Assembly (NCBI GenBank): GCA_016865865.1
Contig: VGOC01000003.1
Span: 24,938-88,937 of the forward strand
Origin: Chloroflexota bacterium
Lineage (GTDB): Bacteria; Chloroflexota; Anaerolineae; Anaerolineales; UBA11858
Direction: 5' to 3'
DNA: 64,000 bases
Under the pieces are notes generated by a model that worked only from the letters and a program-made list of their open reading frames with translations, was not told where the DNA came from and ran no database searches. Shown piece after piece: positions 1 through 64,000 of the stretch. Numbering within the stretch: the first letter of the stretch is position 1; the number at the start of each line of letters is the position of its first letter. A program made the translations under genes and the position numbers.

Positions 1-899
1 GGGGTGGCTACTGTTTCCCGGGGGAGATACCCCGCCGGGCCGCCCTGGTGGTGGAGTTGCCACTCGTTCTCGAAGCCTGACCTGGCATATTGGGCTTGAG
101 TCTGCCTGAAGATTTCGCCTAACCTGGCGCCAGGTTTCGTTGCGGCGATCATGGCAGCGTCAATCTCGGCGACGGCCTGGGCTTTCCGCTGCAATGCTGG
201 CGGCATGGCGCCGAAATGGATCAAACGCGTGAGGGAACACACCAATCCAAATTGCCGCCCGCAAAGCACCAGCATGGCGTATTCGTCGAGTTTCTTGCCC
301 GTGGGCAGCGGATGACGGAAGTCGTAGATGCGCCGATCGGTAGCGATCAAGTTGACGATGGGCTGTACGCCGCGGCGTTGCGTCTCCGCCCCAAGAATGG
401 CGGCGATCTCGAATTCTGTCATGCCGGGCTGCGCCTGGCGGATGGCGGAATCCATGGCCGCCGCGCATAGTTTGGATAAGCTTCGGAAGCGAGTCTGTTC
501 CTCGGGTGACAGGTTCACGCGTAAAGGAGTCAGGTCAACGCTCGAATCGACCTTGCCTGGGTAAACTCCGTCCCTCCCTAATTTCAGTCCCTTCGTCAGT
601 CGCGCAATTTCGTCCTCGGCTTGATACCAATCTGTCACGACGAATTCCCAGCCTTGCTCTTCCAATCTTTCCTCAGCCCGAAGACGAGGGGCTTCGATCT
701 TGTTGGTTAGGAGATAGCGACCGGAAGGGGTAACGAGCAACGAGGCTACGCCGACGATATCCGCTGTGTTGACATAGGAAGCCGCGCCCCCGGTAAGCCA
801 GGCGAAGTTCGCCACCTTATGAACCAGCAAGGCGTCCAAACGATGGGACGCGAGCAAATTGCCGATTTTCGAAAGTTTGACCTGTAGTTCGTTGTTCAT
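1..899 (-). CDS. M24 family metallopeptidase (Xaa-Pro aminopeptidase/creatinase-like); 3' end runs off the window
   Basis: Absent from the ORF track because it is truncated by the window edge. Manual reverse translation from the ATG at 899-897 gives MNNELQVKLSKIGNLLASHRLDALLVHKVANFAWLTGG...PGMTEFEIAAILGAE...IATDRRIYDFRHPLPTGKKL...HHQGGPAGY, open to position 1. Creatinase-N plus pita-bread-fold-like motifs. Confidence 0.7.
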   Translation of the reverse strand, partial: MNNELQVKLSKIGNLLASHRLDALLVHKVANFAWLTGGAASYVNTADIVGVASLLVTPSGRYLLTNKIEAPRLRAEERLEEQGWEFVVTDWYQAEDEIARLTKGLKLGRDGVYPGKVDSSVDLTPLRVNLSPEEQTRFRSLSKLCAAAMDSAIRQAQPGMTEFEIAAILGAETQRRGVQPIVNLIATDRRIYDFRHPLPTGKKLDEYAMLVLCGRQFGLVCSLTRLIHFGAMPPALQRKAQAVAEIDAAMIAATKPGARLGEIFRQTQAQYARSGFENEWQLHHQGGPAGYLPRETVAT

Positions 900-903
900 C
901 GCT

Positions 904-2337
904 TTATTGATGGAAATATACATCCCATCCCAGGTATTTGCTCAGCGCCTCGTTTACTGCGGAGGCGTTTTGGGAGAGATTGACAGCGACATGATGCTCG
1001 TAACCATTCTCGCAGATATAGCGGAGTAATTTTTGCATGTTGGGGATCTGTACGACGCCGTATCCGCCAAAGGTTTTCAATGGATCGTCTGTCAGTTGGC
1101 CCTCGCCGATGTAGGCCACGATTTTGCCGCTGAAGTCGTCAGTGGATACGCGCAGGTATGTGAAGGGGCCGGTGCGCACGCGCCCCACCACGGTACCATA
1201 GGTGTTCTTCTTGCCGACTGCGCCGGCAATGATTTCCTGGTAATCCATCACGGGAATGTCTTCCGAAGCGATCTTCTCGTCCACGAAGATGTCCTTGGGA
1301 AGGTTGGAGCAGTGGAAGATCACGCCTTTCTCGGGATCATCGCCGTAGTTGTTGTTCCAATCCACGATGGCGCTGGGGGTTTGGGAAGCCAGGGTCAAGG
1401 CATACATACCCACCAACCCAGTGATGTCGGTTTCGCAGGCGGAGGGCATTAATTTATTGCTCATCATGCTCATCAGCGTACAGGGAACCACGCCGAAATA
1501 TTCTTCCATCGAAGTCCAACACTGGATGGCGCTGGCGACCAGTTTGGTTTGCTCCATCCAGTCATCAATCACAACGCCAAACTTTGCCATCTTCAGGAGA
1601 GCGTCTGCTGCGATACCTTTTGTGGGGACATAGCTTTTGATATCCGCCAGCTTCTCGACGACTTTGGGATCTTTCTCAACCAGCCTTTCGACGCGCCCGA
1701 ACGCCTCCGAGAGGTCCAGAGTTTCGATGGATATCCCGGAGCGCTCGAGCAGTTTTTCACTGAAGCGGACGGTATTGAAGGCGGCAGGTCGAGCGCCCAG
1801 CACGCCCATGCGGGCGTTCTTCAGGCCGCCCACCACCCGGCAGATGGCGGCAAAGCGGCGCAAGTCCCTCCGGAAAGACTCGCTCTCTGGAGCGACGGTA
1901 TGCAATTCGGTCAAGGTGTACTTGACGCCATACTGCCGCAAGTTGTTGCACGCCGACATCTTGCCGCAGAATGAGTCGCGCCGGTTGGCGATGGTCATCC
2001 GTCCGGCTTCATCGGGGAAGGCCTGAACCAACACAGGGACGTCGAGATCAGCCCAGCGCAAGGCGTTGGCAATGGCGCGTTCGTCGCCGAAATTGGGCAG
2101 TGTGACTAATACGCCGCTGATCTCGTGGCGATGTTTCTCGAAGAGATCTGCGCATTTTCGCGCATCGGATAAACTCTCGATACTGCCATAGGGGGTATCT
2201 TCTGGGGAGAGGGTGATCGCGTTGATGCCCTCCTCCTCGAATACTTTCAAGATCGTTGCTCTTCCAGTTTCACACAGATGCGAGGGGAAAAACCCCCGGT
2301 TGCCGACAATAATGCCTAACGTAAGTTTATCCATCAT
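904..2337 (-). CDS. L-fucose/L-arabinose isomerase family protein
   Basis: ORF 904..2538 trimmed to the MMDKLTLGIIVGNRGFFPSHL start (aa 68), which has a GAAGAGGA RBS. The longer N-terminus would overlap the LacI gene. Length and motifs (PNFGDERA, CGKMSACNNL) resemble the FucI-like sugar isomerase family. Confidence 0.7.
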   Translation of the reverse strand: MMDKLTLGIIVGNRGFFPSHLCETGRATILKVFEEEGINAITLSPEDTPYGSIESLSDARKCADLFEKHRHEISGVLVTLPNFGDERAIANALRWADLDVPVLVQAFPDEAGRMTIANRRDSFCGKMSACNNLRQYGVKYTLTELHTVAPESESFRRDLRRFAAICRVVGGLKNARMGVLGARPAAFNTVRFSEKLLERSGISIETLDLSEAFGRVERLVEKDPKVVEKLADIKSYVPTKGIAADALLKMAKFGVVIDDWMEQTKLVASAIQCWTSMEEYFGVVPCTLMSMMSNKLMPSACETDITGLVGMYALTLASQTPSAIVDWNNNYGDDPEKGVIFHCSNLPKDIFVDEKIASEDIPVMDYQEIIAGAVGKKNTYGTVVGRVRTGPFTYLRVSTDDFSGKIVAYIGEGQLTDDPLKTFGGYGVVQIPNMQKLLRYICENGYEHHVAVNLSQNASAVNEALSKYLGWDVYFHQ

Positions 2338-2395
2338 TTCCTCTTCTATGATAGAGTCCACTGAAAAAACAGCGACATGAATATTTTTAGTGGGC

Positions 2396-3433
2396 TCATG
2401 ATTCTTGGATAGAACTCTTGCGTACGACCAGACTCGGTTTGACCCAACTGATATCCGGTTTGAAATCTTCATTATTCTGATGCGCCTGGATGAATTTCGC
2501 CATTTGCTCGACGGCGATCGCCCCCAATTTTTTCGCATTCTGTCTGACCGTGGTCAAGGATGGATAGAAATAGGCCGCTTCGGGGATGTCATCGAAACCG
2601 ACGATCCCCAGGTCATTGGGTACTTCCATTCCAATTCGCCGGGCGGCCTGGAAGACGCCTAGCGACATTTGATCATTGCTGACGAAGATGGCGTCTACAT
2701 CTGGGGCTTTGGCGATCAGTGAATGCAGCCCAACTTCGCCGCTGGCGGCTGTCCAATCGCCTTCGACTTTCAGGTTATCCAGGTCATCGAGGCCCGCCTC
2801 GAGCATGGTCTCGCGCCAGCCTAATTCGCGCTGCTGCGCCTCCCACCATTCGGCAGGCCCTGTAATGATGCCGATGCGCCGATAACCCTGTTCTAAAAGA
2901 TGTTCTGTGGCCAGATGGCCCCCGAGGCGGTTATCCATGGCGGCGATGGCGTCGTCATTGGTTTTCTCTTTATTCAAAAAAACCACCGGGATCGGAATAT
3001 CGGATAACTTCTTTGGTAGTCCCCGAAGCGCCTGGCTGATGCCTGGGACCGCCCAGATGATGCCTTCGACCTGTCGAGAGAGCAAATCCCGCAGGATTTC
3101 ATCCACTCGCTCCATCTCGAAACGATCCAACAGACTCAAAATAAACGAAAACCCCAACTCATTGGATTTTTGCTCGATCCCTGTCAACACGCTGGTAGAG
3201 CCGTAGTAACCCAATCCGAAGCCGACGACGCCCAGTGTATTGCTCCTGCCGCGACTGAGGCTGCGAGCGAGTACATTCGGGGCATAGCCCAGGTTGGCGA
3301 TCACTTCCTGGACGCGCGCCCGAGTTTCTGGCGAGACATCATGACGATTGTTCAGAACGCGTGAAACGGTTTGGGTGGAAACCCCCGCAGCTTTGGCGAC
3401 ATCTTTAATCGTGATTTTATGGTTGTGAGCCAT
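2396..3433 (-). CDS. LacI family transcriptional regulator
   Basis: N-terminal HTH ITIKDVAKAAGVSTQTVSRVLNN followed by a periplasmic-binding-protein-like sugar-binding fold, 345 aa. Confidence 0.9.
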   Translation of the reverse strand: MAHNHKITIKDVAKAAGVSTQTVSRVLNNRHDVSPETRARVQEVIANLGYAPNVLARSLSRGRSNTLGVVGFGLGYYGSTSVLTGIEQKSNELGFSFILSLLDRFEMERVDEILRDLLSRQVEGIIWAVPGISQALRGLPKKLSDIPIPVVFLNKEKTNDDAIAAMDNRLGGHLATEHLLEQGYRRIGIITGPAEWWEAQQRELGWRETMLEAGLDDLDNLKVEGDWTAASGEVGLHSLIAKAPDVDAIFVSNDQMSLGVFQAARRIGMEVPNDLGIVGFDDIPEAAYFYPSLTTVRQNAKKLGAIAVEQMAKFIQAHQNNEDFKPDISWVKPSLVVRKSSIQES

Positions 3434-3444
3434 CTACACCTTGC

Positions 3445-3468
3445 GTTATCGTTCCCGTTAGCGATAAC
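3445..3468. promoter_or_regulatory. Candidate LacI-type operator (GTTATCGTT-CCC-GTTAGCGATAAC) in the 5' leader of the LacI gene
   Basis: Near-palindromic 12-mer GTTAGCGATAAC with a CG centre, typical of LacI/GalR operators. A second copy of the same composite motif lies at 3587-3610. Confidence 0.5.
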
Positions 3469-3586
3469 ATGCGCCTGATACAAAAATAGCATATTGGCCT
3501 CCTTCAGTCAAGTTTGTTATGTATTATGTCACGAGGATCGGGTGATTAAACTCATATAAACCCCTTGATATGCGAACTAGCAAAAT

Positions 3587-3610
3587 GTTATCGTTTCTGT
3601 TATCGCTAAC
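3587..3610. promoter_or_regulatory. Second candidate LacI-type operator (GTTATCGTT-TCT-GTTATCGCTAAC)
   Basis: Same 9-mer plus the reverse-complement form of the 12-mer at 3457-3468, about 140 bp away. The spacing is compatible with looping or auto-regulation. Confidence 0.45.
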
Positions 3611-3613
3611 ATT

Positions 3614-3714
3614 CGAGTAGAGGATCCGGGACGGCATAGATGGGGGTGCGTATGCATCACGCACCTATATATATGCCGCCCCGCCCCCTCGTTCATGAGT
3701 TTTTCAGTGAACTC
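3614..3714. repeat. Family A palindromic repeat, decayed copy lacking the left outer arm
   Basis: CGAGTAGAGGATCCGGGACGGCATAGATGGGGGTGCG...GCACCTATATATATGCCGCCCCGCCCCCTCGTTCATGAGTTTTTCAGTGAACTC aligns with the copies at 17473, 33176 and 41163. Confidence 0.8.
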
Positions 3715-3756
3715 AATGAAGCATTTTCAGTATCATCTCAATAATTGAAGGAGGGC

Positions 3757-3795
3757 GGGGGGTGTGCGGGCGGCGAAGCCGTCCGCACACCCCCC
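3757..3795 (-). terminator. GC-rich hairpin 14 nt downstream of the URO-D-like stop; possible terminator or stabiliser
   Basis: GGGGGGTGTGCGG...CCGCACACCCCCC forms a 13-bp stem. No clean U-tract follows, so terminator function is uncertain. Confidence 0.35.
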
Positions 3796-3808
3796 ATCTT
3801 CCCCCAAG

Positions 3809-4846
3809 TTATTGAGAAGATACCATTTTCAGCAAAGCAGCGACATTCTCCATAGAAATGTCTGTCATCATCCGGTGTGAAGGAGCAACGATCAGTCCGG
3901 TTTTATTGGGCGCAAGAGTTGCGATACACTTTTCGGTCGCCTCTCTGACCTCGAGGGGGGTTCCATGAGGCAGCACGGTCTGTGTAGAAATCCCCCCGTA
4001 GTAGGCCAGGCGATCCCCGAAGGCGTTCTTCAACCAGGCGTGATCCAACACCTCGGGCTGGACTGGATTGAGAGCGGTCAAACCGATTTCGACCAGGTCT
4101 GGCAGAATCCGAGCGATCTGTCCATCGGAGTGCATCATGACCGGCAGGCCAGCCTCGAGGAAGGGTTGGAATAACCGCTTCAGGCGCGGCTTGATCATCG
4201 TCTGCCACATCGCAGGGGAAAAAAGCAGGTTCGCCTGCGCGCCGTAGTCATCGCCAAAATAGCCGCCGTCTACGCCTAGCCCGATAAAGCGTTCGATCAG
4301 AATCAACTGGATTTCTGTCACCCGCTCCAGGAGTTCTTCGACCCAAATCGGATCGAGGGCCATCTCCAGCAGAAGGGTGTCGAATCCGCGCAACGACCAG
4401 GCTCTCTCGAACAGGGCCCAACCGAAGTTCGGAACGATGAAATGCTGGCCGCCATCGGCTGCGATCTTCGCTGCGGCCTCATCCATCAATTGGGGCTCAT
4501 GCGGATCAGGCCAGGGGAAGGCATCCAGATCTTTCGACTCCGCCAGGGGATTGTAGGCTGCGTAGTAACCCTCCTCCTCCACATCGAAACCGACGCCCCA
4601 CCAATCGTATTTCCATTTGCCATCGGCGCTAACCCTGGCATCGTAGGAAAGATCGACGCGCAGCAGATGATTGCCAAGGAATTCGGGCAAATCATCCAAG
4701 GCAACATCGAAACGGGCAGCCATCTTCTGCCCCATGGCGTGGGTGTAATTGATCTGTGTGGGCAGATGATCCACTGGCTGGTGGGCAAGTGTTCGTTGCA
4801 GGCGTTCTTTCGGTGTCATTGGCGATCGGAGTTCATGTATGCGCAA
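3809..4846 (-). CDS. Uroporphyrinogen decarboxylase (URO-D) family protein, MtaA/CmuA-like methyltransferase fold
   Basis: 345 aa with N-terminus MTPKERLQRTLAHQPVDHLPTQINY. Length is typical of the URO-D family. The start could be M1 or M10. Confidence 0.65.
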   Translation of the reverse strand: MRIHELRSPMTPKERLQRTLAHQPVDHLPTQINYTHAMGQKMAARFDVALDDLPEFLGNHLLRVDLSYDARVSADGKWKYDWWGVGFDVEEEGYYAAYNPLAESKDLDAFPWPDPHEPQLMDEAAAKIAADGGQHFIVPNFGWALFERAWSLRGFDTLLLEMALDPIWVEELLERVTEIQLILIERFIGLGVDGGYFGDDYGAQANLLFSPAMWQTMIKPRLKRLFQPFLEAGLPVMMHSDGQIARILPDLVEIGLTALNPVQPEVLDHAWLKNAFGDRLAYYGGISTQTVLPHGTPLEVREATEKCIATLAPNKTGLIVAPSHRMMTDISMENVAALLKMVSSQ

Positions 4847-4945
4847 GTCATGACTGATGGATGTCTTTACTATAACAATTGGGGCTTCTACTGTCTAGTC
4901 GATTCGAACCTTAAGTCTTTGTGAATCGATTACTGGCGATTACCC

Positions 4946-4974
4946 TTGACTAGATTTCCCAGGACGGGTATATT
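4946..4974 (+). promoter_or_regulatory. Sigma-70-like promoter for the AsnC-family gene (TTGACT-17 nt-TATATT)
   Basis: TTGACT at 4946-4951 and TATATT at 4969-4974 with 17-nt spacing, 40 nt upstream of the ATG at 5014. Confidence 0.5.
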
Positions 4975-5013
4975 TACTGTGCTTGTTAGAAACGGAAATA
5001 AATAGAAGTAATA

Positions 5014-5496
5014 ATGTATAAAATCGACAAGATAGACTACGATATTGTTACTTTCTTGATGGAAGACGGACGCATGTCTGCTTCCGAGATTGCGCGGCGG
5101 CTGGGAGATGTGACCGAGCGCACCATCCGGTATCGCATCGAGCGCATGGTAGAGGAGGGGTTGATGCGCATCAGCGCTGTGGTCAATCCACAGGCTTTGG
5201 GCTTCGATACGATAGCCGACGTCTTCGTAGAGGTCGAGTCTGACTTGATTGCCGATGTAGCAGAAAAAGTCGCCCGGTTCGATAATGTCAGCTATGTGGC
5301 GTATTCGATTGGCGAGACTGATGTCAGCGTGCAGGTGGTTGCTAAGGACACAGCCGATGTGTATCGCTTCGTGACCGAGGTGATCCGCAGGATCCCCGGT
5401 GTGCGCAAAACGACCACTTCGATCGTGCCTTCGATTGTCAAAGATGTTTACCAATGGCCTATCCCTGCCAGCCTTCTGGCAGATGTCGGCGAATAG
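5014..5496 (+). CDS. Lrp/AsnC family transcriptional regulator
   Basis: IDKIDYDIVTFLMEDGRMSASEIARRLGDVTERTIRYRIERMVEEGL HTH plus a C-terminal RAM-like domain, 160 aa. Confidence 0.9.
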   Translation: MYKIDKIDYDIVTFLMEDGRMSASEIARRLGDVTERTIRYRIERMVEEGLMRISAVVNPQALGFDTIADVFVEVESDLIADVAEKVARFDNVSYVAYSIGETDVSVQVVAKDTADVYRFVTEVIRRIPGVRKTTTSIVPSIVKDVYQWPIPASLLADVGE

Positions 5497-5580
5497 TTTT
5501 GGCTCTCTTCAGATTTGTGGGAGACGGCAGTTGAAAACTGCACCAACACCTGCGAAGTTGCCCTTCGGAGAGAATGACGT

Positions 5581-6939
5581 ATGACGCAAACCCTGAACGA
5601 TGCCCTTGTTTATTCGCAGCGTTGGCTGGAGATCATTCACAAGGACGAAGTGTCCGAAGCGGAGGGGAAACAAATCATCGAGGAATCCACGCAAAACTTT
5701 GCTGAATATTTCAACCGCGGCTGGCTGGAGTACCGCAAATCCGTCACCGAGGCTGGCGATTGGGCTGCCACCGAATGGACGGGCCGGGGGGCTGTCTTTC
5801 GGGATGTGCTGGGCCGCGAGTATCTCGACTGCCTGGGCGGGTTCGGCATGATGAACCTGGGCTGGGGGCACCCCGACGTGGCAGCCGCCGTCGCCGCCCA
5901 ACTCAAACGAACCCCTATGCCCAGCCAGGAGTTGATTGACCCGCTGCGCGGCGTGCTGTCGCGGTTGATGGCGCAAATCACGCCCGGCGACCTGAAATAT
6001 AGCTTCTTCGCTGCCAGCGGAACCGAGGCCATCGAGGGCGCAATCAAGCTGGCCAAGATGTACACCCGAAAGAACGGCTTCATCGTGGCGGTGAAAGCCT
6101 TCCACGGCAAAACCATGGGGTCGCTCTCGATGATGGGCAAATCTGATTACCGCGCCCCTGCAGGGATGCTCTACGGCGGGCCGGTCTATCACGCGCCCTT
6201 CGGCGACGCCGAGGCCGTCGAGCGCCAGTTGGATATCTGCCAGAAAGTGGGTGTGGATATCGCCGCGGTGCTGATGGAACCCATCCAGGGCGAGGCCGGG
6301 GTGATCGTCCCGCCGGATGATTTCTGGCCGCGCATTCGTGAGGCTACCCGTCACTACGGTGTGCTGCTGATCGCCGACGAGGTGCAGACCGGCCTCGGGC
6401 GCACCGGTAAACTCTGGGGCGTGGATCACTGGAAGGTCACGCCTGACATCCTGGCGGTTGCCAAATCCCTGGGCGGGGGCGTGATGCCGGTGAGCGCCTT
6501 CTGCTCGACCGAGGAAATCTGGCAGGTGATGATGGAACCTAACCCCTTCATTCACACGACTACCACCGGGGGCGGCGCGCTGGCCTGTTCAGCCGCCATC
6601 GCCTCGATCCACGTCACGCTGCGCGACCGCCTGTGGGAACAGGCAGCCGCCAAAGGGGAGTATCTCATCCCGAAATTGAAAGACCTGGCAGCCAGGTATC
6701 CCCAAATCTACCAGGAAATCACCGGCAAAGGTTTGTTCATCGGCCAGCACTTCCACACCCCGGAACTCGGCTACAAGGTGGCTGCTGGCCTGTTCAAGCG
6801 CGGCGTACTGGTATCTGGCACGCTGACCAGCGCTAAAACCATCCGCATCGAGCCTCCGTTGGTGATTACGTATGAGCAAATAGACGAGCTGCTCGACCGG
6901 CTGGAGGATACGCTGGAAGACGTAAAACGTAATGCGTAA
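5581..6939 (+). CDS. patA: Putrescine aminotransferase (class-III PLP aminotransferase, YgjG/PatA type)
   Basis: Block-by-block resemblance to E. coli PatA: FNRGWLEYRKSVTEAGDWAATEW, YLDCLGGFGMMNLGWGHP, SQELIDPLR, LKYSFFAASGTEAIEGAIKLAK, EPIQGEAGVIVPP, DEVQTGLGRTGK, PDILAVAKSLGGGVMP, HTTTTGG. Confidence 0.85.
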   Translation: MTQTLNDALVYSQRWLEIIHKDEVSEAEGKQIIEESTQNFAEYFNRGWLEYRKSVTEAGDWAATEWTGRGAVFRDVLGREYLDCLGGFGMMNLGWGHPDVAAAVAAQLKRTPMPSQELIDPLRGVLSRLMAQITPGDLKYSFFAASGTEAIEGAIKLAKMYTRKNGFIVAVKAFHGKTMGSLSMMGKSDYRAPAGMLYGGPVYHAPFGDAEAVERQLDICQKVGVDIAAVLMEPIQGEAGVIVPPDDFWPRIREATRHYGVLLIADEVQTGLGRTGKLWGVDHWKVTPDILAVAKSLGGGVMPVSAFCSTEEIWQVMMEPNPFIHTTTTGGGALACSAAIASIHVTLRDRLWEQAAAKGEYLIPKLKDLAARYPQIYQEITGKGLFIGQHFHTPELGYKVAAGLFKRGVLVSGTLTSAKTIRIEPPLVITYEQIDELLDRLEDTLEDVKRNA

Positions 6940-6990
6940 AACGTAATGCGAAAAACGTGAGGTGTAGTTTCACGTTTCACGTTTTACGTT
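6920..6990. repeat. Family F repeat: CGTAAAACGTAATG x2 followed by an inverted ACGTGAAAC block
   Basis: Direct repeat at 6921-6934 and 6935-6948, plus the inverted AAAACGTGA...TCACGTTTCACGTTTT. It contains the patA stop codon. Confidence 0.7.
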
Positions 6991-7030
6991 TCCCTATTCC
7001 CTCATCGTGCCAACCCACGAAAGGTATTCC

Positions 7031-8407
7031 ATGAACATCTTCGATCCTCTTTTTCTCTCCCGGACCCAGAAATCGAAAGCCATGTTCGAGCGCGCCAGCC
7101 GGCGATTGCCAGGAGGGGTAGCTGGCAACGGCAAATTCCTGCGGCCCTATCCAATCTATGTGGGGCAGGCGCAGGGGGGCGAGTTCCTGGATGTGGACGG
7201 CAACCGCTATGTGGATTTACTGATGGGCGCCGGTGTACATATTCTAGGCCATTCGCCCGAGGTGGTGATGAGCGCCGTGGAAGGCCAGTTGCGCAAGGGC
7301 GCGCAGTATTATATGGCCGCCGAAGCTGAGGTGCTCCTGGCCGAGAAGATTTGTTACTTGATGCCGCACGTCGAGATGGTGCGTTTCGTCAACACCGGCT
7401 CGGAGGCCACTCAAATGGCCTTGCGGGCAGCCCGTGCTTATCGCAAACGTGATAAGATCGCCAAATTCGAGGGCAATTTCCACGGCCAGCACGAGGCGGT
7501 GCTGATCAGCACCCTGGGAGCGGAGGGGGAGGCGGACGCGCCATCCCCGCGGATAGATAGCGCGGGGGTGCCCGCGTCGACTCGCCAGGGGGTGCTGGTG
7601 TTGCCCTACAACGACGCCGGGCGCGCTGCGGCCTTGATCGAGGCGCATGCCGACGAGTTGGGCGCGGTGATCCTGGAACCCGTCTCGGCCTTTGGCCTGG
7701 GCGTGGCGGCTGCCGAGCCCGATTTTCTCCAGGCGGTGCGCGACGTTACGGCGAAGCACGGCATCCCGTTGATTTTCGACGAGATTGTGACTAACTTCCG
7801 CCTGGGGTTGGGCGGGGCGACGGAATATTTCGGCGTCACGCCCGATCTAGTCTGCCTGGGCAAGATCGTGGGGGGCGGCTTCGCTATTGGCGGCTATGGC
7901 GGGCGTCGCGAGATCATGGATCAGGTGGTCACGCCGCGCACCGGGCTGTGGAATCTCAGCGAGCAGATTTTCCAATCGGGCTGTTTTTCGGGCAATCCCA
8001 TCTCGATGATGGCCGGGCTGGCCGTGCTCACCGAACTCGAAAAAGGGCAGGTTCACCCGTATATCAACCGAATCGCCGAACGATTACAGATTGGCTTGAC
8101 AGAGATCGGCGAGCGGCTGGGCTTCCCCATCCTGGTCAATCGGGCGGCTTCGTGCTTTCAGGTGCATTTCGGGGTCGAACGTATCCGCAATAAGCGCGAT
8201 CAACTGTGCGCTGACAAGAAGATCGCTGATTTGTTCCACTATGGCCTGCGCGCTCACGGGGTGATGGCAAGCTCACATCCTCTGTTCATTTCCGCTGCCC
8301 ACACCGACCAGCATGTCGGCGTCGTGCTGGAAGCGGCAGAGCGCGTCTTGGAACAGATGCGGGACGCGGACACTTCGACTTCGCTCAGTGCAAGCGAGCG
8401 CGGATGA
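7031..8407 (+). CDS. Class-III PLP aminotransferase (glutamate-1-semialdehyde aminomutase-like family)
   Basis: ORF 7007..8407 trimmed to the ATG at aa 9 (GAAAGG RBS). Motifs LPGGVAGNGKF, VNTGSEATQMALRAARAY, FDEIVTNFRLG, LGKIVGGGF. The last 14 codons lie inside repeat C1. Confidence 0.8.
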   Translation: MNIFDPLFLSRTQKSKAMFERASRRLPGGVAGNGKFLRPYPIYVGQAQGGEFLDVDGNRYVDLLMGAGVHILGHSPEVVMSAVEGQLRKGAQYYMAAEAEVLLAEKICYLMPHVEMVRFVNTGSEATQMALRAARAYRKRDKIAKFEGNFHGQHEAVLISTLGAEGEADAPSPRIDSAGVPASTRQGVLVLPYNDAGRAAALIEAHADELGAVILEPVSAFGLGVAAAEPDFLQAVRDVTAKHGIPLIFDEIVTNFRLGLGGATEYFGVTPDLVCLGKIVGGGFAIGGYGGRREIMDQVVTPRTGLWNLSEQIFQSGCFSGNPISMMAGLAVLTELEKGQVHPYINRIAERLQIGLTEIGERLGFPILVNRAASCFQVHFGVERIRNKRDQLCADKKIADLFHYGLRAHGVMASSHPLFISAAHTDQHVGVVLEAAERVLEQMRDADTSTSLSASERG

Positions 8408-8422
8408 GCGCGGAAAGAAGCG
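8362..8422. repeat. Family C repeat, partial copy (C1)
   Basis: GGACGCGGACACTTCGACTTCGCTCAGTGCAAGCGAGCGCGG is the reverse complement of 9645-9686 with one mismatch. Confidence 0.8.
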
Positions 8423-8437
8423 AGAGCCGAGAGAGCC

Positions 8438-9547
8438 ATGAATGAATTCTGCGTAGAGTTGCGCGACGTGGTGAAGCGGTTTCCTACCCCCGAGGGGAGT
8501 GAGGTATTTGCCGTTGACCACGTCACCATGCAAATCAAGAACGGCGAGTTCTTCTCCATGTTGGGGCCGTCGGGCTGCGGGAAAACCACCTCGCTGCGCA
8601 TGGTCGCCGGGTTCGAGTGGCCCACCGTCGGGGAGGTCTATATCGAGGGCGAAGCCATGGGGCGCAGGCCGCCCTATTTGAGGCCGGTCAACACCGTCTT
8701 CCAGAGTTACGCCCTCTTCCCGCACATGTCGGTCGCCGAGAATGTGGCCTACGGTCTCGAAATGGAGAAGACGCCCAAATACGAGATCAAACGCCGCGTC
8801 GGCGAGATTCTGGAGATGGTCAAGCTGAGCGGCATGGAACGGCGCAAGCCCAGGCAGCTCTCCGGCGGACAGCAGCAGCGCGTCGCACTGGCGCGTGCGC
8901 TGGTCAAACATCCAAAGGTGCTGCTGTTGGATGAACCCCTCGGCGCCCTCGACTTGAAGCTGCGCAAGGAGATGCAGTTGGAATTGAAAGCCCTGCAGCA
9001 AGAAGTGGGGATCACCTTCGTTTACGTGACTCATGACCAGGAGGAAGCCCTGACTATGTCCGACCGCATCGCCGTGATGGATCATGGCCGGGTGCTGCAA
9101 ATCGGCGCGCCGGTGGAAATCTACGAGCGCCCCAACAGCCGCTTCGTGGCCGACTTCATCGGCGAGACCAATTTCCTCAGCGGCGAGGCGCGCGCCATCG
9201 AGGAGGACCGCGTCACGGTGTATATCCCCAGCCTGAAGGATGAACTGGTCGGCGCCAAGGCCGCGCCGGTAAACGTGGGTGATCAGGTGGTCGTCTCGAT
9301 GCGCCCGGAGAAAATCCGCCTGGCCTCTGATAGAGCTTTGCCGCAGAACTGCTTCAGCGGCATCGTGCTGAACACGGCTTACATCGGCTCGGACACGCGC
9401 GTGATCGTAGACCTGGGCGGCGCGCCGCTGGCGGTTTGGGAGCAGAACAAGATCTCCACCCTCGACCCGGAAGCCTATTACGCGCCCGGGGAACAGGTCT
9501 GGGTGGTGGTGCTGCCCGAAAACGCCCTCGTATTGCAGGATGTGTAG
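8438..9547 (+). CDS. potA: Spermidine/putrescine ABC transporter ATP-binding protein
   Basis: Walker A GPSGCGKTT, signature LSGGQQQRVALARAL, Walker B LLLDEP, plus a C-terminal TOBE-like domain, 369 aa. Confidence 0.9.
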   Translation: MNEFCVELRDVVKRFPTPEGSEVFAVDHVTMQIKNGEFFSMLGPSGCGKTTSLRMVAGFEWPTVGEVYIEGEAMGRRPPYLRPVNTVFQSYALFPHMSVAENVAYGLEMEKTPKYEIKRRVGEILEMVKLSGMERRKPRQLSGGQQQRVALARALVKHPKVLLLDEPLGALDLKLRKEMQLELKALQQEVGITFVYVTHDQEEALTMSDRIAVMDHGRVLQIGAPVEIYERPNSRFVADFIGETNFLSGEARAIEEDRVTVYIPSLKDELVGAKAAPVNVGDQVVVSMRPEKIRLASDRALPQNCFSGIVLNTAYIGSDTRVIVDLGGAPLAVWEQNKISTLDPEAYYAPGEQVWVVVLPENALVLQDV

Positions 9548-9590
9548 GTTGTTACCATGCAATCTCTTCTTCATGCGCACAATATGTATC

Positions 9591-9686
9591 GGACGCGGAT
9601 AAACGCGGATTTACGCGGAAATTCAAAAATGAATCCGCGTTCTTCCGCGCTCGCTTGCACTAAGCGAAGTCGAAGTGTCCGCGTCC
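9591..9686. repeat. Family C repeat, full palindromic copy (C2)
   Basis: GGACGCGGATAAACGCGGATTTACGCGGAA...TTCCGCGCTCGCTTGCACTAAGCGAAGTCGAAGTGTCCGCGTCC with terminal inverted GGACGCGGA/TCCGCGTCC. Confidence 0.8.
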
Positions 9687-9701
9687 AATGGAAAAGCCAT
9701 C

Positions 9702-10625
9702 ATGCTGCGAAAGCTGCGAGAAGATAGATCTTTCCAGGGCGCGGTGCTGATCTCGCCCACGCTGCTCTTCATGATTGGGCTGCTGATCATCCCCCTGCTG
9801 CTCACCCTGGTGATCAGCTTCGGCAGCCGCGCCCCCGATGGCACGGTGATCTACGGTTTCTCGTTCGATAACTATGTGCGCCTCTCCGGGGTGCGCACCG
9901 AATGCGACAATGGCAAGTCGCTCTGCCTCGACCCGATCTACATCCAAATCCTGTCGCGCTCGCTGAGCCTGGCTTTCAACACGACCGTGCTGGCGATCCT
10001 GATGGCCTATCCGCTGGCTTACTTCATCGCCCGCGCCCCGGCCAGAAAACGCAACACATTTCTCTTTTTGATCCTGGTGCCGATGTGGACGAACTTCATC
10101 ATCCGCGTCTACGCCTGGATGATGCTGCTGCGCACGCAGGGAGTGATCAACAGCGTCATCGGCTGGCTGGCTGGATTGGTGGGACTGCACTTCACGCCCT
10201 TCGAGATGCTCTACACCCAGGGAGCGGTGCTGGTCGGCATGGTTTATGAGTTCCTGCCCTTTATGATCTTGCCGATCTATACCTCGCTGGAGAAAATCGA
10301 GCTTTCGCTCTACGAAGCCTCGGCAGACCTGGGGGCGCGCCCTTTCCGTACCTTCCTGCGCATGACGCTGCCGCTTTCTATACCGGGGGTGGTCGCCGGG
10401 ACGATCCTGGTTTTCGTGCCGGTGATGGGCACCTTCATCGTCTCCGATTTGCTCGGTGGGCGGCAGATTGTGCTGGTGGGCAACCTGATCCAGAACCAGT
10501 TCCTCATCGCCCGCGACCCCACCTTTGGCTCGGCGGCTTCGCTGATGCTGATGACTCTGACGCTGATCGTGACCTATTTCTACACACGCAAATTCGGCTT
10601 CGGGGAGGAGATCGTGACCGCATGA
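9702..10625 (+). CDS. potB: Spermidine/putrescine ABC transporter permease
   Basis: ORF 9675..10625 trimmed to the first in-frame ATG (aa 10), because upstream codons lie in repeat C2. Multi-TM with an EAA-like loop [17 protein letters not shown]. Confidence 0.85.
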
Positions 10626-11503
10626 ACCCGCATCGCCGTTCTCCCCTGGTCATCGTCTCTACCGTGCTGGTGTATTTCTTCCTGTATGCGCCGGTGGTGG
10701 TTTTATTTCTGTTCGCCTTCAATTCCTCGAAGACCAACGTGCTCTTCGAGGGATTCATCACCCAGGTCGGCCCGACGGAAATCGTCTCCGGGAACGTCAT
10801 TCGGAGTCCCTGCGGCGCGTTCCACTGGTTCTGCGAGCTGGCCAGGAATGTCGAAGTGCGCAACGCCGCCCGAAATACGCTGACCATCGCCTTTGTCTCG
10901 ACGATCACTTCGACCATCATCGGCACGCTGGCGGCGATAGCCTTGCAGCGTTACAGCTTCAGGCTGAAGACCTTTTCGGAGGTTTCGCTGTATATCCCCA
11001 TCGTCATCCCGGAGATTGTGATGGGCATCGGCATTCTGGTCTTGTTCAGTCAGTTGTTTACCCTATTGAACAACACCCTCAGCCTGAGCGGCGACAGCCA
11101 GCTTACCCTGGGATTGGGAACCGTCATCGTTTCGCACATCGCCTTCAGCATCCCCTTTGTGACGCTGGTGGTGCGAGCGCGCCTGCACGGTTTCGACAAG
11201 GCGATCGAGGAGGCCTCGATGGATTTGGGCGCTAACGAAATCATCACTTTCTGGCGTGTGACGCTGCCCTCGATTATGCCGGGGGTGCTCTCCGGGGCGC
11301 TGCTAGCTTTCACTCTCTCACTGGATGATTTCGTGATCACTTTCTTCACCACCGGGCCTGGCGCCTCCACGCTGCCGATCTATGTTTATGGGCTGCTGCG
11401 CCGCATCGTCACCCCCCAGGTCAACGCCCTCTCGGCGGTGTGGATTTCGATTGTGCTGGTGGTCGTCTTCTTCACGCAGCGCCTGCAAAGCCGCCAAATG
11501 TAG
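10622..11503 (+). CDS. potC: Spermidine/putrescine ABC transporter permease
   Basis: ATGA overlap with potB. EAA loop [23 protein letters not shown], 293 aa. Confidence 0.85.
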
Positions 11504-11580
11504 GACAGATTGCCAATCTGTCCTACTCCCAGCGCTTGCAAAGCCGCCAGGCGTAGGACAGGTTGGCAACCTGTTCTACA
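11477..11580. repeat. Tandem ~52-bp duplication of the potC 3' end, each unit carrying a hairpin (Family E)
   Basis: CAGCGCCTGCAAAGCCGCCAAATGTAGGACAGATTGCCAATCTGTCCTAC followed by CAGCGCTTGCAAAGCCGCCAGGCGTAGGACAGGTTGGCAACCTGTTCTAC. Hairpins at 11500-11526 and 11553-11579. Confidence 0.85.
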
Positions 11581-11641
11581 AAAGCCCATATTGCTGCATA
11601 ATGCAGTCACTATTGGTCAAGGAATGCAAGTAGAGTGTAAA

Positions 11642-12010
11642 ATGTCTAATGTTACCATACGGGCGCGCATCAGCCCTGAACTCAAGCGAGAAGCCGAGGC
11701 CGTTTTTGAGGTCATCGGTATGACCACCGCGGGAGCCATTCGTGTCTTTTTGAAACAGGCTGGCAACAGCGGTGGGCTTCCCTTTCCGCCGGTTGCCAGG
11801 AAGCCCAACGCCGAGACTCTAGCAGCGATGATGGAGTTGGAAGATGGCGGTGGGCAAACGTTCCAAACCACGGATGAATTGTTTGCCGATTTGAACGCCT
11901 TCGTCGAAACGCGAATGAACGCGGACAAACGGAAATATCCATGTTTTCCGCGTTCGTCCGCATCCTATGCAAGAAGACCTTTCAACCCATATTTTTACAG
12001 GAGGAAGTAA
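11642..12010 (+). CDS. RelB/DinJ family antitoxin (ribbon-helix-helix), orphan, with a repeat-derived C-terminal extension
   Basis: MSNVTIRARISPELKREAEAVFEVIGMTTAGAIRVFLKQAGNSGGLPF...PNAETLAAMMELEDG...DELFADLN parallels E. coli DinJ (VRARIDEDLK...LPF...PN...DADDLFDKLGI). ATG at aa 45 of ORF 11510..12010. The stop overlaps the potD ATG (TAATG). Confidence 0.75.
   Translation: MSNVTIRARISPELKREAEAVFEVIGMTTAGAIRVFLKQAGNSGGLPFPPVARKPNAETLAAMMELEDGGGQTFQTTDELFADLNAFVETRMNADKRKYPCFPRSSASYARRPFNPYFYRRK
11913..11963. repeat. Family C-related GCGGA-rich palindrome inside the dinJ-like 3' extension
   Basis: GAACGCGGACAAACGG...CCGCGTTCGTCCGC; GAACGCGGA pairs with TCCGCGTTC. Confidence 0.6.
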
Positions 12011-13158
12011 TGAAAAACTCAACCTTTTGGAAATTGCTGGCAGCCATGATGGTATTCAGCCTGCTGTTGGCGGCCTGCGGAGGCAAGGCACCTGCCGCGG
12101 GCGAGGCTGAAGAATTCGTCACCGGTTCGGGATTCGTGTGTCCGGAACCGCAACCGCGCCTCGAGGTGACCTCTCAGGAGTTCAATCTCTTCGTGTGGAC
12201 GGAGTACATCCCCGTCGAGTGGAAGGAATGTTTCGAGAAGGTTTACGGCATCAAAGTGAACCACGATGAGTATTCTAGCAACGAGGAGATGTACGCCAAA
12301 CTCTCCGCCGGCGCCACGACCTACGATCTGATTCTACCCACCGACTACATTGTCTCGTTGATGGTCGGCCAGGGGATGCTCCAACCGTGGGATCATGCCA
12401 AACTGCCGATGCTGGCGAATATCAACCCCGGCTACATGGATCTGCCCTTCGATCCCGGTAATAAGTACACCATCCCCTACATGGCCGGCACGGATGCCAT
12501 GGTCTACAATGCGGAGCGCGTCGCAACCCCGCCGACCTCCTGGGCCGATCTGTGGAATCCCGATTATGCTGGTCGCTTGGTGTTGCTCGATGACCCCCGC
12601 GTGGTGATCGGCTTCACGTTGCTGACCCTGGGCTACGATCTCAACACCAAAGACCCCGCTCAATTGGAAGAGGCCAAAGCGAAACTGTTGGAGCTGATCC
12701 CCAATGTCAAGCTCTTCGATAGCGACAGCCCCAAGACGGCCCTGATCGCCGGAGACGTGGATTTGGGCAATGTCTGGAACGGCGAGGCCTTCACTGCCCA
12801 GCAGGAAGATCCCAATTTCGAGTATGTCTTCCCGAGCGAAGGCACCATCCTGTGGCAGGATAACTGGGCCATCCCGGCCAGCGCCCCGCACCTAGACGCC
12901 GTCTATGCATGGGTGAACTATATCGAGCAGGGTGAAATGTTCTGGATGATGCTGCGTGACTTCCCCTACACCGTGCCCAACGCTGCTGCCCTGGAATACG
13001 CCAAAGCCAACCAGACCGAGTTATACGATGCCTATGTCAACTCGCCGATCACCAACACGCCCGCCGATGTGCTGGCAAACGGCTTCTTCATGGAAGATGT
13101 CGGCGAGGCCACCCCGCTCTACGACCAGATTTGGACCGAGGTCAAGGGCGAGGAGTAA
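12010..13158 (+). CDS. potD: Spermidine/putrescine ABC transporter substrate-binding lipoprotein
   Basis: ORF 11941..13158 trimmed to MKNSTFWKLLAAMMVFSLLLAACGG (lipobox LLAAC) with an AGGAGGA RBS. PotD/PotF-like motifs follow (LFVWTEYIP, YDLILPTDY). Confidence 0.85.
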   Translation: MKNSTFWKLLAAMMVFSLLLAACGGKAPAAGEAEEFVTGSGFVCPEPQPRLEVTSQEFNLFVWTEYIPVEWKECFEKVYGIKVNHDEYSSNEEMYAKLSAGATTYDLILPTDYIVSLMVGQGMLQPWDHAKLPMLANINPGYMDLPFDPGNKYTIPYMAGTDAMVYNAERVATPPTSWADLWNPDYAGRLVLLDDPRVVIGFTLLTLGYDLNTKDPAQLEEAKAKLLELIPNVKLFDSDSPKTALIAGDVDLGNVWNGEAFTAQQEDPNFEYVFPSEGTILWQDNWAIPASAPHLDAVYAWVNYIEQGEMFWMMLRDFPYTVPNAAALEYAKANQTELYDAYVNSPITNTPADVLANGFFMEDVGEATPLYDQIWTEVKGEE

Positions 13159-13169
13159 CAAAACCTTTA

Positions 13170-13235
13170 CCGCAGAGAGCGCTGAATGCGCAGAGAGTTT
13201 GTTATTTTTCTCAGCGTTCTCTTCGTACTCTGCGG
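13170..13235. repeat. Family D palindromic repeat (CCGCAGAG...CTCTGCGG)
   Basis: CCGCAGAGAGCGCTGAATGCGCAGAGAG...CTCTTCGTACTCTGCGG; related copy at 60821-60887. Confidence 0.75.
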
Positions 13236-13265
13236 TTGAATGCACAAAAACGCGAGGAGGCCATT

Positions 13266-15200
13266 ATGGCTTATGGATATGCTGGAAAAATTCTGCACGT
13301 TGATTTGACGCGCGGCGCGCTGACCATCGAAGAGCCGCCGGAAGCGTTTTACCGCAAGTACCTGGGTGGCAGCGCCATGGGCTTGCATTATATTTTAAAA
13401 GAGATGCCCGCCGGCGCAGACCCGCTCGGCCCGGAGAATGTGCTCACCTTGATGCTAGGTGTGACCACCGGCGCGGCCATCTCTGGCCAGAGCCGCGTGA
13501 ACGCTAACGCCAAATCACCGATCAGCAGCGGCATCGGCGATTCACAGGGCGGCGGTTTCTTCCCTGCCGAGATGAAATTCGCCGGCTTCGATGGCATTGT
13601 CGTCAAGGGCAAGTCTCCAAAGCCAGTATATCTCTCCATCATCGAGGGCCAGCCTGAACTGCGCGACGCCAGCCACCTGATGGGCAAGATCACCGGCGAG
13701 GTAGAAGCCATCCTCGAGGAGGAAATCGGCGACGATAAGATCGAAATCCTGCAGCACGGGCCGGCTGCCGAAAAAGGTGTTCTGTTCTCGTCGCTGGTCA
13801 GTATGTCGAACCGCAACAATGGGCGCACGGGCATGGGGCTGGTGATGGCGAGCAAGAATCTCAAGGCCGTGGTAGTGCGCGGCGCGAAGAAGCCCAAACT
13901 GGCCGACCCCAAAGCCCTGACAGCCCTCAACCGCCTGGGGCCAGAATGGCTGCCCGATAATCCCGATATGGTCGGTCTGGGCAAATACGGCACCGCCAGC
14001 GTGGTCATGCCGCAGAACTCTTTTGGCACGCTGCCAACCCGCAATTACAACGAAGGCCAGTTCGAGGGCTGCGAACCGATCAGCGGCGAGGTGATGTACG
14101 ACACCGTGCTGCGCGGCGCCGCGGAGGGCAAACAGGATAAGCTGGGCCGCGATACCTGCTACGCCTGTGTGGTGCGCTGCAAGCGCACGGTCGAGATCAG
14201 CGATGAGCAGTATAAAGTCAACCCGCGCTATGGCGGCCCGGAATACGAGACCCTGGGCACTTTCGGCTCGTACTGCGGCATTGACGACCTGGCGGCGGTC
14301 TGCCTGGCGAATGAGATCTGCAACCAGTATGGCGTGGATACGATTGCCTGCGGGGCGACGATTGCCTTTGCGATGGAGTGCTTCGAGAAGGGCGTCATCG
14401 GCTTGCAGCAGACCAGCGGCGTGGAGTTGCGCTTTGGTAACGTGGATGCGATGCTGGTCGCTCTGCGAATGATTGTTCACAAAGAGGGCGCGCTGGGAAG
14501 GGCGTTGGCCCAAGGCTCGGAGCGGGCGGCCAGACTCTGGGGGAATGGCGCGGATGAGTGTCTGATTACCGTCAAGGGCGCAGAGGCCCCGGCGCACATG
14601 CCGCAGGCCAAACGTTCCCTGGGGCTGATCTACGCCGTCAACCCCTTCGGCGCCGACCACCAATCCAGCGAGCACGACTGGATGTACGAAGAGGGCATGG
14701 CGACCAATCTATACCTGGGAAGGCTGGCGATGCTCGGCTTGAACGAGGTCCAACCAGCGATGAGCCTCGGCCCAGAGAAAGCGCGCTACGCTTACCTGAC
14801 GCATGTCTTCTACTCGATGCTGGACTCCGCCGAGTTGTGCCAGTTCGTCTGGGGGCCAGCCTGGACGCTCTATGGGCCGGCTGAGGTGGTCGAATTGCTG
14901 CGCGCAGTGACAGGCTGGGAGATGAGCCTGGACGAATTAATGGCTGTGGGCGCCCGCCGCCTGAATCTGATGCGCGTCTTCAACGCCCGCGAGGGGTTGA
15001 CCCGTGAGCACGATAGGCTGCCCAAGAAGTTCTTCGAGACGCTGCAAGGCGAAGGCCCCACCGCTGGGATTGCCCTCGATGAAGCCGAAATAGAGACCGC
15101 CATCAGCCGATACTACGAGTTTGCCGGTTGGACATCGGATGGCATCCCCACCACCGCGACGCTCGAAAAGCTCGATCTGGCGTGGGCGGCGGAGGTGTAG
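13266..15200 (+). CDS. Aldehyde:ferredoxin oxidoreductase (AOR family, tungsto/molybdopterin + 4Fe-4S)
   Basis: ORF 13131..15200 trimmed to MAYGYAGKILHVDLTRG (GAGGAGG RBS). AOR N-terminal domain, then GMGLVMASKNLKAVVVRG and the cluster motif CYACVVRC. Confidence 0.9.
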   Translation: MAYGYAGKILHVDLTRGALTIEEPPEAFYRKYLGGSAMGLHYILKEMPAGADPLGPENVLTLMLGVTTGAAISGQSRVNANAKSPISSGIGDSQGGGFFPAEMKFAGFDGIVVKGKSPKPVYLSIIEGQPELRDASHLMGKITGEVEAILEEEIGDDKIEILQHGPAAEKGVLFSSLVSMSNRNNGRTGMGLVMASKNLKAVVVRGAKKPKLADPKALTALNRLGPEWLPDNPDMVGLGKYGTASVVMPQNSFGTLPTRNYNEGQFEGCEPISGEVMYDTVLRGAAEGKQDKLGRDTCYACVVRCKRTVEISDEQYKVNPRYGGPEYETLGTFGSYCGIDDLAAVCLANEICNQYGVDTIACGATIAFAMECFEKGVIGLQQTSGVELRFGNVDAMLVALRMIVHKEGALGRALAQGSERAARLWGNGADECLITVKGAEAPAHMPQAKRSLGLIYAVNPFGADHQSSEHDWMYEEGMATNLYLGRLAMLGLNEVQPAMSLGPEKARYAYLTHVFYSMLDSAELCQFVWGPAWTLYGPAEVVELLRAVTGWEMSLDELMAVGARRLNLMRVFNAREGLTREHDRLPKKFFETLQGEGPTAGIALDEAEIETAISRYYEFAGWTSDGIPTTATLEKLDLAWAAEV

Positions 15201-15264
15201 AGCCTATTACTCGACGTTAGCGATCTGAAAATGAGGCGGGACGATCAGTTCGGTGTGCAGCATC

Positions 15265-16410
15265 TCAGCCGCTTTGGGCAAGAAGATCTCTTCCGAAGAG
15301 CAGGAAGGCCCCCAAAGCGGTCAGCACACCCACCCCAATCGCGCCGTACATCCCAGCCACGCCCAGGCCGTCTATCAGCAAGCCGCCCAGCAATCCCCCT
15401 CCTGCTACGCCGAAGCCCATTAAAAAGCAGCCCAGTACTCCCTGAGCGGTGGCGCTCGATCCCGGTGGGGTGTTTCGTGAGGCAAAGTTCACCCCCGCCA
15501 CCCACAGGGCCGGGAAAGTCAGCCCGTGGAACGCCTGAATAGCCAGGACGAATTCAGGTCTGGCAGAAAAGGCGTACAACATGCAACGCAAACCGGTGAC
15601 CCCCATTGCCAGTGAAAGCAAACCGCGGCTTCCGAACTTCTGCAGCAGGCGGTTGGAGAAGAACATCACGGGCAGCTCGAAGATCGTCGAGATTGTCAGG
15701 GCGACTCCCACTAAACCTTTGCTGGCGCCCATTTCGTCCAACAGCAACGCCAGGTAGTTGGTGTGGGCGGACAGGCCGATGGCGGCGACGATGATCATCC
15801 CCAGAAAGAGCTGCCATTGCCGGTTGGCCAGCACGGCGCGCAGCCCCTGCCAGAAAGGCGTCGTCGAGGCGCTGTGTGGGAATTCCAGGCGTTGGATGGG
15901 GACCAGGGTGATGATGATCAGGGCTGCATAGATCCAAAACATCCATTGTAATCCCAGACGTTGGAAAAGCTCACCGGCCAGGGGCGCGCACAGCCCCCAA
16001 CCGATGGTGCCCCATAGGCGGATACGCCCATATTCATCCCTCCGATCGCCCAACATGGAAAGGGTGGCGCTGTCTATCAAGGCTATGATCGGCGCTGAGA
16101 AGAAGGCCAGGCCGAGGATGGCCAAAAGCAGCAAGGCAAATGAACCGATTACTGGGATGAGCAGGTTCACCCCTGCGGCAGCGACCAGGGTCGTTGTCAA
16201 CACTGTTCGATGGCACTGCCGGGAATCGGCCAGTCCCGTCCAGAATGGCGAGGCGAACAGGGTCACCAGTGGTGAGACGCTGAGCAGCAAGCCGATCTGG
16301 CTGCCCGAAAGCCCCAGGGATTGATAATAGAGCGCCAGGAAGGGTACCACCGCGGCGATGGCAGCGAAGTACAGAAAATAGATGATCGAAGACCAGGTGT
16401 GCGCGCGCAT
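15265..16410 (-). CDS. MFS transporter (MFS_1_like / nucleoside-sugar symporter-like)
   Basis: 381 aa, about 12 predicted TM segments. TGATG overlap with the upstream SIS gene. Confidence 0.8.
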   Translation of the reverse strand: MRAHTWSSIIYFLYFAAIAAVVPFLALYYQSLGLSGSQIGLLLSVSPLVTLFASPFWTGLADSRQCHRTVLTTTLVAAAGVNLLIPVIGSFALLLLAILGLAFFSAPIIALIDSATLSMLGDRRDEYGRIRLWGTIGWGLCAPLAGELFQRLGLQWMFWIYAALIIITLVPIQRLEFPHSASTTPFWQGLRAVLANRQWQLFLGMIIVAAIGLSAHTNYLALLLDEMGASKGLVGVALTISTIFELPVMFFSNRLLQKFGSRGLLSLAMGVTGLRCMLYAFSARPEFVLAIQAFHGLTFPALWVAGVNFASRNTPPGSSATAQGVLGCFLMGFGVAGGGLLGGLLIDGLGVAGMYGAIGVGVLTALGAFLLFGRDLLAQSG

Positions 16411-17456
16411 CAGTGGGTGCGGGTGATTTTGTTCAGGCCGCGCGGCTGGTCTGGATCATAGCCCTTCGCCAAAGCGAGATGGCAGGTGAACAACTGGGCC
16501 AGGACGATGTTCACGATGGGGGTCAGCCATTCAGGGATGCCGCTGGTCAACGGGATGGGGGATTGCGCCAGCCCCAGGATCAACTCATCGTCGGAGATGA
16601 CCACCAGTTCGACCTGATGCCCCTCGCGCAGGGTTGTGAGCATCCCTGACATCGAGGGGAAGACCTGCCCGCGGGGAGCCACTGCCAGCACGGGGAAGCC
16701 CCCTTCGACCATGGCGATCGGCCCATGCTGGAAATCTGCCGACGAGTACGGCTCAGCGATGATATAGGTTAGTTCTTTCAACTTCAAGGCCCATTCGAAG
16801 GCCGTGGCATAGTTGAAGCCACGCCCCAGAACGACGCATTGATCCATATAACGATAACGCTGCGCCATATGGACGATGGATTCATCCTGTTCGAGGGCTT
16901 GTGCAACCCACCTGGGGACTTTTTCCAACTCAGCCCAGCGGGCAGGATCAGGAGCCAGGGCGACTGAGAGCATGGCGATAGCAGCTAATTGGGCGGTGTA
17001 TGACTTCGTGGCGGCAACGGCCTGCTCTTCGCCAGCCTGTATGTCGAAGACCAGGTCGGCGCGCTCCGTCAGTGGGGAGTCGGGTGCGTTGGTGATCGCC
17101 AGCGTCAGGCAGCCTTGCTCGCGCCCCTCGTTTAGCACGCTGATGATATCTGGCGAGAATCCCGACTGGGAGACGCCGACGACCAGGGCGCTTCGAAGGG
17201 AGGGCGGCGATTTGTAATAGGTGAACAGGGAGGGTGTTGCCAGGGCTATAGGGTAACGATTGTGTGCGCCCCACAGATAGTTGGCGTAGCGACCGGCGTT
17301 GTCTGAGGAGCCGCGCGCCGTCAGGAAAACATAGCGAATATCGCGCGCCTGAATAGCCTCGGCAATGGCGCAGGCAGCCTGACGTTGATTGTGGATCAGG
17401 GCTTGCAGGCGATCAGGTTGTTCGAAGATCTCTTGGTATAGAGAATAAGGCCGCAT
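16410..17456 (-). CDS. Tandem SIS-domain protein (GlmS isomerase-domain-like; candidate GlcN-6-P deaminase NagB-II/GlmD type)
   Basis: 348 aa with YVFLTARGSSDNAGRYANYL and VGVSQSGFSPDII SIS motifs. No glutaminase domain is present. Confidence 0.75.
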   Translation of the reverse strand: MRPYSLYQEIFEQPDRLQALIHNQRQAACAIAEAIQARDIRYVFLTARGSSDNAGRYANYLWGAHNRYPIALATPSLFTYYKSPPSLRSALVVGVSQSGFSPDIISVLNEGREQGCLTLAITNAPDSPLTERADLVFDIQAGEEQAVAATKSYTAQLAAIAMLSVALAPDPARWAELEKVPRWVAQALEQDESIVHMAQRYRYMDQCVVLGRGFNYATAFEWALKLKELTYIIAEPYSSADFQHGPIAMVEGGFPVLAVAPRGQVFPSMSGMLTTLREGHQVELVVISDDELILGLAQSPIPLTSGIPEWLTPIVNIVLAQLFTCHLALAKGYDPDQPRGLNKITRTH

Positions 17457-17472
17457 TTTCTCTGCTCATCAT

Positions 17473-17593
17473 GAGTTCACTGAAAAAACTTCTGAACGAT
17501 GGGGCGGGGCGGCATATATGGGGGTGCGTGCGCAGCACGCACCCCCATATATGCCGCCCCGCATCCTCTACTCGTAGTTTGTTCAATGGACTC
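17473..17593. repeat. Family A palindromic repeat, full copy
   Basis: GAGTTCACTGAAAAAACT...GGGGCGGGGCGGCATATATGGGGGTGCGTGCGCAGCACGCACCCCCATATATGCCGCCCCG... fills the whole gap between the GH3 stop (17596) and the SIS start (17456). Confidence 0.9.
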
Positions 17594-17595
17594 CA

Positions 17596-19518
17596 TCATT
17601 CTTCGAGGAGTCCGAAGCCGAAGGGGAAGAGCGCTTCGCCAGATTGGGCGTTGTGGATGTTCAGCGGCAGTTGATCGTTGGTCCACGGCCAGGTGTAGGG
17701 CAACCTGCCATTGAAGGGATAATCGCCGAAGAGCACATCGGCCACGCCAGCGCCCTCACTGCCTGGCAGCCAGGCGGCTACCAGGGCGTCCATCATGGGC
17801 AGCTGGTCGCTGAGAACCAGCGGCCTGCCGGAAAGCAGGATGACGACCAATTTTTGGCAGCGTTCGCGGGCGCGGGCGATCAGGTCGCTGTCGGCCTGGG
17901 CGAGGGTCAGGTCAGCCTGGTCGCCGACGCCCTCGGCATACGGTTGCTCGCTGATCACCACGATGCCGATATCGGCGATGGCTGGCTGTCCGCTGGCATC
18001 GAAGACTTGATCGAAACGGCCAAAGCGGTTGTATTCCACCTGGGTACCCGGCGAGATGGCAGCCTGTATTCCTTCCAGGATGGTCGTGCCAGGGGTGATC
18101 ATTCCGGATTTGCCCTGCCATTCGATCGTCCAGCCGCCAGCTTGCAGGCCAATATTCTCGGCGCCCTCGCCGGCGACGAAGATCAGCGGGGTATCTTTTG
18201 GGACCGGCAGGGTCCGATGTTCGTTTTTGAGCAGCACCAGCGACTGGCGCACGGCCTGACGCGCCAATGACCGGTGATCTTGCGAACCGACGGCTTCTAC
18301 CAGCGCCGGGTCGCTGAATGGCTGCTCGAAAAGCCCCAGAGCAAACTTGGCGCGCAGAATGCGTTCAACAGCATCGTCAATGCGTTCGATGGAAACACTG
18401 CCTTCGTTCACAGCGCGAGTAAGCGAATCGATGAAGGTTTTGTAATCATATGGCGTCATCACCATGTCTATCCCGGCGTTGATCGCCGCGACCACCGCGG
18501 CGTCGTAATCATCCGATATCTGGTCAATGGCTTGCCAGTCGGAGACGATGAAACCCTCGAAGCCTAATTCGCCCTTGAGCACCTCGTTGAGCAGGTAGTG
18601 ATGGGCGTGTAGTTTATCTCCATTCCAACTGTTGAATGAGGCCATGATGCTCAACGCGCCGGCTTCGACAGCAGCCTGGTAGGGCGGCAGGAAGAGCGCC
18701 CGCAGTTCCGCCTCAGTCAGGCGCGTGTCGCCCTGGTCGAGCAAGAAAGGTTGTATATTGATCGTCTTCGATGAGCCGAACGCCGTGCCGCCATCACCGA
18801 GGTAATGTTTGGGTGTAGCCAGAACATAGATCGGGCCTCCCGACCAGTTTTCGGGCGGGGTCTGCAACCCCTGGAGATATGGGACCGCCAGGCGCGTGAC
18901 CAGTGTGGTGTCTTCGCTATACCCTTCGTAGGTGCGCCCCCAGCGAATATCCTGTGGGATGGAGACCACCGGAGCGAAGTTCCAGTGGATTCCAGTGGCT
19001 CGCATTTCTACCGCGGTGGCCTGGCCGATGGCGAACATCAAATCAGGGTCATCCACCGCGCCCAGGCCGATATTATGCGGAAAGACGGTTGCCCCTTCGA
19101 GGTTAGCGTGCCCATGGACGGCATCAACGCCGTAGAGAATAGGAATCCCCAGGCGGGTTTCCAGGGCCGCCTGTTGGAATGAAGCAACCATCTCGGCCCA
19201 GACGGCGACCGTGTTCTTGGGAGGCGACCCGCCTCCGCCGCTGAGCACCGAGCCGATGAAGTACTTGGCTACCGCCTTGGGGGTGACGCTGTTCTTCTCG
19301 ACTTGAGTCATCTGGCCGATTTTTTCCGCCAGGGTCATGCGGGCGAGCAGATCAGCGATGCGGGCTTCGCTGGGTTGGGCGGGGTCTTTGTAAATTGGAG
19401 GGGACGTAGTGGGTTCAGGCATGGTTACCTCGATTAGGGTTGGCGATGGAGTGACACAACCTGCAAGAAGGATTCCTGTTAGAAACAGGTACAGGAGTTG
19501 GGATATCAAGCGGGGCAT
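17596..19518 (-). CDS. Glycoside hydrolase family 3 exo-beta-glycosidase, lipoprotein
   Basis: Lipobox LLAGC. BglX/ExoI-type motifs KHYLGDGGT and GFIVSDW. 640 aa with N- and C-terminal GH3 domains. Confidence 0.85.
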   Translation of the reverse strand: MPRLISQLLYLFLTGILLAGCVTPSPTLIEVTMPEPTTSPPIYKDPAQPSEARIADLLARMTLAEKIGQMTQVEKNSVTPKAVAKYFIGSVLSGGGGSPPKNTVAVWAEMVASFQQAALETRLGIPILYGVDAVHGHANLEGATVFPHNIGLGAVDDPDLMFAIGQATAVEMRATGIHWNFAPVVSIPQDIRWGRTYEGYSEDTTLVTRLAVPYLQGLQTPPENWSGGPIYVLATPKHYLGDGGTAFGSSKTINIQPFLLDQGDTRLTEAELRALFLPPYQAAVEAGALSIMASFNSWNGDKLHAHHYLLNEVLKGELGFEGFIVSDWQAIDQISDDYDAAVVAAINAGIDMVMTPYDYKTFIDSLTRAVNEGSVSIERIDDAVERILRAKFALGLFEQPFSDPALVEAVGSQDHRSLARQAVRQSLVLLKNEHRTLPVPKDTPLIFVAGEGAENIGLQAGGWTIEWQGKSGMITPGTTILEGIQAAISPGTQVEYNRFGRFDQVFDASGQPAIADIGIVVISEQPYAEGVGDQADLTLAQADSDLIARARERCQKLVVILLSGRPLVLSDQLPMMDALVAAWLPGSEGAGVADVLFGDYPFNGRLPYTWPWTNDQLPLNIHNAQSGEALFPFGFGLLEE

Positions 19519-19554
19519 TTCATCACGGCTGTTTGCGTTGGTTATGATTCTTGG

Positions 19555-20382
19555 TCAACCAATTTCGGCAAAGGAAATCAATTCGATGCCTTTCTGAGCG
19601 ATCATTTCTTTTATTGATGGGTTGGTGAGGAGATGTAATTCGCTTTCGCGCTGGCGCGAATAGTACGAGGAGGCAATCAGGCTGGGATCGGCGTAACCTG
19701 GGTGGCACATCATTTCCGAGATTCCCTCGCCGAGCTGGTCGAGGATGCGAAGCAGCTCCTCACGCGTTGCCAGGTCGTCGTAGAAGCTGCCGAAGAAAGC
19801 ATCCGGGCGGCGCGGCTCGAACTCAGCCAGCAGGCGCGGAGCGTAATCCTGGATAGGTCCCTGCACTTGTTCGGGAAGGCTATCCAGGCCGCCGTCGGAT
19901 CGGAAGGCGCGTGGCAGGCGGATCGCGCAGTTGTATTCGCAGGCCAGTTCTAGCATCGCGCGCATCAACGGTTCACTGAAGAAGGATGAGTGATGATGCG
20001 AATCCAGGTGTGTAGGGCGGCGGCCCGAGGCAGCGATGAAGGCTTCGATTTGAGCGCGCCATTCGATCTTAACCTGGGCGATATCGGTCTCCTCGAGGCG
20101 GGTTAAGAGCCTATCGTATTTCGGAAACCAACCCTGGGGGTCGGTCAGCGTGTCCACAGCTTCGGGAGGGGAGAGCGGCTTACCGGCAGTCAACACCAGG
20201 TGCACTCCCATTCCTATATCAGGCGTCTCTTCCATGGCGATACGGATATCCGCCGTAGTGGTGGGCATATTCATCATGCAGGTGGTCGAAGTAACGATGC
20301 CTTGCAGATGAGCCTGACGCACACCGCGCGAAACCTCGGCTGTACGGCCATAGTCATCGGCATTGACAATCAGACGGATCAT
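19555..20382 (-). CDS. ChbG/YdjC family carbohydrate (chitooligosaccharide) deacetylase
   Basis: MIRLIVNADDYGRTAEVSRGV...THLDSHHH is typical of the YdjC family, 275 aa. Confidence 0.85.
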   Translation of the reverse strand: MIRLIVNADDYGRTAEVSRGVRQAHLQGIVTSTTCMMNMPTTTADIRIAMEETPDIGMGVHLVLTAGKPLSPPEAVDTLTDPQGWFPKYDRLLTRLEETDIAQVKIEWRAQIEAFIAASGRRPTHLDSHHHSSFFSEPLMRAMLELACEYNCAIRLPRAFRSDGGLDSLPEQVQGPIQDYAPRLLAEFEPRRPDAFFGSFYDDLATREELLRILDQLGEGISEMMCHPGYADPSLIASSYYSRQRESELHLLTNPSIKEMIAQKGIELISFAEIG

Positions 20383-20421
20383 GATGCGCTGTCTCCTATG
20401 CAGAGTTGATCTGTGTAATCA

Positions 20422-21387
20422 CTATGGTATCTCACCTGAGACGATTCGGTGAATGGCCAGCAGCAGCGAGTGTTCGTCCTGGCTATCGTGATCCAGCGCC
20501 CAGAACATGATCCCGCCAGCAGATTGCATGGCCAAACAGGTTTTCGCCTGGATAGTGGGGATGCCGTTATAACGCTGCGGCGCGCCAAGGAGATCGAAAG
20601 TATCTCCCTTGGCGGCAGCGGGGTTGGCGGCGACCAGGTGGGCATAGGGTGCGCCGTCAGGGCGGGTATAGAAAGGCAGGCCCATCACCACCTTTTCGGG
20701 CGGCAGGCCGCGCCCCAGCCAGTATTCCAATCCTTTTTGGAATTGCTCCATACTGCCGTGATCCGGACCGTCATAGGTCATGACATTGACGAAATCCATC
20801 AGCCCGAAGGCTTCGGCGGGGATACCCTGGCCATATTCGTCGCCATAAGCGATCACTGCTGCGGTGAGCGATTTCTCAGATGGCAAGGCAGCGCGCAGTT
20901 CTGTCATCAAAGCCAGGAAATTCTCAGCTGACTGGCCCGGGTCGGGATATTCCCAATCGATATCAACCCCGTCCAGATCGTAAACCTCGACGAATTCCAT
21001 TAGATTATGCACGAAGGCTGAGCGGGATTCCTTGTGGGCTGATAGCTGCTCGAATTGCTCGTCCCAGCCCCAACCGCCGACCGAGAGGAAGACCTCTACC
21101 CCCTGGGCGTGACCCAGCTCGACGATCTTTTCCAGCTTCCAGGCATTATTCAAGCTGACAAAGCTCCCATTGGTGTTAGGGATCAGGAAGGCATAGTTGA
21201 TGTGTGTAAGCCGGTCGAAGGAGATCAGTTCTGTGATGATCGCCTCGGTGGCGTATGCAATGACACGAAATGAGGGTGTGGGCATGGCGATAGATTCTAT
21301 TTCAGATGATGTCTTTAGTGCGCTGCAAGCACAAAGGAGCAGGATGATGCCAACAACCCAGCCATTCTTTGCCAGTTCGATTTGCAT
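20422..21387 (-). CDS. Glycoside hydrolase family 18 (chitinase-like), lipoprotein/secreted
   Basis: Catalytic DGVDIDWEYP (DxxDxDxE) motif. ORF 20422..21420 trimmed to MQIELAKNGWVVGIILLLCAC (aa 12), whose ATG overlaps the kinase stop (TAATG). Confidence 0.85.
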   Translation of the reverse strand: MQIELAKNGWVVGIILLLCACSALKTSSEIESIAMPTPSFRVIAYATEAIITELISFDRLTHINYAFLIPNTNGSFVSLNNAWKLEKIVELGHAQGVEVFLSVGGWGWDEQFEQLSAHKESRSAFVHNLMEFVEVYDLDGVDIDWEYPDPGQSAENFLALMTELRAALPSEKSLTAAVIAYGDEYGQGIPAEAFGLMDFVNVMTYDGPDHGSMEQFQKGLEYWLGRGLPPEKVVMGLPFYTRPDGAPYAHLVAANPAAAKGDTFDLLGAPQRYNGIPTIQAKTCLAMQSAGGIMFWALDHDSQDEHSLLLAIHRIVSGEIP

Positions 21388-22385
21388 TACGGATTTTCCC
21401 TGGTAGGGGTATTCATCCAATCACTCAATGAATGGCAGATCGTTTTTCGAATGACAGGTGTGGTCTCTAAGCCCGCAGCAGACATGCCGATCAGCACCGC
21501 TCCCATGACAGGAGAAACCTTCAGACGCACCAACCGGGCTTGAGGAGCGATTTTGTGGATGGTCTCGCGCATCGGGTCAATCAACAGATCGCCGCCTCTG
21601 AACATGCTCCCGGAGAGCACGACGTCGAAGGCCAATTCTTGAAAACTCAATTGGCGGATGACGCTATTGGCCATCTCGCCCAGTTCGGTTCCAGCCCAGC
21701 GGATCAGGTCGCAGGCCACCGGGTCTCCCTGGCGCGCCACGTCGAAGATCAGCGGGGCAATATCAGGGCCAACCGAGTATTGATCTTCGGTATAGCCTTC
21801 GATGAAGCCGTCGAGATCTTTCGCGCCGGTGTATTGGATGAATACATCGCTCAGCGCGGTCAGCGGCACGCGTTTCGCCCAGGAACGACCGACCAGTTGT
21901 AAAGCGCGGAAGATCAATTCGGAAGCGCCTGCGCCTTCGCCCATTCTGGTCCCATAACCGGTGACTCGGCCTTCGCGCTGATGTTCACGGTCCCAGCCGC
22001 GGCAATTGCAACCCGTTCCAGAAATAACCGCCACGCCCCAGCCCTCTTCGGCGCCGGCCACCAGACTGGGGATGGTGTCATTGACGATAAGATATGGCGC
22101 ATCCAGACCAAGCCGGTCAAGCACAGCCTGGGTGCGCGGTTTTTCCGAGGGCCAGTCGTATCCGGCGATGCCGAAACCGGCTCCGGCGATGTCTATCGCC
22201 GATAGCCGCGCCGAACTCATTGCTCTCTGAAATGCGGTATTCAGGGATTCGAACATACCCTCATAACCGACGGATTGGTGGTTGGCGGGACCGCCTTCGC
22301 CAAAACTGGCAACACGCCCGTTCTCGTCGGCGATGACGATATGGGTCTTCGTTCCGCCAAGATCGGCGCCAAGAAAATATCGCAT
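21387..22385 (-). CDS. BadF/BadG/BcrA/BcrD-type ATPase (N-acetylglucosamine/glucosamine kinase-like)
   Basis: ORF trimmed to MRYFLGADLGGTKTHIVIADENGR (aa 19). ASKHA-fold phosphate-1 motif. Confidence 0.8.
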   Translation of the reverse strand: MRYFLGADLGGTKTHIVIADENGRVASFGEGGPANHQSVGYEGMFESLNTAFQRAMSSARLSAIDIAGAGFGIAGYDWPSEKPRTQAVLDRLGLDAPYLIVNDTIPSLVAGAEEGWGVAVISGTGCNCRGWDREHQREGRVTGYGTRMGEGAGASELIFRALQLVGRSWAKRVPLTALSDVFIQYTGAKDLDGFIEGYTEDQYSVGPDIAPLIFDVARQGDPVACDLIRWAGTELGEMANSVIRQLSFQELAFDVVLSGSMFRGGDLLIDPMRETIHKIAPQARLVRLKVSPVMGAVLIGMSAAGLETTPVIRKTICHSLSDWMNTPTRENP

Positions 22386-22425
22386 AGTTGCTTGCCTTAG
22401 AGACTGTTTTAAAAGTCGCCAGAAA

Positions 22426-22513
22426 CCACAGAGAAACACAGATGAACACCGATTTTCTTGATGAACAGCCGTCTTTCATCGCCGAAATCCCTTTTATCTG
22501 TGTTCATCTGTGG
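22426..22513. repeat. Family H palindromic repeat (CCACAGA..ACAGATGAACAC / GTGTTCATCTGTGG)
   Basis: Terminal inverted repeats seen directly. Single copy in this window. Confidence 0.65.
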
Positions 22514-22543
22514 CTGATTTGAGTTTTAAAACACTCTCTTAAT

Positions 22544-22592
22544 GAGTTCCCTGAAAAAACTCGTGAATGTCCGTAATTTTTTCAGTGGCCTC
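22544..22592. repeat. Family A arms-only form (no GC-rich core)
   Basis: GAGTTCCCTGAAAAAACTCGTGAA-TGTCCG-TAATTTTTTCAGTGGCCTC. The outer arms match Family A but the ~60-nt core is absent. Confidence 0.7.
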
Positions 22593-22593
22593 C

Positions 22594-23886
22594 TTAATCG
22601 AATTGCGGCAAATAATCCCGGTGGGTTTCGATCAAATCCTCCAGAACCGCCTGGATGTTGTCCGCCGAGGGGCCGAGGGGGTGGGCCAGTAGAGCCTGGT
22701 AAGCGGCCAGCCGGTCGCCATGGACCGCCGCCTCGACGGTAAGCAATTCGTAGGATTTTACTGCGGCTATCAGCGAAAAGCAAGCTGGCGGCAAAGGTTC
22801 TGCTGGCAGCGGCGTGATACCGGCGCGACTGACTCTGGCGGGCAATTCCAGCACCCAATCGGCAGGCCATGTTGCCACCGCCGCCCCGTTAGGCACGTTG
22901 ACGATATGCGTTTCGCCCAGGTCGTTGTAGTGGGCATTGAGCAACTGCGTAGCAACGGTGGAATAATACGCCCCGCCGCGTTTCATCAGGTCTGCAGGCG
23001 GCTCTTCGAGACTGGGGTCAGCATACTGGCGAAGCAGGTCTTTTTCGACCTCGATGACCTCTTCAGCGCGCGAGGGGGGCCAGCTATTTTGGGCAGCCAG
23101 CTTTTTCTCGGTGAAATAGAAATACTGCAAATAATAATTGGGGATCATACGCAACGAGGCTACGGTGGCGGGATCCCATTCGGGGTGCTCGACAGATTCG
23201 AGGTGGGTGATATAGCCCTCGATGACCTTTGGCCAGAGGTCTTCGCCAGCGATGGTCAGGCCGCGGTGCCAGGAGAGATGATTCAATCCCAGGGTTTGCA
23301 GTTCCGCCTCGAAAGGATCAAACTTACCACATCCGGTCATTTCCAGGTTTTTGAGTATGTGCATCTTGGCGGTGATAGCCACGTTACAGACACCCACCGA
23401 GGGGATGTCAGCGGCATACTGGCTGAGGGCCTGGGTGACCAACCCGGCCGGGTTTGTGAAATTAACCAGCAGAGCGCCAGGCGCGGCTACTGCGCGCATG
23501 TCTCCAGCGATGCCAAGCAGGACGGGGATAGTGCGCAGGGCTTTGGCCATGCCGCCCACCCCAGTGGTCTCCTGCCCAATCAGGCCATGCCGGCGCCCAA
23601 GGTATTCGTCCTTGCGGCGGGCTTCCATCTGCCCGACACGCAATTGAGTGATGACATAGGCTGCCCCTTCGATCGAACCACGTTGATCGTTGCTCAGGAT
23701 CACCTCGAAGGGCGACCCCCTGGCCGCCACGATGCGCTGAGCAAATCCGCCAACGATCTGGAGTCGATACGGATCGTTATCCATCAACCAGAGTTCCTCG
23801 AGCGGGAATTCCCTCGCCCGGGCGATAAAACCATTGACCAGTTCGGGGGTGTACGTCGAGCCACCACCGATGACAGCTACTTTCAT
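22594..23886 (-). CDS. Glycoside hydrolase family 4 (NAD+/Mn2+-dependent; ChbF/6-phospho-beta-glucosidase-like)
   Basis: ORF trimmed to MKVAVIGGGSTYTPELVNGF (aa 6). GH4 Rossmann N-terminus and the CNVAITA/GLNH region. Confidence 0.85.
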   Translation of the reverse strand: MKVAVIGGGSTYTPELVNGFIARAREFPLEELWLMDNDPYRLQIVGGFAQRIVAARGSPFEVILSNDQRGSIEGAAYVITQLRVGQMEARRKDEYLGRRHGLIGQETTGVGGMAKALRTIPVLLGIAGDMRAVAAPGALLVNFTNPAGLVTQALSQYAADIPSVGVCNVAITAKMHILKNLEMTGCGKFDPFEAELQTLGLNHLSWHRGLTIAGEDLWPKVIEGYITHLESVEHPEWDPATVASLRMIPNYYLQYFYFTEKKLAAQNSWPPSRAEEVIEVEKDLLRQYADPSLEEPPADLMKRGGAYYSTVATQLLNAHYNDLGETHIVNVPNGAAVATWPADWVLELPARVSRAGITPLPAEPLPPACFSLIAAVKSYELLTVEAAVHGDRLAAYQALLAHPLGPSADNIQAVLEDLIETHRDYLPQFD

Positions 23887-23924
23887 AAGATTGTGCCCCA
23901 AGAAATGGTAGGAATGAACATGTG

Positions 23925-24998
23925 CTATTTTTCGACCCCGGTAAAGACGATGCCTTGCATGAAGATGCGTTGCGCCAGGAAGAAGATGATGATTGGCACG
24001 AGCAGACCCAGGAGCGAGCTGGCCTGGATCATGTGCGGTTGGGCAAAATAACGCGCATTGTAGAGCTGGATCCCAATAGAGATGGGTTGTAATTCTCGTT
24101 CTGTCGAGAGATAGAGCAACGGCTGGAAAAAGTCATTCCAGGACCACATAAAGTGGAACATTCCCACGGCAACGATAGCCGGGATAGATTGGGGAAGTAT
24201 TACCGAAAAGAGGATGCGCATGGGGCTAGCCCCATCGATCATGGCTGCCTCGTCTAATTCTTTTGGGATAGTCATGAAAAATTGACGGAGGAGGAAGACA
24301 TTATACGCGTTGGCGAAGAAGTGGGGAATGATCAATGGAAGCCAAGTACCTATCCAACCAATACGTTCGAAAACGACATAGGTTGGTACGATCGTGACGA
24401 ATTCTGGGAGTATGATGGTGGAAATCAGAGCCATGAAGAGGATATTTTTCCCCGGAATACGGAAGCGAGAAAATCCATAGGCAACCGCAATGCAAGAAAT
24501 CAATGTGCCTATGGAACCCGTGATCGCGATGACCAATGTATTCCGCAGCAAGCGAGGCATGTTAAGCCCTTTCCAGGCTTCGGAAAAATTTTCCCATACT
24601 GGACTAACACTCCAAACCCTTTCCAAAGTGCGCCACCTGCCTGTCCATTCGGTTGGGCCAGCCTCCAGGTTCGTGGGATCGATAAAGGTGCTTTCTTCTC
24701 TGCCTTTTTTGAGGATGGCCCATTCATGTACTTTGCCATCCTCGGTTGGCACCAGGTAAACCGCCAACTCCTGGCCTTCATAATTGAAGGTCGCCTCCTT
24801 AGAAGGTAGGATAGGGGCATTGGGGTCGGCGATCATCGAACGATCCTTGATGGCTGTGACTGTCATATAGCCGAAAGGCGATAAGTAAGTCGAGATGATG
24901 ATCAGGGCGAAAAGGGTGAGGCTGGCGCTGAAGAGAAATACTCGCATACGGTTCGATAATAACGTGGTCGAACGATCTGTTCTAATAGCCATCGTCAC
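23925..24998 (-). CDS. Carbohydrate ABC transporter permease (MalG-like, with a large extracytoplasmic loop)
   Basis: EAA loop PKELDEAAMIDGASPMRILFSVILP. ATGA-type overlap with the upstream permease. Confidence 0.85.
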   Translation of the reverse strand: MTMAIRTDRSTTLLSNRMRVFLFSASLTLFALIIISTYLSPFGYMTVTAIKDRSMIADPNAPILPSKEATFNYEGQELAVYLVPTEDGKVHEWAILKKGREESTFIDPTNLEAGPTEWTGRWRTLERVWSVSPVWENFSEAWKGLNMPRLLRNTLVIAITGSIGTLISCIAVAYGFSRFRIPGKNILFMALISTIILPEFVTIVPTYVVFERIGWIGTWLPLIIPHFFANAYNVFLLRQFFMTIPKELDEAAMIDGASPMRILFSVILPQSIPAIVAVGMFHFMWSWNDFFQPLLYLSTERELQPISIGIQLYNARYFAQPHMIQASSLLGLLVPIIIFFLAQRIFMQGIVFTGVEK

Positions 24999-25954
24999 AC
25001 CTCCTCCGCTGCATAAAACACCCAGTATTTTTGGGTCGAAAAGAGTATTATGGTCACAACAATAGCAAATAAGAAAAGTATCCAGGCCATTGTCGCCCCC
25101 ATACCCATGTCAGAATAAGCAAATGCTTCTTTGTAAAGATACATCCCATAGAACCAGGTCGCATTCCCCGGATCCCCATTTGGCCCCTTGAGAACATATG
25201 GAACTAAAAAATACATCAGGATACCAATCGAGGAGAGCACAAGGTTGTAGAAAATAATCGGCGTGATCATAGGTATCGTGATATGCCAGAATGTGGCGAA
25301 AGCACCTGCGCCATCCACACGCGCTGCTTCGTATAATTCTGTGGGTATCCCCTGCATGGTAGCGAGGGTGTACAGCATCATATCACCGACGCCCCACAAT
25401 CCGATTAGCACCAATGCAGGGTAGATCCAGGCAACTGTGTTGATCCAATCTGGTCCTGGTATGCCGATTGATTCGAGAGCAATATTAACCCACCCCGTGC
25501 GAGCATTCAAAACACCCTGCCAGATGTAAACGACCGACACCATCGGGACGATTTTTGGCATATAGAATAATGTGGTAAAGATGCGCTTCCATCTCAAACT
25601 CTTTTGATTCAACAAAGCTGCCATCAGAATGGGTTGAATAATACCTATAGGCAATGAAATAAGGGCAAAAGTTAGCGAAACCTTTATTGCAACGCCTGCC
25701 AAAGGATCGCCGAAGAAGCGGATATAGTTCTCCAGCCCGGCCCATTGAACATCCTCTCTATGCAGAAGGTTGAAAGAAGTAAAAGAAAAAACCAACGAAG
25801 CAATCATTGGAAGGAATTTCCAGAGGAAAAAACCAATAATCCATGGAGAGAGGAAAAGCAAACCCCAATTCGCTTCACGCCGGGCGAGCTTGCTGAGCTT
25901 GCCTCGGGTGAACCTGAGATTTCTAAGCGTGAATTCAGAAAACATTGTTGTCAT
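24995..25954 (-). CDS. Carbohydrate ABC transporter permease (MalF-like)
   Basis: EAA loop PTELYEAARVDGAGAFATFWHITIP, 319 aa. Confidence 0.85.
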   Translation of the reverse strand: MTTMFSEFTLRNLRFTRGKLSKLARREANWGLLFLSPWIIGFFLWKFLPMIASLVFSFTSFNLLHREDVQWAGLENYIRFFGDPLAGVAIKVSLTFALISLPIGIIQPILMAALLNQKSLRWKRIFTTLFYMPKIVPMVSVVYIWQGVLNARTGWVNIALESIGIPGPDWINTVAWIYPALVLIGLWGVGDMMLYTLATMQGIPTELYEAARVDGAGAFATFWHITIPMITPIIFYNLVLSSIGILMYFLVPYVLKGPNGDPGNATWFYGMYLYKEAFAYSDMGMGATMAWILFLFAIVVTIILFSTQKYWVFYAAEEV

Positions 25955-25971
25955 GGCTTACTCCTATGAGG

Positions 25972-26003
25972 GTGGGGTCAGCTCACACAGCAGCTGACCC
26001 CAC
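25972..26003 (-). other. Intercistronic hairpin between the binding-protein and permease genes
   Basis: GTGGGGTCAGCT-CACACAGC-AGCTGACCCCAC forms a 12-bp perfect stem. Its position after the SBP gene is typical of mRNA-stabilising or attenuating hairpins in ABC operons. Confidence 0.5.
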
Positions 26004-26051
26004 ATTCCTTCTCGCATTGCTACTCCATCCCCCTGAGGCAATAGTTCCATG

Positions 26052-27485
26052 TCATTTGGCTTCGTCGAAAATAACCTGTAGGTCTGCCACCAGATTATCA
26101 AGTTCAGCATTGATATCGAGGTCAGGAGTAGACTCATACAGGGTCTGAAAAGCGCCAATGCGGTCGTAGGCCTTGGCGTAGTTGGGCAGGTTGGACTCGT
26201 GATTAGGAACGTCAGGGTAAGCCAATCCTTGAACGGCTACGTCCCAATTGACGCCCTGCGGGAAGCGCTCATCCATTGTAGCAAAGAACTCTTCCTGCAA
26301 GCTGATGCGACCAGGCATACCGCCATAAATCTGTAACAGATCTCCAGCAGCCTCGCCAGTCAAATAAAGGAGAACCTCCACGGCTTCTTCTGGGTTTTCA
26401 GTCGAGGCGAAAATGCGGAAGGTATCCGCATGGAGCTTGACGGTCACATCACCGGCATCATTGTAGGAAGGAACGACTGCCATATCCCAATTCGGGACGT
26501 TGCCAAGGCAGCATGTGTACCAAAGGTGACAGTGCACTATGGCAACATTACCGGAGTCAAAGGGATTGCCGGCTGCCAACAGGTCGCTCTCCTGGTATGT
26601 CGTGTTGGGCATGAAGTGCTTGACGTGCATACCCTCATAATACCAGTTGAAAGCACTGCGCCAGCGCTCGGAAAGGACTGCATTACCTTCATCGTCAATA
26701 AAATTGTCTGCGCCGAAGAGAGCTGCGGCCTGCCCGCGTGGATCAGTCCACTGGGAGTGGTAGCCAAATTGGACGATATTTTTCGGATCGAAGTCTGGGC
26801 TATTGGCATCGTTGCCGTTAGCGTCAACTGTCAGGGCTAATGCAAGCTCTTCGAGCTTCTCGACGGTCCAGGGATCACCATCCGCATAGGGATCACCGTA
26901 GTTCTGGGGCGGATAAGCCAGGCCAGCCTCATCGAACAGGTCACGATTGTAGTAGATCATCGAAGGGAACACGGCGAAAGGAAGTCCAAGCAATCCTTCG
27001 CCCTCCAAACGATAGGCGTTGATAGAGTCAGCATCGAAATCCCCCCAATCGAACGCGCCCAAATACGGTTCGAGATCCAGGAAGAGACCGGAGAATTCAT
27101 TCGTGCCGCTCCAGCCAACAGGACCGATGATATCTGGGGGGTCGCCAGCAGCAATCTGTGTCTTCAATTGATCGGGAGCTATTGAGTTTTCCACGAATTC
27201 GACCACCAGCTCGATATTATCATGGGTTTCATTGAAACGAGCGACGACTTCTTCCTGGCCAGGGATGTGTTCTGGGTTAGCGCCAGTACCCAGGCCAACG
27301 AACCATCGAATGGTCACCTTCTCGGGTGGCGCGGCCTCTTCAGCGGGCGCCGCTTCTTCAACAGGCGCGGCTTCTTCGGCAGGCGCGGCTGCTTCGGGCG
27401 CGGCTGGCGCCGGTGGCTTACATGCCGCCAGCAGCATCGCCGCGATCACGAGCAGTGAAAACAGAACAGTCAATATCTTTTTCAT
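26052..27485 (-). CDS. Carbohydrate ABC transporter substrate-binding lipoprotein
   Basis: ORF trimmed to MKKILTVLFSLLVIAAMLLAAC (GAGGAG RBS). An Ala/Pro/Glu-rich tether (APAAPEAAAPAEEAAPVEEAAPAEEAAPPEK) precedes an SBP_bac_1-like fold. Confidence 0.85.
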   Translation of the reverse strand: MKKILTVLFSLLVIAAMLLAACKPPAPAAPEAAAPAEEAAPVEEAAPAEEAAPPEKVTIRWFVGLGTGANPEHIPGQEEVVARFNETHDNIELVVEFVENSIAPDQLKTQIAAGDPPDIIGPVGWSGTNEFSGLFLDLEPYLGAFDWGDFDADSINAYRLEGEGLLGLPFAVFPSMIYYNRDLFDEAGLAYPPQNYGDPYADGDPWTVEKLEELALALTVDANGNDANSPDFDPKNIVQFGYHSQWTDPRGQAAALFGADNFIDDEGNAVLSERWRSAFNWYYEGMHVKHFMPNTTYQESDLLAAGNPFDSGNVAIVHCHLWYTCCLGNVPNWDMAVVPSYNDAGDVTVKLHADTFRIFASTENPEEAVEVLLYLTGEAAGDLLQIYGGMPGRISLQEEFFATMDERFPQGVNWDVAVQGLAYPDVPNHESNLPNYAKAYDRIGAFQTLYESTPDLDINAELDNLVADLQVIFDEAK

Positions 27486-27587
27486 GATATTTCTCCTCAC
27501 GGAATAACTTGTTGTGGATAAAGTAGTACAGTGTTATTCAAAAGGAATTTTTCGATAGAGCACCTCCTCCTTTGAAAGTAGTTTTTC

Positions 27588-27626
27588 GTAACTGCTCAGC
27601 CATCGAACGGATTGGTGTGTAGTTAC
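27588..27626. repeat. Family B arm-only fragment
   Basis: GTAACTGCTCAGCCATCGAACGGATT...AGTTAC matches the Family B outer arm without the CCCGAAAAAAGGG core. Confidence 0.65.
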
Positions 27627-27690
27627 AGTTTTTCATACATCAAGTAGCCTCCATGAAAGGAAGGATGAACTCCTGACGATGGAGGCATGA

Positions 27691-28719
27691 TCATCCTGAA
27701 TTGCATCCACAGGAGCGCCGTAGGATGATTTCCGTGGGCAGAAGCGTGACGTCATCAACGGGATGTCCTTCGATCAGGTTGAATAGATTTTTCGCCGCGA
27801 TTCGCCCTACTTCTGCAGTGGGAGCGCGTACAGTTGTCAATGGAGGGTTCAAAAATGCCGATAACCGGGAATCATCGAAACCTGCCACAGCAACATCTTC
27901 GGGGATGCGAATGCCGCATTCAGTCAGCGCTTCGACCACGCCGATAGCGGCATCATCATCGCCTGTAAATACAGCATCGAAATCAATAGGATCGCTTCTA
28001 TCTATGAAATCCTTCAATGAACGATAGGCGACTCCATGCAGAAATTCTCCCGTCAGCATCAACTTTGGATTGATCTCGATATCATGATCTCGAAGAGCGT
28101 TCAGATACCCTAATTTCCTCCAATAAGAGTCTTCTTGCTGAGAAGGTCCCTTCATGAATACGATCTGTCGCCGATCATGGTCTTCGATCAGGTGGCTAAC
28201 CAGCTTATAGGTGGCTGCTTTGTTTTCGACGGTAACACAGGGAATCGAAAGGGATTCAGGCGCAGTATGGTGGATAAGTACAACGGGGAAACCTTGGGAA
28301 CTCAGCTCGGCGAGATCATCATCTTTTATGCTGCCGGCAAAGATCAATAGTCCATCGGTATTGTGAGGGCCAATGGGAAGAGATATATTGGTTTGATTAT
28401 CGAGGCGGCATGTCGCCACCAAAAGGTTATACCTGTGTTCACCGACTACTGATTCGATGCCATAGAGCAGCGGGCCGAAGAAATCATTGTACATATTGGT
28501 CAACAGCAACCCGACGACCATGGTTTTGCGCGTGGCCAACTGTCTGGCGGCAGAATGGGGGACATATTTAAGTTCCGCCATGATTTGTTCCAGGCGTTCG
28601 GCTACCTCTGGGGATACAGGCGCGCTGCCATTGATATAACGACTAACCGTCGCAACCGAGACGCCGACTTCGCGAGCGACGTCACGCATTGTGATTGTGG
28701 ATGATGATTTCCTCGTCAT
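27691..28719 (-). CDS. LacI family transcriptional regulator
   Basis: HTH ITMRDVAREVGVSVATVSRYING plus a sugar-binding domain, 342 aa. Confidence 0.9.
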   Translation of the reverse strand: MTRKSSSTITMRDVAREVGVSVATVSRYINGSAPVSPEVAERLEQIMAELKYVPHSAARQLATRKTMVVGLLLTNMYNDFFGPLLYGIESVVGEHRYNLLVATCRLDNQTNISLPIGPHNTDGLLIFAGSIKDDDLAELSSQGFPVVLIHHTAPESLSIPCVTVENKAATYKLVSHLIEDHDRRQIVFMKGPSQQEDSYWRKLGYLNALRDHDIEINPKLMLTGEFLHGVAYRSLKDFIDRSDPIDFDAVFTGDDDAAIGVVEALTECGIRIPEDVAVAGFDDSRLSAFLNPPLTTVRAPTAEVGRIAAKNLFNLIEGHPVDDVTLLPTEIILRRSCGCNSG

Positions 28720-28740
28720 AAGGCTCCCTGCGGCCTGGGG

Positions 28741-28768
28741 TGTAACCGGTTACTGTAACCGGTTACAT
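28741..28768. promoter_or_regulatory. Two tandem perfect LacI-type operators TGTAACCGGTTAC-TGTAACCGGTTACA
   Basis: Two abutting copies of the perfect palindrome GTAACCGGTTAC, 22-49 nt upstream of the LacI ATG at 28719. Confidence 0.65.
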
Positions 28769-28813
28769 TATTCCATAGATTTCATACTGAGTCAATGCTG
28801 CTTGCGAAAAAAA

Positions 28814-29719
28814 TCAACCCCGTCTGTTTTTATTATTGGGTAGTGAGATGAGTATGACGCCGCCGATCACGAAGATCGCGCCCAGGATTTGCCAGAAGTC
28901 GAGGCGCTCCCCTAGGATGATATAGGCTGAGATAGAAGCAAAGATGATTTCTGCAGTGGCGCTGATCGAGGCCACGCTGGCTTGCAAACGGTGGAGGGCG
29001 ATGGTGAAGATGCCGAAACCGCCGATGGTGGGAATCAGGATCAGACCGGTGAAATATGCCAGCGCTTTCGGTTCTACGGGCCAGGGAGATGGTTTGCCGA
29101 TCTGAAAGGGGAGCAACACCAAAGCAGCGAAGGCGAAGATGTACAACATGATCGTCCATGGGCTGTAGCTGCCGATCAATTTCTTTCCGAATAGCGTGTA
29201 TGAACCATAAGCGCAGGCCCCGATTACCCCGATGGCGATGCCAGAGAATGTGACCGGTTGGCCTGCTGAGCTGATGATGCCTGAACAGAGTATGGTTCCA
29301 ATGACCGAAAGGAAAACGGCAAGAATCTTCTTGCTTGTAAGCCCTTCTTTCAAAACTAGACAGGCTACGATGGTGACGAAGATAGGGGCGTTGCTCTGCA
29401 TCACCGTAGCGATGGATGCGCCGAGCATCACCACAGTGATATTCCACAGCACATGGAAGAGACCGATGCTGATTGCGCCCATCGCCAACAACCAGGGTAG
29501 ATCGCGGCGTTTTACACTGAACAGCCTCGGGCGAAAGATTAGGATGCCAAGAAAAAGAGCAGATAATGTGCTCAGGTCGCGCCAAAATGCCAGGTTGACG
29601 GCAGGGATATTGATCTCCTGGTAGATGAGGCCAATGAGGAGGCTGGACGCCGACCAAAAGATGGTTGCCAGGATAACCAGGAGGACGCCCTGGATGCGGG
29701 TGGAGGGAGAGATTCTCAA
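28814..29719 (-). CDS. EamA/DMT-family transporter
   Basis: ORF 28814..29896 trimmed to the TTG at aa 60, which overlaps the upstream stop (TTGA). This gives a 301-aa product with ten predicted TM segments and two EamA repeats. The untrimmed ORF would overlap the neighbouring gene by 180 nt. Confidence 0.75.
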   Translation of the reverse strand: MRISPSTRIQGVLLVILATIFWSASSLLIGLIYQEINIPAVNLAFWRDLSTLSALFLGILIFRPRLFSVKRRDLPWLLAMGAISIGLFHVLWNITVVMLGASIATVMQSNAPIFVTIVACLVLKEGLTSKKILAVFLSVIGTILCSGIISSAGQPVTFSGIAIGVIGACAYGSYTLFGKKLIGSYSPWTIMLYIFAFAALVLLPFQIGKPSPWPVEPKALAYFTGLILIPTIGGFGIFTIALHRLQASVASISATAEIIFASISAYIILGERLDFWQILGAIFVIGGVILISLPNNKNRRG

Positions 29720-30504
29720 TAAATGGCGTGCTCTGGTTTCACCAACCCAATAGCGCGCAACCCGGCGATTACGCCGCCGCCGATGACCATACCAACGATG
29801 GCCCGCAACAAATTCTCGAAGGGAGCGACAGTCATCACTTCGTAGAATACTACTTCGGGATAATTGAACACGTGGTAATAGATCGCTGTCAGGCAAATAT
29901 GCGAGATGCCATAGACAGTCCAGGTGCCCAATCCCAGGCCAGCAAGAACCAGCCCCCAGTTCTTACTGTTGATCCATTTTGCGAAAAGCGTTCGAGTTGG
30001 AAGAGCAAGCAAGATGATTGCAGACCAGTCAATGAACGCAGCGGCGATCGCGACCCACAGACCTACGCCGTTGATGAAAACAGCGCGCCCAATGAAATAT
30101 AAAAGCGACAATAAAGCATACAGGCAGATCCAAAACCACCAGCCTTTTCGTTTCGCGCCGATCACCATGGTCCCAGCAGCAAATGACGCGATCAGCGAGC
30201 CCCATATGCGGAGAAGGGGGATGGGGCCGGCGGTGTGGGGAGCCAGGAAGATGCCAATCAACGCGCCAATCCCGGATGCTACCGCGCCTGCGACGGGGCC
30301 AAGTACCCAGCCAACCAGACCAAGGACGCCCTGACTCATGGGGAAGCTGCCGCCTAGGGCAATGATGACAGAAATGGGGATGAAGGATAACGCCACCACG
30401 ACAGCAGCTAATACGACGATGTATGACACGGGTGCGCCGTCTATGGTTTCGCCGCTAAGGAATTGAACTTTTCGTTCTTCGCCAATCGGTTGTTTTTCAG
30501 ACAT
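29716..30504 (-). CDS. Polytopic membrane protein of unknown function (weakly ECF S-component/BioY-like)
   Basis: ORF trimmed to MSEKQPIGEERK (GGAGGA RBS). Gly-rich helices such as GVLGLVGWVLGPVAGAVASGIGALIG. No confident family assignment. Confidence 0.5.
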   Translation of the reverse strand: MSEKQPIGEERKVQFLSGETIDGAPVSYIVVLAAVVVALSFIPISVIIALGGSFPMSQGVLGLVGWVLGPVAGAVASGIGALIGIFLAPHTAGPIPLLRIWGSLIASFAAGTMVIGAKRKGWWFWICLYALLSLLYFIGRAVFINGVGLWVAIAAAFIDWSAIILLALPTRTLFAKWINSKNWGLVLAGLGLGTWTVYGISHICLTAIYYHVFNYPEVVFYEVMTVAPFENLLRAIVGMVIGGGVIAGLRAIGLVKPEHAIY

Positions 30505-30549
30505 AATGATCCTCCGGTAATATCTCATACAAAAATTGAATTGCTTTGA

Positions 30550-30634
30550 CCCCCCTTTCATCCCCCCATTTTCGCCCAGATAGCTCCTGGTTGAGCAGCA
30601 ATCCCGTGAGCGAAAATGGGGGGACAGAGGGGGG
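30550..30634. repeat. Family G palindromic repeat (CCCCCCATTTTCGC...GCGAAAATGGGGGG)
   Basis: Related copies at 44050-44130 and a partial copy at 41331-41360. Confidence 0.75.
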
Positions 30635-30775
30635 TAGATTGATATGTGTCATTGTCAGGCTACTTATCCATTGAGCGGACTCACGAGCGGGGATTTTATC
30701 ATTTTTCCCGAGATCTGTCATTGCTTATTTTCCTGGTGGGTACGCAAACAGCGTCATTGGTGTATAATTCCCCTC

Positions 30776-33163
30776 ATGCTCAGTAGACTCCGCCGCAGCC
30801 TGATTCCAAAAACGAAGAGCCTCTGGTTGATCATCTCTGCCATTATCATCCTGGCTATATTATTCCCAATTGTGCAGACCGTTGTCCTGATAAGAGACCA
30901 GGAGGCGAATACCCCCCAGACGCCTGAAGAACACTATGAAGCTGGCCTGAAGTATCTGGATGACGAAGAATATAGTTACGCCTATTACTCTCGGTTCGCT
31001 CATTTTCAGGCGAGATTTTGAAATATGGGCTGAAAATAAGGCAAAATGCTTTCTTCATTACAAATTTGACCTTTCCAGGCCAGAGATTTCTTTCAGTAAT
31101 GCCACTGGTGTTGCTTTCCTCCAGAGCGCGATGAGGTAATACCGCCATATATGGGCATGGGCTTGAGTTTCGTGCCATATATAGGGGTATCGGAATCTTT
31201 ATAACCGCTCACAAAATGAGCGAACGGAGAGTATTATGAGTTCAATCAGGCAATCAAAGGAAATCCAGATTATCTCGAGGCATACTTCGAGCTTGGTAAG
31301 ATCTATTTGATGGCAGGGGAGCCGAGCGCTGCCAGCGCTGCTTTTTCTTTTATCGTTCAACGAGATGCTGAACACAGCGAGGCCTGGTATTATCGCGCTC
31401 TATCCTACGTCGCCATCGCAGACCTGATTACGCAGGCCCAAACGGAATCTGAGCCAGGCGCCGAAATCGCCACGATCATCGAGCCTCCTCCTTTGTTCGA
31501 TCTTACCGATATCCTGACTGTAAACATCCATGAAGAAGTACTTGATTTGGAAGAGGGGGGTTCGGAGGAAGAATTACCGGCATTGACTGGGGAGCAAGTG
31601 GATGTGAGCCAGCGAGTGGATGATCCGATATCCCAGGCGATCGATGATCTGACCCAGGCCATCGAAGTCCGCCCCGATTACGAAGAAGCCATACTCGGAC
31701 GCGCCTATCTGCTCGTTGATACTCGTAACTATTACCGGGCAATAGACGATCTCGATCGCCTGATCGAAATGGATCCGGAGAAGGTCATCGCGCTCACCTT
31801 GCGCGCCCAGGCCAGGTATGCTCTGAAGAAATACGCCGACGCGACGAAGGACCTCGACAGACTTCTGGCGCTTGGGGAAGAAAGCTTGGAGATATATTTC
31901 TACCGTGGGAGTTGTTTCTTTCATCTGGGCGAATTCGAAAAAGCTGTTGACGCCTGGACACATGCCATTGCGCTGGAGCCGAATATTACGGATATCATCT
32001 TGAACAGGGCTTATTCGTATCATATGCTCGAAGATTATGAAAACGCCCTGGCTGATTATCAGGCTGTGTTGGCCGTTGAACCCAACTCGCCTTCTATTTA
32101 CAAGGATATGGGGGATATCCATATACAGTTAGAGGAGTTCGAGCATGCTGTAGCTGATTACACCCAGGCGATCATATTGGATCCTCAGAATATCGAATTT
32201 CTCTACAATCGCGGAATGATCTATCTCGAGTTGGAAGATTACGAAGAAGCGATAGCAGATTTACAGACTGTCCTCGAGATTGACCCGGACACCCCGGGTA
32301 TTTATAACAGGTTGGGAGACGCCTATTATCTTGCTGGCGAATATCGCCAGGCGGTGTACCGCTATTTGCTTGCAATCGAACAAGATCCTAGCGATATGAT
32401 CGCCTACTATAATATCGGCAGAGCGCATGTTAGTTTAGAAAATTTCGAAACCGCCAAGGGCTATTTCGATCAGGCTATCGAGCTGAACCCCGAATTTTCC
32501 GAGGCCCTGGATGGCAGTGCAGAGATGGCGCTTCGTCTGGGCGACTACCAGACCGCGGTAGATAATTATTCGACTCTCTTGGAATTAGAACCCGATTATG
32601 GCATGGCTTATTACAATCGGGGGTTGGCCTATTATCAACTGGACGAGTTCGAGAAAGCCATTGCCGATCAATCCCGCGTCATCGAAAACGATCCGGAATT
32701 CCTGGATGCCTACTATCAGCGAGGCCTGGCTTACTTCCAACAAGACCAATTTGAGCCCGCCATCGGGGATTGGGCCTATGTGATCGAGAAATATCCAGAG
32801 TATGCCCAGGCATACTACAGCACAGGATTAGCCTATTATTTCCAGGAAGATTATCAGACCGCGATTGACTACTTCGGCCAGACCATCGAAGTTGATCCTG
32901 ATTATGGCTATGCCTACTACTTCCGCGGCAATGTGCATGCCGCTCTTCAGGATTACGATCCCGCCATCGAGGATTATACGATGGCGATCAGCCTGGATAC
33001 AGAGTTGGGGCAATCCTATTACAACCGAGGAGTGTCCTATTTCCAGAGGGGCTATCAGAGCAAAGCGCTCGAGGATTTCAAGATGGTCCTGGAAGTCAGC
33101 GAGGATGCTAAACTTCTCGAAAGTGCAGAAGAAATATTACGATCCTTTGGCATTATGCCGTAA
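30776..33163 (+). pseudogene. Membrane-anchored multi-TPR protein split by a 246-bp MITE insertion
   Basis: The N-terminal piece (MLSRLRRS..., TM anchor, first half-TPR) stops at 31021 inside the insert. The frame resumes at 31234 (YEFNQAIKGNPDYLEAYFELGKIYLMAGEPS...) and continues as about 17 TPR units to 33163. Both pieces share the same frame modulo 3. Confidence 0.8.
30986..31233. mobile_element. Non-autonomous MITE with 19-bp terminal inverted repeats and a TA target-site duplication
   Basis: TA-CTCTCGGTTCGCTCATTTT...AAAATGAGCGAACGGAGAG-TA, with one TIR mismatch. No ORF inside. It carries an internal CATATATGG-type hairpin (ATACCGCCATATATGGGCA...TGCCATATATAGGGGTAT). Confidence 0.85.
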
Positions 33164-33175
33164 TCTGATCCCAAG

Positions 33176-33275
33176 GTCAGTGGATTCGGGGCGGGATATA
33201 TGGGAGTGTGTGCTCAGCACGCACCCCCATATATCCCGCCCCGCCCCCTCTTTCTTGAGTTTTTTCAGTGAACAC
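33176..33275. repeat. Family A repeat (core plus right arm)
   Basis: GGATTCGGGGCGGGATATATGGGAGTGTGTGCTCAGCACGCACCCCCATATATCCCGCCCCGCCCCCTC...GAGTTTTTTCAGTGAACAC. Confidence 0.85.
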
Positions 33276-33313
33276 AACAATGATATGGGTGCGTTTCATT
33301 CCAGTTGAAGGTT

Positions 33314-33367
33314 CCCCGAAAAAAGGGTGCAGGGGGTGCGGAGCACCCCCTGCACCCTTTTTTCGGG
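33314..33367. repeat. Family B core-only hairpin
   Basis: CCCCGAAAAAAGGGTGCAGGGGGTGCGGAGCACCCCCTGCACCCTTTTTTCGGG, without the GTAACTGCTCAGCC arms. Confidence 0.8.
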
Positions 33368-33398
33368 ACTCTTTCATCTCGTTTGAAACACGCCCCAA

Positions 33399-33407
33399 TG
33401 ATATAAT
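33399..33407 (+). promoter_or_regulatory. Extended -10 promoter element (TGATATAAT) upstream of hsp20-lon
   Basis: TGnTATAAT at 33399-33407, about 110 nt upstream of the hsp20 ATG. The nearby TTGAAA is only 13 nt away, so it is probably not the -35. Confidence 0.4.
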
Positions 33408-33515
33408 CTCCGGCGTGAGAAATAATGAAGAAAGGATGCTAACCAATGTTAGCTTTATGCCCGATCATAAGGGGTTGTTCGATATACTGGCAGGATCTAT
33501 GAAGGGAAGGTCAAT

Positions 33516-33938
33516 ATGAAAGAGATTGACTTGAAGTCCGAATCGAAAAGCCCAGTATGGTTTACTGTATCCAACCCTGAAGTGAGGGTGGATCATTTTC
33601 ATCTGCGAATGGGCCCGCGCTCTCGGGTCTGGAGTCCCCCCACTGACGTTTTCGAGACCGAGGAGTCGGTTATCATCCGCGTCGAAGTTGCGGGTATGAA
33701 GGAAACCGGGTTCTCGATTTCGTTAGATGAACAGAGCCTGATTATTCAAGGATCCCGGCTCGATCCGCCCGAGCGGCGCGCGTATCATCAAATGGAGATC
33801 CGTTTTGGCGAGTTCATCTCACAGATCGAAATGCATTGGGTGATAGATCATAATGGAATCAAAGCAAAGTATGAAGATGGCTTCTTGCGGATTTGCTTAC
33901 CGAAAGCCAAACCTCATCAGGTCGAGATTAGGGAGTAG
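33516..33938 (+). CDS. Hsp20/alpha-crystallin family small heat-shock protein
   Basis: Alpha-crystallin domain PPTDVFETEESVIIRVEVAGM...AKYEDGFLRICLPK, 140 aa. Confidence 0.9.
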   Translation: MKEIDLKSESKSPVWFTVSNPEVRVDHFHLRMGPRSRVWSPPTDVFETEESVIIRVEVAGMKETGFSISLDEQSLIIQGSRLDPPERRAYHQMEIRFGEFISQIEMHWVIDHNGIKAKYEDGFLRICLPKAKPHQVEIRE

Positions 33939-33944
33939 CTGATT

Positions 33945-36611
33945 ATGCCTGCATCTCGTTGGAATTCTGACTTGATGGAATTGCTTTCGTGGCTCGGCGC
34001 GGAGGACTTGAAAATAGATGATTTTCTCCTGCACCCAATCGTGACTCGCGTTGGTGGAGAGGAAGATAGTCCTAAAGGGGAGATCGAAGTCCTGCAAGAG
34101 GGGGATCAAATTCCCAGCATGCTGCCGATCTTGCCGCTGCGCGGTTTGGTGGTTTACCCCGAGACAGCGGTGCCATTGACCATTGGTCAGCCTCGTTCTA
34201 TTCACCTGATTGACGATGTCGTTTCCGAAGAAAGCCGGCTGATCGGCCTGGTGGCCTCTCGCAAACCAGAGTTGGAATCCCCTGATCCCGAAAACCTATT
34301 CGAGGTAGGCACCGTCGCCATTGTGCATCGTATGTTGCGCGCCCCCGATGGCACGATCCGCCTCTTGGTGCAGGGGATTGCGCGTTTCAGACTCATCGAA
34401 TACGTTCAAATTGATCCCTACCTCAAAGCCAGGGTGGAATTGACCCCTGAGATCGAAGAGGAAGGTCTGGAAGTAGAGGCCATGGCTCGCAACGCCCGCG
34501 ACCAGTTCGAGCGCATCGCCAGTATGATCACCTCGCTGCCGCGCGAGCTGGTCGAATCGGTCTTGCTGTTGGATGATCCTCTGCAAACCGTCTATACCAT
34601 TGCTAACTTCCAGCGGATCGAACTCGAGGATGCTCAGGCGCTCCTGGAGTTGGATTCGGTCTCCCAAAAATTACAAAAACTGATCTCGATTTTAGCCCGC
34701 GAAGTCGAAGTCTTGGAACTTGGACAAAAGATACAGAAAGAAGCGCGTTCGGAGATCGAAAAAGTTCAACGTGAGTATTACTTGCGTGAACAGCTCAAGG
34801 CCATCCAGCGCGAACTTGGGGAGGGGGATGAGCAGGTCATCGAGGTGGATGAGTTTCGCGCCAAGATCGAAGCAGCCCACATGACCGAGGAAGCCGATAA
34901 GCAGGCCCGCCGGGAGGTGGATCGCATGTCGCGATTGCCCACCGCGGCGGCGGAATATGGGGTCATCCGCACCTATCTGGATTGGTTGGTCTCTCTGCCC
35001 TGGTCGGTTTCGACTCAAGACAATCTGGACATTGCCCATGCCCGTACTGTGCTGGATGAAGATCATTATGGGCTTGAAGATATCAAAGAGCGCATACTGG
35101 AATTCCTGGCTGTGCGCAAATTACGGCAGGAGCGCGTAGAAGAATTCACCGCCGAGGACAACAAGTACGATGATCGAATTCGCCGCTTACGCGAGGGTGT
35201 GATCCTGTGTTTTGCAGGACCTCCGGGTGTGGGCAAAACTTCCCTCGGGCGTTCCATCGCCCGCTCCCTGGGGCGTGAGTTCATCCGCATCTCTTTGGGC
35301 GGCGTGCGCGACGAGGCCGAAATTCGCGGTCATCGCCGCACGTATATTGGCGCATTGCCGGGGCGCATCCTGCAGGCCTTGAGGCGGGTAGAAACACACA
35401 ACCCGGTCTTCATGCTCGATGAGATAGATAAACTCTCCCAGGGCTTCCAGGGCGATCCGGCCTCAGCCCTTTTGGAAGTTCTGGACCCGGAGCAAAATGT
35501 GGAGTTTCGCGATCATTACCTGGAAGTGGCTTTCGATCTCTCGGAGGTGATGTTCATCACCACAGCCAATCGCCTGGATACCATCCCCCAGCCGTTGCTC
35601 GACCGCATGGAGACCATCCGGCTCTCCGGATACACGGAAGGCGAGAAGAAACATATCGCCAAGGGATATCTGATCCCGCGCCAGCTACGCGAGAACAGCC
35701 TGCGGGAAAGCGAGGTCCGCTTCACGGATGAGAGTCTGGACGAGATCATCCGCTATTACACCCGTGAGGCTGGCGTCCGCAATCTGGAGCGCGAGATTGG
35801 GGCGGTGTGTCGCAAGGTGGTCACGCGCATCGCCGAGGGCAAGGGGAATGGCGTCGTCGAGATCAACCCTGAGCGGATCCACGAGTACCTGGGGAGGCCA
35901 AAATTCCGCGATTTGGAAGAGATCGCCGAACGAACTTCCCTGCCCGGCGTAGCAACTGGATTGGCCTGGACCCCTACGGGCGGTGACGTGTTATTCATCG
36001 AAGCGACCCGCATGCCGGGCGGAAAGGGCTTCCAACTCACCGGGTCGTTGGGCGATGTGATGAAGGAATCTGCCAAGGCGGCGCTTTCGTTCGTGAGATC
36101 GCAGGCCAAGAAATTAGGCCTGGAGGAGAACTTCTATTCGGAGGCGGATTTCCATTTGCACATCCCGGCTGGGGCGCAGCCAAAGGATGGCCCTTCTGCC
36201 GGCATCACCATGGCTACCGCGCTGGTATCGCTGATTTCCGGGCGGCCGGTTCGTCCTGATGTGGGCATGACGGGAGAGATCACCCTCCGGGGTAAGGTGA
36301 TGCCCGTTGGCGGCGTCAAAGAAAAGGTTTTGGCTGCTCACCGGGCAGGACTCAAAAAAGTCTTACTGCCCAAGCGCAATGAAGATGATTTGGAAGACCT
36401 GCCCGAGGAAGTCCGCCAGAGGATACAATTCATCTTTCTGGATACGGTTGACGATGCGATCGAGGTTGCTTTGGAGCCTCTGCCAAAACCTAAGAAGAAA
36501 AGGCAAACCCAAAAGAATCCTGCTCCCCAAAAAGGTAAAAGAGCAGTAGATTTAGTATCAGTGGATGTAACTACTCAGCCAAACGGAGAAATTCCCGAAA
36601 AAAGGGTGTGA
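33945..36611 (+). CDS. lon: ATP-dependent Lon protease (LonA)
   Basis: LON N-domain [15 protein letters not shown], Walker [10 protein letters not shown], protease motif [16 protein letters not shown]. The last 14 codons and the stop lie inside repeat B1. Confidence 0.95.
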
Positions 36612-36678
36612 GCAGGGGGCTACGCCCCCTGCTCACACCCTTTTTTCGGGTAAATCCGTTCGATGGCTGAGCAGTTAC
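36567..36678. repeat. Family B palindromic repeat, full copy
   Basis: GTAACTACTCAGCCAAACGGAGAAATTCCCGAAAAAAGGGTGTGAGCAGGGGGCTACGCCCCCTGCTCACACCCTTTTTTCGGGTAAATCCGTTCGATGGCTGAGCAGTTAC. Confidence 0.9.
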
Positions 36679-36741
36679 TCAGTGGATTACGAAAAAGGAA
36701 GTACTGAGCAGAGATCCTGATCCTGGTATGCGAAGTTGCGT

Positions 36742-37110
36742 ATGGCTAAAGTGATGCTCATTGATGATGATTACATTGTGGTTGATCTGTTGAAGACTTT
36801 GTTAGAGATGGAGGGCTTCGATGTCATCACGCATTCCGTGGGGGAGGATATTATTCGATCCATTCGAAATCACGAGCCGGATGTGGTTTTGATGGATGTT
36901 TATCTACGGACCTCTCCTGACGATGACAAAGTGGGCCTCAAGCTGTTAGCTCAGATTCGTGAAGACCCCGATATCTCCAAGACCAGGGTGATTATGTCTT
37001 CAGGTCTCGATTTCCGCGCCGCAAGCGAGCAAGCCAAAGCTGATGGTTTCATACAAAAGCCGTATATGCCTGAGGATCTAATAAAAATGATCGAGCAGGT
37101 TTTATCATAA
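36742..37110 (+). CDS. Stand-alone response-regulator receiver (CheY-like) protein
   Basis: MAKVMLIDDD..., phospho-acceptor context VVLMDVYL, SSG and QKPY motifs. No output domain. Confidence 0.85.
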   Translation: MAKVMLIDDDYIVVDLLKTLLEMEGFDVITHSVGEDIIRSIRNHEPDVVLMDVYLRTSPDDDKVGLKLLAQIREDPDISKTRVIMSSGLDFRAASEQAKADGFIQKPYMPEDLIKMIEQVLS

Positions 37111-37181
37111 ATGAGCGTTGGACATAGTTCTAACATGTGTCACAGTGGGTGACAACTGAAACGATAGAGAGTGATACAGGA

Positions 37182-38948
37182 ATGAAAAAACGATCTCGTA
37201 CCACGATGCAGTGGTACACCATGGATTTACATTTACATACCCCGGCTTCGAGCGATTATCAACAGCCCAATGCCAGTTATCTGGATATCCTAAGGCGGGC
37301 TGATGAGCAAGACCTGGATATGGTTGCTATTACCGACCATAACACGGTGGCGGGCCTTCGCCGCATGCACGATGAAATACAACAATTGGAGATGCTCAAG
37401 CGATTGAATCGCCTGTTGCCGGAGGAGCAATCCCGCCTGGATGATTACCAGCGGTTATCAGAGCGGGTGATGATTCTGCCGGGCTTCGAGTTTACAGCAA
37501 CCTTTGGGTTTCATATTTTGGCGATCTTTGCCCCCGAAAAGCCACTGCGCGAGATCGAGCATATTCTGCTGGATCTCAACATCCCGGCTGACCAGTTAGA
37601 TGAAGGTTCTGTGACCGTGGGAGCCAGCGCTGATGTGTTGACTGCCTACGAAAAGATCAACGCCGCTGGAGGGTTGGTGATCGCCGCCCATGCCAATTCC
37701 ACGAATGGCGTCGCCATGCGCGGATTTCGATTCGGCGGACAAACCAAGATCGCTTATACCCAAGACTCCAATTTGCATGCGTTGGAAGTGACCGATTTGG
37801 ATCGCAAGGAACGTCACAGCACGGCGGGGTTCTTCAGCGGCGCCAAACCCGAATATCCCCGGCGCATGCATTGCATTCAAGGCTCCGACGCCCACCGCCT
37901 GGAGAAAGACGCCGAGCGTCGCAAGAACCTGGGGGTTGGCGACCGGGCTACCGATGTGCGTCTGCCAGAGCTATCATTCGAGGCGCTGAAGGCGCTGTTT
38001 CTGGGGAATGACTTTGCCCGCAGCCGTCCTCACCGCCCCAAGGCCGAGCCGGCTTTCGATTTCATCCAGGCAGCACGCGATGAAGGCGCCAATATCGTGC
38101 AAGATTTCCATGAGAGCATGATGGTGCGCGGCGGGAAACTTTACGCTGTGATCGCCGATGTGTGCGCTTTTGCCAATACCAATGGAGGCGCGATCTATAT
38201 CGGCATGGGCGGCGACCCGAAGGGCAATGTCGAGGGGGTGACCCTGGTCAACCAGGCTATCACCCGTTTGGAAAAGGAGATCAGCGACCGTATCAGCCCT
38301 GAGCTGGTTTGCAGCCTCGACGCCCACAAATTCCGCGGCAAGGATATCATCCGCGTCCTTGTGCCACGCGGCGACGATCCTCCTTATGCAGTTGACGACA
38401 GTAAAATCTACCTGCGCACAGAGGCCGAAACCGGCATGGCTGTACGGGATGAGATCGTCGAGCTGGTTCTACGAGGTCAGGGCGACCGGACCAGAAAAGA
38501 AGCCCTTGCGGCGCCCACGACGAAAGTCAGCGACGAACCGGCGCCTCTTCCTCAGGCTGTCGAAAAACCCCAACTCGATGCTGACGAAGTAACAGCCCCG
38601 CGCACCGGCGTGGAGGTCGTCTCCGTCGAAGAGCGCCAGGGCGTGCGATATTACACCGTGCGTGATTTGCGCAATAACAATGTGGTCAAGAATGTGACCC
38701 GCAAATCGGCGCGCAAATTGTGGCATTATGCGGTCACCCAGTTCGACAAATACTCCGAAATCCGCGCCCAGGCCGAAGTCAAATGGCAAGGAAATTTGGG
38801 ACTGTTGTATCAACAAAAGATCGGTAACTTCAGCCGTTACGACTTGATCCAGCGGGATGATATGGACAATTATCGTTTCTACTTCGGCGTCACCGAGGAT
38901 GGCCTCGACGAAAACTGGCAGCGGGTGGCAGGGATCAGCGAGGACTGA
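37182..38948 (+). CDS. PHP-domain phosphoesterase fused to an AlbA_2 (Schlafen-type) nucleic-acid-binding domain and an uncharacterised C-terminal domain
   Basis: PHP: [13 protein letters not shown]...VAITDHNT...PGFEFT...AAHANS...GSDAHRL. AlbA_2: [15 protein letters not shown]...VEGV...[30 protein letters not shown]. The C-terminal ~130 aa have no family I recognise. The start is uncertain (GTG 37137, ATG 37182 or ATG 37206). Confidence 0.7.
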
Positions 38949-38950
38949 GC

Positions 38951-39490
38951 ATGGCCCTGCGCGTTGCCATCCTTACCGTGTCTGATCGTTCTGCGCGAGG
39001 TGAGCGACCGGATACATCAGGCCCGGCGTTGAAGGCGAAAGTGGAAGCGCAAGGATGGAGCGTCTTACAGGAAGATATCGTTCCGGACGATTTGCTGGTT
39101 TTGAGGGATACCCTCTCCCAATGGGCTGACGGACGCTGTTTCGACGTGATCCTGACCACCGGGGGGACGGGATTCGCCCCCAGGGATGTCACCCCCGAGG
39201 CCACCCAGACCGTGATTCACCGAGCCGCGCCTGGGCTGACCGAAGCCATGCGGGCTGAAAGCCTGAAGATCACCCCACATGCCATGCTCTCCCGGGGCGT
39301 TTCCGGCATCCGTGACCGCACCCTGATCATCAATCTGCCCGGCAGCCCCAAGGCCGCCCTTGAAAATCTGGAGGTAGTCATCCCCGTACTGCCCCACGCC
39401 GTGCAACTCCTGCGGGAAGATGCTGATGCGGAAACCGGACATCAATTCGCTCAGCAGAGAAAAAATACAGAGTTCACTGATACTCAGTAG
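38951..39490 (+). CDS. mogA: Molybdopterin adenylyltransferase MogA/MoaB family
   Basis: VAILTVSDRSARGERPDTSGP...ILTTGGTGFAPRDVTPEAT...INLPGSPKA. It starts 2 nt after the upstream stop. Confidence 0.85.
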   Translation: MALRVAILTVSDRSARGERPDTSGPALKAKVEAQGWSVLQEDIVPDDLLVLRDTLSQWADGRCFDVILTTGGTGFAPRDVTPEATQTVIHRAAPGLTEAMRAESLKITPHAMLSRGVSGIRDRTLIINLPGSPKAALENLEVVIPVLPHAVQLLREDADAETGHQFAQQRKNTEFTDTQ

Positions 39491-39565
39491 TTCACGAAAA
39501 CGATCAGGAGCCCGTCCCCGGGCGACCCGCAGACGGGTCTCGGATCATTTTTCGTGAAGTACTGA
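39485..39565. repeat. Family I palindromic repeat (CAGTAGTTCACGAAAA...TTTTCGTGAAGTACTG)
   Basis: Arms flank the inner hairpin GATCAGGAGCCCGTC...GACGGGTCTCGGATC. An arm-like miniature lies at 36679-36709. It covers the mogA stop. Confidence 0.7.
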
Positions 39566-39674
39566 TGTTTAAAAAATTACCCAGATATTGCCAGAAAGTC
39601 TGATCTTTGTGCTACAATAGCTATTGCCGGGGTACTGTTCTTTGCGAGTGGATGCTCGCAGGAGGAATTGCGTT

Positions 39675-39893
39675 ATGAGTGATAAAGAAACCATGCTCAA
39701 GTTGATGCGATTTTGGCTGTTTGGCACTTTCATCATCCTCTTCACGGCAGTAACAGTTTATGTAGGGGGCGCGCTGGGGACTGGCTTGGCGATCTTCCGC
39801 GAATTGTATTTCTGGCTGGCGGTCGTCATCACCGCAGCTCTGTGCGTGTTGTGGTACTTCATCTACAAGTGGTATTTGGACAAAAAAGCATAA
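39675..39893 (+). CDS. Small two-TM membrane protein, unknown function
   Basis: ORF trimmed to MSDKETMLKLMRFWLFG (AGGAGGA RBS). 72 aa with two hydrophobic helices, followed by a clean terminator. Confidence 0.55.
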   Translation: MSDKETMLKLMRFWLFGTFIILFTAVTVYVGGALGTGLAIFRELYFWLAVVITAALCVLWYFIYKWYLDKKA

Positions 39894-39923
39894 GTCACAA
39901 CTATATTCCCCCCGGCACAATAA

Positions 39924-39960
39924 CTGACGAAGCAGGGAGCTCATGCTTCGTCAGTTTTTT
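39924..39960 (+). terminator. Rho-independent terminator
   Basis: CTGACGAAGCA-GGGAGCTCA-TGCTTCGTCAG followed by TTTTTT. A second hairpin (39963-39995) abuts the convergent acyl-CoA dehydrogenase stop. Confidence 0.8.
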
Positions 39961-39995
39961 ATACGAACACGGTTCCTCGCAGGAACCGTGTTCGT

Positions 39996-41147
39996 TTACT
40001 GGATCTCTTCGAGAACATGACGGGCGATGACCATGCGCTGCACTTCGCTGGTGCCCTCCCCAATCGTCATGGCGCGGGCGTCGCGGTATAGGCGCTCCAC
40101 CGGATACTCACGGCTATAGCCATAGGCGCCATGGATTTGGATGGCGTTATAGGCGACGCGTTCAGCCATCTGCGTGGCGAAGAGTTTGGCCATTGCGCCC
40201 GCTTTGGTGAAGGGCTTCCCCTGTTCTTTGAGCCAGGCGGCGTAATAGATCATCAGGCGAGCGGCGTGGATTTCGGTGCCGGCGTCAGCCAGCATCCATT
40301 GCAGAGCCTGGTGCTGGGAGAGGGTCGCCCCAAACGAGCGACGTTCTTTGGCATAGCGTATGGCCTCTTCCAGGGCTGCCTGAGCGATGCCCACCGAGAT
40401 GGCCCCGATGCCGATACGACCACCAGCGAGAGTCCTCAGGGTTTGCTGCAGTCCGCGTCCTTGTTCCCCGAGCAGGTTCTCGCGGGGGACGTGCACGTTT
40501 TCATACGTGATGCCGTGGGCATGGCTGCTGCCCAGGCCCATTTTCTTCTCATGAGGCGCGATATGCAGCCCAGGCGCATCTGTAGGCACAATGATCATGC
40601 TCATCGAACAGGAGCCGCCTGCGGGGTCGGTGCGTACCAGCGTGGTGACATAGTCGGCATCCCCGGCGTTGGTGATCCAGGCTTTAGCCCCATTGATCAC
40701 CCACTCGTCTCCCTCCAGCCTGGCCTGGGTCTTGATCCCCTGAAGATCGGAGCCTGCTCCCGGTTCGGTGAGCGCCAGCGAGATCAACTTTCCTTCTCCG
40801 CTGACGGCGCGCGGCAGGTATTTCTCTTTCTGCTTTGGGGCGCCGAACATGGCGATGGGCGCGCAACCCAGCCCGGTATGGGCGGCGATGTTCAGGGCGG
40901 TGCCGCCGTCCCCCCAGCCCAGTTCCTCGATAGCGATAGCCGCGCTGATCGCGTCCACTCCGGCGCCGCCATATTCTTCGGGTGTGGTGATGCCCAACAT
41001 CCCCAGCGGCCCCATCTTGCGGATAGCAGGCCAGTTGAGTTCTTCCGCTTTGGCGAACTCGGCGGCCTGAGGCTTGACTTCCTGGGCTACGAAATCGTGA
41101 ACCGTTTTACGCCACATGCGTTGTTCTTCGGTGAGTTGAAAATCCAC
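39996..41147 (-). CDS. Acyl-CoA dehydrogenase (short/medium-chain type)
   Basis: ORF 39996..41303 trimmed to the GTG at aa 53 (AAGGAGGA RBS), because upstream codons lie in repeat A4. VDFQLTEEQRMWRKTVHDF..., TEPGAGSD, GAYGYSREYPVERLYRDA. Confidence 0.9.
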   Translation of the reverse strand: MDFQLTEEQRMWRKTVHDFVAQEVKPQAAEFAKAEELNWPAIRKMGPLGMLGITTPEEYGGAGVDAISAAIAIEELGWGDGGTALNIAAHTGLGCAPIAMFGAPKQKEKYLPRAVSGEGKLISLALTEPGAGSDLQGIKTQARLEGDEWVINGAKAWITNAGDADYVTTLVRTDPAGGSCSMSMIIVPTDAPGLHIAPHEKKMGLGSSHAHGITYENVHVPRENLLGEQGRGLQQTLRTLAGGRIGIGAISVGIAQAALEEAIRYAKERRSFGATLSQHQALQWMLADAGTEIHAARLMIYYAAWLKEQGKPFTKAGAMAKLFATQMAERVAYNAIQIHGAYGYSREYPVERLYRDARAMTIGEGTSEVQRMVIARHVLEEIQ

Positions 41148-41162
41148 GGTGGTTCCTCCTTT

Positions 41163-41292
41163 GAGTCCACTGAGTCCACTGCAAAAACTACGAGTAGAGG
41201 ATTCGGGGCGGCATATATGGGGGTGCGTGCGCAGCACGCACCCCCATATATGCCGCCCCGCCCCCTCGTTCAGGAGTTTTTTCAGTGAACTC
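41163..41292. repeat. Family A palindromic repeat, full copy with a duplicated left arm (GAGTCCACT x2)
   Basis: GAGTCCACTGAGTCCACTGCAAAAACTACGAGTAGAGGATTCGGGGCGGCATATATGGGGGTGCGTGCGCAGCACGCACCCCCATATATGCCGCCCCGCCCCCTCGTTCAGGAGTTTTTTCAGTGAACTC. Confidence 0.9.
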
Positions 41293-41371
41293 ACATATGT
41301 CACATTTCAACGAATTTCGGGGTTCTTATAGGCGAAAATGGGAGGGCCGAGGGGGGGGTACAGCATTGATC

Positions 41372-43072
41372 TCAGGGGTTCATCTCGTAAAGGTCTTTGA
41401 GAGCATAAACATGCTCGGTCCACACCTGTTGATAGCGTCCCTCGTCGGACGCTGGTTTGCGGATCATGCGCTGGCAGTAATCCATCTGGGTAGCTGTGCT
41501 GCTCGGTTTGCTGTAAAGCTGCAGGGCGTACCTGGAAAAATCCCGCACCATGAAGTCGAAAATCTGGTCGAGCAAGGCCTGGGCGATGGCGTAGATAGGG
41601 GCGTTCTCCAGGATGAGTTGACCGTAGACCACCAGGGCGAATAGTTCACCCAGGGCGAGCAGGAAATCAATATCCTTGCGCTGGGTGTCATCCGGCGTCG
41701 CCATCGCCAGGAATTCCTTGAGGAGGGCGATCTGGTCTTTGAAAATTCCGATATTGGGGAGGTCGTACAGGTCGTAGGCTAATCCGTAATCATGGAAGCG
41801 GATCTTGCTTAGCCCGCGGGTTGGTCCCTGGTCGAAGAGGTAATCGTCGTTCCGAGGCTGATCCTGCTTAGGCAGGTCGGGATATTCGGCATGGTCGAAG
41901 AAATAATTGGGTATGAACTTGACGATCAGGGCGATGTTGACGTGGACGGTCCCTTCCAGCTTGGGCAGCGCCTGGATGTCGCGCGCCGCCATCTCGAAAT
42001 AGGTATCGCGCTCGAAGCCTTTAGCGGCGATCACATTCCAGAGCAGATCAATGACCTCCTCGCCCTGGGTGGTTACTTTCATCTTGACCATGGGGTTATA
42101 CAGCAGGTAGCGGCGGTCTTGCAGCGAGGCTGCCCGCATATAATCGGCGGCTCGCAGGGTGAAGAGCTTCATGGCGACCAGGCGGGAGTAGGCATCGGTG
42201 AACATCTGCTGGACATGGGGGAAGTCGGTCACGTACATGTTGTACAGGCGGCGGTTTGCGGCGTGGTTGATGGCCTCGTACAGGGCATGGGTGCAGATGC
42301 CAATGGAAGCCCAGCCCAGGTTGTATTTTCCCACGTTGACGGTGTTGAGCGCCGAGTCCCAGGCGGCTTGCCCCATCGAGAGAATTTCATCTTCAGCGAC
42401 CGGGTAATCTTCGAGCAGATATTGCCCGACGTAGTTCTGGCTGGCGCACACGTTTTTGACCAGCTTGTACGCATCTTGGCGATAGTCGGCCACGAAGAAG
42501 ACGTATTCATCTGTCCCGGCTATTTTTCCAAAGGTGGAGACCATCGGGGCGACGTTGGCGTTGCCGATATAGTATTTCTCGCCGTTGGCCAAATAGTTGC
42601 CATCCGGCTGGGGGGCAAGACTCATCTCCGTCGAATAGATATCCGCCCCATGCGCCCGTTCGGAGAGTCCAAACGCAAAAACAGCTCCATCCTGAAGGAG
42701 CTGCGCCGCCCTTCGTTTCAGGGCTTCGTTCTTACTCATCCAGATAGGGCCGAGGCCGAGGATGCTGACCTGCCAGGTGTACCAGTAGGCTAATCCATAG
42801 AAGGCCAGGATTTCATTGAACTCGCAGTTGCGCCAGGTATCCCAGCGGGTATTTTCGTCCGTTCCATATTGGGAGGGGGTTAACAGGGCAGCGAAGAGTT
42901 TTTCCTGTTTTACGAAATCGAGAAAATCGCTGTACCAGGCCCGGGCGTGGTCGTCTTCCTTGATCTTCCTTTTGCCCCGCTTTTCGAACCAGGCGATGGT
43001 TTTGAGCATCAGCTCCCGAGAATGGTCATCGGGGTAGTCGCGTTGATGGGCTTTCGGGTTGAGCAGGAACAT
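41372..43072 (-). CDS. Long-form acyl-CoA dehydrogenase family protein (about 566 aa)
   Basis: ORF trimmed to MFLLNPKAHQRDYPDD (GAGGAG RBS). The ACAD middle and C-terminal regions are recognisable (FAFGLSERAHGADIYS, YIGNANVAP), with an extended C-terminal helical domain. Confidence 0.75.
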   Translation of the reverse strand: MFLLNPKAHQRDYPDDHSRELMLKTIAWFEKRGKRKIKEDDHARAWYSDFLDFVKQEKLFAALLTPSQYGTDENTRWDTWRNCEFNEILAFYGLAYWYTWQVSILGLGPIWMSKNEALKRRAAQLLQDGAVFAFGLSERAHGADIYSTEMSLAPQPDGNYLANGEKYYIGNANVAPMVSTFGKIAGTDEYVFFVADYRQDAYKLVKNVCASQNYVGQYLLEDYPVAEDEILSMGQAAWDSALNTVNVGKYNLGWASIGICTHALYEAINHAANRRLYNMYVTDFPHVQQMFTDAYSRLVAMKLFTLRAADYMRAASLQDRRYLLYNPMVKMKVTTQGEEVIDLLWNVIAAKGFERDTYFEMAARDIQALPKLEGTVHVNIALIVKFIPNYFFDHAEYPDLPKQDQPRNDDYLFDQGPTRGLSKIRFHDYGLAYDLYDLPNIGIFKDQIALLKEFLAMATPDDTQRKDIDFLLALGELFALVVYGQLILENAPIYAIAQALLDQIFDFMVRDFSRYALQLYSKPSSTATQMDYCQRMIRKPASDEGRYQQVWTEHVYALKDLYEMNP

Positions 43073-43158
43073 GATGTACTCCTCGGCTATCAGCTTGGTT
43101 TTGGAAATTATATCAGGAACGTGATATAGTTTCACAGATGAGAATTGGAGGAGCTATC

Positions 43159-43968
43159 TTGAACAAACCTGTCATCCTGATTACCGGCGCGTCCTCTGGC
43201 ATTGGCGCGGCGACGGCGCGCCTCTTTAGCGAGCGGGGATACCATGTCGTTCTGGCTGCCCGCCGCGAGGATCGCTTGCGGGCGTTAGCGGACGAAATCG
43301 AAGCAGCCGGGGGGCAGGCGCTGCCGGTTCCTACGGATATCACCCGCCTGGATCATATCGAAAATTTGGTAGAAACCAGCCTGGCCTGGTATGGCCAGAT
43401 TGACGTTCTGTTCAACAACGCCGGCTTCGGCCGCCTGAAGTGGTTGGAGCAGCTCGATCCTGATGAGGATATCGAACTTCAACTGCAGACCAATCTCCGT
43501 GGGGCAATCCTGACCACCCGGGTAGTCCTGCCGCACATGATCGAACGCCGTGCGGGGCATATCATCAATATGGCTTCAATCGCCGGTCTAATTGGGCCGC
43601 CCACCTACAGCATCTACTCGGCGACTAAATTCGGGCTGCGCGGTTTCACCGAAGCGCTCCGGCGAGAAGTAGGCATTTGGGGGATTCGAGTCTCAGGGAT
43701 CTACCCCGGGGGTGTGGCGACAGAATTCGGTCAACACACCGGGATTGATCGTAGAACCGGCCTCCGCACCCCAGCGTTTTTGCGATTGTCCGCCGAGGAT
43801 GTAGCCCGGGATGTATATCGCTTAGTCGAACGACCGCGGCGCATGCTGATCATCCCCTGGCCGATGCGTATTGCTGTCTGGTTGAATGTGTTGTGGCCGG
43901 GGGTAGTTGATTGGGGAATCCAGCGAATCTTCACCATCCGTGAACGGCCGCCCAGAGGCTTGCACTGA
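43159..43968 (+). CDS. Short-chain dehydrogenase/reductase (SDR)
   Basis: TGASSGIGAATA cofactor motif and YSATKFGLRGF catalytic YxxxK. TTG start 6 nt after GGAGGA; the alternative is the ATG at 43138. Confidence 0.85.
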   Translation: MNKPVILITGASSGIGAATARLFSERGYHVVLAARREDRLRALADEIEAAGGQALPVPTDITRLDHIENLVETSLAWYGQIDVLFNNAGFGRLKWLEQLDPDEDIELQLQTNLRGAILTTRVVLPHMIERRAGHIINMASIAGLIGPPTYSIYSATKFGLRGFTEALRREVGIWGIRVSGIYPGGVATEFGQHTGIDRRTGLRTPAFLRLSAEDVARDVYRLVERPRRMLIIPWPMRIAVWLNVLWPGVVDWGIQRIFTIRERPPRGLH

Positions 43969-44049
43969 GCGAAGCGAATGTGCATGATCCCTCGATCAAA
44001 AGCCCGTCCTCGGGCGCCCCGAGGACGGGGCTGTGGATCGTTCACGCCG

Positions 44050-44130
44050 CCCTCTGTCCCTCCATATTTTGCCGCCGAAAAGCCGGTCGTTCATGAAACT
44101 GATGGCGAAAATGGGGGATGAAGGGGGGTG
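44050..44130. repeat. Family G palindromic repeat
   Basis: CCCTCTGTCCCTCCATATTTTGCC...GGCGAAAATGGGGGATGAAGGGGGGTGG; compare 30550-30634. Confidence 0.7.
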
Positions 44131-44136
44131 GAAAAA

Positions 44137-44661
44137 TTACTGTGCGGATGGATCGTCGGGGATTTCTAACCCAGACCCCGCAAGATTGGATTCTGGCTCG
44201 GGGTTTGTCTCTTGTTCGCTGATATTCTGCAAGGCCATGATCCCGTTCCGAGCCTGATTGAGCAAGCGTTCCAGCTCCGCTTCGATGCGTGAGAGGGTTT
44301 GAATGACGTAATTATCGGCCTCGCGACGGGTGTGTTCGGCATTGACCCCGGCCTGCTTGATGACATCTTCTGCCCGTGCTTTTGCGGCAAGCACAACGGC
44401 GTCGCGCTCCACAAGTTGCTGGCTCTTCTCGCGCGCCAGATCAACTGTGCGTTTGGCTTCCTCTTGGGCTTGCGCCAGGATGCGATCACGTTGGGTGAGA
44501 ACCTGCTGCGCTCTCTTGACTTCCTCAGGGATGGTCACCCGCATCTGGTCAATCAAGTCCAGCATTCGATCTTCATCCACGATCACATTGTGGGTGAGGG
44601 GAATGGGACGACTTTCGTTGAAGAGTTCTTCCAGTCGGTCTACAAGATGTAAGATATCCAT
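44137..44661 (-). CDS. Coiled-coil protein of unknown function (ATPase subunit b/H-like heptads)
   Basis: 174 aa, Glu/Arg/Ala/Gln-rich predicted coiled coil (AQQVLTQRDRILAQAQEEAKRTVDLAREKSQQLV). No confident family. Confidence 0.5.
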   Translation of the reverse strand: MDILHLVDRLEELFNESRPIPLTHNVIVDEDRMLDLIDQMRVTIPEEVKRAQQVLTQRDRILAQAQEEAKRTVDLAREKSQQLVERDAVVLAAKARAEDVIKQAGVNAEHTRREADNYVIQTLSRIEAELERLLNQARNGIMALQNISEQETNPEPESNLAGSGLEIPDDPSAQ

Positions 44662-44880
44662 GCCGCTCCTCCCTCAGAGGCGCAGTGTTGAGAAAGCAAT
44701 CCTTTTCTTCCGCAAAGTTTTGCATGTTCTAACGAGTATATCAGGTGCTTGATGGCGATAATCTAGAACACGCTTTGGTAATAACCAGTTGCAAAAATTA
44801 TGCCGGTAATCTCTCGGCTATTGCCGAGTTAACCGCATATGGGATTGTGACGCTCTTATGTGCGATTAGTTTCTTGGATT

Positions 44881-44992
44881 GTAACTATTCAGCCAAACGG
44901 AGAAATTCCCGAAAAAAGGGTGTGCGCAGGGGGCTACGCCCCCTGCGCACACCCTTTTTTCGGGTAAATCCGTTCGATGGCTGAGCAGTTAC
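44881..44992. repeat. Family B palindromic repeat, full copy
   Basis: Nearly identical to 36567-36678 (core GTGTGCGCAGGGGGCTACGCCCCCTGCGCACAC). Confidence 0.9.
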
Positions 44993-45218
44993 CTTGGATT
45001 TTTTGTAAACCTAACCATGTAGAAGTGTCTTGCCACTTCCCGGTAGTCGATGTGAATTTATATTTGCGCTGCCTCGTGAAGGGGACAATTCGTTTTTGCA
45101 TCTCTCGAAAGTTCCGAGATGCTTTTCGTAACCGGCTCTTTTGTTCTTTTGTAAGAGGAGAGATTGAGTTGCTCATTATTCTAATTGCGCACTGGGGCTA
45201 AAAATGAATGTTCTTTGC

Positions 45219-45609
45219 TCAAAATACATTTACGACTTGAGAAGATGTAAATTCACTTGTTCGAATATAAAGCTCATAAACCAATCGCCATAAATTGCTT
45301 TGGGCGTCCATGCTCTCGACAACTAAACCGCAGTTATGTGCTTCGTCTCGATAGATTGGTCTGCCATGTGTTTTTTTACTAACCGGCGTTTTGTAAAATG
45401 CCCGCTAACATATCAACATCTGAATCTTCAAGCATAACAGGATACACGAAACTTGTAAAAAGAGTAACGACAGGGCGATCTATTATTGCTTCGAGTTCGA
45501 CAAATATCCGCTCCCTTGTATCGTGATTCTGGTTGCGTTCAGAAATTACTTGTAAAACAACCGGATTTACTTCTTGCGCTGTCATATTTTCTCCACTTGA
45601 ACTCGACAA
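45219..45609 (-). pseudogene. Degenerate gene remnant; resemblance to the ends of a ClpP-class serine protease (SDH/PF01972-like) is tentative
   Basis: The 76-aa fragment (ERIFVELEAIIDRPVVTLFTSFVYPVMLEDSDVDML) ends at a TAG followed by an A7 tract. A second fragment in a different frame (THGRPIYRDEAHNCGLVVESMDAQSNLWRLVYELY) follows. The middle of any full-length protein is missing. The region is AT-rich. Confidence 0.4.
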
Positions 45610-45670
45610 ATGGGCATAATCTAAGATTACACGGAAGTGAACGATTAGTCAAGTAGTCGTCGGTCTGCTT

Positions 45671-46195
45671 CTAATCCCGCAGCGAAGACGTTGGGACGAT
45701 GTCCTGCCATTCGCCCAGCTCTCCAAACCTCTTTTTGAGGGCCGCTTCGACGTGGGGAGGCACCAGGCTGCTGACATCGCCGCTCAACGAGGCGATCTCG
45801 CGCACTGTCGCGCCCGAAAGGAAGGTGTGCTTCTCGTGGGTGATCAGGGCCACGACTTCGATATCGGGATCGATGCGGTGGTTGGCCAGCGCCATGCGGA
45901 ATTCATATTCGAAATCCGAGAAGACGCGCAGACCACGAACGATGACCTGGGCGCCGATCTTTTTGCAAAACTCGACCGTCAATCCGCTATAGCCGGTAAC
46001 CTTGATCTTCTCGTTCTTTCGAAACACTTCCTCGGCGAAGGCGATTCGTTCATCGGGTGAAAAGAGCAGGGTTTTGAGCGGTCGGTCATAAACCGCGACA
46101 ATGACTTCATCGAAGAGCCGGGCTGCTCGATGAGCGATGTCTATGTGGCCGTAATGAATAGGATCGAAGGTTCCTGGGAAGACAGCACGAATCAT
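45671..46195 (-). CDS. coaD: Phosphopantetheine adenylyltransferase
   Basis: ORF trimmed to MIRAVFPGTFDPIHYGHIDI (GAGGAG RBS). Classic T/HxGH nucleotidyltransferase motif. Confidence 0.95.
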   Translation of the reverse strand: MIRAVFPGTFDPIHYGHIDIAHRAARLFDEVIVAVYDRPLKTLLFSPDERIAFAEEVFRKNEKIKVTGYSGLTVEFCKKIGAQVIVRGLRVFSDFEYEFRMALANHRIDPDIEVVALITHEKHTFLSGATVREIASLSGDVSSLVPPHVEAALKKRFGELGEWQDIVPTSSLRD

Positions 46196-46205
46196 ATTTG
46201 GCTCC

Positions 46206-48692
46206 TCAACTAATATCTCCGCTTCCACTGCTCCAGAAGCGTTTCAAAGCAGCAGCGAGCTGCTGGTGTTCGTCATGAGTCAGATCAGGGTCATCTTGGA
46301 ATAATCTCTGGGCGTGATGTCGGGCCTTCTGGATCAGTTCCACATCGGTCAGACTTGCCAGGCGCAGTTTGGCGTAACCAGCTTGCCTTGCGCCCAAGAA
46401 ATCACCCGGGCCGCGCTGATCTAGATCGCGTTCGGCCAGCACGAAGCCATCGTTGGTCTCTGCCATGGCTTGCAGGCGTTCGCTTTCGATAGCATCCGCT
46501 TTGCCAGGGATCAACAGACAAAAAGCCCTGGCCTTGCCCCTCCCTACCCGGCCGCGGAATTGATGTAACTGCGCCAACCCGAAGCGATGTGCGCCTTCGA
46601 TCAGCATCACTGTGGCGTTGGGGATATCCAGGCCCACTTCTACTACCGAGGTGGATACCAGGGCATGGAATTCGCCATCGCGAAACCTGGTCATCACAGC
46701 TTCTTTTTCGGATGGTGTCAACCGCCCGTGCAGCAATCCCAGCTTGAGATCGGGGAAGATCTCCTTTTGCAGATGGGCATGTTCTTCGACAGCGGCCTTC
46801 TCTTCGGATTCATCGCTTTCTTCGACCAGGGGATAGATGATAAAGGCCTGGTGCCCGGCCTCGACCTGCCGGCGGATTAAAGTATAGGCGCGCTCGCGTT
46901 CCTTTGGATAGAGCACGTAGGTATCCACCGTCTGGCGCCCGGGAGGCATTTCGTCAATGACCGACAGGTCCAGGTCGCCGTAGACCGTTAGCGCCAGCGA
47001 GCGCGGGATGGGGGTGGCCGTCATCACCATCAGGTGAGGGTTCGTCCCTTTGGCTCGTAAAGCGGCGCGCTGCCTGACGCCGAAGCGATGCTGTTCGTCA
47101 ATGATAGCCAGTTGGAGATCGTGGAATTCCACCGGGTCTTCGATCAGGGCGTGAGTGCCAATCACAAGGCTGATATCCCCCGAAGCCAGCCCGGCGCGGA
47201 TTTCGATCTTTTCGCTTTCTGAAGTCGCGCCGATCATCAGACGAATCTGTTCGGGACTCAGCGGCCCGCCATTCGTGGCGAGAATCTGTAGCAGGGTATG
47301 GTAGTGCTGTTCAGCCAGGATGCTGGTCGGCGCCATCAAGGCCGCCTGCGACCCCTGGTCGCAAACCAGGGCGATGGCTAAAGCGGCGATGATCGTTTTA
47401 CCCGATCCGACATCTCCCTGGATCAGGCGATTCATAGGATGCCCGGAGGCCAGGTCGGTCATCACTTCATCGAGGGCGCGTTGTTGGGCCGATGTCAGTG
47501 CGAAAGGCAGCTTCTGCAATTGCCTCTCCAGCCAGCCTGCTTCCATTCGAAAAATACTGGCGGTTTGCTGAGACCAATTGACTTTTTGCTGCAAGACGCC
47601 CAGTTGGAGCAAGAAGATCTCATCGAAGGAGAGACGATGGCGGGCGCTCTTGAGTTGTTCCCAGGAAGTGGGGAAGTGGATTTGTTCCAACGCCGGTGAT
47701 AGATCCATCAGGCCGGCTTCGGCGCGCAATGATGCAGGCACAGGGTCGAGCACCCGGGGGGCCCAGTCTGTGATCACGGCGTATATCTTATTGCGCAGCC
47801 ATTTCTGGGTGATCCTGGCGGTCAGCGGATAGACAGGGACGATCCCCTCGGAGATGAGATTTTTCTTCTCGACCGGGGACCAATCGGGGTTGTTCATCGT
47901 CAGCCGGCCCAGGTATTGGTCGGTCTGTCCGGAGATGACAACTTGCATCCCTGGTTGTAATTGTTTCGTGATCCAGGGCTGGTTGAACCATGTCACCCGT
48001 ATCGAAGCGCTGCCATCATTGATGATCGCCTCGACGAGTTTCGTGCCGCCGCCGCGTGTATCTCGTGCGCTGACCGATTTGACAGTGCCGATCACGCTGA
48101 CTTTTTCCCCGTATCCCAAACGGTTGATGGGCTTCATTTGGGAATAGTCGTCGTAGCGATGGGGGAAATGGTAGAGCATATCGCCCAGGGTGTGGATTCC
48201 CAGGTTCTCCAGGGTTTGGGCATAGGCAGGCCCGATGTGTTTCAGGGTAGTGACATGCGCGTTGAGATCGGCGCCTGCCCCGGGGGGGAATTGCGGACGG
48301 GGCCTTGGGGTGGCTGCCGGCCCTGGGGTTTCTGCTGCCACCCCAGAGGGAGTCGGCTCAACCGTCTCCTTGGGGGTGGGCTGTTCCTCTTGCGCTGGTT
48401 CCTCTTGGGGCTTGATCTCCTCCTCGGGCGGCTCTCCTTCCCCCAGCTCCCTTTGGATGCGCTTCCACAAACCAAAGAGGGTCTCTTTGCGGGATTCTAC
48501 GCTCAAGCGATGATAATCCCTGAGGCGAGTAGTGACAGCCTGGATGATGGCCTCTGGCAGGCTGTCGGCGCGCGCTTCCATTGACCAGGGGTCGAGCATG
48601 CGTTCCAACCCCCCGATGACGGCGCTATTGTCATAGCCGTTTTTCGCTTCGAGTTTGAAGTAGTTGCGGAGTTTTTGTATCGAGGGCTTCAT
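46206..48692 (-). CDS. recG: ATP-dependent DNA helicase RecG
   Basis: Wedge/OB domain, helicase motifs GDVGSGKT, DEQHRFG and MTATPIPR, plus the C-terminal TRG region. A Pro-rich insert lies near the N-terminus. Confidence 0.95.
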   Translation of the reverse strand: MKPSIQKLRNYFKLEAKNGYDNSAVIGGLERMLDPWSMEARADSLPEAIIQAVTTRLRDYHRLSVESRKETLFGLWKRIQRELGEGEPPEEEIKPQEEPAQEEQPTPKETVEPTPSGVAAETPGPAATPRPRPQFPPGAGADLNAHVTTLKHIGPAYAQTLENLGIHTLGDMLYHFPHRYDDYSQMKPINRLGYGEKVSVIGTVKSVSARDTRGGGTKLVEAIINDGSASIRVTWFNQPWITKQLQPGMQVVISGQTDQYLGRLTMNNPDWSPVEKKNLISEGIVPVYPLTARITQKWLRNKIYAVITDWAPRVLDPVPASLRAEAGLMDLSPALEQIHFPTSWEQLKSARHRLSFDEIFLLQLGVLQQKVNWSQQTASIFRMEAGWLERQLQKLPFALTSAQQRALDEVMTDLASGHPMNRLIQGDVGSGKTIIAALAIALVCDQGSQAALMAPTSILAEQHYHTLLQILATNGGPLSPEQIRLMIGATSESEKIEIRAGLASGDISLVIGTHALIEDPVEFHDLQLAIIDEQHRFGVRQRAALRAKGTNPHLMVMTATPIPRSLALTVYGDLDLSVIDEMPPGRQTVDTYVLYPKERERAYTLIRRQVEAGHQAFIIYPLVEESDESEEKAAVEEHAHLQKEIFPDLKLGLLHGRLTPSEKEAVMTRFRDGEFHALVSTSVVEVGLDIPNATVMLIEGAHRFGLAQLHQFRGRVGRGKARAFCLLIPGKADAIESERLQAMAETNDGFVLAERDLDQRGPGDFLGARQAGYAKLRLASLTDVELIQKARHHAQRLFQDDPDLTHDEHQQLAAALKRFWSSGSGDIS

Positions 48693-48716
48693 TGAGTGTA
48701 TTGTACCAGTTCGTCG

Positions 48717-49547
48717 TCATTTCAACACCGCAGCGATGCCCAGGCCGTTGACCCCCACATGGACGCCGATCACAGGGGTGACGTTCACGATATGGGGCGA
48801 CGTGGACAGGTCAAGGTTCAGATCAGCGAGCAGTTGTCGGGCATCGGCTTCGGCGTTGCTGTGCAGGATGGCCAAACGTTCCAGCTTGCCCAATTTTCGG
48901 ATGAGTTCTTCGAGATGCGCGATGCCTTTGCGTCGCGTGCGTGCCTGCCCCAGGTTCAGTACCGCCCCATCCAGGACTTCTACGAAGAGTTTGATATTCA
49001 GAAGCGACCCGATTCTGGCCGTCAGCCAGGAAACGCGCCCGCTTCGGCGGATATTTTCGAGCGTGTCTAGCATGGCGATCACGCGGATCTTGTCTCGAAC
49101 AGCCTGGAGGTGGTGGATGATCTTCTCTACAGATAGACTCTGGGTGACCGCTTCGGCAGCCGCGATGACCTGGAATCCTAACCCCATCGAGACCGATCTG
49201 CTATCGAAGATGTGCACCCTCTCGCCAAAAGCTTGCGCGGCCATTTTGGCCGTGTTGTACATGCCGCTGAGTTGACTGGCAACGTGCAGAGATAAGATCG
49301 CCTGAGCGCCTTCCTGGAATAATCTTTCGTAAGCGGAGTGGAATGCTCCGGATGAAGGCGCGGCGGTTGTGGGCAGAGTCTCTAACGTGGGCAATTTTTC
49401 GTAGAACTCGCCGCGGGAGATGTCCTTTCCATCTACCAGGCTTTTGCCTTCCATCACGATGATGGCTGGGATGACTTCTATCTGATGCTGCGCGACGATT
49501 TCAGGGGGGACATCGGCGGTGCTGTCGGTGACAATACCAATTCGCAT
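48717..49547 (-). CDS. DegV family fatty-acid-binding protein
   Basis: ORF trimmed to MRIGIVTDSTADVP (aa 19), because upstream codons fall in a hairpin repeat. Confidence 0.9.
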   Translation of the reverse strand: MRIGIVTDSTADVPPEIVAQHQIEVIPAIIVMEGKSLVDGKDISRGEFYEKLPTLETLPTTAAPSSGAFHSAYERLFQEGAQAILSLHVASQLSGMYNTAKMAAQAFGERVHIFDSRSVSMGLGFQVIAAAEAVTQSLSVEKIIHHLQAVRDKIRVIAMLDTLENIRRSGRVSWLTARIGSLLNIKLFVEVLDGAVLNLGQARTRRKGIAHLEELIRKLGKLERLAILHSNAEADARQLLADLNLDLSTSPHIVNVTPVIGVHVGVNGLGIAAVLK

Positions 49548-49560
49548 GGTTGCTCCAGGG

Positions 49561-49612
49561 TGTAGAAAAGGTGGGGGCGCTTTCCACAAAGCGCCCCCCA
49601 CCTTTTCTACGA
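49561..49612. repeat. Perfect 22-bp-stem hairpin between the yloV-like and degV genes
   Basis: GTAGAAAAGGTGGGGGCGCTTT-CCACAA-AGCGCCCCCCACCTTTTCTAC. Confidence 0.75.
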
Positions 49613-49616
49613 TGGT

Positions 49617-51305
49617 TTATTCGATCGAGATGATGAACTGGTAGTGAGGCTGCCCGCCGTATTGGACTTCGATTTCGTGGTCGGGGTATTTTTCTCGGAT
49701 CACATCGGCGACGCGAAAGGCCTCCGTCTTCGGCAGATCCACGCCATAGAACAGGGTGATGAGTTCATAATCCTCTATATCTGCTTTTTCCAGGAAACCC
49801 AGGCAGGCATCTTGCAGGTCGTCTGACGAGAGAATCAGTTTGCCATTGTGCAGGACGATGATCTCGCCCTCTTCGACAGAGACGCCGTCTATCTCGACGC
49901 TGCGGGTGGCGGTTGTGATTTCGCCAGTCTGCACATCATCGAGGGCGGAGGTCATGTCCTGGACGACAGCATCGAAATCCCCGTCGGGGACCAGGCGCAG
50001 CAGGGCGCTCAATCCCTGTGGGACGGAGCGGCTGGGGATCACAGCAGTTTGTTTGACAGTCACCTCGGTGGCTGCCCTGGCGGCCAGGATGATGTTCTTG
50101 TTATTGGGCAGGATGATGATTTTATCTGTGGGTAGGTTCTCGAAAGCGTGCAGGATATCCTGTGTGCTGGGGTTCATGGTCTGCCCGCCTTCGACGATGG
50201 CAGCAGCTCCCAGGCTGGCGAAGACATTGGCGATCCCTTGCCCTGGGGATATACTGACGACGGCGATCTGGCCTGGCTCCACGGGCGCCAGTTTCAATGG
50301 CTGAGTCTGACGGTCGCGTTCGATATCGCCTATCTGCGCGAGCAGGTTCTCCATGTGAACTTTCGTGATCGTACCCACGGTCATGGTGTAATCAATGGGT
50401 TCGTAGCGCTTCTCGGTGGGCACGTGGATGTGCATGCGGTACATGCCATCGCCCTCGCCGATCTGGATAGATGTGCCCATCTCTTCGAGAGCGCCGAAAT
50501 ATTTTTCGAGCACCAGCGGCTTATCGGGACGGAAATCAATCACCACTTCGTAATCTTGCCCCGGCTCCACGGTTTGCATGGCGCCTTCGAGTTTGATCGC
50601 CGATAAGGGTTGTACTGTTGCGACCGCTGTATCCAGGGACATGCCCTTGGAAAACCGCAACATCCCCTCCAAAATAAAGAACAGACCTTTGCCGCCTGCA
50701 TCCACCACGCCGGCGTCTTTGAGAACATCCAGCAGTTCGGGGGTATACTCCACCGAAGCATCTGCCGCCTCTACGACAATCTCCAGGATTTCGAAGGGAT
50801 CGCTGGTGATTGCGAGGGCTGCTTTCGCCGCTGCGGCGATATCTTTGGCTACTGTGAGGATGGTTCCTTCGACTGGGCGCACCACGCCTTTATAGGCGGT
50901 ATCCCGCGCTGTGGCAAAGGCATTGGCCAGGGTCTGTCCGTTGATGACATCCTGTCCATCCAGCGCCCGGGCGAAACCTCGCCAGAGCTGCGAGAGGATC
51001 ACCCCTGAGTTCCCGCGCGCTCCCATCAGGGCGCCTTGGGCCAGGTCGTTGGCTACTTCCCCCACTCGGAACTTGGGGGTATTCTCGATTTCGTCATAGG
51101 CCGATTGCATGGTCAGCACCATATTGGTGCCAGTATCGCCATCGGGTACGGGGAAGACATTCAGGGCATTGACGATCTCGTGGTTTGTACGCAGCCAGGT
51201 AAGCGCTGCAGAAGTCAAATTCTTGAGGGCAAGTCCATCGATGGGTTGCTGGCGGATCTTCTCTGCGAATTCGGGCGATCCTTCGGGCTGAGGGGGCGTG
51301 GTCAT
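49617..51305 (-). CDS. DAK2 domain-containing protein (YloV family)
   Basis: NVFPVPDGDTGTNM Dak2 motif with the C-terminal YloV-type extension, 562 aa. Confidence 0.9.
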   Translation of the reverse strand: MTTPPQPEGSPEFAEKIRQQPIDGLALKNLTSAALTWLRTNHEIVNALNVFPVPDGDTGTNMVLTMQSAYDEIENTPKFRVGEVANDLAQGALMGARGNSGVILSQLWRGFARALDGQDVINGQTLANAFATARDTAYKGVVRPVEGTILTVAKDIAAAAKAALAITSDPFEILEIVVEAADASVEYTPELLDVLKDAGVVDAGGKGLFFILEGMLRFSKGMSLDTAVATVQPLSAIKLEGAMQTVEPGQDYEVVIDFRPDKPLVLEKYFGALEEMGTSIQIGEGDGMYRMHIHVPTEKRYEPIDYTMTVGTITKVHMENLLAQIGDIERDRQTQPLKLAPVEPGQIAVVSISPGQGIANVFASLGAAAIVEGGQTMNPSTQDILHAFENLPTDKIIILPNNKNIILAARAATEVTVKQTAVIPSRSVPQGLSALLRLVPDGDFDAVVQDMTSALDDVQTGEITTATRSVEIDGVSVEEGEIIVLHNGKLILSSDDLQDACLGFLEKADIEDYELITLFYGVDLPKTEAFRVADVIREKYPDHEIEVQYGGQPHYQFIISIE

Positions 51306-51317
51306 GTATGATAACTC

Positions 51318-51668
51318 CTAGTCGCTGATGCGTAGACCCTGCACATGGACATTGATCTCGTTGATCGGCACCCCCATCGCTTTTTCCACCTGGTAGCGGA
51401 CAGTGTTCGCAACGCTGGTCGCCACAGATTTGATCCGCGTTCCGTACTCGATGATGATATACATATCTATGTTGATATGCTCATCGGTGAAATGGACATC
51501 TACGCCGTGGGTGGGGTCTTTGGCCAGGATAGAGGTGATCCCGTCTACAACGCTCTTCGACGCCATACCCACGACCCCATAGGATCGTAATGCGGATTGA
51601 TATGCAATGGTAGCAATGGCTTGCGGCGAAACGTGAATACTTCCTATTTGAGTTGTTTCGTTGGTCAT
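51318..51668 (-). CDS. Asp23/Gls24 family envelope-stress protein (YloU-like)
   Basis: 116 aa. IHVSPQAIATIAYQSALRSYGVVGM...INVHVQGL is typical of Asp23. Confidence 0.9.
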   Translation of the reverse strand: MTNETTQIGSIHVSPQAIATIAYQSALRSYGVVGMASKSVVDGITSILAKDPTHGVDVHFTDEHINIDMYIIIEYGTRIKSVATSVANTVRYQVEKAMGVPINEINVHVQGLRISD

Positions 51669-51838
51669 AATATGCTCGCTTGAAAGAGATGAGTTTATGT
51701 GGTAATATTTTGCGGCTTGGTAGGTAATTATAATACGTATGTCGGTTGAAAGCTCAATCCACGAAGGTGGATTTCGTGCGCCAGCCTCGAATTCATTCGA
51801 TGGTTGAGCAATTACACAATTCGAAAGGAATTGATGAA

Positions 51839-52021
51839 ATGGCAGTTTGCGAAAGTTGTGGAAAAAGGACCGCCTTTGGTCGTAATGTTCCCTGGTCCAA
51901 GAAGTCTACACGGCGTCAATTCAAACCGAACATTCAAAAAGTTTCGGTTTACGAGAATGGCCGTAAAGTTCAAAAGACCTTGTGTACTCGCTGTCTTCGC
52001 GCTTCGGTGAAGACTGATTGA
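51839..52021 (+). CDS. rpmB: 50S ribosomal protein L28
   Basis: ORF trimmed to MAVCESCGKRTAFGRNVPWSKKSTRRQFKPNIQKV... (60 aa). Confidence 0.9.
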   Translation: MAVCESCGKRTAFGRNVPWSKKSTRRQFKPNIQKVSVYENGRKVQKTLCTRCLRASVKTD

Positions 52022-52046
52022 ACGATTGGAATTGTCTCGATTGCAT

Positions 52047-52088
52047 TTCTGGGCTTTGACGAGGAACCACGCTCATCAAAGCCCAGAA
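52047..52088. terminator. Hairpin between the convergent rpmB and kinase genes (probable bidirectional terminator)
   Basis: TTCTGGGCTTTGA...TCAAAGCCCAGAA forms a 13-bp stem, followed by TGTTT. Confidence 0.55.
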
Positions 52089-52169
52089 TGTTTAACACGA
52101 TAAACTCTTCGGCGTTCTGTGGATGCGGCAAGATGATCCCCATCGGTATCAGCAGATGGCCAGGAAGAT

Positions 52170-53237
52170 CTACCGTAGGGCAGAGAAGTAGATCCACAGC
52201 CAGAAAGGCGCCAGGCCGCTGACTGAGATCAAGGTTATCAGCCCTAAGAAAGCCGTAGCCCAGTCTATATCGAGGCCATCCCTCCTCAGGATGGGCGCTC
52301 TCAGGGTTGGGGGAAGGGTAGTTAGCGGGGTTGGAATTGGAGCTGGGCGGGCAGGTTGAGGGGCTGGCTGTTGCTGCGGGGTTGGGATAGCCCTTTCAGG
52401 AGCCTGGGGCTGTTCCTTTTGCTTGGAAAACGTGATCAACACCCGTCCCAATTGATCTGCGGTGCGGTAGCGCGCCGCAGGTTCTTTGGAGAGAACTTTC
52501 AGGATGATGCGATTCAAGTTCTCGCTGATCGTCGGTCGGATTTCACGAGGAGGTCGCGGCGTCATCTCTCGGTGCATTCGCGCCAGCTCGTTGCCATTGT
52601 CTGCAATAAAGGGCAGTTGTCCCACGAGCACTTCGTAGAGGACCACCCCCAAACTATAGACATCAGAGGCTGGAGAAGGGGATTTCCCGCTGGCCTGTTC
52701 GGGAGAAAAATATTGCGGCGACCCCCACACAATTTGGGTGCGTTCCTCGGGTCGGATGGAAGCCAGGGCGCGGGCGATGCCGAAATCGGTCACTTTGAGG
52801 CGCCGGTCTGGGGTGACCAGCATGTTTTGGGGTTTGACATCGCAATGCACCAGCCCGGCTCGATGGGCATAGCCAACTCCGGCGCAGGCCTGAACGAGCA
52901 AGGAAATCCCCGAGTCGATGGAAAACCGTCCCCGCTTTTCGATCAGCTCTTTGAGCGTGGCGCCGGGAACGAACTCCATGACAATGAAAATACGCCCCTG
53001 GTCAATACCAAAATCGTGAACGGTGACGATATTGGGGTGAGCAAGGTTGGCGGCTGCTTTGGCTTCCTGGCGGAAGCGTTCCCTGAAGGCCGGGTCGTTG
53101 GAATAATCCTTACGCAGGATTTTTATCGCTACCGTCCGCTCCAGCATCAGGTCACGGGCTTTGTAGATCACAGCCATGCCCCCGCTGCCCAGGCGTTCTT
53201 CCAATTGATAGCGTTTGTTGAGAAGCGTGCTGGTCAT
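52170..53237 (-). CDS. Hanks-type Ser/Thr protein kinase with a Pro-rich linker and a C-terminal TM anchor
   Basis: GSGGMAVIYKA, VAIK, HCDVKPQN, DFGIA and SPEQ subdomains. C-terminal helix ATAFLGLITLISVSGLAPFWLWIYF. Confidence 0.95.
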   Translation of the reverse strand: MTSTLLNKRYQLEERLGSGGMAVIYKARDLMLERTVAIKILRKDYSNDPAFRERFRQEAKAAANLAHPNIVTVHDFGIDQGRIFIVMEFVPGATLKELIEKRGRFSIDSGISLLVQACAGVGYAHRAGLVHCDVKPQNMLVTPDRRLKVTDFGIARALASIRPEERTQIVWGSPQYFSPEQASGKSPSPASDVYSLGVVLYEVLVGQLPFIADNGNELARMHREMTPRPPREIRPTISENLNRIILKVLSKEPAARYRTADQLGRVLITFSKQKEQPQAPERAIPTPQQQPAPQPARPAPIPTPLTTLPPTLRAPILRRDGLDIDWATAFLGLITLISVSGLAPFWLWIYFSALR

Positions 53238-53282
53238 GGGTTGTGTTTCCTTTGTCCTTTCGGGTAGAATTGTACCATTCTT

Positions 53283-54227
53283 ATGTCAAACGCCCTCATT
53301 GTTTACAACCCTGCTGCAGGACGCTTTCCCTCCCGCATGTTGACTGAGCGGGCGGCGGAAGTGTTGCGCGCGCAGGGGTGGCAAATTCATTTGGAAGAGA
53401 CCCATGGCGGGCTTCATATCACAGCATTAGCCCGTCAGGCCGTCCAACAAAACCTGGATGCCTTCTTCATTGCCGGAGGAGATGGTTCGCTCAATTACGC
53501 TGTTTCCGGGCTTTGGGGGAGTGATACCGCCCTGGGTGTGCTCCCGGCAGGGACGGCCAATGTGTGGGCAAAGGAACTGGGTTTGCCCGACCTGAGCTGG
53601 ACGCGCTGGATGGCCCTCGAGGAGAGCGCTCGGCGTCTGGGTACTGCATCTGTGCGCGAAGTTGATATCGGTTTGTGTAACGGGCATCCATTTCTGTTGT
53701 GGAGCGGAGTGGGTTTGGATGCATTTGTCGTTCATCGAATCGAGCCACGCGGCCGCTGGGAGAAAAACTTTGCCGTGGCTCAATACGCAACAACCACGCT
53801 GCGCCAGGCGTCATTGATGGGTGGGATTGACTTGCGCATCCATACCGATGGGGAAGAAGTCAGCGGGCATTTCCTGCTGGCTGTGGCAAGCAATATTCAC
53901 CTCTACGCTGGCGGGATCGCCGAGATCTCGCCATACGCCCGGCTGGATGATGGGGAGATGGATCTGTGGCTTTTTGCCGGCGATACCTGGCTCGAAGCAA
54001 TTACGCATGCCTGGGATTTGTTATATGGCCGGCACCTGGAATCTGATCGGGTACGCTGCATCCCCTTTCGACAGATTGCCTTATCGTCGGACTCGACCCT
54101 TTACATTCAGATGGATGGCGAGCCGATGGGTAGTAGCGCTGAGGTAAATATTGAAGTCCGTTCCCGGGCTTTACGGATTTTAGTTCCAGACAATGCGCCG
54201 CGCACCCTCTTTTCGGATGTGACGTAA
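53283..54227 (+). CDS. Diacylglycerol/lipid kinase family protein (YegS/DagK-like)
   Basis: IVYNPAAGR...FIAGGDGSLNYAV...LPAGTANVWA motifs, 314 aa. Confidence 0.85.
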   Translation: MSNALIVYNPAAGRFPSRMLTERAAEVLRAQGWQIHLEETHGGLHITALARQAVQQNLDAFFIAGGDGSLNYAVSGLWGSDTALGVLPAGTANVWAKELGLPDLSWTRWMALEESARRLGTASVREVDIGLCNGHPFLLWSGVGLDAFVVHRIEPRGRWEKNFAVAQYATTTLRQASLMGGIDLRIHTDGEEVSGHFLLAVASNIHLYAGGIAEISPYARLDDGEMDLWLFAGDTWLEAITHAWDLLYGRHLESDRVRCIPFRQIALSSDSTLYIQMDGEPMGSSAEVNIEVRSRALRILVPDNAPRTLFSDVT

Positions 54228-54700
54228 TGCGATTACGAAAAACACCTTTATTAGAGATTACTGGGGTCATCGCAGTCGGTTCGGGATTGCTCGTTTTGGT
54301 GTTGTTCCTGCTCGATTTGAGCCGGCCTCCCCGGACTCCTGTGGGGTTGGTCACTGTTCTATTGACCGTGATCCCTGCCCCTACGGAGACACCTGTTCCC
54401 GCAACGCCTGCCTACGAGACGCCTGTTGCAGTCCCCGATGTGCCTCCTGCGCCGGGTGATCTCACCATCGGCGCGTATGTTCAGGTAAGCGGAACAGACG
54501 GCGACGGGTTGCGTGTGAGGGAAGGGCCAGGCCTGGGGTATGAACCCCGCTTTGTTGGTCTGGAATCAGAAATATTCCAGGTCATCGAAGGCCCCCTCGA
54601 AGCGGATGGTTATGTCTGGTGGCGTCTGGCAGCGCCCTATGATCGAAATATCAGCGGATGGGCTGTGTCGAATTATTTGGAAGTTGTGGAAGAGCCGTGA
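54227..54700 (+). CDS. Membrane-anchored SH3b-domain protein
   Basis: TAATG overlap with the upstream gene. N-terminal TM, a Pro/Thr linker, then an SH3_3-like YVQVSGTDGDGLRVREGPG...GYVWWRL. Confidence 0.7.
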   Translation: MRLRKTPLLEITGVIAVGSGLLVLVLFLLDLSRPPRTPVGLVTVLLTVIPAPTETPVPATPAYETPVAVPDVPPAPGDLTIGAYVQVSGTDGDGLRVREGPGLGYEPRFVGLESEIFQVIEGPLEADGYVWWRLAAPYDRNISGWAVSNYLEVVEEP

Positions 54701-54738
54701 TACAATCGGCATTTCGTGTGCTATATTTTGGGTATGCT

Positions 54739-55824
54739 ATGAATACACTATTGATAACTGGCGGCGCGGGATTCATTGGATCGAACTTCGTTCGTTATTT
54801 GCTCAGCGTAGAACCTGGCGTTCGAATTGTAAATCTAGATGCTCTGACGTATGCTGGCAACCTGGCCAACCTGACCGATTTGCCAGCCCCTGATCGGCAT
54901 GTTTTTATCAGAGGGAATGTCTGTGACGACTCTTTGGTGCGTCGTTTGCTCCGTGAATATGATATTGATACCATAGTACACTTTGCAGCCGAAACTCACG
55001 TAGATCGTTCGATTTATGGGCCCTCCCAATTCATCCAAACGAATATCGTCGGTACATTCACTTTATTGGAAGCCGTGAAACAGTTCTGGGTGGATGAGAA
55101 AGCATTCTCGTTAGCGGACGTTCGTTTTCATCACATTTCGACGGATGAGGTCTATGGTTCGTTGGGACCAGAGGACCCCCCATTTTCCGAGACGACCCCA
55201 TACGCTCCCAATTCCCCCTATGCTGCTTCCAAGGCGTCCAGCGACCACCTGGTCCGCGCCTATGGACATACTTATGGGTTGCCTGTTTCGATCTCCAATT
55301 GCTCGAACAATTATGGGCCGCACCAGTATCCAGAGAAACTTATTCCTTTGGTGATCTTGAATGCCCTAGGAGGACAGCTTTTACCGATCTACGGGGATGG
55401 GAAACAGATTCGTGATTGGTTGTTCGTGGAGGATCATTGTGAAGCGATTTGGAAGGTTCTGGCTGCGGGGATTCCAGGCGAGACATACAATATTGGGGGA
55501 AGCACTCAGCCATCTAATATCGAGATCGTCGAGATCGTCTGCTCGATTTTGGATGAACGTTTCCCCGACTCCGCCTATGTCCCTCACAAATCTCTGATTC
55601 GATCCGTGGTTGATCGCCCCGGTCACGACCGGCGTTACGCGATCGATCATACGAAAATTAGTCGTGAACTTGGATGGCGACCGCGAGAATCGCTAGACAG
55701 TGGATTGCAGAAAACTGTAGATTGGTATCTTGCGAATACGGAATGGGTGGCGACCATATTAGATGATCCATCCTTGGAAGCCTGGATTGATAAACACTAT
55801 TCGAGAGACAGGGATATTCAATGA
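54739..55824 (+). CDS. rfbB: dTDP-glucose 4,6-dehydratase
   Basis: ORF trimmed to MNTLLITGGAGFIGSNF. STDEVYG and YAASKASSDHLV catalytic motifs. Confidence 0.95.
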   Translation: MNTLLITGGAGFIGSNFVRYLLSVEPGVRIVNLDALTYAGNLANLTDLPAPDRHVFIRGNVCDDSLVRRLLREYDIDTIVHFAAETHVDRSIYGPSQFIQTNIVGTFTLLEAVKQFWVDEKAFSLADVRFHHISTDEVYGSLGPEDPPFSETTPYAPNSPYAASKASSDHLVRAYGHTYGLPVSISNCSNNYGPHQYPEKLIPLVILNALGGQLLPIYGDGKQIRDWLFVEDHCEAIWKVLAAGIPGETYNIGGSTQPSNIEIVEIVCSILDERFPDSAYVPHKSLIRSVVDRPGHDRRYAIDHTKISRELGWRPRESLDSGLQKTVDWYLANTEWVATILDDPSLEAWIDKHYSRDRDIQ

Positions 55825-57776
55825 GCCGGGATCAGCAATATTCTCACGAGATCGAGCAATTGCTGGGATTTTCATGGGGCATAATTACCATTGGGGTTAT
55901 GATTTTGCTGGGGACGATGTGGTATTATGCCAGGTTTACACCGGTCAATGTTGGGGGGGTGTTTTATGTGGTTACCGCGACGTTTGTTTCGATTTTTATT
56001 GGCGCTATCGTCGTTTTGTTCGATCAGGAACATTGGTTAACGAGAACAGCAGCGTTTTTATATCGTTCCCCTAGGACGAACGCTGTTCTTATTCTTGTAC
56101 TGGTTGTTTTGATTGGGGGATTATATGTTTCGAGAGAATTTTTTCTTGCACAAAGGTACCCGTTTTTCGAGTTGGAATCGTTTGATTTTGGATTAAGCTG
56201 GGTGCTATCTGGTTTTTTTCTTGGGGTAGGTGGAAACTCCCTTTTTCGAGTCACAACGAAACTGAAACAGAGTATTGTCGGTCGGCATATTCACTACCTG
56301 GCCTACCTGGATAATCATGTTGTCGCCATCGGGGCGCTCATTGGACTGGTGTTGTTTTTTTATCGAAACAGCTATGAAGGGGCTTTGCTTAAGCTGGATG
56401 ATTTGTACTTTATTTCTTATGTGCGTTCATCCAGCCCCTGGGCGGGCTTCATAAACCCGCCAGATGCTTACGCATCCTTTTACCGCCCCCTTCACTTTCT
56501 GACAATCTGGTTACATTATCATCTGGTAGGCCTGGACTATGCAAAATACCAGCTTGTTTTGATTGTTGGGCATCTGGTTGTTCTAACGCTGCTTTATTTC
56601 TTTCTATATTCGATTAACCACAATCGAATCATCTCTTTCGTGCTAACCCTGGTTTTCAGCGTGCATATTTATGTCAGCTTGTTAGTGATCTTCGTTACGA
56701 CAGTAGTTTGGTGGTTCGGGGTGATTGCCGGAGCAGTGAATTTCTATATCAGTAAACCAAAATTGAAATTGCTCCCGCATTTACTATTGGGTTTCTTGTT
56801 GATGATGTCTTTGTTGATGGCTGAGTCCGGCTTTACCCTGGTGTTCGCTGTTTGTTTCTTTGCCCTGTACGCATTTTTTATCAAGGAAATCAACCTTCGA
56901 AATGTTCTCTCTCTCGTGATGGTAAATGTAGGGGTTGTAGCAATTTACTTTTTTCTCCGCTGGAAGGCGGTGGGATTCTTGCCGGGGGATTTGAGCGCCT
57001 CGTCGGGCTATTTTGGGGATTTCTACGAAGACCCTCAACAACTCGGGATGAAATTTTATCTCTACACCCTCACAGCGAATTTCATGGCAACATTTATCCC
57101 GATATTTACTCAAGGGGGAGAGATCATCAAGAATTCTGTGCTCCTTATTCTCGCGGGAGCAATATTATTTAGCCTATATGTTATTTTGCTTCGAAAGTTT
57201 TCGGCCAATTTCGTTGTGCAAATTCTTTTATTTATCCTGTTTTATGTGCTCTTGATAAAATCGAGGATTCTCATTCGACGGTTTCTCGGCTATGGATATC
57301 AATACGATTTGAGTTTTGCACTTCATACGATTTTAGGTTTCAGTCTTGTGCTGTTGTTCTCTCGATGGAAAAAAGTCTCGAAGCAGCATAAGCTCATCAT
57401 GTTTTATGCAATTGGGCTGATAGTGGGGGCCAGTATCGTCTCTTTCGCATATTTCCGCTGGAGAACGCACTATCTAAGCCTTATGGGTTGGGTAATTATC
57501 ATTGCGGTTGGACTACAATACCTTCACACATTGAAATCCGGTCGAGCAGTTCTCGTGAGCTTGCTCATCCTGGCAAGTATTTTGATCTGGGAGCAGGCCG
57601 CTCTTCTCGACGCCCGATTTCCTGAAATTACAATTCGACAATATCAGCACTGTCTCTGTCATCCATCCGTGGATCAGGATGTGTTCGATGAAGTTGTTGA
57701 GTTCTATGGTATAGACGTTGAGTCATTGCTTTCTGAGTGCGAAGAGGGAGATTGGGGTATATATCATGATTGCTAA
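55821..57776 (+). CDS. GT-C fold polytopic glycosyltransferase-like membrane protein (PMT_2/DUF1736-like) with an extra N-terminal TM module
   Basis: 651 aa, more than 15 predicted TM segments. The loop LKLDDLYFISY...FYRPLHFLTIWLHYHLVGLDYAKYQLVLIVGHL resembles the DD...YRPL...G..P..(Y/F)H signature of the ArnT/PMT/TMTC-type first periplasmic loop. ATGA overlap with rfbB. Lower GC. Confidence 0.6.
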   Translation: MSRDQQYSHEIEQLLGFSWGIITIGVMILLGTMWYYARFTPVNVGGVFYVVTATFVSIFIGAIVVLFDQEHWLTRTAAFLYRSPRTNAVLILVLVVLIGGLYVSREFFLAQRYPFFELESFDFGLSWVLSGFFLGVGGNSLFRVTTKLKQSIVGRHIHYLAYLDNHVVAIGALIGLVLFFYRNSYEGALLKLDDLYFISYVRSSSPWAGFINPPDAYASFYRPLHFLTIWLHYHLVGLDYAKYQLVLIVGHLVVLTLLYFFLYSINHNRIISFVLTLVFSVHIYVSLLVIFVTTVVWWFGVIAGAVNFYISKPKLKLLPHLLLGFLLMMSLLMAESGFTLVFAVCFFALYAFFIKEINLRNVLSLVMVNVGVVAIYFFLRWKAVGFLPGDLSASSGYFGDFYEDPQQLGMKFYLYTLTANFMATFIPIFTQGGEIIKNSVLLILAGAILFSLYVILLRKFSANFVVQILLFILFYVLLIKSRILIRRFLGYGYQYDLSFALHTILGFSLVLLFSRWKKVSKQHKLIMFYAIGLIVGASIVSFAYFRWRTHYLSLMGWVIIIAVGLQYLHTLKSGRAVLVSLLILASILIWEQAALLDARFPEITIRQYQHCLCHPSVDQDVFDEVVEFYGIDVESLLSECEEGDWGIYHDC

Positions 57777-57783
57777 ATTGATT

Positions 57784-57897
57784 GTAACTGCTCAGTCATC
57801 GAACGGATTAGCCCGAAAAAAGGGTGTGCGTGGGGGTGCTGCGCACCCCCACGCACACCCTTTTTTCGGGAATTTCTCCGTTTGGCTGAGCAGTTAC
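57784..57897. repeat. Family B palindromic repeat, full copy, inverted orientation
   Basis: GTAACTGCTCAGTCATCGAACGGATTAGCCCGAAAAAAGGGTGTGCGTGGGGGTGCTGCGCACCCCCACGCACACCCTTTTTTCGGGAATTTCTCCGTTTGGCTGAGCAGTTAC. Confidence 0.9.
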
Positions 57898-57969
57898 AAT
57901 TGATTTTCCTGAAAATAAGAATTGCATTGTATCAATCGCTCGTTTGTTTTTCTGTTCGGGAGGTCTAAG

Positions 57970-58842
57970 GTGAAAGGGATAATTTTGGTTGGTGGAAGAG
58001 GAACTCGTTTACATCCGTTGACTTTGTCGGTAAACAAACATCTCCTTCCGGTATTCAACAAACCTATGGTGTACTATCCTCTCTCGATCTTGATGCTGGC
58101 TGGCATTCGCGAAATATTGATTATCAGCACGCCACAAGATTTACGACTGTTTAGACAGTTACTTGGCGATGGAAGCCATTGGGGCCTGAAGTTTTGTTAT
58201 ATGGAACAAGAGTCGCCGCGAGGGATTGCTGAAGCGCTGATCATAGCCCAAGATTTCGTCGAGGTCGATCCAGTCTGCCTGGTATTAGGGGATAATATCT
58301 TTTTCGGTACGACGCTACCGGCTCGTTTACGAAAGGCAGCAAAGCTACAAACTGGAGCGATCATATTTGGCTATCAAGTACAGGATCCAGAACGATATGC
58401 GGTTGTTACCTTCGAGAGTACGGTAGAAAATTCAGCAAGAGCTATAACCTTGGAAGAAAAACCCCAAAATCCCAAATCGAAATATGCGGTCCCAGGATTA
58501 TATTTTTATGATAACAATTCAATCAAGATGGCAAAGGAGTTGCAGCCCTCTGCCAGAGGAGAACTCGAGATTACGGATTTAAACAAGCGATATTTAGATC
58601 AAGGTTTGTTGCAAGTCGAAGTATTGGGTCGTGGAATAGCATGGTTGGATGCGGGCACCCATGAATCACTGTTGCAAGCAGCGCATTTCATTCAAACTGT
58701 AGAAGATCGCCAGGGTATGATGATCTCTTGCCCTGAAGAGATTGCCTATCGAATGGGGTACATCACCCGCAGCCAGATGTCCCATCTCGCTGAACAAATG
58801 GCAGATAATGCATATGCTGCCTATTTACGCAGCTTGGATTAA
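57970..58842 (+). CDS. rfbA: Glucose-1-phosphate thymidylyltransferase
   Basis: ORF trimmed to the GTG start (GGGAGG RBS) giving (M)KGIILVGGRGTRLHPLT. Other motifs: YYPLSILMLAGIREILIIS and LGRGIAWLDAGTHESL. Confidence 0.9.
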   Translation: MKGIILVGGRGTRLHPLTLSVNKHLLPVFNKPMVYYPLSILMLAGIREILIISTPQDLRLFRQLLGDGSHWGLKFCYMEQESPRGIAEALIIAQDFVEVDPVCLVLGDNIFFGTTLPARLRKAAKLQTGAIIFGYQVQDPERYAVVTFESTVENSARAITLEEKPQNPKSKYAVPGLYFYDNNSIKMAKELQPSARGELEITDLNKRYLDQGLLQVEVLGRGIAWLDAGTHESLLQAAHFIQTVEDRQGMMISCPEEIAYRMGYITRSQMSHLAEQMADNAYAAYLRSLD

Positions 58843-59534
58843 TGTGCCGAAAAGTAGCAATCGTTCAATCGAATTATATTCCCTGGAAGGGTTATTTTGA
58901 TCTGATCAATCTCGTTGATGAATTCGTTCTGTACGATGACGTGCAATACACGAAGCGGGATTGGCGAAATCGAAATCGTATCAAGACCCCTGATGGTCTT
59001 GCCTGGTTGACTATTCCTGTTGTAGTTAAAGGAAAATATCATCAGAAAATCAAAGATGTCCTCGTCAGCGATACTCGATGGAATATCAGGCATTGGAAAT
59101 CTATTTGCCAGAATTATGCCCAGGCGCGTTTTTTCGATGCCACTAAGATATTTCTAGAAGAGCTATATACGACTTGCGATAGAATCGATCTTAGTGGCAT
59201 CAATTACCATTTTCTGGCAGGCATTTGTAATTATCTTGGAATCACGACGAAGCTTTCCTGGTCCATGGACTACGATTTGGCCGAGGGGAAAACAGAACGC
59301 TTGATCGGGATTTGTAAACAGGCGAATGCCAGCGAATATATCTCCGGCCCATCAGCCAGGCAATATATAAATGAAGGCGAATTCCAAAAAGAGGGGATAG
59401 GACTAACTTACATTGATTATTCGGGTTATCCGGTATACGATCAGTTATACCCACCTTTCGAGCATGGCGTCAGTATTGTAGATCTTCTACTCAATACAGG
59501 CCCTGATGCGAAAGCGTTTATGAAGAGTTTTTAG
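58842..59534 (+). CDS. WbqC-like family protein (unknown role in glycan biosynthesis)
   Basis: VAIVQSNYIPWKGYFDLI...YDDVQYTKRDWRNRNRI is characteristic of the WbqC family. TAATG overlap with rfbA. Confidence 0.75.
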   Translation: MCRKVAIVQSNYIPWKGYFDLINLVDEFVLYDDVQYTKRDWRNRNRIKTPDGLAWLTIPVVVKGKYHQKIKDVLVSDTRWNIRHWKSICQNYAQARFFDATKIFLEELYTTCDRIDLSGINYHFLAGICNYLGITTKLSWSMDYDLAEGKTERLIGICKQANASEYISGPSARQYINEGEFQKEGIGLTYIDYSGYPVYDQLYPPFEHGVSIVDLLLNTGPDAKAFMKSF

Positions 59535-59562
59535 GTGAATTTAAGGATCATCGAGGTACGAC

Positions 59563-60699
59563 GTGTCCACCATTTCGTTCAACCGCCCAACCCTGGTTGG
59601 CAAAGAGTTCGAATACATCCAACAAGCCATAGACAATTTGCATCTATCGGGAAATGGGCCATTTACGAAAGAATGCCAGCGATTGTTGGAACAACGGATC
59701 GGCTGCGCTAAAGCATTATTGACTCATTCTTGTACAGCCGCATTAGAAATGGCGGCGATTTTGGCGGATATTCGACCGGGGGATGAAATCATCATGCCGT
59801 CGTTTACCTTTGTTTCCACGGCAAATGCTTTCGTGCTGCGGGGTGGAGCGCCGGTATTCGTCGAGGTCCGACCGGATACACTGAATATTGATGTTAAAGC
59901 CATCGAAAAAGCAATCACATCGAGGACGAAGGCCATTGTCCCGGTTCATTATGCTGGGGTTGCCTCCGATATGGACGAGCTTTTAGAATTAGCAGATCGG
60001 CATGGCTTGTTGGTCATCGAAGACGCTGCCCAGGGGATCAATGCTTCCTACAAGGAGAGACCATTAGGTAGCCTGGGGCATTTGGCGGCCTTGAGTTTTC
60101 ATGAAACAAAGAACGTGATCTCGGGCGAGGGGGGCGCATTGCTAATCAATGATGAGCGCTTCGTCGAACGCGCGGAGATTATATGGGAAAAAGGCACCAA
60201 TCGTGCGAATTTCTTCCGTGGTCAGGTGGATAAGTATACCTGGGTGGATATTGGCTCGTCATACTTGCCCAGTGAGATCCTGGCTGCTTTTCTCTTCGCT
60301 CAGCTCGAAGAAGTACAGCCTATTACCCGTGACCGTCTAAAAACCTGGAATCAGTATCACCGCGCATTCGAAGCATTGGAGGCAGCCGGAAAGCTTCGTC
60401 GCCCCATCATTCCGGCCTATTGTGAGCACAATGCCCATATTTATTATTTGTTGTTGCCGGATATCACTATCCGGACAGCTTTGATAAACACGTTGAAAAG
60501 TTTTGGAGTGAACGCCATATTCCATTATGTGCCTCTCCATTCGTCTCCGGCAGGAAGGAAATATGGGCGGGCGAGTGAAGATTTATCATTCACCCAGGAT
60601 ATCAGTGATCGGCTGGTGCGATTGCCGCTATGGATAGACATGTCTGATGAGGAGATAAACCGGGTTGTCGAGGCGGTCTATGCCGCGTTGGATTCTTGA
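59563..60699 (+). CDS. DegT/DnrJ/EryC1-family dTDP-4-keto-6-deoxyhexose 4-aminotransferase (WecE/RffA-like)
   Basis: FNRPTLVGKEFEYI, LLTHSCTAALEMAA, IMPSFTFVSTANAF, VPVHYAGV, SFHETKN (PLP lysine) and EKGTNRANFFRGQVDKYTW closely parallel E. coli WecE. Confidence 0.85.
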   Translation: MSTISFNRPTLVGKEFEYIQQAIDNLHLSGNGPFTKECQRLLEQRIGCAKALLTHSCTAALEMAAILADIRPGDEIIMPSFTFVSTANAFVLRGGAPVFVEVRPDTLNIDVKAIEKAITSRTKAIVPVHYAGVASDMDELLELADRHGLLVIEDAAQGINASYKERPLGSLGHLAALSFHETKNVISGEGGALLINDERFVERAEIIWEKGTNRANFFRGQVDKYTWVDIGSSYLPSEILAAFLFAQLEEVQPITRDRLKTWNQYHRAFEALEAAGKLRRPIIPAYCEHNAHIYYLLLPDITIRTALINTLKSFGVNAIFHYVPLHSSPAGRKYGRASEDLSFTQDISDRLVRLPLWIDMSDEEINRVVEAVYAALDS

Positions 60700-60820
60700 T
60701 GTTCGCTACTTGCGTCATTTCCCTTTTGGCTGCTCCTTTCCGATGTTCGATCAGCGGAATGAACTTCGCCTTTCGGAGTATTACCGTCATAGATTTGCCT
60801 CGTTCACGCAGATTTTCGAA

Positions 60821-60887
60821 CCGCAGAGTGCGCGGAGATCGCAGATTTTGCCTGATATTCTCTCACCGACCTCCGCACACTCTGCGG
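60821..60887. repeat. Family D palindromic repeat
   Basis: CCGCAGAGTGCGCGGAG...CTCCGCACACTCTGCGG, 17-bp arms with one mismatch. Confidence 0.75.
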
Positions 60888-60924
60888 TTATGGTTTCGAT
60901 TGCAGCTGAAGGCCGCGCTATGGT

Positions 60925-61581
60925 TTATTGGAGATGGTCTCTCAAATTATGCTCGACAGCATAAGCCGCCGCCTCTGCCCGATTGCTTACGTTCAGCTTC
61001 GAAAGGATGCTGCTGACATAATTCCGCACAGTGCCTTCACCTAGAAAGAGTTCCTTGGCGATCTCGCGGTTGGTCTTGCCCTCGGATACCAGAATGAGCA
61101 CATGTTTTTCTTGTTGCGTCAAGTCTGCGAAGGATGAGGCCTCTTCTTCTTTGGCTGCCCTCCGGACTTCCTGGAAGATGCGTTGGGTGACTGCGGGATC
61201 GAGCAGCGCTTCGCCACGGCCGACTGCCTCCAGAGCGCGCACCAGATCGTCGCCGCCGATCTGTTTGAGTACATACCCCGCAGCCCCAGCCCGAATAGCA
61301 GAGAACAGCATTTCGTCCTCGGCATAAGAAGTCAACATGATCACGTGTGTATCCGGGTGGCTCTCGGCGATTTTCTCGCAGGCATCGATCCCAGAACCGC
61401 CAGGCAGGCGGATGTCCATGACAACGACATCGGGAGAGTATTGCTCTACGTATTTCAGCGCCTCGCGCGCAGTCCCTGCCTCGGCAACCACTTCGAAGTG
61501 GGGGTGACGTTCTAAAAGCGCCTTCAATCCTAGTCGGACAACTTCGTGATCATCTACCAGTAATATGCGTTGTTTTTTCAT
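60925..61581 (-). CDS. NarL/FixJ-family response regulator (REC + LuxR HTH)
   Basis: [24 protein letters not shown], and the C-terminal [43 protein letters not shown]. Confidence 0.95.
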
Positions 61582-61646
61582 GTAGTTTTCTCCTGGTGGG
61601 CGGAGTATAGCCTAGAGGGATATGCCTGACAAGAGCCTGGATGGTT

Positions 61647-62375
61647 CTAGGGATTCTCCCGACGAAAATCCACAAACCGATATCCTACTCCTCGCTCGGT
61701 AAGGATATATTTGGGATTCGTAGGATCCTGCTCGATTTTTTGGCGCAGGTAATTGACATATAGGCGCACGTAATGAGGTTCGTCCCGGTATTCGTAACCC
61801 CACACCTTGATCAGGATTTGATCGTGGGTCAGCACCCACCCGGCGTTCTGCACCAGGTGGTAGAGCATACGATACTCAGTGGGACGAAGTTTGATCAATT
61901 CGCCTTCCACCCACACCTCTCTGCGTTTGAAGTCGAGCTTTAGACGATCGTCAACTTCGATCACGCTCGGACCTCCCCCCTCGGTGGATTCGATGCGGCG
62001 CAGTACGGCGCGCACTCTGCTCACCAGCTCGCGGGGGCTGAAGGGCTTGGTAATATAATCGTCGGCGCCCCACTCCAAACCTCGAACGCGGTCATCCTCT
62101 TCGCCTTTCGCCGTCAGCATGATCACAGGGACGGAACTGAATTCCCGTACTTTCCGCAATACTTGAAAGCCATCTATATCGGGGAGCATTACATCCAGAA
62201 GCACCAGGTTGGGAAGTGAACTGCGAACATGTTCGATAGCCTCTTTACCACTATAGGCGGGAACGACCTGAAATCCATCCTGCTCGAGGTTGAGCCGGAT
62301 GAACCGCACCATGCGCTTCTCGTCATCGACAACTAAGATGCGATGTCCTTGAATACGTTCGGTAGTCATCGTCAC
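61647..62375 (-). CDS. OmpR/PhoB-family response regulator (REC + winged helix)
   Basis: ILVVDDEKRM, LVLLDVMLPDIDG, DDYITKPFSPRELV, and the C-terminal LTHDQILIKVWGYEY...YVRLYVNYLRQKIE. Confidence 0.95.
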   Translation of the reverse strand: MTMTTERIQGHRILVVDDEKRMVRFIRLNLEQDGFQVVPAYSGKEAIEHVRSSLPNLVLLDVMLPDIDGFQVLRKVREFSSVPVIMLTAKGEEDDRVRGLEWGADDYITKPFSPRELVSRVRAVLRRIESTEGGGPSVIEVDDRLKLDFKRREVWVEGELIKLRPTEYRMLYHLVQNAGWVLTHDQILIKVWGYEYRDEPHYVRLYVNYLRQKIEQDPTNPKYILTERGVGYRFVDFRRENP

Positions 62376-62614
62376 TCTCTCACGAGCCCTATGATTCGTT
62401 CCTCGGCCTCGCTGGGGAGTATCTCGATAAACGTCAATTGATTTACAGGCCAGATGACTGTGTTGACGCCATGATCCAGGAAGTGTAATTCCCTGCCATC
62501 TCTATATCGCGGGTTGGTGACTTTGATCATCAGGTCGTCTGGCTGGGGGAGTTCTTCGATTTCGGCGATGATCGGGTCCTGGTTCATGACATGCAGGATA
62601 ATTTCTAACGCCAT
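62372..62614 (-). CDS. Conserved-looking 80-aa protein of unknown function, translationally coupled to the OmpR gene
   Basis: Its stop overlaps the OmpR ATG (ATGA), and it starts 13 nt after the FHA gene. No recognisable domain (MALEIILHVMNQDPIIAEIEELPQPDDLMIKVTNPRYRDGRELHFL...). Confidence 0.6.
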   Translation of the reverse strand: MALEIILHVMNQDPIIAEIEELPQPDDLMIKVTNPRYRDGRELHFLDHGVNTVIWPVNQLTFIEILPSEAEERIIGLVRE

Positions 62615-62627
62615 AATCCACCTCCAT

Positions 62628-63143
62628 TCATTCTCGGATGAGTATCTGAATCTTTAATTTGCCTAGTGATAGTACATCGCCATGTCGGATGATATGTTCT
62701 TCATGGGCGGAGATCCTCTCGTCATTCAGGCGAGTGCCATTCGCGGATCCTAGATCTTTGGCAATGACCTGGTTGCCTCTCACAGTCAGACTGGTATGTA
62801 AACGGGAGACGCCAGCCTCGTATGCGTCGAATGGGCTTAAATCTATATCCGGTACAACCATCTGTCCTTCTGTCGAGCGGCCGAGTGTGAATTCTTTTTC
62901 TCCACGGAGAAAGATGACTTCGCCTGAATCGATCAGTTGAATAGCGGCCCTGGCGTCTGCCGCATCCGTTGGAGGCGAGGGGAAAGTAGGGGTAGCCGGA
63001 GAGGATATTTCCAGCGCCTTCTTGATGTCTGCTGATGTGGTGGCTGCCGTTGTGTTAATAGATTCATACAACTGCGCCCCGCATTGACTACAAAAGAGGG
63101 CGCCGCTATATTCTCGATGTTCACATTGGGGACACAGAATCAT
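62628..63143 (-). CDS. Zinc-ribbon + FHA domain protein
   Basis: N-terminal CPQC...CSQCG ribbon, a Pro/Thr/Ala linker, then the FHA core FTLGRS...PDIDL...GVSRLHTSL...IAKDLGSANGTRLND...HGDVLSLG. Confidence 0.9.
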   Translation of the reverse strand: MILCPQCEHREYSGALFCSQCGAQLYESINTTAATTSADIKKALEISSPATPTFPSPPTDAADARAAIQLIDSGEVIFLRGEKEFTLGRSTEGQMVVPDIDLSPFDAYEAGVSRLHTSLTVRGNQVIAKDLGSANGTRLNDERISAHEEHIIRHGDVLSLGKLKIQILIRE

Positions 63144-64000
63144 GATTCGTTATCCTGGTTATTTCCGGCGGGTAACAACAGCGCCCGCGTGCCGTATTTG
63201 ATGCGTTTCTTTCCTTCCTCGCTCAAGTTTTGTCCCTGTTCGATAAGCTTAGCTTCGTCCAAAACGGTTTGCGCTAACTCTGGCTCACCCTGTGCCAGAA
63301 GGTGTGTGGCGACATTCTTCAGCCGGATGCTGGCCTCGGCAAACTTACCATTCGAGATATCTTCGTTGGCCTTTTCCTGCATTCGATAAAGCGTCAGCTT
63401 CGAGAGCGCTTTCGAGATGGGGTGCGAGGGCGTCTCGGGCTGAGGGTTTTCATCAACGGGGCGGAATAGGGTGATCGGAACCTGATACCTGGCAGACCTG
63501 GATGGAATTTCGAAACTGAATGACCCGTCTATCAATAGCGCTTTTTCGATTTCTGGACGAAGCGGGTTCACGATCAGCTCGAGCAGAATCTGTTGGCGAC
63601 CGCCCATCGAGAGAGAACCCAGCTTGATGGGCGACTCGAGGGGTAGCGCCCCAATTTCCGGATTCAGCCTGAAGGCGTAGATCAGGCTGACGCCTGACCC
63701 GCATTGGAAATCCAGCCTCATCCGTTCGGCATAAGCTTTCCTCAATCTTGTCAGCTTATTCGTGAGCAAATCATGAATGTCTTTAGGTTCACGAACGTAT
63801 ATACAATCTCCACCTGTGCGGGTTGCCAGGTCATCGAGCAAGGTATCATTCCACTTGCCTCCAATTCCCAAACTGCTCAGGCCGATGTCCTTTTGGGCTG
63901 CCTCGTCGGCGAGATGTTGGCAGGCAGTTTCATCCCCATATGTGTGACCATCTGTTATCAGGATGATGTGGTTGGTGTGCGATGGACGATAGTTCCTGAG
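63140..64000 (-). CDS. von Willebrand factor type A (vWA) domain protein; 5' end beyond the window
   Basis: The track ORF 63140..63871 continues upstream without a stop to the window edge. Manual translation gives ...NHIILITDGHTYGDETACQHLADEAAQKDIGLSSLGIGGKWND, a vWA beta-strand/loop pattern. ATGA overlap with the FHA gene. Confidence 0.75.
   Translation of the reverse strand, partial: LRNYRPSHTNHIILITDGHTYGDETACQHLADEAAQKDIGLSSLGIGGKWNDTLLDDLATRTGGDCIYVREPKDIHDLLTNKLTRLRKAYAERMRLDFQCGSGVSLIYAFRLNPEIGALPLESPIKLGSLSMGGRQQILLELIVNPLRPEIEKALLIDGSFSFEIPSRSARYQVPITLFRPVDENPQPETPSHPISKALSKLTLYRMQEKANEDISNGKFAEASIRLKNVATHLLAQGEPELAQTVLDEAKLIEQGQNLSEEGKKRIKYGTRALLLPAGNNQDNES

Follow-up and report, generated by a model that had tools for sequence, protein, structure and literature searches.

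The palindromic repeats of the window, the whole 64,000-nucleotide stretch of DNA analysed here, are very probably MITEs: they end in terminal inverted repeats, lie between target-site duplications and have multiplied in an uncultured bacterium of the Chloroflexi living in a lake. Families A, B, H, I, J and K are MITEs rather than REP or BIME elements, because their arms are terminal inverted repeats accompanied by flanking duplications whose length is specific to each family. Such repeats and duplications are the defining anatomy of MITEs. The preliminary description of this DNA had rightly recognised a GC-rich hairpin core with an arm at either end but had missed the duplications, and the view that no MITE family is involved was wrong. 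Given this anatomy, the claim of novelty is reduced: the families are new, but elements of this kind are well known. Two details are unusual: the GC-rich cores form hairpins with near-perfect pairing, which in B and J resemble terminators, and the hairpin loop is often inverted.

Terminal inverted repeats and target-site duplications

A metagenome scan gave 72 loci besides the window, for a total non-redundant sample of 536 kb that was selected for family A by its core motif. The repeats far exceed chance: nine occurrences of the A-arm motif were counted in the window where 0.07 would be expected, and four of the B-arm motif where 0 would be. All repeat sequences quoted earlier are where they were said to be, and about 27 elements or fragments were counted in the window. 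Many intergenic gaps longer than 60 bp are occupied (about 20 of about 28, on an approximate gene map), so that 'nearly every gap' was somewhat overstated. The original list was itself incomplete, lacking an A-mini (2354-2397), the K element (3730-3823) and a B2 fragment (51741-51816). The elements extend beyond the window, with 64 A sites in this A-chosen sample, 40 B, 9 H and 12 I sites and 4 copies of D. There are 88 strong hairpins in the 536 kb against 0 in shuffles, and every element tested folds much better than its shuffles (z from -3.6 to -15.8). The A and B copies in the window are as follows, with strand where assigned.

17473..17593: complete A MITE, 121 bp; ends GAGTTCACTG...CAATGGACTC; 6-bp duplication CATCAT at 17467-17472 and 17594-17599; situated after the stop codon of GH3 and before the start codon of the SIS gene
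41172..41293: complete A MITE; no recognisable duplication; preceded by an additional 9-nt copy of the left tip, GAGTCCACT, at 41163-41171
33174..33276: A copy whose left end is short by about 30 nt; begins 11 nt past the TPR-gene stop codon
3614..3714: decayed, left-truncated A copy; several core-stem mismatches
22544..22592: A-mini of 49 bp, made up of the two A ends without a core; CTTAAT on each side
2354..2397: second A-mini, 44 bp; flanks ATGATA and ATGATT (5/6 match)
36567..36678, + strand: B MITE, 112 bp; ends GTAACTACTCAGCC...GGCTGAGCAGTTAC; 9-bp duplication TCAGTGGAT
44881..44992, + strand: B MITE; 8-bp duplication CTTGGATT
57784..57897, - strand: B MITE in opposite orientation; 8-bp duplication AATTGATT
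27588..27626: B-mini, 39 bp; intact 8-bp duplication AGTTTTTC
51741..51816, - strand: one-ended B2 fragment

Copies of A, near-identical to one another across the sample, are 121 bp at full length and flanked by duplications of 6-7 bp, which are perfect in 27 of 40 complete copies and carry one mismatch in another 8. B elements measure 112-117 bp and duplicate 8, rarely 9, bp; the duplication is perfect in 26 of 32 complete copies (25 of 8 bp, one of 9 bp) and has a single mismatch in four. When the comparison was shifted by 15 nt as a control, neither family gave a match; the duplicated sequence differs at almost every A and B site, and the duplications are rich in A+T (80% for A and 69% for B, against 45% across the sample). 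The B element at 36567 holds a 27-bp perfect stem between A6 and T6 and supplies the final 14 codons and the stop of lon. B2 has inverted ends as in B around a different interior, and its complete copy in locus L076 spans 130 bp with the 8-bp duplication ATTTCTAT. The 27588 element, formerly listed as an arm-only B, runs from the long B arm through six core nucleotides (GGTGTG) to the final 7 nt of the opposite arm, and is an internal-deletion derivative.

33287..33395: J MITE; ends GGGTGCGTTTCA...TGAAACACGCCC; 9-bp duplication CAATGATAT
3730..3823: K MITE, 94 bp; ends GTATCATCTCAATAA...TTATTGAGAAGATAC; 8-bp duplication CATTTTCA
22400..22538: H MITE, 139 bp; ends GAGACTGTTTTAAAAG...CTTTTAAAACACTCTC; 3-bp duplication TTA
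39485..39564: I element; ends CAGTAGTTCACGAAAAC...TTTTCGTGAAGTACTG; probable 5-bp duplication
36680..36707: I-mini remnant, 28 nt (CAGTGGATTACGAAAAAGGAAGTACTGA); left tip invaded by B at 36567
43992..44042: hairpin (GCCCGTCCTCGGGCGCCCCGAGGACGGGGC) related to the I core but standing alone, without I arms

What had been taken for a core-only B at 33314-33367 is the B-like core (CCCGAAAAAAGGGTG...) of J, which has its own ends and a 9-bp duplication in both of its two copies. K has a GC-rich hairpin core and an 8-bp duplication in three of three copies. H, first placed at 22426, is real and multi-copy but longer than described; TTA or TAA matches at both flanks in all six two-flank copies, as direct and not inverted repeats. 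For I the 5-bp duplication is probable, being perfect in three of six copies elsewhere and matching at three of five bases at 39485, whereas the supposed I copy at 36679 is in part the duplicated target of B, joined to the 28-nt remnant. Nested and adjacent insertions are common, and the A-mini at 22544 inserted later than its H neighbour, because its left CTTAAT contains the last base of H together with the TTA duplication.

Each element is 40-150 bp of non-coding DNA with terminal inverted repeats for arms and, usually, a GC-rich near-perfect hairpin for an interior. Copies would have been inserted by transposases acting in trans, which would cut AT-rich targets with a family-specific stagger, repair then leaving the flanking direct repeats. 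Because duplication lengths vary by family (6-7 bp in A, 8 and rarely 9 in B and B2, 8 in K, 9 in J, about 5 in I and 3 in H), several unrelated transposases are probably involved. Since the window and the 536-kb sample yielded neither an autonomous insertion sequence with matching ends nor a transposase gene, we infer mobilisation in trans from the anatomy of the elements. The duplications, the inverted ends, the numbers of copies and their absence from relatives are direct observations, whereas which transposases acted and how transcription might be affected is likewise inferred. Arm-only forms arise by internal deletion, elements land inside and next to one another, and deletions between adjoining elements apparently produce chimeras.

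Local repeats, relatives and distribution

The other repeats of the window are these.

60763..60926: D, roughly 150 bp long, an older repeat
13168..13238: palindrome resembling D and containing GCAGAG sub-repeats; 75% identity to 60858-60889 over 32 nt
9591..9686: C palindrome with CGCGGA sub-repeats
8362..8414: C half copy, overlapping the 3' end of an aminotransferase ORF
11470..11579: E, a pair of GTAG-headed hairpins of REP type (GTAGGACAGATTGCCAATCTGTCCTAC), repeating every 53 nt
6915..6998: F palindrome with AACGTAA sub-repeats; one partial relative in the sample (L075)
30542..30640: G, GGCGAAAATGGGGGGAnnnnGGGGGG in two inverted copies
41332-41356 and 44105-44129: single copies of G
30986..31233: 248-bp element with inverted ends of about 22 nt

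C, E, F and G, proposed as families in their own right, are local or weakly supported. C amounts to a local pair flanking an ABC ATPase gene, in which the right 53 nt of 9591..9686 form a 94% inverted repeat with 8362-8414, plus a single weak copy; G is a 25-nt motif with four copies in the window and one elsewhere in the sample. E is a GTAG-type REP doublet, and this is its sole site in 536 kb. The four copies of D are diverged (70-79% identity), and no resolvable duplication was found for C, D, F or G in the window or the sample. The inverted ends of the proposed MITE at 30986 are present, yet the element lacks family support because it is single-copy in the 536 kb.

Comparison of orthologous gaps, suggested earlier as a check, showed the elements to be missing at two sites in relatives at 88% Lon identity. 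Between lon and the response regulator gene the relatives have 29-37 bp, against 124 bp in the window (B at 36567), and the gap between the two ACAD genes is 88 bp and element-free in L089, against 224 bp in the window (A at 41172). None of the six duplication-bearing families (A, B, H, I, J and K) has a copy in 55 kb of relatives. At 88% protein identity the nearest of these are too diverged for base-by-base alignment of empty sites, and the comparison does not resolve insertion junctions.

The source population is an uncultured lake Chloroflexota (Anaerolineales-like) recovered only from a single JGI metagenome series (Ga01941xx). The 21-mer of the A core is nearly confined to one sample series of one collection and gave only chance-level matches in 185,579 species genomes; judged by this distribution, family A is lineage-restricted. 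Metagenome contigs terminate at elements. No insertion polymorphism was seen at 39.6-61.3 kb of the window, because the contigs fetched there are 99.97-100% identical to it.

Hairpin cores and alternative origins

The interiors are GC-rich, perfect hairpins of 26-28 bp inside AT-flanked elements. Cores and arms had been described as separable, and this holds insofar as B and B2 share arms around different insides and B and J have similar cores within different arms. The B and J cores agree at all of their first 15 nt and have a GCAGGGGG block in common, despite unrelated ends and duplications of 8 versus 9 bp, and GGGGGTG(C/T)GCG-type stems recur in A, B, J and K. It is conceivable, if improbable, that the core is an independent module, moved or copied between arm backbones by nested insertion into arm-only elements, as first proposed, or else kept perfect and flipped by hairpin-templated correction; full elements would then combine two sorts of mobile DNA. 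Hairpins that share this design but lack arms speak for this, as does the 3-nt loop, which is often flipped when arms are oriented alike (in A, GCA 19 and TGC 9; in B, TAC 7 and GTA 4, TGC 7 and GCA 5), even among copies with identical arms. So do the B inner stems, with at least six variants, each fully compensated, and the lower variability of cores than of arms. However, no direct repeats border the core within elements, which leaves no trace of an insertion event. A arms with an intact duplication hold the A core or nothing and never a foreign core; the two A/B chimeras both lack duplications and look like deletions between adjoining elements, not mobile recombinants. Arm-only forms do exist but are rare (the 536 kb contain five of A, compared with about 50 full copies), and B-mini has residual core bases; both observations point to internal deletion, not to a free-standing arm module as once proposed. 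Loop flips and compensated variants can come from recombination or template switching in a long palindrome together with master-copy amplification. The low core variability is partly an ascertainment effect: the A core is more conserved than the A inverted ends, the opposite of the usual MITE pattern, in a contrast inflated by core-motif sampling.

The cores of B and J, with an A-tract, a GC stem and a T-tract, would on transcription probably behave like terminators in both directions. The genome's stand-alone hairpins have the same design and mostly lie directly after stop codons; four of five arm-less B-core-like hairpins are 3-21 nt downstream of one. Together with the strong conservation of the cores, this resemblance to bidirectional intrinsic terminators could suggest structures selected by the host, as terminators, to stabilise mRNA or to bind proteins, and multiplied by gene conversion and duplication, not transposition. 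We consider this very unlikely: neither conversion nor selection explains an AT-rich repeat of fixed length that differs from site to site, related species have no elements at conserved gene junctions, and one copy has rewritten the Lon C-terminus. Gene-pair orientations around the elements match the background, and because B shows no preference for convergent pairs, nothing indicates that it was selected as a terminator. Host selection as the spreading mechanism is thus contradicted by the site-specific duplications, the empty sites and the background-like distribution; a secondary function may still exist.

Equally improbable is an origin as REP/REPIN or IS200/IS605-derived palindromes, which a RAYT or another HUH tyrosine transposase would have dispersed in the form of single-stranded hairpins. 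HUH-mediated single-strand transposition (IS200/IS605, RAYT) yields neither long inverted ends nor site-specific duplications of fixed length, which A, B, B2, H, J and K have; the duplications refute such an origin for A, B, H, J and K. The elements are abundant, extragenic and palindromic, as this origin would have it, but they measure 90-140 bp, not 20-40 bp, and have neither a GTAG nor a CGTC head, and the search for a RAYT gene, once suggested, revealed none in the window or the 536-kb sample. REPs with GTAG heads are known in Chloroflexi (PMC3733652), and hairpins of the E type with compensated stems are present in the relatives L090 and L091, yet E is limited to its one site in the 536 kb. 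MITE amplification is the reading we retain for the duplication-bearing families.

Relation to known elements

For B and B2, with ends beginning GTAA and 8-9-bp duplications, the IS66 family is a candidate parent, and for H, with ends beginning GAG and a 3-bp duplication of TNA type, the IS1031-type members of the IS5 family are candidates, since these traits are characteristic of the two groups; neither a transposase gene nor a full insertion sequence with B or H ends turned up in the window or the 536-kb sample. We know of no major insertion-sequence family that we could confidently name for the 6-7-bp duplication of A.

REP, REPIN and BIME elements resemble those of the window in being abundant extragenic palindromes, some in doublets, with compensated stem variants, and E fits the GTAG-headed type (PMC3733652). 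REPs, however, are 20-40 nt long with a GTAG or CGTC head and without long inverted ends or target duplications, a description that A, B, H, J and K do not fit.

Prokaryotic MITEs combine direct repeats, inverted ends and a core, form stable stem-loops and target AT-rich intergenic DNA (PMC10969869). The Chloroflexota families share this pattern of short, non-coding, dispersed copies with target duplications and long stem-loops with such elements as Correia (Neisseria), RUP (Streptococcus pneumoniae), QMITE1/2 (Coxiella) and Nezha (cyanobacteria). Their sequences have no Rfam, plasmid or viral matches and so are unrelated to any family covered by these searches. They differ also in their GC-rich, perfect hairpin interiors and in that eight or more families, which between them have five or more duplication lengths, occur side by side. 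Terminator-like SPRITE elements and element-into-element insertion have been described among prokaryotic MITEs; the SPRITE is a small interspersed repeat with a body like an intrinsic terminator, and pneumococcal repeats bunch and insert into one another (PMC10969869). The tract-stem-tract cores of B and J and the common nesting recall the SPRITE, but the host phylum is another, there is no sequence relation, and the predicted terminator-like hairpin of B and J is enclosed by classic inverted ends with 8-9-bp duplications.

Inverted ends and target-site duplications

The repeats are real: the sequences on which the preliminary description built its families are present where it placed them, and a repeat search of the window recovered family A at 3614, 17472, 33174 and 41171 and family B at 36566, 44878 and 57784 (inverted), all with long perfect central stems. 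With up to three mismatches allowed, shuffled sequence predicts 0.07 occurrences of a 17-mer from the A arm and 0 of a 24-mer from the B arm; the window has nine and four. Folded as single strands, A reaches -49.7 kcal/mol (z -12.5 versus shuffles) and B -53 kcal/mol (z -15.8), with the remaining elements at z -3.6 to -10.7. Across the whole window, Rfam 15 gave no match at its gathering threshold and a tRNA scan found no tRNA genes.

Alignment of the unique A copies defines a 121-bp element. Its ends are directly flanked by a short direct repeat whose sequence changes from one site to the next. The arms are terminal inverted repeats, and the same anatomy recurs in the other families listed here.

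Families with inverted ends and the duplications that flank them
A: 121 bp; ends GAGTYCACTG...CAGTGRACTC; duplication of 6 bp (19 copies) or 7 bp (8 copies); perfect in 27 of 40, one mismatch in 8 of 40
B: 112-117 bp; ends GTAACTRCTCAGCC...GGCTGAGYAGTTAC; duplication of 8 bp (25 copies) or 9 bp (1 copy); perfect in 26 of 32, one mismatch in 4 of 32; the end GTAACTGCTCAGCC is paired with the 8-bp duplication
H: 22400-22538, 139 bp; ends GAGACTGTTTTAAAAG...CTTTTAAAACACTCTC; duplication of 3 bp, TTA/TAA (TWA); 6 of 6 copies with both flanks
I: 39485-39564, about 80 bp; ends CAGTAGTTCACGAAAAC...TTTTCGTGAAGTACTG; duplication probably of 5 bp; perfect in 3 of 6
J: 33287-33395; ends GGGTGCGTTTCA...TGAAACACGCCC; duplication of 9 bp; 2 of 2 copies
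K: 3730-3823, 94 bp, absent from the preliminary description; ends GTATCATCTCAATAA...TTATTGAGAAGATAC; duplication of 8 bp; 3 of 3 copies

A control comparison shifted 15 nt outward gave 0 matches for A and B alike. The duplicated targets are 80% A+T for A and 69% A+T for B, against 45% A+T in the 536-kb sample of the host population described below. The triplets flanking H are direct rather than inverted repeats, which makes them duplications lying outside the inverted ends. A further element, B2 (130 bp, metagenome locus L076), has the ends of B around another interior and an 8-bp duplication (ATTTCTAT); a one-ended fragment of it lies at 51741-51816 in the window. The A copy at 41172 is one of the few complete copies with no target duplication; its left tip is present twice in direct orientation, the extra 9 nt (GAGTCCACT) lying at 41163-41171.

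Miniature inverted-repeat elements (MITEs) are by definition small and non-coding, end in inverted repeats, are flanked by a duplication of constant length that is specific to each site, and occur in many dispersed copies (PMC10969869). The elements here are 39-150 bp long, within the limit of about 300 bp for MITEs, and have no coding capacity, the open reading frames (ORFs) that cross them being run-ons of adjacent genes or unsupported; they have conserved inverted ends and site-variable duplications of fixed length, and they are dispersed in many copies. The duplication-bearing families are therefore new MITE families in an under-studied phylum, not a new kind of element, and a literature search found no description of MITEs in the phylum Chloroflexota. 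The architecture and nesting first proposed for these repeats hold in part; the first reading of their class does not, since inverted ends with target-site duplications are MITE anatomy.

The main alternative is that these are REP, REPIN or BIME sequences. REPs are 20-40 nt long and carry a GTAG/CGTC head, which A, B, H, I, J and K lack at lengths of 80-140 nt; A, B, B2, H, J and K carry inverted ends and target-site duplications, and REPs have neither. Single-strand transposition of REPs by HUH or RAYT-type enzymes is not known to leave target-site duplications, so that a REP or BIME reading fails for the duplication-bearing families. Each element is moreover one long palindrome with unique ends, whereas a BIME would be an array of REP units that alternate in orientation and are joined by linker motifs. 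Pfam scans of the window genes found no Y1 transposase (RAYT). Among the listed families tested, a GTAG head is limited to family E, a REP-type hairpin doublet at 11500-11579 that is the sole such site in 536 kb. The type recurs in two related loci (L090 18216-18279 and L091 13350-13413), where the stems (GTAAGTCAGATTGCCAATCTGACC...) are compensated and the loops, TTGCCAA and TTGGCAA, mirror each other. GTAG REPs are known from Chloroflexi (PMC3733652), and the E doublets hint at a REP/RAYT system in this lineage. The TAG of the first E head is the stop codon of a permease gene.

Distribution in the host population and its relatives

A search of 185,579 species genomes, one per species, with a 21-mer from the A core turned up no more than 10 matches, all attributable to chance (Phyllobacterium and others), from which we conclude that the source genome is absent from that set. 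The same 21-nt motif marked 72 loci in JGI metagenomes, nearly all from one sample series (Ga01941xx), and window DNA is found on contigs of this series at 99.97-100% identity. An NCBI entry labelled 'MAG: Chloroflexi bacterium' has a Lon protein identical to that of the window, and the nearest named relatives are Anaerolineales. The window genes serve housekeeping and sugar utilisation (ABC transporters, glycosidases, aldehyde:ferredoxin oxidoreductase, Lon, RecG, FakA, DegV, Asp23). The A and B ends had no match among viral contigs, nor had whole elements among plasmids.

Together, the window and the metagenome loci form a non-redundant sample of 535,780 bp of the host population, chosen through the A-core motif, within which we found no second, diverged strain. 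It holds at least 64 A sites, in a sample selected on A, and at least 40 B sites; these counts are lower bounds because the metagenome scan was not exhaustive, having missed Ga0194126_10001553 despite an exact match (L001, about 20013-20134). The A copies are nearly identical among themselves. Some contigs of the series terminate exactly at repeats, as expected of multi-copy DNA; contig ends fall inside or beside B and H in L003 (window 44965 and 57748), at both ends of L047 and at the start of L065. The MITEs fragment assemblies of the host population, and so explain assembly break points of this lake Chloroflexi population.

Three related loci (L089, L090 and L091, at 88% Lon identity) keep the gene order HSP20-Lon-response regulator-PHP-MoCF, and their 55 kb contain no copy of the six duplication-bearing families A, B and H-K. 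The gap between lon and the response regulator gene is 29-37 bp in the relatives and 124 bp in the window, where it holds a 112-bp B and its duplication, and the gap in an acyl-CoA dehydrogenase pair is 88 bp in the relatives against 224 bp with A in the window; the flanks of the relatives are too diverged for these to serve as base-exact empty sites at both junctions. Within the population we saw no insertion polymorphism, L001-L006 (window 39.6-61.3 kb) being 99.97-100% identical to the window. The elements clearly represent a recent burst, specific to this lineage, in which at least eight MITE families took part.

The lon ORF (33945-36611) extends into a B MITE, which supplies its last 14 residues and stop codon (36567-36611); with the MITE and one copy of the duplication removed, the ORF would end ...VDYEKGSTEQRS, running into an I-type remnant. 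Lon is 878 aa here against 866-872 aa in the relatives. The elements thus flag spurious ORFs and altered gene ends, such as this MITE-encoded Lon C-terminus. Two other features stand near the repeats. Palindromes of the type GTTATCG...CGATAAC, at 3455-3480 and 3590-3613 upstream of a LacI-family regulator gene (2396-3433, minus strand), look like LacI-type operators, not repeats. Beside one B copy, a 1-kb low-GC stretch (44662-45670) holds only two small ORFs (68 and 74 aa) with no Pfam match, and may represent a small insert of accessory or toxin-antitoxin-like character.

Variants, nesting and hairpin cores

The preliminary description suggested that arms and cores are separable modules, because full forms occur alongside forms with only one or the other. 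What it took for a core-only B (33314-33367) belongs instead to family J, in which a core similar to that of B sits between different ends flanked by a 9-bp duplication. The arm-only B at 27588-27626 does have an arm and an intact 8-bp duplication, but it is not free of core: the long arm is followed by GGTGTG, retained from the core, and then by the terminal 7 nt of the opposite arm, so that it is an internal deletion. Arm-only A forms are rare, 5 against about 50 full copies in 536 kb. Two lie in the window, at 22544-22592 and 2354-2397, both with duplications, and the duplication of the first (CTTAAT) includes the last base of H and the TTA that flanks H, which places this insertion later than that of H.

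Nesting is seen at several sites: a B has entered the tip of the I remnant that lies at 36680, another an A arm in L040, and in L023 a solo A arm adjoins an A element. In L079 (1978-2211), two B copies stand in tandem with the 8-bp GTTTTTTC before, between and after them, which could reflect double insertion into one target or unequal exchange. Two A/B chimeras (L030 and L041) are joined within the common GGGGGTGCG...CGCACCCCC centre and lack duplications; we read them as deletions between neighbouring elements. Nowhere do A arms with an intact duplication enclose a foreign core. The architecture is modular in the ordinary sense of MITEs, with no sign of cores that move independently. At three loci (L022 7111, L018 1434 and L048 3180), a solo A-type arm is followed by GCAGAG/GCGGAG sub-repeats like those of palindrome family D (ACCGCRGAG...TACGCRGAG), which may represent a further family using A-like ends.

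The hairpin interiors are unusually perfect and GC-rich, and in two families they resemble terminators. The B and J cores consist of CCCG-AAAAAA, a GC-rich stem of 17-18 bp, a 3-nt loop and TTTTTT-CGGG, the predicted design of a bidirectional intrinsic terminator. A simple scanner missed these sites, the likely cause being additional pairing of the A-run with the T-run. The sample also contains five hairpins of this design without arms, four of them 3-21 nt past stop codons, and these look like a putative native terminator type of the genome. Had B been selected as a terminator, it might favour certain gene-pair orientations; its placement is biased neither toward gene ends nor toward convergent pairs, and the orientations match background, in a count whose 'inside ORF' class is unreliable owing to a crude ORF caller. 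Given this lack of preference for convergent pairs, a terminator role is plausible but unproven. If the hairpins do terminate or insulate transcription, the spread of these MITEs would have rewired operon boundaries genome-wide.

The cores also vary in a distinctive way. The inner stem of B has at least six variants, each fully compensated. With arms oriented alike, the 3-nt loop of A reads GCA in 19 copies and TGC in 9, and that of B reads TAC in 7 and GTA in 4, or TGC in 7 and GCA in 5; opposite orientations occur even among copies with identical arms, for example L050 and L051. Both orientations against a constant arm point to frequent, recurrent inversion or template switching inside the palindrome. 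In A, the minor-allele fraction is 0.004-0.017 in the core, 0.04-0.06 in the inverted ends and 0.13 in the spacers, a contrast inflated by sampling through a core motif. A bolder reading, which we consider improbable, is that the cores are a semi-autonomous module that derives from host bidirectional terminators, was captured independently by the A, B, J and K backbones, each moved by a different transposase as their duplications of 6-7, 8, 9 and 8 bp would have it, and is kept perfect and often flipped by hairpin-templated correction or inversion. Were it true, the genome would in effect use transposons as vehicles to spread and homogenise hairpins of terminator type.

Remaining palindromes, mobilisation and known elements

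The other listed palindromes are more heterogeneous. Family D (about 150 bp) is real but old, with four copies at 70-79% identity and no resolvable duplication; a role as a conserved 5' leader (an RBS-like GGAGG, then ATG) can be dismissed, a real ORF following only one of the four copies. Family C comprises two local 53-nt repeats in inverted orientation, 94% complementary to each other, and a weak third copy. The pair (8362-8414 and 9634-9686) brackets an ABC-transporter ATPase gene (8438-9547) with no duplication seen, and is a composite-like or inversion-prone arrangement. Family F has one partial relative in the sample, and the element at 30986-31233 is single-copy there. Family G is a 25-nt G-rich motif, GGCGAAAATGGGGGGAnnnnGGGGGG, with four copies in the window and one in the other 470 kb.

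Sites of the G motif
30542-30576: inverted
30610-30634
41332-41356
44105-44129
L029, about 3860: metagenome locus

Its placement is inconsistent, two sites lying upstream of starts and two facing the 3' ends of opposite-strand genes.

The MITE copies would have been integrated by transposases encoded elsewhere, which presumably bind the inverted ends and cut AT-rich DNA with a stagger of 3, 5, 6-7, 8 or 9 bp; as duplication lengths and ends differ between families, several such enzymes are likely to be involved. We found no transposase gene or full-length partner in the window, the 536-kb sample, viral contigs or plasmids. Insertion sequences often fail to assemble in metagenomes. Pairing of A or B ends over distances of 400-4000 bp likewise gave none flanked by a duplication that matched. 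Two ORFs flanked by inverted repeats came up as candidates, for an ABC ATPase and a LiaF-like protein, neither of which is a transposase; as for paralogous stretches, the longest two in the sample belong to GroEL and sigma-70 genes. The combination of GTAA ends and 8-9-bp duplications, which we take to be typical of IS66, is no more than a lead to the parent of B, as are GAG ends with a 3-bp TNA duplication, presumably typical of the IS1031 group of the IS5 family, for that of H.

The use of these elements lies in annotation and population genomics, where they are ready markers for strain tracking and for dating insertions, with their terminator-like and possibly self-homogenising hairpin cores as a side question. 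As a class of element, they show nothing beyond what MITEs already show, and a terminator role has a precedent in the pneumococcal SPRITE element (PMC10969869).

Follow-up and report, generated by a model that had tools for sequence, protein, structure and literature searches.

The 64-kb window (the whole stretch of DNA analysed here) probably carries, in our moderately confident judgment, a polyamine uptake and catabolism operon of a strictly anaerobic member of the Anaerolineales, in which the aldehyde formed by transamination would be oxidised by a pterin/[4Fe-4S] enzyme of the aldehyde:ferredoxin oxidoreductase (AOR) family and not by an NAD(P)-dependent dehydrogenase. The linkage described below points to a hitherto undescribed type of oxidation of putrescine-like amines that does without the usual NAD-dependent aldehyde dehydrogenases; no paper tying AOR enzymes to polyamines was found in the literature searched.

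The gene order proposed in an earlier note on this DNA is borne out: genes for an AsnC regulator, a PatA-like aminotransferase, a second aminotransferase (AT2), PotA, PotB, PotC, a RelB/DinJ antitoxin, PotD and AOR all lie on the plus strand, separated by short spacers. The genes beyond AOR, a sugar-utilisation cluster, run on the opposite strand, so that AOR is the final gene of the array. A predicted promoter, the best sigma-70-like match of the region by consensus only (TTGACT-17-TATATT, 4946..4974, plus strand, 10/12 consensus matches), is located 40 bp 5' of the AsnC start. The regulator, of the Lrp/AsnC family (5014..5496, plus strand), consists of HTH_AsnC-type and AsnC_trans_reg domains; in many related loci an orthologue with 50-66% identity immediately precedes patA or the cluster.

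The PatA/YgjG-like diamine (putrescine) aminotransferase (5581..6939, plus strand) is a class-III, PLP-dependent enzyme, with 590 bits against NF008570 (cut-off 612) and E. coli PatA as its best PDB match (436 bits; the next family reaches 238). Like PatA, the PotB, PotC and PotD proteins of the window score under their NCBIfam equivalog cut-offs. AT2 (7007..8407, plus strand) is a HemL-like class-III transaminase that scores 379 bits against NF000818 (cut-off 398) and 369 against TIGR00713 (cut-off 527), and its best PDB matches are GSA aminomutases (286 bits). The role of GabT, for which the earlier note had considered AT2, does not suit this glutamate-1-semialdehyde aminomutase-like protein; relatives have a separate GabT-like gene at most 3.2 kb 3' of AOR in 47/49 loci, which is absent from the window. 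AT2 is only 26% identical to this GabT-like enzyme and 28% to TA3, another transaminase of the related clusters, while its own orthologues (79-83%) stand beside patA in L059, L065, L091, L095, L102, L103 and L149. Judged by homology, AT2 is a second omega-transaminase, the specificity of which homology does not assign.

The ATPase of the transporter, PotA (8438..9547, plus strand), scores 383 bits against the polyamine subfamily model TIGR01187 (cut-off 355.6) and 407 bits against NF006987. It is followed by two permease genes on the same strand, the start of the second overlapping the stop of the first by 4 nt: PotB-like (9675..10625; top match NF007044, 234 bits) and PotC-like (10622..11503; top match NF007047, 207 bits). 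The spermidine/putrescine-binding protein (12010..13158, plus strand) is closer to PotD (NF007048, 238 bits) than to PotF (124 bits), has a signal peptide with a LAAC lipobox, and is 81-95% identical to the PotD encoded immediately 5' of AOR in L084, L085, L166 and L168. Between potC and potD lies an orphan antitoxin gene of the RelB/DinJ family (11642..12010, plus strand; PF04221; TIGR02384, 60.8 bits vs cut-off 45.65), whose stop codon overlaps the potD start (TAATG) and which has no toxin ORF 3' of it. The gene is missing from the potC-potD junction of L084, and the censused loci of relatives (L003-L082 and L086-L165) yielded no copy of it; on this comparison, relB is evidently a recent insertion. 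The 3' end of potC is tandemly duplicated (11470..11575; two 53-nt copies, 79% identical), each copy containing a 27-nt palindrome and the two jointly forming a large predicted hairpin (dG -73 kcal/mol, z = -6.2). This duplication, found once in the window, can be read as a scar of the relB insertion.

The AOR gene (13266..15200, plus strand) encodes a 644-residue protein, by family a tungstopterin-type, oxygen-sensitive enzyme, with clear matches to AFOR_N (E 1e-63) and AFOR_C (E 4e-117). Its start is most likely the ATG at 13266, which is preceded by GAGGAGG and yields a protein identical to that called on public contigs; the GGAGG ribosome-binding site is kept in relatives. A TTG at 13131 was rejected as an alternative start. 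The closest solved structure is that of P. furiosus AOR (343 bits), followed by AOR of Aromatoleum aromaticum (314), FOR (250) and WOR5 (179). All four Fe-S cysteines (Cys288/291/295/494) are conserved, as are three of the four catalytic second-shell residues (Thr243, Glu313 and His448), with Tyr427 replaced by His; among solved structures, AOR sensu stricto is the nearest. The 107-nt spacer between potD and AOR contains an imperfect hairpin (13169..13236, plus strand), a single occurrence in the window, with no T run after it and not kept in L084 or L085. Folding of the spacer is unremarkable (whole-region z = -1.66), and no terminator-like site was found on the plus strand between potD and AOR. 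Spacer and hairpin nevertheless make a separate AOR transcript possible.

Conservation of the linkage was examined in two directions. The forward census took AOR orthologues (63-75% identity) in 80 species-level Anaerolineales genomes as its anchor, and 49 loci had sufficient upstream flank for counting PatA, PotABC and aldehyde dehydrogenases (ALDH). Of these 49, 34 have a PatA orthologue (68-86% identity) 5' of AOR and in the same orientation, and 26-28 have PotABC; a carboxyspermidine-dehydrogenase-like (CASDH-like) gene is found at most 4.5 kb 5' of AOR in 46/55 loci. The reverse census, which started from PatA orthologues (78-86% identity) in 80 metagenome loci, recovered an AOR orthologue 3' of PatA on the same strand in 16 of the 21 loci with at least 9 kb downstream. 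In all, linkage of AOR orthologues (63-86% identity) with genes of polyamine uptake or transamination is seen in well over 100 related genomes and metagenome contigs, all of one lineage (Anaerolineales/Chloroflexota), so that the loci are not independent. The closest relatives of the window AOR (77-86% identity) have the order potB-potC-potD-AOR-TA3 (L166, L085, L167) or potD-AOR (L084, L168). In L085 an agmatinase-like gene follows AOR-TA3, and in L083 genes for agmatine deiminase (aguA, 582 bits) and putrescine carbamoyltransferase (527 bits), both over cut-off, diverge from an AsnC-TA3-SSS-PatA-AOR array. The linkage is seen across at least seven gene orders and three transporter types (PotABCD, APC and SSS), which favours selection over mere inheritance. 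Conservation, which the earlier note had left to be checked, is thus strongly positive both ways, and with AOR placed between potD and a transaminase gene, or in a cluster abutting genes of agmatine breakdown, a functional part for AOR in the polyamine locus is upheld; its link to polyamine catabolism is well supported at the level of gene context.

The proposed pathway would run as follows. Under control of the AsnC-type regulator, polyamines would be imported by PotABCD, a system assigned by family and with a presumed substrate. The PatA-like enzyme, whose closest homology is to E. coli PatA, would move the terminal amino group from putrescine or cadaverine onto a 2-oxo acid, yielding 4-aminobutanal or 5-aminopentanal. 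AOR, by its family chemistry and conserved linkage, may then oxidise the aminoaldehyde to GABA or 5-aminovalerate, passing two electrons through the [4Fe-4S] cluster to ferredoxin. The acid/aldehyde couple lies at about -580 mV, below ferredoxin, so that these low-potential electrons might be disposed of as H2 or serve energy conservation. An onward route to succinate semialdehyde and succinate would depend on AT2 or on genes beyond the window; the earlier note's succinate as end product goes further than 64 kb allow one to infer for the organism. Nor does a single AOR for both aldehydes fit the relatives, most of which have a second AFOR paralogue (AOR2, only 27% identical) at the cluster end (27/44), suggesting a division of labour. 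In these relatives the cluster is completed by the GabT-like, AOR2 and CASDH-like enzymes. None of these, nor TA3, is encoded in the window, and since the tightest partners of AOR elsewhere are absent, the local pathway may be incomplete or different.

The earlier note's picture of a pathway free of NAD-dependent aldehyde dehydrogenases is true of the window, where tblastn detected no Aldedh-type dehydrogenase, second AFOR or further class-III aminotransferase in 64 kb, but not of all relatives. An MMSDH-type ALDH is encoded 5' of patA in 21/49 loci, and in clusters of the L010/L035 type the genes directly 3' of AOR encode an ALDH, an aminobutyraldehyde dehydrogenase (NF010000; 685 bits in several relatives, cut-off 615) and then the GabT-like enzyme; AOR is not the sole candidate for the aminoaldehyde step there. 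Such clusters would fit an AOR that acts in parallel as a broad-spectrum scavenger of leaked toxic aminoaldehydes (4-aminobutanal, 3-aminopropanal, and acrolein derived from the latter), the main flux passing through NAD(P)-dependent dehydrogenases whose genes lie elsewhere or, in relatives, within the cluster itself. A parallel would be A. aromaticum, in which AOR and phenylacetaldehyde dehydrogenase coexist; to go by a paper title in a reference list, both enzyme types are reportedly involved simultaneously in anaerobic phenylalanine metabolism. Scavenging is nonetheless rather unlikely: most clusters, the window included, have no aminobutyraldehyde-type ALDH; the MMSDH-type enzyme (TIGR01722, 560 bits vs 448.5) is CoA-acylating and, by family assignment, specific for (methyl)malonate semialdehyde and not for aminoaldehydes; and in the nearest relatives AOR sits within the operon, between potD and TA3.

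We consider it improbable that AOR has a transcript of its own and serves generally for aldehydes of amino-acid (2-oxo-acid) fermentation, the role usually assumed for Anaerolineae AORs, with the pot operon a neighbour by chance. The spacer with its hairpin and the want of GabT-like and CASDH-like partners in the window would agree with this, but the association holds from both directions and outlasts many rearrangements and transporter swaps, whereas chance alone would put such a neighbour within 10 kb in some 1% of loci or fewer (a rough estimate, not a calculation). The potD-AOR interval is moreover free of terminator-like sites, and none of the loci examined links AOR to a 2-oxo-acid:ferredoxin oxidoreductase or decarboxylase. 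That the cluster is biosynthetic, or that AOR works in reverse, is very improbable indeed. Given low-potential electrons, AOR enzymes do reduce acids, and most relatives have, directly 5' of AOR, a gene of the carboxy(nor)spermidine dehydrogenase/saccharopine dehydrogenase family; reduced ferredoxin could thus drive reduction of a carboxylate of GABA, beta-alanine or aspartate to the aldehyde, which the CASDH-like enzyme would join to a diamine to form spermidine- or homospermidine-type polyamines. Yet the latter gene is missing from the window, clustering and scanning of the inter-gene gaps brought out no carboxyspermidine decarboxylase among their recurring gene families, and for a fermenter the thermodynamics of acid reduction are unfavourable. 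The clusters consist mostly of uptake systems, Lrp/AsnC regulators, up to five omega-transaminases and putrescine-producing catabolic genes (aguA, ptcA, agmatinase-like), which likewise tells against a biosynthetic role.

Among known systems, the transporter shares its four components and their A-B-C-D order with E. coli PotABCD; it differs in a lipoprotein as binding protein, as in monoderm-type envelopes, in sub-cut-off PotB, PotC and PotD scores, and in the interposed relB. With the E. coli pathway of PatA/YgjG, PatD/YdcW, GabT/PuuE and GabD the window shares uptake-linked diamine catabolism that opens with a PatA-type class-III aminotransferase, and the predicted intermediates 4-aminobutanal, GABA and succinate semialdehyde; relatives of the window share a GabT-like enzyme as well. 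Unlike in E. coli, PatD- and GabD-type NAD(P)-dependent aldehyde dehydrogenases and a GabT-type enzyme are not encoded in the window, the operon has an AOR-family enzyme at the position expected for aldehyde oxidation, and the acceptor would be ferredoxin instead of NAD(P).

The closest precedent for a member of the AOR/WOR family acting on dicarboxylate semialdehydes is FOR of P. furiosus (1B25), which, according to a review, has its lowest Km for glutaric dialdehyde, the review suggesting glutaric semi- or dialdehyde as possible native substrate; in the review text examined FOR is nowhere tied by gene context to polyamine transport, and the window enzyme matches FOR less well than AOR sensu stricto. 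With P. furiosus AOR (1AOR) and A. aromaticum AOR (8C0Z) the enzyme shares the two-domain architecture, the four cluster cysteines and the three second-shell residues named above; the Tyr427 to His replacement is also found, in the same review text, in the enzyme of Clostridium formicoaceticum. Two insertions (about residues 285-295 and 470-505) distinguish it from 1AOR. Its gene stands alone, without genes for AorA- or AorC-type subunits, resembling the archaeal homodimeric ferredoxin-dependent form. The known contexts of AOR are amino-acid-derived aldehydes in archaea and phenylalanine degradation in Aromatoleum; here, the context is polyamine transport and transamination.

The polyamine genes of the window, as read from an ORF listing, Pfam and NCBIfam scans and direct inspection of the sequence, form a single array on the plus strand. 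It begins with an Lrp/AsnC regulator (5014-5496; HTH_AsnC-type and AsnC_trans_reg domains), followed by a PatA-like class-III aminotransferase (5581-6939), a second class-III aminotransferase, AT2 (7007-8407), PotA (8438-9547; TIGR01187, 383 bits against a cut-off of 355.6), PotB (9675-10625), PotC (10622-11503), a RelB/DinJ antitoxin (11642-12010; TIGR02384, 60.8 bits against 45.65), a PotD-like lipoprotein with an LAAC lipobox (12010-13158) and an AOR-family enzyme with AFOR_N and AFOR_C domains (13266-15200). PotB, PotC and the PotD-like protein each have the namesake family as top match, at scores below the equivalog cut-offs. One operon contains a polyamine-subfamily ATPase, two permeases and a PotD/F-type binding protein, i.e. 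the full complement of a PotABCD system, the transported substrate being predicted. The AOR frame formally begins with TTG at 13131; starting from the ATG at 13266, which has GAGGAGG in front of it, the protein has 644 aa and is called identically on public contigs.

The region has its top promoter-like match at 4946-4974, immediately 5' of the regulator gene, and a terminator scan found no plus-strand terminator-like site in the potD-AOR interval. This spacer of 107 nt contains an imperfect hairpin, which is hardly a terminator, as it has no T run, was missed by the scan and is not kept in the related loci L084 or L085, nor a repeated element, as it occurs once in the window; it does not favour read-through and is no strong argument against it. 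Rfam and tRNA searches gave no match in the window, so that no riboswitch or RNA element accounts for the spacers. All genes 3' of AOR are on the opposite strand and belong to a sugar-utilisation cluster, which makes AOR the terminal gene of the polyamine array and no part of its other neighbour. This convergent glycan/amino-sugar cluster (15265-30561, minus strand) encodes an MFS protein, a SIS-domain protein, GH3, YdjC, GH18, a BadF/BcrA-type ATPase (N-acetylglucosamine-kinase-like), GH4, ABC sugar permeases with a binding protein, a LacI regulator and an EamA transporter. The nearest relatives have the transaminase TA3 in its place, which suggests a rearrangement breakpoint near 15200-15265. 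Elsewhere, the GC content dips to 0.43-0.45 at 56001-60000, against about 0.55 in the rest of the window; the dip adjoins a GDP-mannose-dehydratase-like gene and a 651-aa ORF without Pfam match (55821-57776), and may be a horizontally acquired surface-polysaccharide region.

The RelB/DinJ gene is an orphan, inserted between potC and potD (11470-12010 region). On its 5' side the 3' end of potC is duplicated in tandem over 53 nt, and the duplication carries two 27-nt palindromes, with a combined hairpin dG of -73 kcal/mol (z = -6.2). The stop codon of relB overlaps the ATG of potD, and the last ~38 relB codons, which cross an 18-nt inverted repeat, look like read-through. No toxin ORF, and hence no antitoxin-toxin pair of the RelBE/DinJ-YafQ kind, was found on either side. 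The nearest relative, L084, does not have the insertion, nor did it turn up in the censused loci (L003-L082 and L086-L165). Expression of potD and AOR could now also start from promoter-like sites 5' of relB.

The AOR protein matches PF02730 (214.6 bits) and PF01314 (392 bits), both over the full length. In alignment with the P. furiosus enzyme (1AOR), the [4Fe-4S] ligands Cys288, Cys291, Cys295 and Cys494 (P. furiosus numbering) are kept, with CYACVVRC aligned to CYACPIGC and AELCQF to AGLCLF. The second-shell residues of AOR sensu stricto are Thr243, Glu313, Tyr427 and His448 (2025 review, PMC12096430); Thr (KYGTA), Glu (PEYE) and His (GADH) are preserved in our protein, while Tyr427 is replaced by His (APAHMP), as it is in the active Clostridium formicoaceticum enzyme AOR_Cf (PMC12096430). 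Among solved AORs the scores are 343 bits for 1AOR, 328 for 9MQX, 318 for 9G7J and 314 for the Aromatoleum enzyme 8C0Z, against 250 for FOR, 225 for WOR83, 180 for BamB and 179 for WOR5; the GAPOR model gives 19.6 bits and the YdhV-type model NF007354 190 against a cut-off of 868. Similarity would thus place the protein closer to the characterised AORs than to FOR, GAPOR, WOR5, BamB or YdhV. No AorA/AorC-type partner genes are adjacent to AOR, and the most economical reading is therefore a simple, probably ferredoxin-dependent enzyme of the archaeal type. A MogA/MoaB-like gene with a MoCF_biosynth domain (38951-39490) is consistent with pterin-cofactor supply for AOR; tungstate/molybdate transporter, ferredoxin and hydrogenase genes were not found among the scanned window ORFs. 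At 37137-38948 a 603-aa protein has a weak PHP domain together with a Schlafen AlbA_2 domain, and its gene adjoins that of Lon protease (33945-36611).

The PatA-like enzyme narrowly misses the NCBIfam putrescine aminotransferase cut-off of NF008570 (590 bits against 612) and falls further below that of TIGR03372 (489 against 659), so it is not an equivalog by these models. Among solved structures it scores 436 bits with E. coli putrescine aminotransferase and 238 with the next family, acetylornithine/acetyl-lysine aminotransferase; on these scores, characterised PatA is its closest experimentally defined relative, clearly apart from other class-III families. AT2 is HemL-like, with the GSA aminomutases at 286 bits among solved structures. 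It was rejected as a true HemL, as it scores below the cut-offs of TIGR00713 (369 against 527) and NF000818 (379 against 398) and its orthologues occur in polyamine, not haem, clusters: in seven other loci, genes of 79-83% identity are found between patA and potA, or beside the dehydrogenase-like gene discussed below. Nor is it a GabT (TIGR00700, 129 bits against a cut-off of 507; poor scores on GabT models). Divergent from the AsnC gene, on the minus strand at 3809-4846, lies a gene for a URO-D-family protein (weak match, 78 bits), which is probably a methyltransferase/decarboxylase-like paralogue rather than a haem enzyme and lends no support to a haem-related role of AT2.

We examined the conservation of the linkage from both ends. 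With one genome per species, 583 AOR relatives were collected, and the best 80 of these (63-75% identity), all Anaerolineales/Chloroflexota MAGs, were used; the window's own genome lies outside the 80, where the best AOR match is 75%. The window proteins, along with proteins from two well-assembled loci, served as tblastn queries against flanks of 10 kb, and counts were restricted to those of the best 80 loci that had enough flank. A PatA orthologue (at least 60% identity) is upstream of AOR on the same strand in 34 of 49 loci, PotA, PotB and PotC are upstream in 26-28 of 49, a PotD-type gene in 34 of 55, and a CoA-acylating MMSDH-type ALDH precedes patA in 21 of 49. Downstream of AOR, a GabT-like aminotransferase occurs within 3.2 kb in 47 of 49 loci and TA3, a HemL-like transaminase of PRK07046 type, in 25 of 47. 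In the reverse direction, among 80 metagenome loci centred on PatA orthologues (78-86% identity), an AOR orthologue is found downstream on the same strand in 16 of the 21 whose downstream sequence extends for 9 kb or more. By a rough estimate from genome size and copy number, not a calculation, a chance neighbour within 10 kb would be seen in about 1% of loci or fewer. The array pointed out in the earlier note is real and more than chance, and the conservation that it proposed to test is seen both ways.

The linkage of AOR with polyamine genes persists through at least seven architectures, with three unrelated transporter families interchangeable: patA-potABCD-AsnC-dehydrogenase-like-AOR-GabT-like-TA3-AOR2, where AOR2 is a second AFOR paralogue; patA-dehydrogenase-like-APC or SSS transporter-AOR; patA-AT2-potABC-potD-AOR, as in the window; potD-AOR-TA3; patA-AOR; dehydrogenase-like-AOR-ALDH-aminobutyraldehyde dehydrogenase-GabT-like; and patA-dehydrogenase-like-APC-second pot-like transporter-AOR. 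We read such persistence, together with the transporter swaps, as the mark of selection and not of inheritance, with the qualification that all linked genomes come from one order and the counts do not represent independent events.

Looked up one by one, the closest AOR relatives (77-86% identity) have the gene orders potB-potC-potD-AOR-TA3 (L166, 82%), potD-AOR-TA3-agmatinase-like (L085, 86%), AOR-TA3 (L167, 85%), potB-potC-potD-AOR (L084, 79%), potD-AOR (L168, 77%) and AsnC-TA3-SSS-PatA-AOR (L083, 83%). In this sub-lineage AOR thus sits within the polyamine operon, with the binding-protein gene on one side and another transaminase gene on the other; the window differs in having no transaminase after AOR, where the convergent sugar cluster starts, and AT2 between patA and potA. 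The AOR cluster of L083 lies beside two enzymes that make putrescine from agmatine, i.e. agmatine deiminase (TIGR03380, 582 bits) and putrescine carbamoyltransferase (TIGR04384, 527 bits), both above the curated cut-offs and encoded divergently at L083:1981-4101. In such an arrangement, the putrescine in which the agmatine deiminase pathway ends would be broken down further and not exported.

The related clusters contain several partners that the window lacks. A saccharopine-dehydrogenase-family gene (L025:8509-9714 and L028:6909-8129) is found no more than 4.5 kb upstream of AOR, directly 5' of it or with only a transporter gene between, in 46 of 55 related genomes, and is absent from the window. 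Its nearest solved relatives are 4INA and 4RL6, both annotated as 'saccharopine dehydrogenase', and carboxyspermidine dehydrogenase 8DEB, and its score for carboxynorspermidine synthase, about 200 bits, is far short of the cut-off of 800. The enzyme could be catabolic, splitting secondary amines and passing the aminoaldehyde to AOR. AOR2 (~573 aa; L025:15538-17259, L028:14451-16478), 27% identical to AOR, is the last gene of the cluster in 27 of 44 related genomes, and a Brevefilum MAG (L051) has the order AOR-GabT-like-TA3-AOR2. A FOR-like nature of AOR2, which would suit semialdehydes, is not borne out, as its best PDB match is the AOR-type 9MQX (233 bits, against 166 for FOR). The presence of both paralogues suggests that the aldehyde steps are split between two different enzymes.

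In a number of relatives aldehyde dehydrogenases join the cluster. At L010:11936-14820, the genes after AOR encode, in this order, a lactaldehyde-dehydrogenase-like ALDH, an aminobutyraldehyde dehydrogenase (NF010000, 685 bits against 615) and then a GabT-like protein, with a similar order in L035, L021, L024 and L040, so that NAD-dependent and AOR-type aldehyde oxidation coexist in one cluster; these relatives confirm that the cluster handles 4-aminobutanal-type intermediates. An MMSDH-type ALDH is found in many loci (TIGR01722, 560 bits against 448.5) and hints at handling of beta-alanine/malonate semialdehyde, and thereby at use of the aminopropyl moiety of spermidine. Many metagenome loci have an extended 5' module before patA, which in L097 (1131-9927) consists of AsnC, a distant AT2-like transaminase (~32% identity), a PRK06062-type aminotransferase, an MMSDH-type CoA-acylating ALDH, an APC-family permease, a metallophosphoesterase-like protein and a 268-aa protein without Pfam match; L089, L090, L114, L116, L119, L126, L157, L161 and L165 are similar. 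A single island may contain up to six different class-III aminotransferases.

The best-supported explanation is that AOR is the aldehyde-oxidising enzyme of a polyamine catabolic operon, which we consider reasonably probable. Built on the family assignments and the linkage, it predicts the substrates, the direction of the reaction, the acceptor and the metal. Polyamine would be imported by PotABCD, its terminal amino group transaminated by the PatA-like enzyme, and the resulting aminoaldehyde oxidised by AOR with ferredoxin as acceptor; a further transamination, by AT2 in the window or by the GabT-like enzyme elsewhere, might follow, and then a second aldehyde oxidation, which would fall to the same AOR in the window, if it occurs at all, and to AOR2 or an ALDH in the relatives. 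The acid/aldehyde couple, at about -580 mV, is able to reduce ferredoxin, and an anaerobic fermenter can convert reduced ferredoxin to H2 or ion-motive force, while an NAD-dependent dehydrogenase wastes the potential difference.

A less likely alternative is that AOR acts as a parallel scavenger, with NAD(P)-dependent dehydrogenases carrying the main aldehyde flux. The ALDHs of related clusters keep it alive, both the L010/L035-type loci, where aminobutyraldehyde dehydrogenase and another ALDH stand between AOR and the GabT-like gene, and the many loci with an MMSDH-type ALDH. In the window, tblastn detected neither an aldehyde dehydrogenase nor a second AFOR nor another class-III aminotransferase in 64 kb, and the same ALDH query picks up ALDHs at just 28-34% identity in other loci. 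The earlier note's idea of a route free of NAD-dependent aldehyde dehydrogenases holds for the window and is not general in the cluster family. Its suggestion of a GabT role for AT2 has to be given up, as AT2 is HemL-like, and the window has no counterpart to the GabT-like protein found in relatives. Its putrescine-to-succinate route with a single AOR acting twice is not supported, and the GabT-like, dehydrogenase-like, TA3 and AOR2 genes are all missing. With these partners absent, conversion of putrescine to succinate is not claimable for this organism from 64 kb, and the route of the window may stop at GABA or go on with genes elsewhere.

For AOR as an enzyme of polyamine breakdown there is also a wider, tentative version, towards which we remain on the sceptical side: the AOR clade would be a dedicated aminoaldehyde/semialdehyde:ferredoxin oxidoreductase at the core of a conserved polyamine-fermentation module of Anaerolineales, composed of a carboxyspermidine-dehydrogenase-like (CASDH-like) enzyme, a transporter, AOR, a GabT-like and a HemL-like transaminase and a second AOR, in which all aldehydes are oxidised with ferredoxin and not NAD(P). 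These aldehydes would be intermediates of putrescine, spermidine or cadaverine breakdown, and the CASDH-like enzyme, working catabolically, would split a secondary amine, e.g. spermidine, into a diamine and an aminoaldehyde for AOR. If so, degradation of polyamines and necromass in anoxic sediments, lakes and digesters would need W or Mo and be linked to the formation of H2.

Bacterial AOR-family enzymes are widespread, and to our knowledge most clades have no assigned physiological substrate. An uncharacterised bacterial clade, present in hundreds of Anaerolineales genomes and contigs, now gains a physiological context and a specific, testable role. If the proposed role is true, a trace-metal requirement (W or Mo) is predicted for polyamine degradation, and polyamines of decaying biomass would explain low-potential electrons (H2, syntrophy) for abundant, poorly cultivated anaerobic Chloroflexi. 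The enzymes are also candidate biocatalysts for oxidation or reduction of amino-substituted aldehydes and acids. In the full-text literature, where subscription journals are thinly covered and an earlier description is possible, we found no paper linking AOR-family enzymes to putrescine or polyamine catabolism, and, with the same coverage, no mention of putrescine aminotransferase in Chloroflexi.

Compared with the PatA-PatD-GabT-GabD pathway of E. coli, the window lacks, within its 64 kb, the NAD(P)-dependent aminobutyraldehyde and succinate-semialdehyde dehydrogenases and a GabT-type enzyme. By its gene content, the locus would be a known pathway with non-orthologous replacement of the aldehyde dehydrogenase steps, and the textbook putrescine transaminase pathway would, if this is true, gain a ferredoxin-reducing, probably tungsten-dependent variant. 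As a precedent, P. furiosus FOR comes closest: of its substrates, glutaric dialdehyde has the lowest Km, and the native one has been proposed to be a glutaric semi- or dialdehyde (PMC12096430).

Follow-up and report, generated by a model that had tools for sequence, protein, structure and literature searches.

IS1634-family insertion sequences are 1500–2000 bp long, carry a terminal C and generate 'five to six bp AT-rich' target duplications, and their DNA ends have been described as 'only poorly conserved' (PMC2266710). Short derivatives of the family are known from Methanosarcina, where the MITE partnered with ISMba11 measures 247 bp, has 20-bp IRs and a 6-bp DR and is present in 23 copies, and the MITE partnered with ISMac10 measures 249 bp and has 18-bp IRs (PMC3852290, Table 4). 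In Microcystis aeruginosa PCC 7806, IS1634-family insertions alter gene expression (PMC11448079). IS1634-derived MITEs and IS1634 gene disruption in freshwater bacteria are therefore both already described. Here we analysed a 64,000-nucleotide stretch of a freshwater Chloroflexota bacterium (GCA_016865865.1 VGOC01000003.1:24938-88937; hereafter, the window), in which a 244-bp IS1634-family MITE has, with high confidence, inserted in codon 71 of a membrane-anchored TPR gene. The initial annotation had already recognized a MITE splitting this gene, had assigned it to the IS630/Tc1-mariner type on account of a TA duplication, and had suggested looking for sibling copies, an autonomous IS630-like parent and an empty site.

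Re-reading and recomputing the sequence gave an element of 244 bp (Table 1) with a GC content of 44%, against 54% for the window. Its two 19-bp terminal inverted repeats (TIRs) match at 18 of 19 positions and are the only matches to the TIR in the 64-kb window when three mismatches are allowed (0.07 expected). The terminal 30–50 bp are 83–100% identical to those of full-length ISs described below, and the core gave no BLAST match beyond these ends in a comparison with 67 TIR-bearing loci and the window. Overlapping open reading frames extend into the flanks. The element thus combines the features of a MITE: a length below approximately 500 bp, no transposase gene, TIRs, a target-site duplication and TIRs in common with autonomous ISs. 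A TIR search revealed no full-length IS1634 element within the 64-kb window. As single-stranded DNA the element would fold by pairing of the TIRs and by the internal hairpin (z = −3.9), nothing unusual in a MITE. We also considered whether the element is a structured RNA or intron of a known kind, and dropped this idea because Rfam returned no match, either for the whole window at the gathering threshold or for the element at E ≤ 1.

Table 1. Features of the interrupted TPR gene and the inserted element, in window coordinates.
Feature	Position	Strand	Description
5′ gene part	30776-30987	+	codons 1–70 plus 2 nt; charged N-terminus, signal anchor of ~24 hydrophobic residues, first helix of TPR 1
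Left target-site duplication TATTA	30983-30987		5-bp perfect direct repeat; family norm 5–6 bp, AT-rich
MITE	30988-31231		resembles full-length IS copies in the terminal 30–50 bp only
Left TIR CTCTCGGTTCGCTCATTTT	30988-31006	+	identical to the ends of 1.79–1.80 kb IS1634-family elements
In-frame TGA in the MITE	31019-31021	+	terminates the N-terminal stub after 71 native residues and the MITE-encoded SRFAHFQARF
Internal palindrome, MITE core	31139-31190		16-nt arms, 88% complementary
Outward promoter-like site	31208-31237	+	CTCACA, 18 nt, TATTAT; 9/12; right TIR plus duplication; consensus match only
Right TIR	31213-31231	-	reverse complement CTCTCCGTTCGCTCATTTT
Right target-site duplication TATTA	31232-31236		5-bp perfect direct repeat; family norm 5–6 bp, AT-rich
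3′ gene part	31237-33163	+	641 codons plus stop, fully open; without native start codon and membrane anchor

The interrupted gene starts with ATG at 30776, and its product matches Pfam TPR_1 (290 bits) and TPR_2 (261 bits). The repeat array consists of 14 gapless 34-residue repeats at the C-terminal end and approximately three further repeats at the N-terminal side. The N-terminus is positively charged and is followed by a hydrophobic stretch, so the earlier description of an N-terminal anchor cut off from about 17 TPR units was borne out; the host protein is predicted to be membrane-anchored and is probably extracytoplasmic. Translation from the native start runs into the MITE and stops at the TGA 32 nt inside it, which leaves an 81-aa stub comprising the anchor and half of TPR 1, annotated by NCBI as hypothetical protein MBM3143584.1. 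Candidate restarts of the 3′ part are TTG 31307 and ATG 31310, giving 617–618 aa without a membrane anchor, and the JGI gene caller indeed restarted this part at ATG 31310 (617 aa). The exact 617-aa C-terminal TPR fragment (31310-33163) was not present in the protein collection searched, a negative to be read with caution for close relatives, given that the window's own proteins were absent among the hits of the homologue search.

The flanks of the element read ...GCC TATTA / element / TATTA TGAG..., and the TA at each end of the MITE is the final two bases of this TATTA repeat. The adjoining TA that the initial annotation reported is thus present, whereas the duplication as a whole is the 5-bp TATTA. 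Deleting 246 nt (30988-31233), as expected for a TA duplication, does yield a single open frame of 713 codons. Deleting 249 nt (the element and one TATTA) likewise restores the frame, and the product, ...YSYAYYEFNQ..., is one Tyr shorter than that of the 246-nt deletion. Because 246 and 249 are both multiples of three, frame restoration is uninformative on whether 2 or 5 bp were duplicated.

The host protein itself provides a ruler for this choice. We built a PSSM and an HMM profile from its own 14 gapless 34-residue repeats and scored both reconstructions. The 249-nt excision product scored +12.1 bits with the gapless PSSM and 7.1 bits with the HMM, its alignment running continuously from profile position 8 to 34, whereas the 246-nt product scored −10.8 and −0.6 bits, respectively, and its alignment ended at the junction. 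Numbered as a canonical TPR, the 249-nt product carries G8, Y11, Y17, A20, F24, A27 and P32. The 246-nt product instead places Gly at 7 and Leu at 11, whereas the protein's repeats and the canonical TPR have Gly 8 and Tyr 11; this offset of one position in the first helix means that the 246-nt product contains one surplus residue in TPR 1. The 34-residue register that the 246-nt deletion had been said to restore is therefore restored by the 249-nt deletion, and the register speaks for a duplication of 5 bp in the window copy too. Extending the TIR to 21 bp so that it takes in the TA, with a 3-bp TAT duplication, was a further option, which we rejected: the corresponding 251-nt excision breaks the frame, and the bases outside CTCTC are unconserved in the family.

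The two models predict different ancestral sequences. A TA duplication would have the pre-insertion junction GCCTATTATTATGAG and a TATTA duplication GCCTATTATGAG, the empty allele expected under the 5-bp duplication being ...TACGCCTATTATGAGTTCAA.... The pattern TTACGCCTATTA N{0,3} TGAGTTCAATCAGG, which covers either excision product, had 0 matches in the JGI metagenome contigs, and a search for orthologues with the reconstructed 712-aa protein returned generic TPR proteins only (≤36% identity), none close enough to be usable for the junction. With neither an empty site nor a close orthologue at hand, we infer the pre-insertion sequence rather than observe it.

To place the element in a family, we scanned 185,579 species, each represented by one genome, for the TIR 19-mer and obtained 67 loci, approximately 9 of which would be expected by chance by our own estimate. 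They fall into Chloroflexota (32), Cyanobacteriota (12), Pseudomonadota (11), Armatimonadota (8) and a few other phyla. When left TIRs were paired with right ones and the unselected end was permitted as many as 4 mismatches, 29 bounded elements resulted, the window's included; the loci were chosen by one perfect TIR, so that only the other end, with its 0–4 mismatches, is unbiased. Seven of the bounded elements (L010, L011, L028, L029, L037, L043 and L046) are 1788–1802 bp long, and each contains one intact ORF of 571–581 aa. All of these full-length copies come from genomes other than the window's. The protein of L046, the one autonomous partner scanned against family models, matched NCBIfam NF033559 'IS1634 family transposase' with 299 bits (cutoff 100, E = 6e-89); this IS1634 model was the only one matched in NCBIfam, and Pfam DUF4277 and DDE_Tnp_1 were matched too.

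The flanks of the 29 elements tell the same story as the TPR register. Perfect flanking repeats of 6 bp were found in 13 elements and of 5 bp in 5 (18/29), with 85% A+T, and a control with mismatched left and right flanks gave repeats of at least 5 bp in 0.7% of pairs. No perfect flanking repeat was detected in 10 of the 29, and L043 had TA only; these exceptions include five of the seven full-length copies. A TA on both sides occurs in just 2 of the 29 elements. In length, in their CTCTC... ends, in their 5–6 bp AT-rich duplications and, for L046, in the match to NF033559, the autonomous partners show the traits of IS1634, the family to which we assign them by sequence.

An IS630/Tc1-mariner-type MITE, with TA as the duplicated target and a precise excision of 246 nt, would account for the TA at both ends of the window copy and for the in-frame 246-nt deletion. 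IS630 transposases are approximately 340 aa long, and IS630/Tc1-mariner elements duplicate TA at every copy. The partners found here have ORFs of 571–581 aa, one of them matching the IS1634 model, and the repeats of their relatives, for example TTACTG and TTCATT, include ones that do not end in TA. Given also that TA is here the end of a longer repeat and that the 246-nt product fits TPR 1 poorly, this assignment is very improbable. Autonomous partners with the same TIRs exist in other genomes, and they are of the IS1634 rather than the IS630 type.

A relative lies on a Tolypothrix plasmid, where RefSeq annotates an IS1634 family transposase and a sequence matching 16 of the 19 TIR positions lies 21 bp from the gene end. 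This transposase (L074; Tolypothrix sp. PCC 7910 plasmid NZ_CP050442.1, 47655-51626) is shorter, at 502 aa. A single related TIR was found at this locus, and approximately 660 bp past the other end of the transposase there is a reverse transcriptase gene of a group II intron; the copy may be truncated. A search of a plasmid collection with the full IS gave only short matches of 70%, in Nostoc and Tolypothrix, all lying inside the transposase gene.

The seven full-length copies encode transposases that are 45–88% identical, and their 19-bp TIR is nearly invariant. This end conservation is much above the description of the family, in part through the bias of selecting loci on one perfect TIR. 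The remaining 22 short TIR-bounded elements, 132 to 370 bp long, fall into 13 clusters with unrelated cores, which suggests that a single widespread IS1634 clade has given rise to MITEs repeatedly and independently. It is conceivable, though we hold it only tentatively, that this clade, present in at least five phyla, is an unusually prolific source of MITEs across phyla, with a near-invariant TIR and transposases at 45–50% identity.

Two further sets of TIR loci were observed in the scan. One long-read MAG, 'uncultured proteobacterium MFD05684.bin.1.338' (L025, L027, L039, L049 with two copies, and L064), contains at least six copies of a 132–133 bp MITE that has the same TIRs and another core. 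The duplications of this MITE are 6 bp each (TTAGTA, TTATCA, TAATAA, TTTTAA, TTCTTA and TTAATA), the two copies on L049 share one orientation and are separated by 1.6 kb, and the element clusters with 155–156 bp elements of two betaproteobacterial MAGs (L004 and L065). In a Chthonomonas calidirosea MAG (Armatimonadota), eight contigs (L002, L003, L020, L031, L044, L047, L056 and L060) have the TIR approximately 90–145 bp away from the end of the retrieved segment, a picture suggestive of a high-copy element on which the assembly broke up.

Within the JGI metagenome collection, a sibling copy of the window's MITE was found at another locus: the last 98 bp of contig L073 are 100% identical to 31231-31134, and the flanks are unrelated. 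This contig, which ends inside the MITE, belongs to the same series of lake metagenomes. The search used a degenerate pattern for either MITE end and recovered L073, as this 98-bp end, as its only sibling locus, so that at least two MITE copies were seen in all; the window's own contigs were not returned by it, and its coverage of the population is patchy. On L073, an integron integrase gene occupies 11026-12003 on the minus strand (TIGR02249, 471 bits, cutoff 265), and the sibling MITE (12258-12355) starts 255 bp upstream of the start of that gene, where attI or the first cassette of this Chloroflexota integron would be expected.

Independent assemblies reproduce the insertion. Two JGI contigs from different samples (L068 and L069) are 99.96–99.99% identical to the window and have the same right junction; they begin inside the MITE, at 31063 and 31167. 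Breaks of contigs at repeats are usual behaviour in short-read assembly. The stub with its MITE-encoded tail is on record in 2 contigs with an 81-aa call and 5 contigs with a 125-aa call, in addition to the NCBI Chloroflexota MAG. The insertion is real and widespread in the sampled population, and it looks fixed in the populations sampled.

These data also bear on whether there was an insertion at all. The segment could be native sequence of a two-gene arrangement, or the locus an assembly chimera, and the failure to find either an empty site in the JGI contigs or an uninterrupted orthologue would be in keeping with this. However, the same junctions recur across the NCBI MAG and several JGI assemblies of separate samples, the ends of the segment are the TIRs of a mobile-element clade, and an identical end stands at an unrelated locus. 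Excision moreover rebuilds the TPR in exact register, and the GC content of the element is 10 points under that of the window. We consider a locus without insertion scarcely credible. Together, the TIRs, the duplication, the autonomous ISs with the same TIRs, the sibling copy, the in-frame stop and the clean in-silico excision uphold the initial view of a MITE that splits the TPR gene.

The window also contains palindromic repeats. Intergenic copies of a family of approximately 100–125 bp, unrelated to the IS1634 MITE, lie at 3614-3718, 17472-17596, 33179-33277 and 41168-41293 (81–93% identical, with matches to one another on both strands); one of them is 16 bp past the TPR stop codon, and the Logan contigs L070 and L072 start inside it, at 33247. 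A second family of approximately 115–130 bp occupies 36552-36678, 44866-45002 and 57775-57907 (77–95% identical) and has a copy on L073 (74-196, 85%); this shared repeat suggests that L073 belongs to the window's genome or to a close relative of it. Isolated palindromes are located at 3730-3823 and 33287-33395.

What the insertion has done to the gene can be judged from the reading frames. The TPR gene has most likely been inactivated, and the residual product would at best be a cytoplasmic fragment of 617–618 aa started from the internal TTG or ATG. The insertion could alternatively be tolerated or even exploited, the outward promoter at the right end of the element driving an anchor-less 617-aa TPR protein from a re-wired gene. 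In favour of such a use, the promoter-like match points to the 3′ fragment, the 1.9-kb downstream frame is intact, and the insertion is apparently fixed across several samples. The match is weak, however, and lies in an AT-rich stretch, with 5 matches against 1.5 expected for the region; a recent insertion predicts an intact frame equally well; and a protein built for the outside of the membrane is unlikely to be functional in the cytoplasm. We therefore regard re-wiring as unlikely, and inactivation as the reading to be preferred.

These results allow us to propose how the MITE reached its present position. A full-length IS1634-family element would have supplied its DDE transposase in trans, and this transposase would recognize the 19-bp TIRs of the MITE. 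The MITE would then have been joined to cuts staggered by 5 nt in the AT-rich TATTA run of codons 69–71, and gap repair would have duplicated TATTA. Both mobilization in trans by an IS1634-family transposase and a parent element in the same genome are presumed here. The insertion looks recent, because the duplication is perfect, the TIRs match at nearly every position, the sibling is identical over its 98 bp and the downstream frame has stayed open over 1.9 kb.

For annotation, it follows that the 81-aa 'hypothetical protein' and the anchor-less TPR ORF are the halves of one gene, which ought to be marked as a pseudogene and given a MITE feature. More generally, a TA beside the TIRs is insufficient for an IS630/mariner assignment, and the repeat register of a host protein can serve as an internal ruler that distinguishes a 2-bp from a 5-bp duplication with no need of an empty site. 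With this locus, Chloroflexota join the hosts of the few IS1634-derived MITEs on record, and attention is drawn to an IS1634 clade that is widespread and whose ends are strongly conserved.

The closest of the known systems are the Methanosarcina MITEs, which are of near-equal size (the window element having 244 bp, 19-bp IRs and a 5-bp DR), are non-coding and, as in the window element, have only their ends in common with an IS1634-family partner; they differ in their archaeal rather than Chloroflexota host, in the sequence of the TIR and in an unrelated core. The IS1634 family itself, represented by IS1634 of Mycoplasma mycoides and by IS1549 (PMC2266710), resembles the autonomous partners in size, initial C, a single long ORF and AT-rich duplications, whereas the window element is without a transposase gene, and the family consensus has Y at position 7 (PMC2266710) where the TIR clade of this MITE has G. 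MITEs of the IS630/Tc1-mariner type are likewise small, with TIRs and an AT-rich target, and share the TA beside both ends of the window copy; they are set apart by the duplication of the 5–6 bp type and by the IS1634-type partner transposase, which place the window element outside that group. The Microcystis case is similar in that a freshwater bacterium shows recent IS1634 activity, with the genes hit in or near silenced or altered, and unlike it in that full-length 1746-bp elements were followed there with transcript evidence, whereas here a MITE, known from sequence alone, splits the gene.
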